A stretch of 46,536 bases of DNA from Dicyema japonicum (lineage: Eukaryota; Animalia; Dicyemida): contig RDEW01000001.1 of assembly GCA_011109175.1 (NCBI GenBank), positions 892,171 through 938,706 on the forward strand, given 5' to 3'. Under the pieces are notes generated by a model that saw nothing but the letters and a program-made list of their open reading frames with translations, had not been told where the DNA came from and searched no databases. A program made the position numbers and the translations under genes. Below are positions 1 through 46,536 of the stretch, piece by piece. How positions within the stretch are numbered: the first letter of the stretch is position 1; every line of letters begins with the position of its first letter.

Positions 1-227
1 AAAAGTGCCCAAAGCTCCATTGGGGATGGCGTTTAGCCAAGCTCCGCTCTCAGGGGAAGCCCCCGAAAGCAAACAAGCGCGTCGGTGCTGATTGGCAGAT
101 TCCAGTACGAGTCCAAATGATTTCCAGCATAATAAGTTGTCCAAGTTTCGCTGGCGATCTTGGGAAGGAGGCAGGGGGAGGTTGGTGGCATTCCAGGCTT
201 CTCGTGCGTGGATTACCTCTTGGTCAG
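1..227 (-). mobile_element. CRE-clade non-LTR retrotransposon fragment (region between RT and RLE), runs off window edge
   Basis: Minus-strand frame is open: ...QEVIHAREAWNATNLPLPPSQDRQRNLDNLLCWKSFGLVLESANQHRRACLLSGASPESGAWLNAIPNGALGTF. The GAWL..P...LG motif matches the copies at 22.9 kb and 45.2 kb. Confidence 0.75.
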
Positions 228-350
228 TTGAGAATTCGGATGGAAGACAAAAGATTGGAATGGCCATACTCAGAAAGAACTCGTTCGCAATCCACGCAGC
301 AGGCTTCCTCAACTGACATTTGTTTAATTGTTAAAAAAATTATTTTGTTT
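228..350 (+). mobile_element. CRE-clade retrotransposon 3' end (internally deleted)
   Basis: RQKIGMAILRKNSFAIHAAGFLN* followed by the tail AACTGACATTTGTTTAATTGTTAAAAAAATTATTT; near-identical to 9280-9370 and to the reverse complement of 44940-45050. Confidence 0.8.
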
Positions 351-789
351 ATTTTATTTTTTTTATTTAACCAATGACCACAGTAAAACAAAACTAATTA
401 TCAAGTGATCTCGATGCATTTTAACAAAGACCTCATCTTTGCCCGTCGTTCTTCCTTTGTGCCCGCGCATGAACGTACAGGACGTGTAATTATTAATATG
501 GAATCGATTACTAGAAAATGATTCTTTTTCTCTTCCTCAAAGGAGACTTGCCCAATTCAGACCAAACGAAATTGTAACCACAACATTGGTGAAGCAGATG
601 CTCTCTTATCAAATGTCTACTGAGTTCACGATAGACTATAAGTTGATGAGATGGAAACAGAAAACTAATAGGGTTGTTCAATAGTTCAACTGAAAACTTA
701 TTTTTATTATGCACTCCGGAAGTTATTAAGTTAATTTGCTTACCTTATGTCATGGAATAACAATTTCGTTAAATATCCTCTCCCAAATA

Positions 790-1085
790 GTCCTGTTGAT
801 TGTTTTTTCTCTTAAGTAGTCTAGGTCTTCTGCATTTCAGCTTCTTTCTTATATCTTCCAGTTCCTGTTTCAAAATTGATTTTAGTGTAGTTCTTGGCTT
901 TCCACGGACTGCTCCTCTGCATAGAGTATGTTTTTTTTGCAATATTTCCAGGAGAATCTATTTCCATTCCTAGGATATGGCCAAAGAGCTCCAACCTTGA
1001 TTTCAAATTATCTATCGATAGTACGCGAGATTTACTACTGTTAAATATGCCTGTGTTTGATAGTTTCATTGTGTATCGCAAGGAA
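790..1085 (-). mobile_element. RTE-like LINE C-terminal fragment
   Basis: ORF 821-1081(-) contains LKSRLELFGHILGMEIDSP, resembling the post-RT RLxWxGHxxRM motif; related to RWRLLEHILGLD at about 26250. Confidence 0.5.
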
Positions 1086-1444
1086 CATTTAACTGTGAAA
1101 TAAAAAATTTAATATTTTTTTTATTGTTTTAAATTTTATTAGCTTCAGTTTCGCAAAATTGTAAGAAAATGGGACGGTCAAAAAGCGCGCTGTTATGAGG
1201 GGACGCTCTTAGAGATTAATTACTTTTATGTCGTGACCTGGTGGTCTAGGGCAAACAAGAGAACCTGAACTACTCTTTTAGACTGAGACTGAAGGTAACC
1301 GCTTCGGAAAAAGTAGTTCTGAAGAGCTAATCTAAAGAGGTCTGCGCTCCAGTAATTGTTTATTTCAAGGGTTCGTATGCTATGCGTAGACACAATCCCA
1401 TGTAAATTTTCGCCTCTGGTTTCGTTTTAGCCAGAAGTCCAAGT

Positions 1445-2400
1445 TAAATTAATTATTTACTTTGACTTCACTATCATGTAGCCAGCCGGTGGCCAAAAGA
1501 AATGAGTTACGTCAATGGGTCCATCTCAGAGACCCAGTATGTCTGGTTTTTGTAGTCTCGGGTTGGAGATTACCGTCTCTAGATCTCATAGTCTTTTTAA
1601 GGAGGATGATGTCCACAGCGTAGTCATGAAAGAGTCAGTCTGAATTTTCTGGGTAGAGATGATTAAAAGTGGCTGATTAGGGATGGTGGTTAGTCGAATA
1701 GTTTGTAGTCCTTTAGCGTTCTTATAGTTTGTGTAGATACGAAGTTGAGTATTTTGTTTGTCCACTTCTGCCCGACGTTGGGTTTGAAGATCCTCGAAGA
1801 AATTTCTTCGAATATTTATACGGTTTCTAGACTTAAAGAGCGAAGCAGTCTGGTGATTAGAATCTGAAGACTTATACAGAAACTTTAAGCTTTGCATCTC
1901 CAAATGATCGGCAACAGGGAGAATCCTTGTTTTTATTGTAGATAGTCTGTGGGGGTGAATCTTTTGCGTCCTGTAATGGTTCCCAGAGCAGAGTTCTGGA
2001 TGACTTAGAGACTGTGACAGGAAGATGCTCAGCTAGGACGAACTGTTTACAGATAATCGTTAGGGTTTCTTTAGATTTACCGTATGTGACAGTTTCGACC
2101 GCACGGATGAAATTTAATTTCATCTTCAGTGACATTTAATCGCCGGCTGAAGAAGAGATTTTGGTCAAAAGTAACAGTAGGGCGTTTGATGACAAGGAGG
2201 GGACAATGGTGTAGTGACAGAGTTGGTGAGATTTTAAAGTGGCTCTTATCAGACTTGAATAATGTGAGAGATGACTACGTAGGGGAAGTGGACAACCAGT
2301 TGGAGTCCATCCATTCATTCATTAAATCCGTAGATGCTTCAAACTTAGAGTGGCTCACTGAATGAATGCGCCCTTAGCAGCGATGACAATGTCATGGTTA
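1445..2400 (-). mobile_element. Degenerate I/Jockey-group LINE, post-RT to 3' end
   Basis: Broken minus frames give EWMDSNWLSTSPT*SSLTLFKSDK, VTFDQNLFFSRR and KETLTIICKQFV, which parallel WLNYNRLDKSTEKSSSSLFTTDK, ITFDTHMSFS and KLLYKQFI in the 24-25 kb element. Confidence 0.6.
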
Positions 2401-2557
2401 TGTGTAAAAAAATTAAGTTTAAAGTAGTCAGAATGACATTCAGCTTAAAGTTGAAAGGCATTTTAAAGTTAAAAAATAATAAATTTTAATATTTCATTTA
2501 ATATTGTAAATTTAAATAAAATTTTTAAATTGTCGCAATTTGTGTGAATAAAATTGC

Positions 2558-3316
2558 ATGCTTGAAATTTTTCCCCCACAAGACAGCATCGAAGGAAACT
2601 TGAATTCCTGCCCACTATGCAACAAATTCTGCTCACATTTTGGCGCACTAAAAATGCACATGAGAATTAAACACGAGTCCTCGATGGTTTGCTAATTTAA
2701 ATATATAATATTAAAATAATTAGTAATATTATTGAAATAGGAACAAATTTGGCTCAAAAACACCAGCATCTCATTAAATTCTAAATTTTTATATTGCTGC
2801 AGCACGTGCGCGAAAAAATATCCAACTTTTCAAGCTCTCAAAAAGGTTTTTTTCTGCCTAAATTAAAAGCATTGTTTGCGTTCCCATGACAACCGTGGGA
2901 CCTTATGTCCAAAATGCAAGCTCAAGATGACTCCACCAGATAGTCATCAGTGTCCTATCTATGTTTGTGAGGACTGCAGTAAAGTCTTCAATCTCCGCCA
3001 ATCTCTGTCTATCCATCGTAAGAGGAAACTCCATAAAAGGAAGATTTTTCCTAGACCTCATTTGGCTGGCAATTTTGATGGTTTCTATTCCGGTGATGTT
3101 GACCACTTGAAAGGATTTAATAATGTGGGGGTTCAGACCTTTCAGCCATATAATATCACGCGTGGTGTCTGTACACAGAATTATCCCACCTATGGACAGG
3201 GCTTTAATTCATTAGGAGACTTTGAATACCCATTTTTGATGGACCCATTGAATGGGAGACATTATGAAACTGCTGAGACTCAAACTATGTTGGATTATGA
3301 CTTGGATTATTTATAA
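2558..3316 (+). CDS. C2H2 zinc-finger protein, about 226 aa; exons 2558-2686, 2741-2845, 2870-3316
   Basis: Removing GT-AG introns of 54 nt and 24 nt joins CPLCNKFCSHFGALKMHMRIKH, CSTCAKKYPTFQALKK|HCLRSH (finger completed across the intron), CPKC..SHQC and CEDCSKVFNLRQSLSIHRKRKLH in one frame ending at TAA. Confidence 0.8.
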
Positions 3317-5049
3317 TAGGTTATATTTGTTTCTATTACTGAGGACTTGCTTGTTTAATAAGGCTGATTTGGCTGGTGAAGATTTTCGTTAGTAAACCAA
3401 AAGTTTTTTATTTATGCGGGTCGCCAATCTAATTAAGACAAAATGGTCGAAATTATGTACTTGCCGATTAAAATACGAAAATTATTACCCAATTGTCCCA
3501 TTTGTTTGGAGATATCAAGAATCCTAGCCCACATGCCAATGATTTATTCCGTCGGACCGCTTAGAACGTTACCATTAAACTAAATGTCTGTTCAGAGTTT
3601 GCATACATGAGATTTCATTATTAAAAAGAATTGGTTGACAGATTCATTCAGATGAAGAATGTCGTTGCTCACTTTCCCATTAATTTGGAAATTGTCAAGA
3701 GTTGCTGCACTGAAACAAATAACTTTGTACAAGGATAGCATTATTAATTTGATTTTTTTGTTGAAGCATGTCGTTCTATCATTTGGAAGTTTATTCACTT
3801 TTAAAACGAGTAAAAAACAAAGTTATAATTGAACAGTTTTTTGCTGTTAACTTTCAGACTCTTTGTGTAATTATTCTAGACTGTTAGGGATGAATTTTCT
3901 TTTTCTCATTTTCCTCGTTCAGATTCACGAGCAAACATATCAGTACCCTCAACAGCATTGATTCTGGGTAATCGGAACTATTTGGAGGATTTTATCAACT
4001 TAATCTTTGCACCATGTGAAGCTTATGAGTCTTACATTAATCGGGTTGATCTCTATTGATATTAATTACTTCATTCAACGACTGGAATCCTGACTCCTTC
4101 TCTTATCCTGGTGCATCTACGATTTCTTTGCTACATCGAATATAATTGAATTATCTCTGTGTCTCTTTTAATGCTACTTTTCTGTCAGCCACCAGCTTCT
4201 TTCACTTGAAGGGACTGGCTTTAAATAGTAATTCAGTCCATGTACTCCAGGGATGTAAAATTATGACAAGGTAGAAAAATGTATTCAATTTATGTCATTT
4301 TTTCTGACTACGATGGATTCCTGCCCTCAACCGCTTTCAAAAAACCGACGCCGCTTATCTGAGATACCACAAAACACTCAGATACAAAGAATGGAAAGAG
4401 ACTGCATAGACCGCACTGAAGGCTACTAATTCTTTCAGAATAAGTACCGTTACGGTTATAATGCTATGAATTAACGCGACTGAAGTTGACTGAGGAGTAA
4501 AGAAAACAAAGTCTTTCACCAATCGACATGATTTTTGACACATGATCGACCACATTTTCAAAAATCGATATTCAAGACAAAACCAAACGTCTTCCACTTA
4601 GAGTTCCTAAAGCAGTTTTCATAGCATTTAAAATTAAGGGATTTTTTAATATAAGGATTTCTTAATTGCATCAGTAAAGTAAAGAGTTATAAGAAACAGA
4701 AAATCAATTTGCGCTATTAGGCACATGAAAAGAAAATCGGCAGAACTTAGTATTTCTCCGTGCCTTTACAGTTTTTCCCCGGGATACAGCGGGTCTACTG
4801 CGTTCTCTAAAATGTTGGAAGAACAAAAGTGTCGATCCACGTGGCAACGCAAATTTAAATAATAGTAACCTTAATAAGACAATAATCACCAGTTAAACAC
4901 TAATTAAAAGGAAAAGGCCATTAGGTGATCCCGTCTTCAATCATCGATATTTTCATCATTTCCCGTTTGTTCTCGGTAATCGAAGCATTTTTGATAACAT
5001 CGTTCTTCTGGTGGTTTTCCATTTTGCAGTAAATATGCCACCCTATTTC

Positions 5050-5830
5050 CTCACAAGGACCTCAAATGAGGTTACTAGTAGTCATGTGATTTGATAGATT
5101 TCTTTGGTCATACTGGAGTGAGATTAGTTAATTTATCCATATTTGTTCTAGCAAGTTTTGTTCCCCTTGCTGCACATCCATAACTTATAGTTGGCTCGAT
5201 GTATTGGGTACACAACGTGAATAGTGACCGGTTTAAGGATCCTTTAAATTTTGAGACGAGCAACTTCACGAAGTTAAGCTTTTGTGCCATTGCACTGATT
5301 ATGTTTGAGACATGTGTGCTGAGGTTATGATGGTGTTGAATGTTACTCCAAGAATCTTAGCTTGTTTCTGTGTGGGAATAGTTCACCATTCAAAAATTGT
5401 TAAGCGAATAACTTGATAGTCTTCTATTTTGCGTAAAAAGAAAAGTCGAGCACTTTTTTGTGGAGACGGACATTGAATATGTGTTCAACAATTCATGATG
5501 TTCGTCCACACTAGTTTGTAATGTATTTGTAGCTGACGTAATACATATATCCTTACAAGCATAAATGATGTCATCAGCATAAGTAAGGGTAATTAAATTT
5601 CCTTTGATTCAATTGGAATATCGTGTTAAATCAGTTAAAAAACGACAGTGACAGGGAGAACCCTGTAGTACGCCGCTGGAAAAAATTTTGAACCGATTGG
5701 GGGGATTTTGTTACGACCTTACTTCTTCGACCAATGAGTAAGTTTCAGGACCATCTTTTGAAAATGCTTGGGATTTCTCAGGATAGATCTTCCTCTACAT
5801 TTTTCTGGAGACCGATTCCATAGCCCTATT
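5050..5830 (-). mobile_element. Degenerate LINE reverse transcriptase fragment
   Basis: Minus strand gives SSGVLQGSP, TLTYADDII and LCTQYIEPTISYGCAARG (RT motifs and thumb region) with frameshifts. Confidence 0.75.
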
Positions 5831-5959
5831 AATTTTTATATTATTTTATTTTATTGAACCAAAAAAGTAAATAAAATTATAAATTTAAAATTCATTACAA
5901 ATAAATTAATTTAATTTTATAAATATTAAAATAAAAAATTGTGTAATAAATATATAATC

Positions 5960-6280
5960 ATGGATGCAGCGTGCCACCATGTGATGCTGCGTGGATAATT
6001 GGTTCAAGTTTTCTGTTTGTCTGTCTATTCCTCCTCTCTCTTCCTATTAGAGTGGCGTTATGTGATCCACCAGTATAGGTGGCACCCAGTTCCTGGCTGG
6101 CACGAAAAAGGATCATTTTTTCTCCCCCACTCAACTGGAGGGTTTTTCACAACTCCAAATATGGACGTCTTCTACCGCTATTGTTGATTCCGGATTGACT
6201 TTTTATGTGGAAGTGGAAACTGGATGTTACTTTAATTTCTTTCTCGGTGTTTCCGTGGTTAATAAATTTTAATTTTAAAC
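5960..6280 (+). mobile_element. Dispersed ~250-bp unit, probable LINE 3' end (copy 1 of at least 5)
   Basis: GGTGGCACCCAGT...GAAAAAGGATCATTT...GGAGGG...ATGGACGTCTT...GGAAACTGGAT...CTCGGTGT..CCG.GGTTAATAAATT recurs at 25750-25990(+), 32560-32730(-), 34560-34800(+, diverged) and 39510-39800(-). Confidence 0.65.
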
Positions 6281-6478
6281 GGAAATAACATTCAAAAAGA
6301 CTTATCAAATTCAAATACAAGACAGGACTATTCGGTAATTAACATATATATTTAAATTGTTTAGTCGCACATGAACGTTGTAATTCAGTTATGGAAATAA
6401 CGAAAAGAATCTTTGTTGAATTACTGGATCGCCTAAGGATTCCTAGTAATCCTTTTACTTATAGACGAAAATTTCTTG

Positions 6479-6965
6479 TATGAATAAATTTTACAATAAA
6501 GTGATTATTATCCAATAAAAAGTATTTAGTGGTAGAACGTTCATTATCTGAGTATTTTCTTAAAAATAAACTTAATGCTGTACTACCCATCGAATAATTT
6601 TAGGAAACCTTCGTTCTGGAAGAGGGCAACTGAAATATATTGAAAATTCACCGAAAAGACATTTATCAACGTTACGAGATGGGTTGTATGGAGACCATAA
6701 AGATATTGTACCCCACTTTACGACACGTGTAATNTGTATTAATAAATTTTACAATAAAGTGATTATTATCCAAAAAAAGTATTCAGTGGTAGAACGTTTA
6801 TTATCTGAGTATTTTCATAAAAATAAACTTAATGCTGTACTACCCATCGAATAATTTTAGGAAGCCTTCGTTCTGGGAGAGGGCAACTGAAATATACTGA
6901 AAATTAACCGAAAAGACATTTATCAACGTTACGAGATGGGTTGTATGGAGACCATAAAGATATTG
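6479..6965. repeat. ~230-bp direct duplication flanking a single N (probable uncollapsed haplotypes)
   Basis: 6479-6707 vs 6736-6965 show about 9 differences; N at 6734. Confidence 0.85.
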
Positions 6966-8377
6966 GGTCGAGCATAGCAAAAAAATCTAAAAAACCTACT
7001 TCTAAGAAACAGCTCTCTTTAGAACTGTCCGCATCTGTGAGGCATCAACACACTTCAAGAGAATTTCATTAAATTAGATACACGATTCATTTTACAAGCG
7101 AATCTGTAAACAACATGAGCTCATATGAGTTCGTGGGATCCCAGAAATCAAACTACGTTAAATAAAATTCTTCCGCCATCCTCTTTATCTCCATAGTTTA
7201 TTTGGATAGTTTGCTTTCAATTTGATTAAAATTTTATTTCCATCAAAACTCATAGTTAATTTTTTTTCAATAAAATTTTTACGGTAGATTGTCAATTTTA
7301 ATAAATTTTTCTCGAAGAAATAAGATCAGCGCCTTTAAATAATAATAAAGCCTTTTTACGAGAGCCATAATATTTATAGCTCCGCATAGGCAGGACACAC
7401 ACTTTATTTAAGTAAAGAACAGTTTATTTTAACTAATCGTAGAACCAAGGAATGATCTTCACGTCTTTTTTTCTTTTTCTTGTGTGTGGGTCCTTTCNTG
7501 TCAGTGAGAATCAGTAAGAATTTACAAAAAATGTCCAATCGGCATAAAAAGGTTCTAGAAAAATTCATCACTGATATATTCAAAGGAGCACGCAAGAAGA
7601 GGTTGAATTTTTGTTCTCTTAATATTATTATAAAAATGTGATTGGGGATTAATTTGGCAATATGAACCACGTGGGCGGCTTAGATGAATTTACCGGTTAC
7701 CCCTAAAAATTGCACTTAGATGGTGCTTCTTTGATATTTGATTGAAAATCTATTTGTCAGCTTACAATTCTTGATTTCATTAGCAAAGACCATGCAAGTT
7801 ATTAACTAAATCTTCCCTTGAATGTGGGGCGAGCATAGCGAAAAAATCTAAAAAACCTACTTCTAGGAAACAGCTTTTTTTAAGAACTGTCCGCATCTGT
7901 GAGGCATCAACTCACTTCAAGAGAGTTTCAGTAAATTAGATACACGATTCATTCCACAAGCGAATGTGTAAACAAGATGAGCTCATATGAGTTTTTGGGA
8001 TCCCAGAAATCAAACTACGTTAATAAAATTCTTCCGCCATCCTCTTTATGTCATCCTCTTTATCTCCATAGTTTATTTGGATAGATTGCTTTCAATTTGA
8101 TTAAAATTTTATTTCCATCAAAACTCATAGTTAATTTTTTTTCAATAAAATTTTTACGGTAGATTGTCAATTTTAATAAATTTTTCTCGAAGAAATAACA
8201 AGATCAGCGCCTTTAAATAATAATAACAGCCTTTTTACGAGAGCCATAATATTTATAGCTTCGCATAGGCAGGACACACACTTTATTTAAAGTAAAGAAC
8301 AGTTTATTTTAACTAATCGTAGAACCAAGGAATGATCTTCACTTCTTGTTTTCTTTTTCTTGTGTGTGGGTCCTTTC
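6966..8377. repeat. ~530-bp direct duplication around N at 7498 (probable uncollapsed haplotypes)
   Basis: 6966-7497 is repeated at about 7826-8377 with scattered substitutions and short indels. Confidence 0.85.
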
Positions 8378-8445
8378 TATACAATCCAGTTCCGCAGTGA
8401 GTATTCACTGATGACGGCGTCACTCGTCAAACCAACGCCTTTAAA
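8300..8445 (-). repeat. Dispersed hairpin-rich element with A-rich tail
   Basis: Reverse complement reads TGACGAGTGACGCCGTCATCAGTGAATACTCACTGCGGAACTGGATTGTAT...CAAGAAAAAGAAAACAAG; homologous to 14535-14680(+), 46190-46280(-) and 46410-46500(-). Confidence 0.7.
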
Positions 8446-9009
8446 ATATCCTTTAATTTTTAGATAACAGTTGTTAAGATTTAGAACTCAAATTATATAA
8501 ATTCTTATGTAAAACTTTCAACACTTGTTTACTAACATGATTCACATATATCTATGTTAAAAAATGGATGTAAAAACTCAAAAATATATTCTGTCAAGTT
8601 TTTTTTGGAATAAATTTTCTTTATTTTTTGGGAAGCGTAGGAAGATGTAAGATGATATCCAATATCTAAAAACAAGTTTTGTAAACTTTTCTGTTTAGTT
8701 TAATGCAAGATCATGTACGAATAAGCATTAGTGACTTTATTCTTTTTTTTCCTATAGTCGGTAGATGGATTGAGAAAATCAGATTTTTTTACAGTGGAAA
8801 CTGTGAAATAGTAATAAAAATGATAAACCTGTTAGTTTGAAATATTTCTTAAACTAAAAATTCAATAAAAACTGTTGAGAGAAAATTCTCTGGATATTTT
8901 CTAATAACGGTCTTGACTTTTTCAATGACCCTGATTAAATGTGGAATGACAGTTAATGACATAGTATTTTTATTATAAACTCGAAGAAATTGAAAAATAA
9001 AATAAACTT

Positions 9010-9370
9010 TTTTACTTTAATGTGGGACGCAACTTGTGTAGACACATTCTCAAGCACGAATATTTTCAAATTAGTTCAGACACCTGGAGCAGCTGCTTCG
9101 ACTGCGGAAAATTTAAAATCAAGAAATATTCTTGTTTCGGGGATCACTACCGATTTACTCCTGTTGCGACGGAGTCATCGAGAGCCGTTGGTCCAATGAC
9201 GGCTGAGTTCTTGCGAGAATTCGGAGGATTGCTTGCCAGAAAGAAAATGGATCAACGAGAATGGTTATGGCTAAGACAAAAAATTGGAATGGCCATACTC
9301 AGAGAGAACTTGTTCGTAATCCACGCAGCAGGCTTCCTCAACTGACATTTGTTTAATTGTTAAAAAAATT
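9010..9370 (+). mobile_element. CRE-clade retrotransposon 3' end (RLE domain C-terminal half)
   Basis: WDATCVDTFS...GAAASTAENLKSR / KYSCFGDHYRFTPVATESSRAVGPMTAEFLREFGG...DQREWLWLRQKIGMAILRENLFVIHAAGFLN*, then the AT tail. Confidence 0.85.
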
Positions 9371-9449
9371 ATTTTGTTTATTTTATTTAACGCAAGACCA
9401 CGGTAAAACAAAACTAATTATCACGTGATACCGATGCATTTTAACAATG

Positions 9450-10005
9450 AGGAAGTTAATAATCCAAAGCTTTAGCTTCCCTGGGATCTCCGATTGAAAT
9501 ATTTTTCTCGATAGAATCTTCCTCGAGACAGAGTCAAAAGCTTTATGTATGTTGATCGAGCAGAGCACTGTTTTAGAGTGTCTCGGCTTGGTTGTGAATC
9601 CGTATCACATTCTGATTAATTGAATAGTTGAAAATCGACGTTAGGAAAGTGACTCCCCCGTCTCCAAGATTTTTTATAAGATAACCAGAATGTTGTTTGG
9701 TCCATGGGAGTCTGTCGTTTTTACGGAATGTATTGTATCCCTCACCTCTCTCTCAGAAAAGATGAGTGGTTCAGATATTCTTTTTAGTTTCCAGCGTCAT
9801 GGTATTGTATCAGATTTCATGTTCTCATTTTGTGAAATTTTAGTATAGAATTTTATTAAATTGTTCACATCACTTTGAACATAATCCTCCTCTGTTAAAA
9901 CTTCATCGCTATTTGCTAGATTTTGAATAGTTTTCCACACCTCTCCTGTAGTTTGACTTCTATTCACTATTATAAGCAAACAATTCCACTTATAATTTTT
10001 CATTG
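9450..10005 (-). mobile_element. I/Jockey-group LINE, RT N-terminal fragment
   Basis: GEVWKTIQNL, NLGDGGVTFLTSIFNYSINQ and CSINIHKAFDSVSRKILSRKIF...KLKLWIINF are homologous to the 24.2-24.8 kb RT. Confidence 0.8.
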
Positions 10006-10015
10006 GATAATATTA

Positions 10016-10056
10016 AACAACTGACATTTGTTTAATTGTTAAAAAAAATTATTTAA
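10016..10056 (+). mobile_element. Isolated CRE 3' tail
   Basis: AACTGACATTTGTTTAATTGTTAAAAAAAATTATTT, essentially the tail seen at 311-345 and 9341-9375. Confidence 0.7.
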
Positions 10057-10379
10057 ATTAAAAAAAATAATATTAAATATATATAAATTTTAATAATTAT
10101 TTATAAAATAATTAATTTTTTAACGTCAACAAATTTATCTAGTGCGATTAACTCAAGAAAAATTAAGGAGCATTAGTCCACTTGACAAATTTCATCTAAA
10201 AAAACTCTCTAAAAAGTTATTTTTTATGAGGAAGAGGCCTATATTTTACACGATATTAAAAAAACTACGGTTTTTTGTGAAGAACATGGATTAAAATAAT
10301 ACTGGTATATCTTGAAGATACAATTTATTAGTCAAAACATAATTATATAACTTCTGTAGAGATCGACTATTTTCAAAAT

Positions 10380-11000
10380 TGAGGCAGGGTTTTTACGGGA
10401 TTGATAGGGATCTGATTGGGACTGTTATCTCAAATTGTATTTTTGTCACGTATTTTTTGCTTTTTAATTCCACAGACAAAAAAAATTACTGTACAAAAAA
10501 CCGACTGTAACACTGACAGAAGGCAAGGATCGTTATATTGATGACTCAATAAACCCAGGAGATACTCAGAAATGAATGATAGGTATGATTCCTGATGTTA
10601 AAGCCTAGATTTTTGTTTTCGTAGACTTTCAAACTATGTTATGGTTGAGCTAGCTAAAAATAATCGAGCAGAAGAAATTGTAACGCTCTCCCATAATATA
10701 TTTCTTTATTACATGTAGACAACGGTAAGGAATTTTGCAAATCCTTAATGGAGGAATTATGCAGAAAATAATCCACAAACACGTAGCTTCGAAAACCTGT
10801 AGAATCAGCCGAGATGATGATTACTCACCGAAATTGGAGTTTTGACGAATCGTCGACTCATAAAGTGATTTTGCGTACAAATACTAATTTTTATACGGGA
10901 AAGTGATTCAAATATCCCCCGCATCCAATATACGATGGAGTGATTATGAGAAACACTTTGTGTGGAAAGAGATGACATTACGTCTTCAAACTAAAAATGG
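10380..11000 (+). mobile_element. Degenerate Ginger2/TDD-like (rve integrase) DNA transposon
   Basis: Broken frames give LRQGFYGIDRDLIGTVISNC (zinc-binding region), KPTVTLTEGKDRYIDD, RLSNYVMVELAKNNRAEEIV and LHVDNGKEFCKSLMEELC (second catalytic Asp motif). Confidence 0.65.
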
Positions 11001-12343
11001 AGAACACATAGAAGGAATACATAAAACTAGAATTAGAACGACCAATGTTTAATTTCAGATTTCAGATTAAACTTTTGAAATTCGTATTTTAGTGTGACCA
11101 CGTGTTATAAATTTACGATTGGAGAACAAAGGAAGTTTTTATATCAGAGACGTCTGTGCCGGAAATTCTCAAGAAATACAAGAAGTCAATGGGAGATTAG
11201 CCCGATTTTATTCCTTCATGCTGCTGTGGTGAATAATTATAGGGGGTAACAAGGAAGACACGTGTAATTAGTCTTGAGGTTACATTAACGTATTAATACA
11301 ATCGGAGATCCCAATTTATTTATTTGCCCCCTGTCCCTTCAGTGATGGAATCTGGTGGCTAACAGAAACGTAGCAACCAATGACGGAGGCTCCCAGAAGC
11401 CCCAATGATATATTGGAATATGGAGTTCATTATTGTCATCCAAAATAATATAGATAACGTGAGGAAGCTAAAGATGTCACATCACTCATAACAGAATAGA
11501 AAGACTCATATAAAAACTAAATAGAAACAGTACAACCGTCACAAGGACTGATGATCGATTTGATTCTTGCGTCAGTCTTTATAATGATGATCCATGTGGC
11601 TAAGTTGACGGACACAACTAAGTCTTCCCTTTGGAGATGAAAAACAGAGAAAGTCCTATTCTTAGAGGGAAGGAGTTCCAATCAATGTCGAAAGGACTCA
11701 AAGTAGGAAGGAGATTATAAGTGATATTGTTAACTCTCGGATAGCACTCTTAATAATATGGTCATAATCAGAATATCGTAAGAGTCAAATTGGAAGGGAA
11801 TGTGGATCTTTTATTGTGACTTGTTGGGTACATCACGTTCGTATGGCACTGCGAGGAGGTGAAATATAGTAATGATTTATTTGGAATTAGAAGACTGCTT
11901 GGTGCGGCTTAAGTCGGAAACAAGTACTCTTCTTTACGAACCATCAGGAGTTGAAATGAAAATCAACAATAATTGAAAATACAATTTTTTGGCATTTTTT
12001 GCTGATAAAATAAGAATTATCGAATTAGGTTAGCTAACAAGGTGAGACTTGGTAAATAAGTCACCAGGTGTTCATCCCTTGACATAAGAAAATGAATGTG
12101 CGCTTCAAGTTTAAATTCATGGAGGACATTGCAATCTCTAAGCTTTGAATTCTGAGTAGAAGAGTTAGTCTTAAATACCATGAACGATCTGTCTCATGGC
12201 TTACTTGGTTAGGATCACTATCAACATTATACGGTTGTTGCCATGATACACAAATAATAATGATTAACCAAAATGAGAACACGTCGATATTTATCTCATT
12301 TTAATCGAACTGTATCTCATTTAGATCGAGAATTGGGATTATA

Positions 12344-12570
12344 NNNNNNNNNNNNNNNNNNNNNNNNNNNNNNNNNNNNNNNNNNNNNNNNNNNNNNNNN
12401 NNNNNNNNNNNNNNNNNNNNNNNNNNNNNNNNNNNNNNNNNNNNNNNNNNNNNNNNNNNNNNNNNNNNNNNNNNNNNNNNNNNNNNNNNNNNNNNNNNNN
12501 NNNNNNNNNNNNNNNNNNNNNNNNNNNNNNNNNNNNNNNNNNNNNNNNNNNNNNNNNNNNNNNNNNNNNN
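12344..12570. other. Assembly gap (N run)
   Basis: Run of N; ORFs spanning it are artefacts. Confidence 1.
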
Positions 12571-12599
12571 TTGGAGGGTCTCTTAGCTGGCCAAAGTAA

Positions 12600-13020
12600 G
12601 ATCACTTATGTTTGGGAGACTTTTCAAGAAGTCGTTGATTCGCTTGATTGATTATTAATTTACTAATGGAGTTTATTCTATTAATGGAAATTTTTTTGGG
12701 AGTGGTTTATCTATGAGAATGTGGATATTAGATTATTTTAGTGTAGGAATAGAGAGATTGGAGAGGGTGGACATGTAACTGTTGAGAGAAGTGTGGTTGG
12801 GAACACAACGAAGGTGTAGAGCCTTTAGAGATAGGAGTATAATGGTTGTTTCTTTTTCCCCTTAATAGTGATGATTCTACACCGCCTACCACCGTCCTCC
12901 AAACGTAGAGAATGTATGTCAGTGGACGCTTGGATAGTAGACAATTTGAGGCTAGTCTTAATAAGGTAGTGATGATTAGGAGTCTCTTGCATATTCGGAG
13001 TGGATTTGTTAATAACAATA
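12600..13020 (-). mobile_element. LINE C-terminal fragment
   Basis: Minus frame ALHLRCVPNHTSLNSYMSTL resembles the QLRSG(H/Y)xxxLNSYLxRI motif preceding the C-terminal zinc knuckle. Confidence 0.45.
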
Positions 13021-13124
13021 TGTGATATTATCTCATATAATCGACTGCGATTTAGTGGACGAGGATTACTCTAATAGAATGGCACAATTGTATTCACTTT
13101 TTTAGTATTTTGGAAATAACAATT

Positions 13125-13225
13125 TCGCCCAGCACCTTCTCGACTGCGGAGAACCTAAAAATCAAGAAATACTCTTGCCTCGGGGATCGCAACCGATTTA
13201 CCCCTGTTGCGACCGAATCATCGAT
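13125..13225 (+). mobile_element. Short CRE fragment
   Basis: STAENLKIKKYSCLGDRNRFTPVATESS; clear nucleotide match to 9095-9180. Confidence 0.8.
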
Positions 13226-13679
13226 AATAATAAGTAACTCTCATTGCGTCCTCAATTCCTGCAAGTCACATTGGATTGTCTCATTAAGATGGGTAAATAT
13301 AGAAACTATATTTTTAAAGTCACCACAATTTCTATTCTCTGAAAAAATAAACTGAATGTGTCTATGTTTATATGTTGAGAAAATCAACACTACGTAACAC
13401 TAAATAACATAATCAAACTGCGCTTATAAATAGAACATTTCGATTGACAAATTTACTAACGATCATGACTGAGAAAGTAATTTTTAAATATATTTATAAG
13501 AAAATAAAGTTTTAAAATATTTATAAAGTTAAAATATGCATAATTTTGATTAAATATCTGTATTTCATGTAAGGTATTTTGTTTTAAGAGCACGATTTTA
13601 GTCCACATATCAACTAGTATCTTACAGCTTTTAAATTATAGCTACAATTTTCCGTACAAATATTTTGTCAGTTGGACTA

Positions 13680-13810
13680 ATCTTATCTCATTTACTGATT
13701 ATATATGTATTGGTCCAAAATTAAATGAGGGGTTCCTGGGTGAAGCTAGTACCTTTTCTCCGTATTTCCCTCAGACATTCTAAGAATAATTTTTTATGAT
13801 GCTTGTCAAT
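13680..13810. repeat. Dispersed ~130-bp repeat, second copy at 16190-16320
   Basis: TCATTTACTGAT...AATTAAATGAGG...CTTTTCTCCG(T/C)ATTTCCCTC(A/G)GACATTCTAAGA occurs in both places. Confidence 0.75.
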
Positions 13811-14169
13811 ATTTAAAAGTCCTTACTGTGTGGCTATTTCTCTACACAAGATGTGTTCACGAAGATAGTCCAAACGTGCGGGAATTTAACCACTTATTGT
13901 AATAGCTCTTTTATAAATGGTCTCAACTATATTAATCTCTATGCTCCTACATTTTCAAGCAAACATCTCTATTTTTTGTAAACAAAATCTCATGAAAAAT
14001 AAAGGTCTCCATTATGACATGCATGCATTGAGTATGCAATAGGGGGTTACCCCTCATGATAGCAGGTTTAATATTCCCGAAGAGCCATGAAGTAATTCTA
14101 AGCTCTCCCTCTTGCAATTATACTTCCTGGCCATTTTGTCGTTTAAACATAATATTTCATAATTGATTC

Positions 14170-14400
14170 TCCAATTAGATTCTCCAATAAATGAAGAAGC
14201 CATAACTACATAACTATTTCCTCTCAAAATAGCTAACAAAATTCGATGAATAGTTAGTGACGTTTACGAAGGTCGTCCGAACTGGCAGTAATCTGACCAC
14301 CAAGTCGATTCAGAAAATCCACTGTTGAGGGTTTCCACAGCGACTAGAATTAACTGTACTCTATCATGTAATTCAGCATACTTTTTTGACATTGCGGCCT
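14170..14400 (-). mobile_element. CRE 3' end, second subfamily
   Basis: KKYAELHDRVQLILVAVETL / DFLNRLGGQITASSDDLRKRH / RILLAILRGNSYVV; parallels 28570-28870. Confidence 0.7.
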
Positions 14401-14534
14401 TCATATCTATTTGTTATTATTAAAATAAAAAAAGTCAATTTATTTTTTAATTTTAAATTTTTTAAGGTTATACGTTACCAATCCACTTTGGATGGATGGC
14501 TGTGTTTATCAAGATTCTATATGGGATAATTGCC

Positions 14535-14680
14535 GGGCCGGGTGGCGCAGTGTGACGGTTGCCGGGCAAGATGCCTGAACTTCACTGCGGAACCGGATTG
14601 TATATAATACACCCAAGAAAAAGAAAACAAAGAGAACAGCATTCCTTGATCCTCCCTCGATTACCTACTATAACTGTTAT
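14535..14680 (+). repeat. Diverged copy of the hairpin-rich element
   Basis: GC-rich head ending TCACTGCGGAACCGGATTGTAT, then CAAGAAAAAGAAAACAAAG...CATTCCTTG as in the reverse complement of 8300-8400. Confidence 0.65.
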
Positions 14681-14699
14681 TTGCTTAAAATAAAGTGTC

Positions 14700-15100
14700 T
14701 TCTACCTGAGGGGAGCTATAACTGATATGGCTTATCGGAAAGTGCAAGTATTATTATGAGACATCCAGATTGCTACTTCAATATTGCAACAAAATCTGGA
14801 CTTTCTTAACGAATGGTTGCTGAAGATCCCCCTGTCTACCAGCACTGAGAAGTCCATCACAACTCTCTTCTCATCAAACAAGAGACTGGGAGGACGGAAA
14901 TTGTGTTTTTCAGTTAGAATGTTTCAATAGATCCTTGGGGTGATTTTTGATATGCACGTGTCATTCTCGCATGTTGAAAATGTTATAACAAAATGTGAAA
15001 AGAAGATCAACTTGTTGTTAAATGTCTCTCTGACTTATGCAAGATCGAGGCTAGTCTCAAAAGAGCCTCCAAAATTACGAAACGATGGACATCTAGAGAG
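14700..15100 (+). mobile_element. I/Jockey-group LINE RT/thumb fragment
   Basis: DIQIATSILQQNLDFLNEWLLKIPLSTSTEKSITTLFSSNKRLG...ILGVIFDMHVSFSHVE aligns with ORF 24546-25262. Confidence 0.8.
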
Positions 15101-15922
15101 TCCCAGCCTCATCAACCGTGGAACGTGTCGTCTTGATTACGAAGATCCAGTTATTCGGCTGCTTGTCAAGAGAGGAGCATCAGACCAAGTTGAGGTCTCT
15201 GCTAGAGCGTGGTGGGAGCAAGTGATTACTTAATTTTTATGTAACCGTTTGGTATTATTAGTAGAAACTGACTCCGACATCGCTGCTACTGTAAACGTTG
15301 AATTTCTAGCCAAAAATGAAATATCTCATGGAACGCTAGCCAGACTTCCTCAAAATGACCAAGTCTCTTGAACATCCCATTTGGCCATAAGTCAGATTAC
15401 ATCTAGAACCCTCCCCAAGTTGTGGAGATCAAACCAAGATTCCAAGACCAACCAATGAAAGAAGCTCTGTATGACCATTGGGATCTCATAATCCTCTTTT
15501 TTAATAATCTTTTTACGGAAGCAAGACACTTTTTGAAAGACTAAAAATATCAGGTGTCTTTAAAGCTGCACATAAACCGTAGTTTCCGAAGCAAGGAAAA
15601 GTTGGTAGATTGATATTAATGATACAGCGATCAATTAACATAATTTTGATCTCCTAAAAGTTGAAGTTTTTTGTAAGTATTGAATACATGGATAATGTGA
15701 TATTTGATGAAAATGAAAATTCTTTAGAAGATTCAGAAAATAGTGAACAGAATCGGAAAACATCACTGTAAAAAAATATGTTGTAGCAGATTAACTGTAA
15801 TAGAGAAGGAACTACTATCTAATGTTGAGAATGAAGTTTTTCTAATTCCTTCAATGAGAAAGCACAAAGAAAATTTTATTAAAGAAAAAACAGTTAGGAG
15901 TTGAATTTATTTAAGATTGGTT

Positions 15923-15995
15923 GCCTGATTAGCTCAGTCGGTAGAGCATCGGACTTTTAATCCGATGGTCGCGGGTTCGAGTCCCGTATCAGGCT
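15923..15995 (+). tRNA. tRNA-Lys(UUU)
   Basis: Acceptor stem GCCTGAT/ATCAGGC, D arm TAGCTCAGTCGGTAGAGC, anticodon arm TCGGA-CTTTTAA-TCCGA, T arm GCGGG-TTCGAGT-CCCGT, followed by a T-run terminator. Confidence 0.97.
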
Positions 15996-16059
15996 TTTTC
16001 TTTTTGTCCATCCAATATTGTCGGGAATGGGATAGACTAACTGTACACCGAAGAAAAAA

Positions 16060-16170
16060 ACTATGAAAGCCAATGAGGAAAATTCGAAGGGTCATATTCC
16101 GGCCAATCGTAGTTGAGACAATCGGAAAAATAAGCGGACCAGGATGTCCTTCAGAGGTCTCCTATTTGTT
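16060..16170 (+). mobile_element. Short CRE RLE fragment
   Basis: RKIRRVIFRPIVVETIGKISGP matches the F.P...ET.G motif. Confidence 0.5.
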
Positions 16171-16499
16171 AGTAAGTATTTGAAATTAATCTTACATCAT
16201 TTACTGATGTTATGTGTATTGGTTTAAATTAAATGAGGAATCCCTTGGTTAAGCTGATAACTTTTCTCCGCATTTCCCTCGGACATTCTAAGATAGTAAT
16301 TTTTGATGATTCTTAGAATCACTATATAAAATAATCGTGGATAGTGCCCCAAGAGTCCTACACTAACGAACTGGTTGTGCCTCCTCCCCAACCATCTCAA
16401 AGCCGATTGTGGCTTCAACTCATCCTATGGACACTGAAAGCGCTCTCGTGAAGAAGGTGAACTGATCACTGTTTAGAGAAAGATGAAGTCTGCGGTTTT

Positions 16500-17470
16500 T
16501 GTAAAACCGGAAATTTAGATTCGGATCCAGAAACCGCAAATTGACCATAAAAGTCATTTGCAGGTACAAATTTTTCCAGAAGATACGTGCCGTTAAAGGG
16601 AAGTCCTAAAGTTAGGAGTTTTAATGCTAGTCTGCGCCTTGAGCACTCTAGCTGCTTTTGGCAAAGGCAGAGTAGTTAAGAGAATCCAAGCTGTTACTCG
16701 AGTTCAAGATGTCTCAGGTCATTATTAGGTAAAGGACGCTGTTTTACTAGTCTTCAGGGTCCTTCTGAACTTTGTTGATGAGGATGTACTTGACAAGATA
16801 AAGAAGGATTTATGATCTACACTTTACATGTGGAAAAAGGAGGCCGTAAAGGTATGGCTGCACTCTGATGCTGCTTTGAGAAGGTAAGAATTGGTTACTT
16901 AAGGTTTGGTGTGCACTGAGAGCGACTCTTGACAATTCAGTGGTACAGATGTTAGGGATTTGGTCAAACAAGCCTTTCTTGCGACAATTGCCACTGTCTT
17001 TGTGACACCTCTTCTCTCGTCCACCGAGTTCAGCAAAGAACCAAATACACCTGTCTGATCTCTGGTAGCGTTTGCTTTTGGCTGTGATGTTCTTTTTAAC
17101 CTCTCGTTTCTTTCACTCGAAAGTACTGGGGGTAAATAAATAAAATGAATTATTTTAGCTTCTAGTAATCTCACGACTCTTTTCAAATGGTCTTTAGTGA
17201 TCAAACCAATTTTCACATGTGCTTTAGCGAATGTCGAAGAACTATATTGTGGTGTTAATTTTCAGTGACCAAAGTTCAGCTGAAAAGTGCGAAGAGACCT
17301 TAGACTCTGCACAGCCCGCCTCTTGGATAGGGAAATGTGCTCCAAGAAACTAGACTTGGAGTTAAAGTCACGTCGACATGTAGATTTAAACAGGGTGGAG
17401 CTTAACACCGATTCTTGTGGAACTCCTCGGTAACAAACTTGATCGACAACCTCTATGCCATGCATAGAGG
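16500..17470 (-). mobile_element. Highly degenerate LINE RT fragment
   Basis: RGVPQESVLSSTLF (GVPQGSVLSP motif) near 17400; the segment near 17100-17160 has a diverged relative at about 11305-11390(+). Left boundary uncertain. Confidence 0.5.
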
Positions 17471-17661
17471 TCTCTCTGGCTTTATTTTGTTTTTCATCAT
17501 TTTTCGGGGTAAATCGGGGATCCCAGGTTTAAATTAAATTGAAAATTACGCTTCTGGTTCAGTTTGGGATTACAATAGTATAATATCAAAAATAATATTT
17601 AATTAATTAAAAATTAAAAAATAATAATAAAATAAAATTCAAAAATAAAACGTGTTAGCTC

Positions 17662-18627
17662 ATGGTTGATCTTATGTGCTAATAATTTTAGGTTCTCGTC
17701 AAAGTAGTGAAAAACAAAGCTTATTTTAAAAGATTTCAGGTTAAGTTCAGACGTCGTAGAGGTTAATCCATTAATGACGCTTAGATTGTCTTACAAACTA
17801 TGCCCGCAGAAGAAAATTGGTGACCCAATACAATGACAAATATGGAGCACCAAAACACAGACTCGTTGTTAGAATAACCAACAAATACGTCATTTGCCAA
17901 ATTGTCGTGTGTAAACTCAACGGAGACCACGTGGTATGTTCTGCCTACTCACACGAATTGCCTCGTTATGGAGTCAATTTCGGCCTAAGCAATTTTTCTG
18001 CTGCTTACTGCACTGGACTGCTTTTGGCTAGAAGAGTACTAGCTAAGTACGGACTGGATACTCTATATGTGGGGAACACTGACCCTGAGAAGATTGGAGA
18101 TGACTATAATGTTGCCCACGTGAACGGTGAGAACCGTCCTTTGAAAGTCTTCCTTGACATCGGACTTGCTACTTCTGTTAGAGGAGTCAAGGTTTTTGCT
18201 GCCTTGAAGGGGGCCCTTGATGGTGGTCTTGAGATCCCCCATGGGTTGAAGTAATTGCTTAGTTTAGGACTAAGAAGTTCGCTAAGGACTTTAGAGACAG
18301 GATTCTTGGAAAGCACGTGGCTGACTATGCGGCCATGCTGAAGAATACTGACAGCGAAAAATTTGCTAAGCAGTTCTCCAAGTTGAGTACCCAAGTGACT
18401 CCTGAAACTATGGCTGAAGTCTATCTGAGATGCCACCAGAAGATCCGAGAGGATCCTTCCCCAGCTAAGAAATCAGAGGAGACGCCTAAGAAATCGTGAG
18501 TGCTTCCATTTACTGCTGTAGTGTTGACGTCAAGATTTCCAAGCTTACAGGATCTCAGCGTAAGGCTAATGCCAAGGAGAGGAAGACTGAACTGGGAAAT
18601 TTGTTCTCCATTCAGGAAGCAGTTTAG
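17662..18627 (+). CDS. RPL5: 60S ribosomal protein L5 (uL18), 288 aa; exons 17662-17664, 17692-17761, 17785-18244, 18268-18495, 18522-18627
   Basis: Spliced product MVLVKVVKNKAYFKRFQVKFRRRR...RLVVRITNKYVICQI...SAYSHELPRYGV..GLSNFSAAYCTGLLLARR...LDIGL...VFAALKGALDGGLEIPHGTKKF...HVADY; four GT-AG introns of 27, 23, 23 and 26 nt; total 867 nt ending TAG. Confidence 0.97.
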
Positions 18628-19108
18628 TTACTCTATCATTCATGATTATTGTTTATTCCTTATTTAGTGTTTTGTTCAAGTAGGTATAGGGGGTAAAGGG
18701 CGGAGATCACTGGAGTCAAATATCATTCCTTCTACGCTCCCTCGGTTCTTTGATAACAAAAAGGGGGATGGACAGCCTAGAAGAGGGATGATGATTTGGC
18801 TGATTTTCCTACAAATCGTAATATGGAATCCGCTTATTCACTAGAGAGCTATTAATAATTGACTAACACTGGCTAAATCCCTTTTTCAAATATGGCTGCT
18901 CTAACAACTGCAACGCGTTACACCTCATTAATTCTACTAGGTCCTATATGAACCACTGTCGTAAGGATAATGCTAGGGAGAAGGACTGAACAATTTATTT
19001 AAAATTAAAAAAACGGGTCTGTTATTCATTGATTAGTTCTGCTCATCACTTATTTAGTGTTTCGTTTAACTAGATAGGGAGGGAATGTTCCAAAGATATT
19101 ACAAAAAT

Positions 19109-19381
19109 TCAGCACTTTATCGCCTATTAAGGAAATGGTGTAATTACTTTTTAATATGACTTTTGTTTATTTTAGTTATGTATTTGATATTCGTGTAATT
19201 CTGTTTAAATAATTTGGGATATTGCAGTAGAATATTAATCGAAGTCAGCACTTTATCGCCCATTAAGGAAATGGTGTAATTACTCTTTAATATGACTTTT
19301 GTTTATTTTAGTTATGTATTTGATATTCGTGTAATTCTGTTTAAATAATTTGGGATATTGCAGTAGAATATTAATCGAAGT
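19109..19381. repeat. Tandem duplication, period 136 bp
   Basis: Two near-identical units starting TCAGCACTTTATCGCC. Confidence 0.9.
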
Positions 19382-19399
19382 AATACTTTAACCCATAGT

Positions 19400-19950
19400 A
19401 ACCATGACGTCGGGTTTAATACGTGGATGCTAGATCATTGGAGTCTGGAACTGAATTTAGCTGTGGTGACCAAATTGGGGGATGACTTTGGGTGTCTATA
19501 TGATAGCCTTAGTACATGGTCAACTGGATCTTTGGAAATACACAAGGTGGGGTTGAGTAGGAGGGGTCATTTAATGGAACTGTTTTTCTTACTAAATAAT
19601 TAGTCTCTGGGAATAAACATGGCTGAAGATTGTAAGAACAAGCATGTCAAATTGAGCCGACATAGTGATGGATTGCCACGTGTGTTTCTGGAAGAGACGA
19701 ACATATTGATCATGGAATTTCGCATACTTTCATCGTCTCAAGACTGCTCGTTGAACTTCAGTCACGCTCTTTTGCAGTATTTTGGAAGTTGAGTACATCC
19801 TGTGCCTGTTGGAACATGATTGGGCTGACAAGTGCTTCAATTTCATACGGAAAAATCGATATTTGGGTTTTTTGGTGGGAAACAAGCTATTCGGTTACCT
19901 TTGAAGTCTGTGGATTACAAAAATACTGGAGATTATATAAAAACCATTTG
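19400..19950 (-). mobile_element. Degenerate LINE post-RT/C-terminal fragment
   Basis: Broken minus frames give KLKHLSAQS, VQRAVLRR and QFGHHS*IQ...HPRIKPDV. Confidence 0.45.
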
Positions 19951-20379
19951 ATACATCGATTAAGTTTATATTTGCAAAAACCTGATTTATCATTTTAAAT
20001 TATTTTATCCAGAAAATCATTTTTACCATGAAAATTTATAAATTATGGATTTTTTGAAGAAAAATAATTCAGTTGTCATGAAACAACTTGAAGTTTCATT
20101 TCAACAAATGAAAATCAAAATTGAATCCATTGAACTGATCGAGGACAAATAAATTGTGACAGATGTGCATCCCAAAATAATATGTTTCACGGAAAACGCC
20201 AAATAATGGTGAATTAAGATTGAAGACTCAATCCAATTCATCCGTCTATAAACTCTCAAATTGCATCAAAAGTCCCTTAAAATAATTTTAAATCATTTCC
20301 TTCTCTAAAAACACGTGAAATCGTAGCGGTTAAACGAAATGAGTTCAAATTAAAAAAAAACGGAAAACTGCAATCCTAA

Positions 20380-20830
20380 TTCTACACTGTTATGAGACCA
20401 CAATAGTATGGTCTCCCAAATAGAAAATATAGAGTATTCCCGGGTAATATGACATTAAATAAGCTTGTTTAGATAATGTGGAATAAATATACTGAAAACG
20501 TCAATCGTTGTTAATAAATAAGATATCGGATTTTGTAAGACAATGAAGGTAAGGACAGACATTGGGAGACACAATAACTTTATCCCATTTGTGGAAGACT
20601 GTTATCAAAATATCGGAATTACCAAAGAGTTTGACATTTATTGGGAATTACCAAATTTAACAGATGAAGGTCGATGGAATAAGACAGAGACTCCGATTAA
20701 AGAGGAAATCGTAAATTTTAGAGATTCGAAGATATTGTATGTATTCAGGAAATGTAGTTTCATTGGTCAAAATTTATTGTCAAAAAACATAATTCGAGTT
20801 AATTGTTTGAGTTTGTGAGTCTGACTTTAT
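20380..20830 (+). mobile_element. Possible LINE C-terminal fragment
   Basis: ILHCYETTIVWSP and FVEDCYQNIGITKEFDIYWE resemble post-RT LINE segments; weak. Confidence 0.3.
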
Positions 20831-22779
20831 TGTGATGAATTTTGTTTGAGAATTCTTAAGTCAAAAAAGTCATTGATAAGCGAAATTTGCTTTCTTTTTT
20901 TGAATGTTTAAGTTGAGAGAATTTTTTGTTTTTTCCTAAAAAATTTTTCGGTCAATTTGAATGTTCGAAGTTGAGAGAATTTTTTTTTTTTTTCCTTAAT
21001 TTTTGTTGATTCTAGGAAATTTTACTAATATTTATTTCCAATGAATTGAGTTACGTTAAATATGTTGAGTGCTGGAATAATGGAGTTATACTGGTTATGC
21101 TTATTCTTGATCAGCTTTATCTCTTATTTCCTTATATACTGAATTTTATGTAAGACATTAGTAATCATTACAATGGCTTATTGCATCATGATTGATCTAA
21201 TTCAGTCATCGATTTTATAATGTACTCAGGGGAGGTTGGATGCTCGAAGGTTTTGGCTCGAATCTTGGTGGAATCAAAATTTGAAAGAATACAGGGAGAG
21301 ATCTTCTGTATTGAGGTTAAGGAAGACGGTCGTGTCCACCTTATCTAAAGTATGAAAGTTTCCTCTATGTACGTTGTTTCGGGAAACAAGCAGTCTAAAA
21401 GTCACTTGAGTCAAATCAATGACCCTAAGTCTATTCTCAAAGTTAGCAGCCTCTTGTCAATGGCTTACTGATGAGGTTATTCGGTCGAATATACTGAGGA
21501 CATGTGCAATGATGCATTCTCGAGGATGACTGTCAAGTTGTGACTTCTTTATGGAGGACACAAATTTGGTGAACGAATAAATGCATGCTTATAAAATCTA
21601 GAGGTCATCTGATTTAGAACCGTCTGTCGATGCTTCACAATCCATTACAAAAGAGATCAGTCTTCTGTGGGACATTATGGATTATCGACGACCCTCTCTG
21701 ACGTCATCAAAATATCCCTGGATTTGGCGTATTTTTGTGGAATAATGAACGATGAACATCAACTTTAAAATGAAGAAATAAAAATTTTAAATCTCAAGTA
21801 CCAGTTCTACACAACAAGGAGGACATTGAAGGTGACCATGACTTTAAAGAGGACGCTTTGCTTCGCTTCTTGGTTAACGAAAATAGGTATTCTGTTGACT
21901 GTACTCTGTTTCACCAGGTATGAGATTATTTACGAAATCACCAGTTTATGAGATTATTTACGACTGAGGCTGTCATGAATTTCTTTCAAATAATTTAAAA
22001 TGTAGAGTTAAGAATGTTAGCGGATGTCTATGTTTTGCCGTTTCTGGTTGCATCAACCGTTTGTTAACACAGTAAGAAGACCATTTACTCTAACCAATCC
22101 GCGAAGATTCCCCTCCTTTGATGGAACCTAGAAAACTTTAGAATTCAGGAATTTGAGGAATGCAGTGAAATAAAACCGAATTGTCGGTGAGGGTATCCCC
22201 TAAAATAAACGAATAATTGCTCTCTTTCGGAGAACATCACGTGTCTTCGGGGTGTTACCATGAAGAGGGCCATCGGTATTTTACAGAATTAATGAACCAC
22301 AATAATTTTTGTATGCAATGGTTAAGAGTTCAAAGACTATAGAATGTTAGCATTTGTCACGTGTCCTCGCTGTGGTGGCGTCAACTGTGTGGTTTGGCGC
22401 ACACTAAAATGACCATTTACTTTAACCAATCGGAAAGGATTTTTAATTAAACGGCATTTCTAGGAAATCTTGAATTTAAAAAATGTTGCGTAATTAGTGA
22501 ACTTGAAAATTATCGTTTTCGATGAGTCTATGAGGATTGACTTCTGACTAGTCATTTATTATAGAGACAGACTGACACGGAATTGTTCGATTTGTAAGGG
22601 AACTGTTAAAATCTTCAACCGATATCCACGTGGTTGTGAGCATTCTCACGGAAGATCGATAATCCTTTGATCTTTATTGGGAAGCGAATCTCCAATTGGC
22701 GGAGGTTTTTTGCCGAATGAACAATTACTCGACAATATCATAACCCTTTAATAGGATACTTCAGTATTACGTTAAAACT

Positions 22780-23470
22780 CCTTGAATCTCAATATGAAGC
22801 TCAGCCGAGAATTACCAAAGAATATGATTTGAAGAGCTATCGGCAGCTTTAAAGAAACACCTCTTGATCCCACAGATTGAGGGACTGGATCAAAATTTCG
22901 TACAAGACTACTCAATCGACCCTTTTGGAGAAGAACTACATGCATCGTGGGACTTGCATTCTGTCAGTCTCTTCCCCACAGTGGTGCTTGGCTGAACACG
23001 TTTCCATCATCTTCAATTGGTTCCCTTCTGGAACAGGACGCCCTCCGAAATGGGATATCTATTCGTATCGGGATCACCTGTGCCAGCCTCATCCGTGTCG
23101 TTGTGGATCCGTTGTGGAATGCAAAAAGCTTCATCCGCTTTCTTGCCGTCTCAAAAGTAACCGGTTCCCGAGGCATACCGCCATCAACGGGGTTGTGAAG
23201 CGCTTTTTTGAGGTGGTTGAATTCCCATCATCTCTGGAACCTGTGGAGATGGAAAGCACCCGGATGGGGTGACTGCCTTCCTCTTCTCTCGGGGAAATAG
23301 TTGATTTGTAATGGGGCCTGCATCGACAACTTTTCCGAGCCGAGACTTTAAGGCTTTGCTTTGAAAGCCAGGGAAGCTGCTCGAACTTTCGAGAATGTCA
23401 AAATAAGAAAATATGACAGCCTTTCAAAAAGATTCTACGTACAGAAAGTAGTCTTCGGGCTCACGACGGT
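22780..23470 (+). mobile_element. CRE-clade retrotransposon fragment (zinc knuckle + RLE)
   Basis: SLPHSGAWLNTFPSSSIG / HPCRCGSVVECKKLHPLSC...RFPRHTAINGVVKR...LEP...PDG...KIRKYDSL, with frameshifts. Confidence 0.85.
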
Positions 23471-23632
23471 CACTTCTAAGAGCGCTCGTGTCCATAATGA
23501 CGAAAGCGAGTAACGAACATCTGGACAACAGACTGGCTGTTCCAAAGAATTTCTCTGACAGTTTTCAGGAGAAACAGCCACTAAATTACCTCAGCTGGAT
23601 TACTTTGAATGTGATCCTGACATGCAATCAGA

Positions 23633-23886
23633 GTTACCTCTCATCATTGCGAGCTCAATGCTCTTGAAAAGCCTCCTTTCCAAATTTCAACAAGATAAAC
23701 TTTAAAGCGCTGAGGCACATCATACATTGTAACAAGATCGGTCAAAAGGAAAACCCATGTTACCTCTCATCATTGCGAGCTCAATGCTCTTGAAAAGCCT
23801 CCTTTCCAAATTTCAACAAGATAAACTTTAAAGCGCTGAGGCACATCATACATTGTAACAAGATCGGTCAAAAGGAAAACCCATGT
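23633..23886. repeat. Exact tandem duplication, period 126 bp, within a probable LINE remnant
   Basis: Two identical units starting GTTACCTCTCATCATTGCGAG. Confidence 0.9.
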
Positions 23887-24169
23887 CACGGCGTATAAAT
23901 TATTCTCTTGACAGCTGAAAGGCTCAAATATAAAATAAGAATTAACTCAGGAATCATTGGATCACAAGAGGAATGCCTATTCCGTCAGATTGGGTCAATG
24001 ATTTATAAAGTCAACAAGGATATCTTCGAGACTAGATGACTTCGAGACGAATCTCAAAAGCTATTATCGATTGAAACATCAAGCCCACTTAATCAAAATT
24101 AAGTTTACTATTTTTAAAAATAATAAATTTTTTTTATCACAATAAATTATTTTAAAATGAATTAAATTT

Positions 24170-25750
24170 TAGTCAACTGTGTAGTTTCTGTTTGTTCGTT
24201 TGTTCCTTCTCTTTCTTCCTTCTTTATCCTCAATAAGATCGAAGAGAACAAAGCCGATTAACTTTATCTCACATTCAGATATCGGTGATGGTTTGAAGAG
24301 GATGAATTCTTCCCTTTCATGTGGGCCAAATTCTATCCCTGGTATTTTACTAAAACACCTTGGACCAATTGCGATTGATGCAATCACAGTGATATTCAAC
24401 TATTCAATAAACATGAATACAATTTCAACTATCTGGAAACTGTCCTATATACGCCCAATCCTTAAGCCTGGAAAGCCTAAAAACAATCCTGCATCATTTC
24501 GACCAATCTCGTTGCTATGCACCTTATCAAAGTTATTGGAAAAAATTGATTCTTAACCTTATAACCCCGTTCCTTCCTTTTTCGACCTCACAACATGGAT
24601 TTAGAAGGGGTCATTCAACTTTCACTCACCTAACTTCCCTCAACCGATTTATCATTGAAGGCTTTAACACAAATCCTCGTCACCTCAAAACAGTCATCTG
24701 TTCGATCGATTTACAAAAGGCCTTCGACTCTGTCTCAAGGAAAATCCTAACTCGGAAATTGTTTGTTCTCCCCGTCAACCCCAATATAAAACTTTGGCTT
24801 GCTAACTTCATATATGGAAGAAGGGCCCGGGTATACATGGATGGGACCAAATCAATTTCAAGATTACTACCCAATGGTGTCCCACAAGGTTTCCCTTTAT
24901 CACCCGCCTTATTTAACTTATACATGTCCGATTTACCGCAACCCGAAAATAAAGACGACTTCATCCTTTCATATGCTGATGACTTATTAATCGGATCCCG
25001 CGACAAAGATATCCCAAAGGCATCAGAAAGACTACAAGAATACCTTCACAAGATTCAAATTTGGCTAAATTATAACCGGCTTGATAAATCTACTGAAAAA
25101 TCTTCTTCGTCTTTATTTACTACAGACAAAAGACTTGGACAAATGACAGTGGATATTTTTATCAACCAGACAAAAATACCTTTCACGAAGAAACTGAAAA
25201 TCTTGGGGATCACCTTCGACACACACATGTCTTTTTCACCTCACGTCGAAAGCTATGGATAATCAAAACTATTTTCGGTTGCATTAAAAACTTTTTCCCA
25301 GCTTTGAAATTGTTGTACAAACAATTCATTGAGCTTTCTGTCAGCTATGCCTGTACGTCATGGGGAATCAATCTGTCCTGGACGAACAAACAAAGAATCC
25401 GGGACATTCAGGCCTTAACAGCCACTACTATTAGTAATCTCGGGAAACTAGAAAAACTAATACCCTCATCACTTGAAGACCTTATCCGACAAAATGGTAA
25501 ATGATTTGCTACCCTGTGCAAGCAGTGCAACTCTCAACAATACACAGCCACGACGTGTCTTATAAAAAGGGTATACATCACCCCTCTCCAATTCCTATTC
25601 CCGAAACCACCCCGCCCACAGAGAAGTTGTGTTGGATCCCAGAAGGCGCACGAGGAGAAAATGAGAATTCTGATTGATTCCTTCGAGATCACTTAATTAA
25701 TTTAGTAATTAAATTTTCTATTGGTGTTCTTGGGTTAAAAATAATAATTA
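24170..25750 (+). mobile_element. 5'-truncated I/Jockey-group LINE with nearly intact RT
   Basis: ORFs 24200-24556 and 24546-25262: CGPNSIP...WKLSYIRPILKPGK...SFRPISLLCTLSKLLEK / QHGFRRGHST...IDLQKAFDSV...GVPQGFPLSPALFNLY...YADD...LGITFD; frameshift in an A6 run at 24540-24545; ends GATCACTTAATT...GGTGTTCTTGGGTTAAAAATAAT. Confidence 0.95.
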
Positions 25751-26125
25751 GAGTGGCGTCATGTGATTTACTAGTATGGGTGGCACCCAGTGCCAGGCCG
25801 GCATGAAAAAGGATCATTTGCTCTCCCCCACTCCACTGGAGGGGTTTCCACAACTGCAAGAATGGACGTCTTACCATTTATGTTGATTCCGGGTGGACTC
25901 TGTTTCTGTAGAAGTGGAAACTGGATACACTTAATTAGTTGTTTACTTTATTTAACTTCTCGGTGTATCCGGGGTTATTAAATTAAACAACCATCCAGAG
26001 GAGTTCACCCTGGACGGCATCTCCTTCAAGTTCGATCATGCAAAGAAGGATTATGGTCCCTTGATCACCTGAATTTTTTCATTCTGGCTAGGTCGGTGTT
26101 TTTCTGGTTCAATAAATTTAAATAT
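25750..26125 (+). mobile_element. Two further stacked LINE-like 3' ends (25750-25990 and 25990-26125)
   Basis: Each ends in (C/G)TCGGTGT-N-GG(G)TT-W-TAAATT directly after the previous element's tail. Confidence 0.6.
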
Positions 26126-26179
26126 CGTTTATTTAACTGTGTGAGGCAATACTTGGGTTTTTTCAACTGTACGTTTAAT

Positions 26180-26760
26180 ACCCTTTTTTATTGGAATGAA
26201 CTGAGTCAAATATTATCCTCACGGGGAAACTTTATACGTGTACTATAGAGATCGATGGAGGCTACTTGAACATATACTAGGATTGGATTTGAGGGCTTGG
26301 CAAGCGTGAAATCTGAAAACAACATTGACGGAAAAGTCTTACACTATGATCTCTGAAGGATTAGGAAGCTACTCATGTCCGTAGAAGTTATCGACGAACT
26401 ATGCACACAACGAGCAGATTGAAATTTAAGGAATAGTTTCTCGAGTTGCACGTGCCTTGTCTTGGTCACCAAGATACAATGAAAAGAGAGAGGTGGGAAT
26501 ATTTAAACATATTCTCAGAATAAATCCAACAGAATTCATGCTATGGAAGCATACCATGAGTGCACTCGAGGATATAGAGGACGACTCAGACACACATTAA
26601 AAAGGACCTAGGAGCTCAAAAAGAGAAGCTAGAAGACTTGAAAACCTTGATGACCTCTACGAAATTGCATCCTCGAGAGGATCGTGGTGCCTCCGACAGT
26701 CAGTATTCTGCCACAAGCGACGAGAAAATCTCACTCAGTTTATGTTAACTTGGTGTATCC
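26180..26760 (+). mobile_element. RTE-like LINE C-terminal fragments
   Basis: RWRLLEHILGLD, YRGRLRHTL and LENLDDLYEIASSRGSW resemble the RTE-type ORF end. Confidence 0.55.
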
Positions 26761-28019
26761 TATATCTTCCGTAGATCAACAAGAGAAGTTACATCCATCT
26801 TAAGACATTTGTAGTGGATACCTTCTAACTTTAACCTTACTAAAGTACTATATAAGAATAAGACACCCACGTGACTAAATATACCATCACTAGTGACTGA
26901 TAAGCCAATTATACACAATAATTCTATCACGTGGACGACTGTCAGTGTCGATGACAATCTCCACTCAGTCAGCACAAACTGGGATAACAAATAGATCAGG
27001 TCCCTTCTCCACAAGTGCATCGTTCGCCCTTCAAACATGATCTTGTTTTAAAGGTACATTAACAAAATTTATTTCCTAACAACTAAGAAATTCAGACCAG
27101 CACGTGCTAGGTAACGTTGGTAATAGAAACGTAAATTCTTATATCAAAAAGTATATTTTATAGGATTCGCACAGGAAATCTCACTGATAAGTCACGTGGG
27201 TGACTCTCGAACCCCCATTGTTTTGCCACCTCGACGACCCATTCTCAAATGTTGTCTCTGCGTCACAAAATAAGCTAAAAAGATACTCAATCTTGGAGAT
27301 CTATACCACCCCCTCAAAATCGTAACTTTGGATCAAAGGAGACCCTTGTGCAGAGGATAGACATCACATGAGTAATACCCCCATTTATTTGCAAAATGAT
27401 GGAATATCCACTAACCAATCATATGGTTGAACTAAAGGTGCGACCCTCCTAAGAATATCCAAGAACATACTTCTCAATATAGACAGTTTAAAGAGGCCTG
27501 TCTAAATGCCACACGTGCATTACAGTTAGTATGAATATATGGTTTTTAGTAATAGTGACAAACATGTAGGCGTCATCAGTTAAATATAAAATCATGATTA
27601 CCCAATAAAAACAACACATAATATGCTATATTGGATAAATTCAACGAATGGATTAGTTCATCATACGCCTAAACTAAATAAGAATATTAATTTAAACTAC
27701 AACCAACATAAGTACCACGTGAAAACACACTTTAAAATTTTAAATATATTTGTTTGTTCGATAATTAAATTTAAATAAATTATTTATGTTTACCATATAT
27801 ATTAGCTCAAAAAAATTTAATTATAAACATTCTCAAAGTATTTATTAAATAAAATAAAAATTTTCAAAATAGTTGGGAACGGTAGCCTGGCGCTCGTCCT
27901 GTAGCCATTACCAAACAACCAAGCAAACTATTTGGTAGTTGCAATTTATTCAGAAATAGCTAATAAATGGAAATTCTATTACAGATGTATGGAATTTATA
28001 ATAGCTTAATATGTCTCAG

Positions 28020-28150
28020 ACAACCATTCCGTACCTGTATGATCTTAATCCCTATTCAGGCCAAAGTGGTCTTCACCTTTCCTTTCTCTACTTTCGGTAC
28101 CTAGATCACCATTTAGAACTTCAGTAATCATAATCCGCGGACATCCGTAA
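28020..28150 (-). mobile_element. Possible RTE-like C-terminal fragment
   Basis: Minus frame EVLNGDLGTESRERKGEDHFGLNRD resembles the R.RGRP..W motif; weak. Confidence 0.3.
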
Positions 28151-28569
28151 AATCAAATATATTAGTGTCTTTCCAAACATACACAGTATTTATTATGTAG
28201 GTAGGAAAAAACGATAGTCACTGAGTGATAACTTCAGGTATTTAGCAACTCACACATGATCATGCTTGGAAAGGGTCAGACACTGAAAATAAGTACGAAA
28301 GTCATTGTGACAGTTCATTTTGAACGAGTCGCAGTAGAAACCTCGGGGTTATTGGAACCAGATCACTAACCATGCTAAACCGTATTGAATTGATTATCAT
28401 GAGAAGGAAGAGGAATAGACGAGAGAAAAGTTCGTTTATTGATTCCATCTGTAGAATAATCCCTATATAATCCTAATACCTGTCAAACACATAACCTGAT
28501 TATTCTTTGATGTCAGTAATCATATGTGACGTATTAAAATGCGGTATAAGGCTTCAAAAGTATTATTAA

Positions 28570-28870
28570 TGAAGCCTGTTCTGCCCTGAGAAAACCGAGA
28601 GGTTGAAACGGGCAAAGTACACGGTCCTACCCAATGATTTTTTGTCCGTTCCACTCGCCCAAGTACAAGTTCTATACAGTTTGATTTTTTGTCCGTTCCG
28701 AGACGTCTGGATCCCTTGCATCTGCGACGCTGGAATTCTTGAGTCGCCTATGGAATCGGATTTCTACAAGATTAGGAGACCCCCGTAAGCGCTGCTAGTT
28801 ATTTGACTGAATCTCGCTCGCCATCCTAAGAGTGAATAGCCACGCAGTCAAGGCGGCCGCTATATGACCA
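28570..28870 (+). mobile_element. CRE 3' end, second subfamily
   Basis: EKTERLKRAKYTVLPNDFLSVPLA / ETSGSLASATLEFLSRLWNRISTRLGDPRKRC*LFD*ISLAILRVNSHAV. Confidence 0.8.
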
Positions 28871-29603
28871 TTTGCTCATTTTTTAAATTAATAAATTGTT
28901 TTTATTATTAATTCAATATTCAATTTACTTGAAGGTCAAATTTTCAAAATAACGGAATAAATAATTAATAAGGTCATAATTATAATCAGATAACTTTTAA
29001 TTTTTTGAATAAAAACCACAAATGACTTTTCGTTCCAATTACTAAAGTATATTTCAAGGAATAATAAATCTACCAATATGCCCCATTTTTTGATAAATCG
29101 CTGATGTACATTCATCACAAATTGTCTTTATCTACTCACGATGTTCCTATTTCTCTTATGGATGGACAAATCGGTGGATATTGGTTATATATTTTTTGGA
29201 ATGAGGAAGCGCCGAATACACCATCCTCTTGGTTTGAATCTCGTCTAAAAGAAATTGTGGAAACTTAGACAAATCCACCTATGGCATTATCAAGGGAAAA
29301 ATAAGTTAGATTATTTACTCCCAAGAGTTCTTAATGATAATACTGTTCCCCCTGTGTCGCCTTAGCACAAATCTAACGCTCACTAACTTCTCGTCCTCTC
29401 TTTCAAGTGTCCTAGTTCATAACATTTCAAAATTCCCTGCTATTCAGAGTATCTTGAGGCTTAATTTACCATGGAATTATTTTTATAAAAATTACTTCAG
29501 AACAGAAAAATGTCTGAAGTAATAAAAACACCTATTTCTGCTCGTTTCTGATGGAAAAAATAAATTAAGATATAGATTTATTCGAATAGAGAAAAGTTCG
29601 AAT

Positions 29604-31030
29604 TCAGTGCTTGGTTCTCTTACTATCGCGGATTTCATCAAAAAGTAAAGCGTCGATAGAAAAGTCCTTTTTTATGGGAGAATTGGCATTTTTTGCTGGA
29701 TCTAATTTGCTTATCCGGCGTGGAACTATGCATGTCATCTCTTTGTTTTTCAATTTTGATTTAACGAAAATCTGATCGAATCTGAAACGTTCGAATATTT
29801 CCATTTGTTCAGGCAATGAAATTGCCTTTAAATCATTTTCTATTTTCTTTAAAACCTCTTTTGGAGGTATTCGTGGATCATATCCTTCTGAATGTCTTTT
29901 AAAGACTTCCCAATGATCACCTAATGTCATTATATCCTTGGTTTCTGGAAATTCCTCGACAATTTGTGGTTCAGGGTTAACGTTTGAAGTGACAGGATCC
30001 GCATTTGAGCTTCTAGCCAGCTTTCTTGATACTTTCTTCCTGAGTTTTGCGAGATTAGTTAACTTTGGAATTCTAATTTCCCTAGCTGGGCCATCCACCT
30101 TGACTTCTACTTCAAAATTGAGGACATGGTCATTCTTTGAACCAAAATATTCAATCAGGTCCTTCAAAATGACTTTTTCTGGCATCTCATTTTGATTGTA
30201 AAATATCCTTATCTTTAGTTTAATAATTCCAACAAAAACCTTAGGAGAACCGGCGAGAAGATATTTGTAGCAAATATGTGTCTTCAACGTACCAATGGAA
30301 GTCTCAGAGGGAAATAAAAGCATGTGACAGTTGACCTAAATTTTTATGGAATTCAAAAACATTAAAATCTGCTCCTGTGTTGGTTTTTGATGATTTCAAT
30401 TCATAGCAGAATGTTATGAAGCGATAGCTCACGTAAATCATGTTATGAAATCGTTTCTTAGGCTTCAGTCGAGGAGCATCACTCTCTACGTCTGATATCA
30501 TCATTTTAAAGGAACTTGTGGAGAGATCTGACTGATTTTCTAAAATTTAGAACTCCAAGTACTTTGCTGGATAATTCTCGCGATATTTCTTAGCACCGAG
30601 TCCTCTCTAAATCGCAATTAGGGTAATTATGCGGAACTACTTTAAGCTGATTGTTGTTACGACAACGCTGCAGATTGGACAGTTCACTGACGTCCTTAGA
30701 TGATCATAAATGCAATTTTCACAAACTGGGGGATAAAATAATTTTAATGAATCATAAAATAGCCTTAAACACACAGCACAATTGTTGCGGTTAACACAGT
30801 GACAATAAATCTACTTTAACATAAATTAAACTGACAAAACACGTGCTTAATGGTAAAGCATGATTTAGAAAGTGCATTTATGCAAACAGCAAGATTTGAG
30901 CTGATAAATCAAATATAATACAGGAATGAGGACAATCTGACGAAGAAATTGGGTTTTCCATGATTTTGCAACAAATTGAACAGTTTAGAAGACTCTCAAT
31001 GTCCCGAGAGAACAGTGAACGGATGTCCAT
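29604..31030 (-). CDS. Polycomb-group RING finger (PCGF/BMI1/Psc-like) protein, about 373 aa; exons 31030-30922, 30725-30641, 30606-30563, 30539-30361, 30335-30240, 30212-29604
   Basis: Splicing gives the C3HC4 RING CSICCKIMENPISSSDCPHSFCENCIYDHLRTSVNCPIC, then LKEDSVLRNIARII, then a RAWUL-like segment FITFCYEL...MLLFPSETSIGTLKTHICYKY...IRIFYNQNEMPEKVILKDL. Introns of 196, 34, 23, 25 and 27 nt are all GT-AG with consistent phases. Family assignment is from recalled motif similarity; start codon and last intron are uncertain. Confidence 0.72.
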
Positions 31031-32559
31031 AGAATCTGAGAATTGACGCTGGCAGATCAATTTTATAACGCTCAGTTAACGTAAGTCCGGTAACCGCATT
31101 ATTTCACCAATAAAATGCGACATTGGCCACTCCCTCTGTTTTTAGATAGTCCTCATCCACCGAAATCAAAAATCTAGCAAAAAAGTTTGTTCTCCCATAT
31201 TTAGTGACAAACAACTCCTGATTGATGTGATAAATGAACGAGAAAATACAATGCTGTGTCTTATTTTTGTGGTTATCTATTACCTCAATTTGCTTTGAAT
31301 TAGAATTTATGATAATTTTAGCTCACAAATACCGCAAATTATTTAGTGCATTCGTTTAACCACCATCACACCCAAAGGATGTAAAGGTAACCATATAGTT
31401 TATCTTGACTTATTTGGAAGCTGAAACAATAACATCAGCAAAAAATCATTCTCCAGGTTCCAATATATAGTCGGTATTCCCATGGACGATGCTTATTTGC
31501 TGTGAAAATCATGCCGTTCAGGAAAACCTATGATTCGTGTGGCAATCGCATTTCGTCGACGATTCCTTTAACCATTCTCTCAGCAGACGTTTAGAAGAAT
31601 TCAGGACGAACTTAACTAAGAACTTCTGTGAATTCAATTTTAGCTGCATTGCCTGCTCGCTGCATTGCCTTTTCGTTGGTTAGGAAAAGTCGATAGGAGA
31701 TCTTTTCTATGAGATTTTCAGTTATTGAAAGTTGCAGTAGATTATTTACTCTGTAGAACCTATATATTCTTAATGATTTTACTAACTCAGAAATGACCAA
31801 ATAGTGTTGAAACCGAGTTATTATGTGATCACAGTTTACATACGCTCTGATGTACCAAATTTAATTTTTTTAAAATTTTGCGTCCATTTTTTTAGAGAAA
31901 GTTAATCTGCCTTCTCGACATCGTCTAATACAGCCTAGCTGAGGATTTCTATGGCAATTAACAGAGACGCCAAGGTCCTAAACAATTGCTCCAGATTGAC
32001 GTTTTCAAAAAAAGGTTTCCAGGCGGTGATTTAACCCACAGATCTAGTAGACCCTGAAGAAGTTGAGAACTCTCCTAAAATCAAAGTCATTAAGTTATTA
32101 ACTAGACAACATGGAGAACTCCTTGAAGATACAAACTTGTAGAGCCTGTTAGTTTAATTTTCAAAAAAATCTGTTAATAAAAATTTTCAACAAACTAGTG
32201 AATCAGATTTTTAGCTCACACAGGATCAGTCTTGGAAAAGGCTGATACCTTAAAGTAAAAGAAATACGAATGTCGCTGTGGATAGTTCATTTTAAATCAG
32301 TAGCCGTGGAAAGTTCTTGAGTCATTGGAGGCAGATCACTGACCCTTCTGAANTGGAAAAGGCTGAGACCTTAAAGTAAAAGAAATACGAATGTCGCTGT
32401 AAATAGTTCATTTTGAAACAGTAGCTGTGGAAAATTCTTGAGTCATTGGAGGCAGATCACTGACCCTTCTGAACCGCATTGGATCACTTATCGGGAAAAA
32501 TGGATAATAGAAAGGGAATTGGCTTGTTGAGTACATTTCAGTCAATCCGGAATCAACAT

Positions 32560-32730
32560 AAAGGGTAACAGATGGCGATACTTGTAATTGTGGAAACCCC
32601 TCCAATGGAGTGGGGAAGAGAAAATGATTTTTTCATGCCAGCCAGGCTCTGGGTGCCACCTAAACACGTGGATCACATGACGCCACAACCTCAACCAATT
32701 AGTCACTTAGCACCACATGGCGCCACGCGG
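32560..32730 (-). mobile_element. Copy of the ~250-bp LINE-end unit
   Basis: Reverse complement matches the 6060-6200 and 25760-25900 segments. Confidence 0.7.
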
Positions 32731-32991
32731 AATCTTTTATAGGGAAATCTTGGATTTTAATAAATCGTAAATTTAGAATCGTAGATTGTAGTTTACCCTG
32801 GTTATATCGAGAAATATTAAAATTTTGACAATTATTAAGGATACGTCATGTTTTGAAGTTAATAAACAATAATAAAAATTTGTCACATCTGTGACAAGTG
32901 ACTGACAATTAAAAGTAAAATATTTTGAAAATGAACTTTTATTTTTTTTTCATTTTTAATCGATATTATTCAAATATCCAATTTCTACATA

Positions 32992-33597
32992 CCGTATTTG
33001 CCGGTGTATAAGTCGACCGTTTTCGATCAAAAATCTACCTAAAAAATCGACCTCGACTTATACACCGAGTCATGAAATTCAACTTTGCATTCATCGCTTC
33101 AAATGTTATGGTAGTTACTACACTCTTCACAAAAAGTTATTAGCCAGTAAGAGCAGAGTAATGTGGTTGCCCCTACAAGGGCAGATATTGTGTTCACTTC
33201 CCTTAAAAAGACATATTATGTGTTCTCGTACGTGGAAGTTGCTCAGTACTTCTTGTGGCCGCCGTTCGCATCGACAACGGCTCAACTCTTCTTGAGATCC
33301 GAAGATGTTGCGAATCGATCTGCAAAGCAGAATCACTCGTCGATCGGCCTTGGACAAACGCTGAGTCGATCCAGGCATCCATACTTCCTGAACTTTCAAG
33401 ATGTTGCGAATCGATCTGCAAAGTTGAATCAATCGTCGATCGGCCTTGGACAAACGCTGAGTCGATCCAGGCATCCATACTTCCTGAACTTTCTCACCCA
33501 GAAGCCGACCTTGGCACTCCAAGAAAATCTGATATATCATAAAATTGTAAATTTCCGTCGAATTTTAGGGGGTCGACTTATACACCGGTAAATACGG
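32992..33597. mobile_element. Non-autonomous pogo/Tigger-type (Tc1/mariner superfamily) TIR element, 606 bp
   Basis: 27-bp TIRs CCGTATTTGCCGGTGTATAAGTCGACC (32992-33018) and GGTCGACTTATACACCGGTAAATACGG (33571-33597) with 1 mismatch, TA on both sides, and a subterminal repeat CGACTTATACACCG near 33054. Confidence 0.9.
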
Positions 33598-34289
33598 TAG
33601 TTGTTAACATAATAGTTAACTCTAATTTTGTCCATTCTTACTCTGGTGCAGATGTTTTTAAGATTCAGTGCTTGACGCAGCAATCAGTGTTTGACGTTGT
33701 AAAGGCAACTTTAATGTCCTCACGCTTTTATATACACGTACATTTGTAAGGGGTACAATAAAAATGATCTTTTCAATTCCCAAGTAAAAAAAGGTGATAT
33801 TAAAAAAAATATTTTAAAATTTATTAAACAATAACTATAATTGCAGGAATTTATCGTGGACTGGAAGTTACCGTTCATTATCGAAAACCTGATGCTCTAG
33901 GAGAGCCATCATGTCCTTTTAGACTATCTTATGTGATCCTCCAAGACGCTCGATCATTTCAACAATTTCTATCGTTAAAGATTAAATTTTATTTTTTGCA
34001 AAATTTGAATGACTACAATTTGGAGAAATTGGAAACTAAATTATATTATTTAGCTAGCCAAGTAGTTAATTGGCCGAAAGGTTGATGTGGTGACGTAGCT
34101 TTATTGCCGAATTCTTTTACAAAGAAAGTGTTGGGTGTCTAAAATTATTCGAACCTCGTTTATCCAAATTTGAAGATCATCTGTCTGACGCTTCATATAT
34201 GATATGTTTCCACATGTGCTGCTAATAGTAATTATTATATCTTAAAAATAAAAAATTTATCTTTTAAGAAAAAAATTCAGTTCTTTAAT

Positions 34290-34800
34290 GTTTTATTCGT
34301 TCTGTGTGGTCGAGAAACAAGTCGTTTCTTCCATTCAAGGTTAGAGGCCTCAAATACACGAAATTTGGAGAAAAACTTACCCCTCTTCTAACTCTAATGA
34401 AAGATGATCGTCGTCTATTCAGGAAAGTGGTGGGTACTCTGGAGGAACATAGGAAAAACCTCTCGATCCTGTTGAGGCGTACCGGGGTCACTTAATTAGT
34501 TGGTTTACTCCTTCTTTTTTAGTGTCCCCTTTTCGGGGATATTAAATAAATAATCTGTCTCATGCGGAACCCAATCCCGGAATGCCATAAAAAAAGATGA
34601 TTTGGTCCTGGTCCATTGAATTATTCTTGTTGGAGTTCCAACGACTGAAAACCTGGACGCTTTCTTCCCTTTCTTTGGTTCTGAAGGGACGTGTGATGTG
34701 GAAAAACTTGTTTCGTCCTCAACTTTAGGAACTTGATATGCTTAGTTGTTAACTTTAACCTCTTTCTCGGCGTATTGGGGGGTTGAATAATTAAAATAAA
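34290..34800 (+). mobile_element. Two stacked LINE-like 3' ends
   Basis: GGGGTCACTTAATTAGTTGG...CGGGGATATTAAATAAA at 34485-34550, then a diverged ~250-bp unit ending CTCGGCGTATTGGGGGTTGAATAATTAAA. Confidence 0.55.
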
Positions 34801-36405
34801 TGTATTAGAGCTACTTCTCTACAATTTGACTAATCCACCGGTGGATCAACCGGAAAAAATAATCTTCATGCATTGTGAGCTGATGGTTAATTGGTTGGAA
34901 GATTGGGGGTGTGACGTAACTATAAAGCACTAAATATTGGTGGAGATCATTGACGGATGGAGATCCTTCCTTCTCTTCTCGTTAGCAGAGACCTAGTGAT
35001 GGACTCGAACTCTCAAAAATTGCATAACACTTTCACCTCCAAAGATCATGATATAGCACGTGCTGAGCTAAAACGGAAGTATTGCAAACAGTGAGTCAGA
35101 TTCTGGGTAGGAAGAGTTATGGAAGAGTCTCAGATATATCCCCCAAAAAGTCATCCGTGCAGTATTTAGTAACAAGTCTAACCCTCAACCAATTGTAGGG
35201 GAAACGTCGCCGGTCTCAGAGAAAACCAATCGACTTTAAAACAGAATTATTTGATTTCAAATTTGCTATCACTAAACTACAACACAGGGTCATCCAGATT
35301 CCATGATTGCCACACCCACGTGAACCTCATATAAATTTTCAATTTCTAGAGATTTCTCAGTCAATCGATGGCTTTATGCTTGGGTTTAAAATCCACGTGA
35401 TGCCGATTAGCTCAGAAACTCCTGGTTATTTGCACTATTAAGAGACCACAACCGCAATAACTAATCTAATTTAATATTAATTATTAGAAAATGCCAACAG
35501 AAAGCATTTATTTAATTTTTATATTTAAGTTGATCTACTTTACCACTGGAGAAGAGCAGTATATAACTTCATCCACGGTTCCTTGTATACGAGACATGTA
35601 GATTGCGATTCCTTTTCAACAATTTTAATGAGCAATGGCACCACTTAAGAGGGGTCGTTGGAGTTGGGTAATCTCCTGATCACGTTGGTCAAACCTCATC
35701 TGGTATTCATTTGGATTAGGATTCCCGAGGGAGTCGTCTTACTTTTGTTTGTAAGCCTACTAAATGTCACTCCAACTTTTTTTACGTAGCTGAGATTTTT
35801 TGGACATTAGACCAAGAGATCAAAGTCCCATGAGGCGCATCCATGGGAAATGAGAAGAGAAGATTGTTTCCCCCTCTCGGTATAAGAATGTCAGTTGAAA
35901 ACAAAGGAGATAATACTGAAACCTGATCGAATATTCCTAATTATTGATCGAATATACCTAAGGCAATTCGTCCCCTTCGACCTCTTTCTCGTTTTCAGTA
36001 TTAATCGGATGTTCGTACATTTCCATAATTTTAAAATCGAATTGTGGTGTGTGTGTTAGCCTGGTCTAACTCAGAATTTTCCTTCACTTAATTAGAGTGG
36101 GCTCCAATGGATCCCTTTTCATTTTTCTTAATAATAAGTGAAATGCGTCAGTCTTTCAATAGTGTGTGCTTAATTATTACGTAATATCTTGCAATTCATT
36201 TACCTTCTTTGGGTTGAACTGTCATCTTCTGGTGGCCTTTCATTTGCCATCGAATTTACGAATAACCTTTCAGGCTTCGACAGTGCATGTAAATTATTTA
36301 AACGATTGCCAGTAAAGTAACATTAATTATAAATTTAAATTAAATTATAAAATAATTAAAAAATATTTTTTAAATAGATTTGTAAATAATTAAATAATAT
36401 TATCG

Positions 36406-38390
<1,985 letters not shown>

Positions 38391-38489
38391 TTTTATTCGA
38401 TTTACTAACCTTCATTTGTTTTTAATGACTAATTCTCGATTATAGGGTTTTTTCATTAGTTTCTATATTAAGCACTATTCTTTTATATA

Positions 38490-38945
38490 GACTGGTCCTT
38501 TCTTTATAGCGCCACTCTCATGCTATGCTACCTTAGTGTAATAACTTCCACTTTCAATCCGACTACCTTTTCCCGCCTAATGTAGTCTCTCATAAATGGA
38601 GCCACTTTCTTATGCCATGTTGCTATGTTATACTAATGACTTCCACTTGCAATCTGATTTCCTCCTCTCGCCAATATAGCCTCCTAAATAGAGCCTTTTC
38701 TCGAACTATGTCGTTGAGTTATACTAATAAGTTTTACTTACAACTCGACTACCTTCCCCCGCCAATTCAGTCTCATATAAAAGGAGCCATTTTCTTTTGT
38801 CATGTCGTTGAGTTATGCTAATAACTTCCACTTACAACTCGACTACCTTCCCCCCGACAATGCAGTCTCATATAAACGGAGCCATTTTCTCGTGTTATGT
38901 CGTTGAATTATGCTAATGGATCTCATCGGAATCTGATTACTTTCT
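38490..38945. repeat. Diverged minisatellite, 5 units of 90-95 bp
   Basis: The GCC anchor of the GAGCCA-like motif lies at 38511, 38601, 38693, 38786 and 38881; shared TATGTCGTTGA.TTAT.CTAAT and ACTT.CAA.TCGACTACC blocks. Confidence 0.8.
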
Positions 38946-39509
38946 ATTTAATTATTCGTTTTTAATGAGTTAGTGCTTGTTCTAGTTTTTTCAAAAAACG
39001 ATCTTTATCACGGTAACCTGTAGTGTCCCGCCATATAGAATGACTCATGGAATCATGCCTTCACTTATTAATGGAATCATTTAACTTGTCACGTGCTAAA
39101 AACAAATAAATAAAAAATAGTAAAAAAACATCATTTTCTGATTAAAATTAGTGAAAGCAGTTAATCGGAGTTATTATAAGCACTTTAAATGCTGCGTTGC
39201 CTCTCAAAATAGGAATCCACCAGATCAGCAGTAGGGGCATCGAGTTTGGGTTCTGAATGCGGAGACGTCACATGTTCTACAAATAAGACAGAAGTTTCAT
39301 CAACCCAATCATGTTAATTAGACTTTCAATTCTAAAAACCCCTTCTTCCTTAAGAAAAACAGCTTCTTCGTTGTCCTTTATTCATACCAACCACCAAATA
39401 TTTAATTAAATGAGTTGTCAGCTCCGAATGTTGGGTAGATTAGGTAAAGCTATCTCCCACCTTAGACCACCCGTCTCTCCCCTGCAAAAACAATAATAAT
39501 ACCTTTTAG

Positions 39510-39800
39510 CAACAACTAATTAAATGTATCCAGTTTCCATTGTCACAGAAACAGAGTCCTTCCAGCGTCACACGAGTCCATCCGTAACCACCATAAAAGG
39601 TAAAAGACGTCCATTCTTTGCAGTTGTAGAAGCTCCACCTAGTGGAGTGGGAAAGAGAAAATGATCATTTTTCGTGCTATCCTGACACTGGGCGCCACTT
39701 AAGACAAATGGATCACACGAGGCCACTCTAGTAGAAAAAGTTAGAGGAGGAACAGACGAAACAAAATATCTTAGGTTAAGTAACCACATGGCACCATAAT
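39510..39800 (-). mobile_element. Copy of the ~250-bp LINE-end unit
   Basis: AATTAAATGTATCCAGTTTCC...AGACGTCCATTCTTTGCAGTTGT...GAAAATGATCATTTTTCGTG is the reverse complement of the 25790-25935 type. Confidence 0.7.
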
Positions 39801-41680
39801 ATCGTTGGTACGCGGCTTATCCTTTATTCCACCACATCTAATAACTAAGTTAAATTTTTGTTTTTATTAATTTATATATTTTATTTATTTTTTATTTAAA
39901 TCCCAAGACGACCAAGAAAGAAAGGTTGCATTCACTAATTATGCGATTCCAATCTCCAATTTCTCCCGAACTCTNNNNAACAAAAAATCTTAGGTTAAGT
40001 AACCACATGGCACCATAATATCGTTGGTACGCGGCTTATCCTTTATTCCACCACATCTAATAACTATGTTAAATTTTTGTTTTTATTAATTTATATATTT
40101 TATTTATTTTTTATTTAAATCCCAAGACGACCAAGAAAGAAAGGTTGCATTCACAAATTATGCGATTCCAATCTCCAATATCTCCCGAACTCTCCTGAAT
40201 TGTTCCGTCAGCGGTTCAACTGCCCTCATGGTCCATCGGAATTCCTCTGCATGAGCCACCCTTTCTCTGAACGGGTTTCCTAGCTCCTTGTAGAAACGTA
40301 AGAGACCCTGGTCATTTCTCATCGTCGTCTCCTCAGAAAGTGTGATGAATGAACTATCGGCTTGCATGAGCCGTGTGTTTTGACGTTCGATCCTCAAAAA
40401 AGAAAGGGAAAATCTTTAGGATGGACAAGCATATTCAATAACTTGAAGGTAGAGTTTACTGATACGAGCTACAGGCGGAAGGGGTCTCTTCTTGATAATA
40501 TCTTTTAGAACATTTTACTTTCGATACTTCTTCTGTGTGATTAATTATGGGTTGAGTGCTTTGTCTGAGTGTATAATACAAAAAGGTCATTTTTGGTCAA
40601 AATTCCCATCTCCAATCGGATTCCTCCTCAATATGAGATTTAAGGTGGACATTTTCAAGCAAATCGTTTTCATGGATGATAAATAATTGGAGACCATTTG
40701 GAAATGAGATCTCTGCAGTTCCTTTCCCAAGTCTACAGCCTAGACCAAAAATCTAAAACTCAAATCAATGTATGGGCCATTTTATTATCCGTAATTTTTT
40801 GGGCCATTTTTTGAAATTAAATTAATAATTTTTTNGAAACAAAAAATCTTAAGCTAAGTAACCACATGGCACCATGATATCGTTGGTACGCGGCTTATCC
40901 TTTATTCCACCACATCTAATAACTAAGTTAAATTTTTGTTTTTATTAATTTATATATTTTATTTATTTTTTATTTAAATCCCAAGACGACCAAGAAAGAA
41001 AGGTTGCATTCACAAATTATGCGATTCCAATCTCCAATATCTCTCGAACTCTCCTGAATTGTTCCACCAGCGGTTCAACTGCCCTCATGATCCATCAGAA
41101 TTCCTCTGCATGAGCCACCCTTTCTTCGAACGGGTTTCCTAGCTCCTTGTAGAAACGTAAGAGACCCTGGTCATTTCTCATCGTCGTCTCCTCAGAAAGT
41201 GTGATGAATGAACTATCGGCTTGCATGAGCCGTGTGTTTTACGCATGATAGAGTTTATACGTTCGATCCTCAAAAAAGAAAGGGAAAATCTTTAGGATGG
41301 ACAAGCATATTCAATAACTTGAAAATAGAGTTTACTGATAAGAGGTACAGGCGGGAGGGGTCTCTTCTTGATAATATCTTTTAGAACATTTTACTTTCGA
41401 TACTTCTTCTGTGTGATTATGGGTTGAGTGTTTTGTCTGAGTGTATAATACAAAAAGGTCATTCTTTGGTCAAAATTCCCATTTCCAATCGGATTCCTCC
41501 TCAATATGAGATTTAAGGTGGACATTTTAAAGCAAATTGTTTTCATGGGTGATAAACAATTGGAGACCATTTAAAAATGAGATCTCTGCAGTTTCTTTCC
41601 CAAGTCTACAGCCTAGACCAGGAATCTAAAACTCAAATCAATGTATGGGCCATTTTTTGAGATTAAATTAATAATTTTTT
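39770..41680. repeat. Nested direct duplications around Ns (39975-39978, 40835) containing a minus-strand LINE remnant
   Basis: 39770-39974 recurs from about 39985; 39985-40830 recurs at 40840-41680 with few-percent divergence; minus frame VIEYACPS near 40430. Confidence 0.8.
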
Positions 41681-41689
41681 AACTTTTAC

Positions 41690-42170
41690 ATGGCATCTCC
41701 ACCAGACTTAAACTGGAGATTTGCAGGACTCACAAATGCCGATGTGGCACCACCGTCGATTGTTATGGGAACTATGTCCTCTAGTGTCGAAGAAAACAGG
41801 ACAATTCTCTAGACACAAGGCGATCCACGGAATTGTCAAGCGAGCCTTGGAATCTGCGAGATACCGCGCCATACTTGAGCCTGTTAGCCTGGACAGAAGA
41901 GAAGGAAAACGTCCTGACGGGATCACAATCTTCCCATTCGAAAAGGAGAAACGGTTGGTCTGGGTTGCTGCTTGTGTCGACCCACTTTGCCAATCCAACA
42001 TTGTCGGAAGCGCGGTATACACACTCGATGCCGCGAAAAAAACGACGAGGGCAAAGGAGAAGAAATACGAAGCTCTACGCGACCGATCGCGTTGTATCCC
42101 ATTGTGGTCGAGACAACAGAAGGAGTAAGTGTAGAATCGCTTTGCTTCCTATATAAACTCTGCTAGAACG
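41690..42170 (+). mobile_element. CRE-clade retrotransposon fragment (zinc knuckle + RLE)
   Basis: HKCRCGTTVD / GQFSRHKAIHGIVKRALESARYRAILEPVSLDRREGKRPDGITIFPFEKEKRLVWVAACVDP...KEKKYEAL (RH, EP and RPDG hallmarks of the RLE domain). Confidence 0.9.
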
Positions 42171-42224
42171 TTTCAAGACAAGGGAATTAGTTAGTTTGGT
42201 ATTACCATTGATTTTTGGAATAAT

Positions 42225-42635
42225 TTGATTAAACAAACATCCACACTGTTACTACGGAAAAAACTAATCGTTATCTCAATACCTTACGGAACAACGAGAT
42301 TTTCTAGAATGGCAAAGTCTCCTGAAAATCCCCTTAGGTCGGAAGTCAAACTTTATTCCACACTGTTACTACGGAAAAAACTAATCGTTATCTTAATACC
42401 TTACGGAACAACGAGATTTTCTAGAATGGCAAAGTCTCCTGAAAATCCCCTTAGGTCGGAAGTCAAACGTTATCGGGAAACATGCCTGAGATACGAGTAG
42501 AAACTCTTTTCGGAGATTAATAAAAGACTTCAAAATTAACCGCATGAGAAAGCATGGTATAGACACCGGGATCACTTAATTTAGAAGATAACCCTTCTAT
42601 TTTTTGTGATTCCCGTGTCAATAAATTAAATTAAG
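42225..42635 (+). mobile_element. LINE-like 3' end with internal 117-bp tandem duplication (42240-42468)
   Basis: Ends CCGGGATCACTTAATTT...CCCGTGTCAATAAATTAAATT like the other LINE termini. Confidence 0.55.
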
Positions 42636-43064
42636 CGAACATGGATTAGAACACTAGACAAGATTTGAAGAGATCGAAGACTGACAATTCCAATGAAGAT
42701 GATTTAGTAATTGGGGGATCCGGTGTCCTTCGAGTCTATTAAGATAGTAACAACTTTATTAGGAACTGAATTCAGAAAGTATAATATCTTAGTCCTGCCT
42801 CGTGACTGGAAATTTAGCCAGGCTTCTCTCTACCTTAATCAGGTCCTTACTTATATGTAAGTGCAACAAAAAATTACCATCTTCTACATGTTTACTTAGT
42901 CTTTTGAACAAGATACGTTCGATTATTTTCGAGATAGAGCATACCTAACTAATTTTAGCTCGATGGATCTCTCCAGAACAACTTCAAGTTTTATATTTGT
43001 TAATAATGGATACGAACACATATGTCGTTGCCAACCCGGCTTCGTATTCATTTATATGAATTTT

Positions 43065-44007
43065 NNNNNNNNNNNNNNNNNNNNNNNNNNNNNNNNNNNN
43101 NNNNNNNNNNNNNNNNNNNNNNNNNNNNNNNNNNNNNNNNNNNNNNNNNNNNNNNNNNNNNNNNNNNNNNNNNNNNNNNNNNNNNNNNNNNNNNNNNNNN
43201 NNNNNNNNNNNNNNNNNNNNNNNNNNNNNNNNNNNNNNNNNNNNNNNNNNNNNNNNNNNNNNNNNNNNNNNNNNNNNNNNNNNNNNNNNNNNNNNNNNNN
43301 NNNNNNNNNNNNNNNNNNNNNNNNNNNNNNNNNNNNNNNNNNNNNNNNNNNNNNNNNNNNNNNNNNNNNNNNNNNNNNNNNNNNNNNNNNNNNNNNNNNN
43401 NNNNNNNNNNNNNNNNNNNNNNNNNNNNNNNNNNNNNNNNNNNNNNNNNNNNNNNNNNNNNNNNNNNNNNNNNNNNNNNNNNNNNNNNNNNNNNNNNNNN
43501 NNNNNNNNNNNNNNNNNNNNNNNNNNNNNNNNNNNNNNNNNNNNNNNNNNNNNNNNNNNNNNNNNNNNNNNNNNNNNNNNNNNNNNNNNNNNNNNNNNNN
43601 NNNNNNNNNNNNNNNNNNNNNNNNNNNNNNNNNNNNNNNNNNNNNNNNNNNNNNNNNNNNNNNNNNNNNNNNNNNNNNNNNNNNNNNNNNNNNNNNNNNN
43701 NNNNNNNNNNNNNNNNNNNNNNNNNNNNNNNNNNNNNNNNNNNNNNNNNNNNNNNNNNNNNNNNNNNNNNNNNNNNNNNNNNNNNNNNNNNNNNNNNNNN
43801 NNNNNNNNNNNNNNNNNNNNNNNNNNNNNNNNNNNNNNNNNNNNNNNNNNNNNNNNNNNNNNNNNNNNNNNNNNNNNNNNNNNNNNNNNNNNNNNNNNNN
43901 NNNNNNNNNNNNNNNNNNNNNNNNNNNNNNNNNNNNNNNNNNNNNNNNNNNNNNNNNNNNNNNNNNNNNNNNNNNNNNNNNNNNNNNNNNNNNNNNNNNN
44001 NNNNNNT
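43065..44007. other. Assembly gap (N run)
   Basis: Run of N; the three long X-filled ORFs here are artefacts. Confidence 1.
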
Positions 44008-44268
44008 TATTCGAATTAATTTAGAATTCAATGCTTAATTCGCGTATTATCACGGATTTCATCAGAAAATAACGCGGCAAATGTTTGCTGATTCTAATTT
44101 GATTATTTGACGTAGAACTAAAAATGTTATTTCTTTGCTTTTGAGTTTCGGTTTACAAAAATCTGATCAAATCTGTAACGTCATCTCTGTTTTTTTGTTT
44201 CGGCTTACAAAAATCTGATCAATTCGATGATGGCGGAAATGTAATGAAACATTGAACAAGACTCCTTC

Positions 44269-44523
44269 TAAACAAAGAACCCCAGTGAAATGTAATTAAT
44301 CGCCTTGTAGACATCGCTTACTTTTTATATTTCTGAAATTTTTTTATTAATTTTATATTTTTAGAAAGTAATTTTGTTAAATAAAGTTTCCATTATAAAC
44401 AAAGAACCCCAGTGAAATGTAATTAATCGCCTTGTAGACATCGCTTACTTTTTATATTTCTGAAATTTTTTTATTAATTTTATATTTTTAGAAAGTAATT
44501 TTGTTAAATAAAGTTTCCATTAT
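44269..44523. repeat. Exact tandem duplication, period 127 bp
   Basis: Two identical units starting TAAACAAAGAACCCCAGTG. Confidence 0.9.
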
Positions 44524-44524
44524 G

Positions 44525-44710
44525 GTCTGCAGCCATTGAGCACGCTATGGGAAGTAACTCACAAGCCATCACGTCATTGTAGGTTCACCCTTCCGCTTCC
44601 CCGATTAAAACTCAGACGTGCTCGGGTCAATAACGCCAGACGTCTCAACTGGAAAACGAACCGGTCTACGATGTCTTGGTTATTCTTCCTTTTCGAATCT
44701 TTAGCAGTGT
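44525..44710 (-). mobile_element. Degenerate CRE 3' fragment
   Basis: Minus frames give QDIVDRFVF / PVETSGVIDPSTSEF. Confidence 0.55.
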
Positions 44711-44931
44711 AGGTACGGAACCCACGTGGAACGATGACTTTAGCATATTCCCATTAGAGAAAGTGTCCGTATACGTTGAATCCTAAGAAGACACCTCACT
44801 TGATTTCTGTTAAGATTAGGCCATTAGTGAATGATTCATTTGCTTTGGGAGCGTTAATTTGAGCATGAAAAATGCCAAATATTCATTAACGTTCTAGTAT
44901 TTAAAATAATCAATAATTATTTAGTGTGATT

Positions 44932-45178
44932 TTTTTATAAAATAATTTTTTTTAACAATTAAACAAATGTCAGTTGAGGAAGCCTGCTGCGTGGATTGCA
45001 AACGAGCTCTATCGGAGTATGGCTATTCCAATCTTTTGTCTTATCCATAACCCTTCTTGTTGATCCCTTTTCTTTCTGGCAAGCAATCCTCCGAGTTCTC
45101 GCAAGAAATCAGCCGTCATTGGACCAACGGCTCCCGATGATTCGGTCGCAACAGGAGTAAATCCCCGAGGCAAGAATA
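44932..45178 (-). mobile_element. 5'-truncated CRE insertion with candidate 11-bp target-site duplication
   Basis: Reverse complement matches 9125-9375; TTAGTGTGATT occurs at 44921-44931 and 45179-45189. Confidence 0.85.
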
Positions 45179-45214
45179 TTAGTGTGATTATATATTACTC
45201 ATAAACTTCCAATT

Positions 45215-45560
45215 TTGGGCTTGCATCTTATCGGCCTCTTCCTCCACACCGGTGCTTGGCTGAATACATGTCCATTATCTTCATTGGGTTTTCTTATGGA
45301 TCGAGATGTTATTCAAATTTGTCCTTCCAGTAGTCTCAAGGTAGAGCAGTGTCAGTCTCATCCCTGTCGATGTAGATCTGTTGTGGACCGCAAAGGGTTT
45401 CATCGCTCTCTTGTCGACGCAGCAATGGCCAATTCTCAAGACATTCCACTATTAACAGGGTCTTAAAGCGTGCTCTTGAAACGAGTGGATTCTCGTCATC
45501 TTTGGAAACGGTGTGGATAGTGGAGATGGGATCACTGTCTTTCATTTCTCTTGAGGGTAT
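45215..45560 (+). mobile_element. CRE fragment (GAWL to RLE start)
   Basis: HTGAWLNTCPLSSLG...HPCRCRSVVDRKGFH... / GLKACS...SSLET...DGITVF. Confidence 0.8.
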
Positions 45561-45784
45561 GCACTGACACCTTTATTTAGTCAAGATTTTTAGACTCCGT
45601 GTCGAATTTTTTTCTTCAATCGATTTGCAAACGCAAGAGGGGACGCTACCGAGTAGAGGTGGATACAATGGAGCACTGACACCTTTATTTAGTCAAGATT
45701 TTTAGACTCCGTGTCGAATTTTTTTCTACAATCGATTTGCAAACGCAAGAGGAGACGCTACCGAGTAGAGGTGAATACAATGGA
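45561..45784. repeat. Tandem duplication, period 112 bp
   Basis: Two units starting GCACTGACACCTTTATTTAG with a few substitutions. Confidence 0.9.
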
Positions 45785-46098
45785 AGACTACATACTTATG
45801 ATGGTGTTGCTAATTGTGGGAACTGAGAAACCTATGAAACCTTCAAGTTGACAACCCATTCTGACTTCCTAAATTACGTCTCTACTAAATAGAGCAAATT
45901 GAATAAATATTCAACACTAAGAGATCCAATCCTCTAAATGGGTGAAAGACTGCACCAGAACTAAGTGCCGTCGGGGACAGAGATAATTTTCACAGCTCCT
46001 GGGAATGACTATCGTCCGTGGTGATGGCCAAAATTTCTTAGCATCCGAGCATATTGTACTTATAATATGCCTTTCCGTCGACGACTATTAATGTTTCC

Positions 46099-46536
46099 AT
46101 TACTCATCTCAGCTAAGGCAGAACTCACAGTACATTTGAGAAGTTAAGAACGGTTATGCTAATTAGTCCATGACATAAATAAATTCTTGTTTTTTTCTGT
46201 TTCCGTGAGACTCCCTGATACAATTCGGTTCCGCAGTGATGAATCATTGGTGACGGCGTCACCCGTCAATCCCAAACCATCGTAGATGCGTGGAGCCTTC
46301 GAACAAAATAGACAGCTGCGANTTACTCATCTCAGCTAAGGCAGAACTCACAGTACATTTGAGAAGTTAGGAACGGTTATGCTAATTAATCCATGACATA
46401 AATAAATTCTTGTTTTTTTTCTGTTTCCGTGTTAGTCCTTGACACAATCCGGTTCCGCGGTGATGAATCACTGGTGACGGCGTCACCCGTCAATCCCAAA
46501 CTATCGTAGATGCGTGGAGCCTTCGAACAAAATAGA
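46099..46536. repeat. ~220-bp duplication around N at 46322, each copy carrying the hairpin-rich element
   Basis: TTACTCATCTCAGCTAAGG...CCTTCGAACAAAATAGA occurs twice with about 5% differences. Confidence 0.85.

Follow-up and report, generated by a model that had tools for sequence, protein, structure and literature searches.

The stretch of Dicyema japonicum DNA analysed here (46,536 bp in length, hereafter the window) carries two recognisable host genes. RPL5 lies on the forward strand at 17778..18496 as two exons with a tiny intron between them (Pfam Ribosomal_L5e, 2e-61, and Ribosomal_L18_c), and its best homologues are 61% identical. Phosphoglucose isomerase (PGI), also on the forward strand, occupies 36406..38387; its ~12 exons, separated by introns of ~20–40 bp, are supported by the Pfam PGI profile, PDB alignments and an exon map. 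The most intact LINE of the window (22633..26448, forward strand) has its reverse transcriptase (RT) at 24185–25501. A Pfam profile search covering 60 ORFs of the window matched RPL5, PGI, RT fragments and, weakly, C2H2, and nothing else; protein homologue searches with RPL5, the LINE RT and PGI returned distant relatives only, at no more than 61% identity. The measured GC content is 36.7%, against the 35% assumed in an earlier note on this DNA.

That note had counted 34 copies of the palindrome CACGTG. A scripted recount returned the same 34 with identical starts, none missing and none extra. One hundred dinucleotide shuffles give an expectation of 3.63 ± 1.73 (maximum 8), and Markov models of orders 1, 2, 3 and 4 predict 3.7, 5.7, 7.9 and 16.1 copies (Poisson P for 34 copies: 2e-21, 6e-16, 6e-12 and 7e-5), so the enrichment persists at the higher orders. 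The order 4 background is over-conservative, and with CACGTG masked out of the background the expectation is 3.0–4.4. CACGTG ranks first among hexamers under orders 1, 3 and 4, its excess being 6- to 9-fold overall and ~16-fold in coding sequence. Each quarter of the window holds 7–9 copies (6- to 7-fold), which makes for an even spread. Among the control palindromes GACGTC occurs 12 times, as the earlier note had it, while CAGCTG (5) and CTCGAG (6) are each slightly commoner than the four or so claimed. N bases were left out of counts and expectations alike; the long N runs (12344–12570 and 43065–44006) are at least 700 bp from the nearest CACGTG, and no overlap was found between the flanks of either run.

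That the excess is an artefact of assembly or sequencing is barely credible. The assembly does contain unmerged overlaps at single-N joins, and the least secure site (6724..6729) is 5 bp from one, between the two copies of a 257-bp duplication and within a 25-bp stretch that the duplicate across the N does not confirm. However, no CACGTG is counted twice within a duplication, and we know of no platform error that writes a specific palindrome. We compared the assembly with contigs from a 2019 sample and from a small one of 2017, which differ from it by 2–4% and which we take to be DNA because they cover whole stretches and lack intron joints. Independent-sample contigs cover 35000–39200, where none of 40 listed differences (of 177) touches any of the eight CACGTG (0.5 expected), and the densest cluster of sites (26449..27721) has a 31-mer share of 0.47–0.53 in an independent DNA sample. 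Two coding sites also speak against error, as they encode His-Val pairs common to other eukaryotes: at 18314 both residues are shared, and at 36744 the His is shared and the Val commonly found.

Seven sites lie in coding exons, as had been claimed. The three in RPL5 (17928, 18117 and 18314; 17928..18319) are all in phase 0 and read His-Val. The four in PGI (36744..37896) comprise 36744 and 36856, both phase 0 and His-Val, 37706 in phase 2 (Ser-Thr-Cys) and 37891 in phase 1 (Pro-Arg-Gly). The earlier note had put two further copies in introns; the tiny introns of these two genes hold none. Seven sites in 2.3 kb, or 734 codons, thus use all three codon phases (0, 0, 0, 0, 0, 1 and 2). Five of the six His-Val pairs in the two proteins are written CAC-GTG, where 8.8% would be expected (P=3e-5), and CACGTG is taken at seven of the nine places where the protein sequence would allow it. 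Synonymous shuffling of both genes yields a mean of 1.0 copies, with 0 of 20,000 shuffles reaching seven, and by shuffle z-score CACGTG is the highest of all hexamers. CACGTG overrides synonymous codon choice in RPL5 and PGI.

Whether the word also overrides the protein is less clear-cut. Residues that are rare or absent in homologues are encoded at five of the seven coding sites; at one PGI site Val replaces a Met found in 24 of 31 PGI homologues, and at another coding site Thr stands in place of a Val found in 27 of 36. Overall, 6 of the 13 CACGTG-encoded residues match the homologue majority, no clear difference from the 55–60% identity of the proteins as a whole. Overwriting of conserved residues is thus only partly supported.

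Outside the two genes, unique DNA lacking long ORFs accounts for 23 sites (~7-fold excess). Unclassified unique DNA carries two at 2803..4843 (2803 and 4838, the first 64 bp before a C2H2-like ORF at 2867–3313), one at 7668..7673, two at 11099..11264 (11099 and 11259), five at 19677..22632 in the interval between RPL5 and the LINE (19677, 20312, 22238, 22358 and 22627) and one at 30840..30845. The densest cluster packs seven into 1.3 kb with no convincing ORF (26449, 26868, 26928, 27101, 27193, 27512 and 27716). Three more (35057, 35317 and 35394; 35057..35399) precede the PGI start codon by 1.0–1.35 kb, one (39090..39095) is 0.7 kb downstream of PGI, and one (44723..44728) is in unclassified DNA 717 bp past a long gap. 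We reject a motif confined to exons or mRNA, since the ORFs around sites outside RPL5 and PGI are shorter than those at random positions.

The sites upstream of PGI and the seven-site cluster in ORF-poor DNA are what one would cite for CACGTG as ordinary regulatory E-boxes of local promoters or enhancers. Against this, coding exons contain seven copies, which between them use three phases; RPL5 holds three in its coding sequence, yet the 2.8 kb before the gene are free of the word (the nearest upstream is 14955); and CACGTG is equally frequent in every quarter of the window. With exons, the RPL5 upstream region and quarters compared, we found no concentration at promoters or enhancers in the window, and we consider the regulatory reading, which the exon and codon data already contradict, very unlikely. 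The earlier note had proposed a function-blind palindrome acting at the level of DNA rather than promoter E-boxes, and the three codon phases, the even quarters, the ORF-poor DNA and the dead LINE relics bear it out.

Three sites fall in recognisable transposon DNA (~2-fold): dead RT relics account for two and a dispersed repeat for the third. Sister copies of each lack the site. The claim that many sites are in decayed LINE/CRE debris therefore stands in so far as some are there, and falls as to number. The site at 9422..9427 is in a decayed LINE RT relic (relic on the minus strand) whose copy near 412 reads CAAGTG, and that at 14955..14960 is in another such relic, where the window's more intact LINE has CACATG at the protein-aligned position 25224. 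Of the four copies of the dispersed repeat, a single one has the site, at 32665..32670; the others read CTGGTG (~6070), CTAGTA (~25770) and CAAATG (~39700), so that the two repeat comparisons of the earlier note (9422 and 32665) hold. Set against related LINE copies, several sites seem to have been gained by transitions, such as ATG to GTG and TAC to CAC. The most intact LINE runs for 3.8 kb without any CACGTG. By class, the excess is 15.6-fold in conserved coding sequence, 7.4-fold in unclassified unique DNA and 2.2-fold in recognisable transposon DNA: conserved coding DNA is densest, old unique DNA and decayed relics follow, and repeats that are more intact or still recognisable come last. 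In this window the contrast between transposons and the rest is weak (P=0.12, or 0.04 when all other DNA is the reference).

Mobile DNA could in principle have left the word behind, as target-site duplications or in a short dispersed repeat carrying it. This reading is highly improbable and, in the window, already contradicted. The 34 sites have unrelated flanks, which excludes a single repeat family as the source; DNA repeated within the window holds just two sites; and within 100 bp of repeat boundaries there are two against 5.9 expected, so target-site duplication is rejected for want of any excess at repeat edges. Such an origin is, moreover, impossible for the exonic sites.

The excess is genuine and belongs to the perfect palindrome alone. 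In all, the nine one-off neighbour pairs of CACGTG come to 92 occurrences against 92–99 expected, and neither the CACGNN half-site words nor the hybrids CACGTC/GACGTG are enriched in the window; graded enrichment of near-cognate E-box variants is thus absent, with the one-off sum and the hybrids both at expectation. The flanks are diverse. At ±1 C or G is weakly preferred (C in 25 of 68, P=4e-4) and T avoided, and symmetry reaches no further, on which ground we reject a longer hairpin or cruciform. A linked G/C-box system is likewise rejected, GACGTC being merely ~2-fold up and its hybrids with CACGTG flat. CACGTG is, then, a highly iterated palindrome: an exact 6-bp word, weakly extended to 8 bp by C/G at ±1. 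CATGTG/CACATG occurs 29 times, or ~26 without overlaps and one duplicated copy, against 16–19 expected; this apparent excess shrinks on correction and carries no weight in the argument. At or above expectation, the word does run counter to a Vsr-type T:G repair ratchet, which would deplete this deamination product, and we reject Vsr-like repair on that count.

A context-dependent mutation bias acting without a dedicated reader, such as polymerase or repair chemistry favouring CACGTG, would make the word faster than it decays. Its presence in all sequence classes, dead transposon relics included, and the transitions among the apparent gains are in keeping with this. Yet local context should also lift overlapping sub-words and half-sites, and the full palindrome alone is raised; neutral DNA should be densest, and conserved coding DNA is. 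As we know of no mutational process with 6-bp palindromic specificity either, we regard mutation bias as improbable.

The best explanation we can offer, though we hold it tentatively and put it somewhat short of an even chance, includes a force on the DNA itself, blind to frame and gene boundaries, that keeps CACGTG far above its compositional frequency. With the same reserve we suggest that this force is a fixation bias, working through biased repair or gene conversion, and that an enzyme-like protein which reads the word as a dimer exerts it. Such a reader would be a symmetric dimer of all-or-none, enzyme-like specificity; a methyltransferase specific to the site, or an enzyme that nicks or cleaves it, would be an example. 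Where a CACGTG allele is paired with a variant allele, the mismatch would be repaired toward CACGTG, a process that may be called motif-directed biased gene conversion. Because repair would favour the site, new copies would be fixed more often than lost, and the longer a sequence has resided in the genome, the more copies of CACGTG it would carry. Residue changes at coding sites would be explicable, since drive can fix such changes. The reader protein and the conversion bias are purely what we infer. One-off neighbours of CACGTG are not depleted, which is a point against drive; weak drive predicts a depletion of less than 20%, below the resolution of 46 kb. Dicyemids may self-fertilise, in which case a drive that depends on heteroduplexes would starve. 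The density peak in constrained coding DNA fits selection at least as well as drive.

Selection is indeed the core of the main rival to biased gene conversion: that CACGTG is kept because an abundant bHLH-Zip dimer of class B (Max/Mlx/USF/TFE type) binds it, the dimer regulating no particular genes but giving host DNA a general chromatin or 'self' mark. The word is the canonical E-box of class B, and its C/G-favouring, T-avoiding flanks here presumably resemble those of Myc/Max rather than USF/TFE. Density is greatest in host genes and least in transposons, and few transcription-factor families have been retained as well as HLH, for which the published gene set lists 14 genes (homeobox 16, C2H2 13). 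The conservation of sites of HIP1, the iterated palindrome of cyanobacteria, has been read as selection with a structural role and not as biased repair (PMC5861425). On the other side, transcription factors tolerate near-cognate sites, yet one-off variants and hybrid half-sites are unenriched. A density of ~0.75 sites per kb over a 67.5-Mb genome would oblige selection to maintain tens of thousands of sites one by one, in a parasite whose effective population is probably small; the word also arises in dead LINE relics, and conserved enzyme residues appear, with partial support, to be replaced at sites. The bHLH expansion that the earlier note had suggested looking for is not seen: the HLH count is lower than in all animals compared (25–108), hence no expansion in host genes. 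All told we think selection of this kind possible but unlikely. Programmed chromatin elimination and selective amplification have been reported in dicyemid somatic cells, according to work cited in PMC6543705, and CACGTG might be a sequence-encoded 'self' mark by which a dimeric reader separates host from transposon-rich DNA during these events. We consider this a long shot; if true, genes and old host DNA would be saturated with CACGTG and newer mobile DNA would not.

An animal case would show that such DNA-level forces reach beyond prokaryotes. Here the iterated word governs the choice of codon pairs, and probably of residues, in a ribosomal and a glycolytic protein; it distorts the codon-usage and substitution models used in dicyemid phylogeny and may give a handle on the poorly understood dicyemid genome rearrangements. 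D. japonicum, a tiny octopus parasite with ~5,000 genes in its 67.5 Mb, is a tractable organism for separating drive from selection.

Among known systems, the class-B E-box, G-box or CDEI element (Myc-Max, USF, TFE/MITF, yeast Cbf1) has the identical core, a symmetric dimeric reader and a weak flank preference. Known sites of this kind have regulatory or centromeric roles and range from hundreds to a few thousand in number, with near-cognates usually bound too; to our knowledge, E-boxes are not written into coding sequence at a cost in codons or residues. Dcm/Vsr of enterobacteria (CCWGG) is alike in coupling repair to a methylated palindrome, with shifts in word frequency throughout the genome, and unlike in predicting a depleted T:G product word, CATGTG/CACATG not being depleted here. 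The DUS/USS words of Neisseria and Haemophilus are likewise short and spread through genes and spacers by molecular drive, but they are non-palindromic, transformation-dependent and bacterial. Cyanobacterial palindromes iterated without regard to gene boundaries are still unexplained after 30 years. Full-text literature searches returned no description of a eukaryotic iterated palindrome, and the pattern has so far been described in cyanobacteria only. HIP1 (GCGATCGC) is bacterial and 8 bp long, has a cognate methyltransferase (none is known for CACGTG here), reaches a 15- to 300-fold excess against 6- to 16-fold for CACGTG (PMC5861425) and shows long-range periodic spacing of 10–90 kb, whereas CACGTG is a 6-bp word of an animal nuclear genome, seen here in a 46-kb window only, and coincides with the E-box, as HIP1 does not. 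Both are exact short palindromes far above composition (PMC5861425; PMC4390886), found inside and between ORFs independently of frame; neither is accounted for by a peptide, RNA or promoter motif, and both leave an imprint on codon choice.

Exact search and an independent script both recovered the 34 CACGTG sites (exact copies, named here by their start in window coordinates) at every position listed in an earlier note made from the sequence alone. In 100 dinucleotide-preserving shuffles only 3.63 ± 1.73 copies are found, with a maximum of 8, and Markov models of order 1, 2, 3 and 4 expect 3.7, 5.7, 7.9 and 16.1, respectively. The excess therefore survives higher-order correction, even though the order 4 model is over-conservative because the motif itself dominates the pentamer CACGT; masking the motif from the background brings the expectation to 3.0–4.4. 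No other hexamer outranks CACGTG under Markov order 1, 3 or 4, and the runner-up of the 64 palindromic hexamers, GACGTC, reaches about 2x. Each quarter of the window carries 7–9 sites (6–7x the zero-order expectation), with a variance-to-mean ratio of 1.4 in 1-kb bins. GACGTC (the CRE/C-box core), with 12 copies against 4.4–8.1 expected across the whole window, is a second ACGT-core palindrome in excess, far weaker than CACGTG. Just three of its copies (6164, 19406 and 25865) carry the TGACGTC half, and none of the 12 in the window is a full TGACGTCA.

The flanks of the 34 sites are mutually unrelated, which excludes a single repeat family as the source. The nearest site to either of the two long gaps lies at least 700 bp away, and no overlap was found between the flanks of either gap. 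Eleven tandem arrays are present. Ten have ~2.0 copies at 93–100% identity and have the appearance of contig-end or haplotype overlaps left unmerged in the assembly, not of biological repeats: four straddle single-N positions (6476–6965, 32233–32473, 39760–40193 and 46099–46536, with N at 6734, 32353, 39975–39978 and 46322) and six do not (19109–19381, 23633–23886, 33302–33493, 42240–42473, 44269–44523 and 45561–45784). The outlier, at 38539–38917, has four copies at 76% identity. The two-copy arrays slightly raise word counts and repeat content. No CACGTG site is duplicated across the tandem duplications, so no site is counted twice and double counting is excluded as the source of the excess. 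The least secure site is 6724, 5 bp from a single-N join.

The enrichment is limited to the perfect palindrome. The nine pairs of one-letter neighbours, words one base off CACGTG, total 92 against 92–99 expected, and both the CACGNN half-site words and the CACGTC/GACGTG hybrids are flat. The deamination products CATGTG/CACATG show no depletion (29, or ~26 after correction, against 16–19 expected), which excludes a Vsr-like ratchet. At ±1 C is preferred (25 of 68 positions against 12.5 expected, P = 4e-4) and T avoided, and the flanking bases are complementary at 14 of 34 sites against 23% of control palindromes; beyond ±1 the 34 sites show no symmetry.

The window has the published Dicyema japonicum GC content (36.7%); the published genome has a mean intron of 38 bp and 49% repeats. 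Two genes are recognisable, RPL5 (17778–18496) and phosphoglucose isomerase (PGI, 36406–38387), whose closest relatives in the protein library are at most 61% identical; the gaps between their exons are roughly 10–50 bp, with one clear intron of 22 nt. Seven sites lie in 2.29 kb of conserved CDS (15.6x over zero-order), in agreement with the seven exonic sites claimed earlier, 23 in 30 kb of unclassified unique DNA (7.4x) and three in 10.4 kb with transposon evidence, that is, dispersed repeats and RT relics (2.2x). The earlier claim of many sites in decayed LINE/CRE debris thus holds in so far as transposon DNA does carry sites, but only these three are in recognisable transposon DNA. The contrast between transposon and the rest does not reach significance alone (P = 0.12), and the comparison with all other DNA is borderline (P = 0.04). 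The sites are not concentrated at promoters: RPL5 has three within its CDS and none in the 2.8 kb upstream, the nearest upstream being 14955, and promoter E-boxes are excluded by the window data. Nor do sites cluster near repeat edges, which excludes target-site duplication.

Outside the two genes, the six-frame ORF median at sites is 50 against 59–63 at random positions and neighbour words, which excludes an mRNA-only motif. Since these ORFs are short and the densest cluster (26449–27721, seven sites in 1.3 kb) lacks a convincing ORF, most non-genic sites appear to be non-coding.

Within RPL5 and PGI, CACGTG has the highest hexamer z-score in the exons and occupies seven of the nine protein-compatible places in all three phases. 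Shuffling codons at synonymous positions, with protein and codon usage kept, yields 1.0 expected site, and shuffling codon order 0.5; none of 20,000 replicates reaches seven in either case. The 734 codons contain six His-Val pairs against 2.2 expected (P = 0.02). Val is GTG in all six, and five read CAC-GTG (8.8% expected from codon usage elsewhere in the two genes, P = 3e-5), the sixth being CAT-GTG. Both residues are conserved in homologues at site 18314; at 36744 His is conserved and Val is found in 8 of 29 homologues. At five of the seven coding sites the residues are rare or absent among homologues, with Val at a PGI site where 24 of 31 have Met, Thr at another PGI site (Val in 27 of 36), and an unusual His preceding a conserved Val in RPL5. 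Because both proteins are overall only 55–60% identical to their relatives, an effect of the sites on residues is suggestive rather than proven. PGI also has an in-frame TAA (38231–38233) exactly at a conserved Gln, in the conserved motif Asp-TAA-Trp-Gly, followed by the 22-nt GT..AG intron (38242–38263) and Val-Glu-Leu-Gly-Lys; sequencing error, a pseudogene allele, editing or readthrough are possibilities.

Sites also occur in dead elements. The window holds five or six decayed RT relics, with two sites in 2.4 kb against 0.3 expected (P = 0.04). As the earlier note had it, 32665 and 9422 are sites in only one copy of their repeats: the three homologues of the former read CTGGTG, CTAGTA and CAAATG, and the sister copy of the latter CAAGTG. 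In protein-level alignment the more intact LINE of the window has His-Met (CACATG) opposite 14955 and Tyr-Met opposite 9422. Judged from these alignments, all three sites look like gains after insertion. The 3.8 kb surrounding the fairly intact LINE (RT at 24185–25501, + strand; tail to about 25500) contain no site, and none of this LINE's ORFs yielded a PHD, REL or bHLH domain. The element has a post-RT motif of the type LYK..(I/V)..(L/V).Y....W, typical of APE-type (Jockey/CR1-like) elements, and the earlier label CRE may not fit it. A tRNA-Lys (anticodon UUU, 15923–15995, + strand; Rfam, 77 bits) lies directly 3' of a decayed LINE relic.

Contigs of an independent DNA sample from 2019, labelled as the same organism, span 35000–39200 end to end without intron joints, diverging in PGI exons by about 2% and in the DNA between genes by 3–5.5%, with transitions making up most of the differences. 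Either the population is highly diverse, or the sample is pooled or comes from a cryptic species; the sample is useful for polarising site gains and losses. None of the 40 differences listed creates or destroys a site (0.5 expected). In the seven-site cluster about half of the 31-mers are common to this sample, giving an exon-like divergence of about 2%: a hint of constraint, no more. In contigs of both this sample and a small one from 2017, position 36323 is joined back to 35035 through 34 additional letters; the 2019 contigs further connect 35068 forward to 36310, through seven. The joins fit a templated insertion or structural variant of roughly 75 bp near 36310–36323 on the other haplotype, but could alternatively reflect circularisation of a 1.3-kb segment.

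The data show that the exact palindrome is favoured by a pressure acting at the DNA level, indifferent to frame and gene boundaries. No publication describing CACGTG as over-represented in dicyemids, or an iterated palindrome in a eukaryote of any kind, came up in full-text search, and the D. japonicum genome paper mentions neither motifs nor methylation. Chromatin elimination and selective amplification have been reported in dicyemids (cited in PMC6543705), and for this reason we keep open the reading of CACGTG as a rearrangement mark. The window data are compatible with both non-adaptive fixation bias and selection for a bound mark, and do not separate the two. We tentatively favour a fixation bias toward CACGTG because of the all-or-none specificity, the sites in dead relics and the replacement of conserved residues. 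Motif-directed biased repair or gene conversion, perhaps coupled to a modification or nicking enzyme, would raise CACGTG; we infer that the all-or-none pattern resembles recognition by restriction/modification-type enzymes more than graded transcription-factor binding. Selection for a mark bound by a "self" or architectural factor, an abundant bHLH-Zip protein, is the main rival, which we regard as somewhat less likely; it is supported by the peak of site density in host genes; the published gene set has 14 HLH genes, retained and not expanded. The bound mark also has a precedent in HIP1, the highly iterated palindrome of cyanobacteria and the closest known case (PMC5861425).
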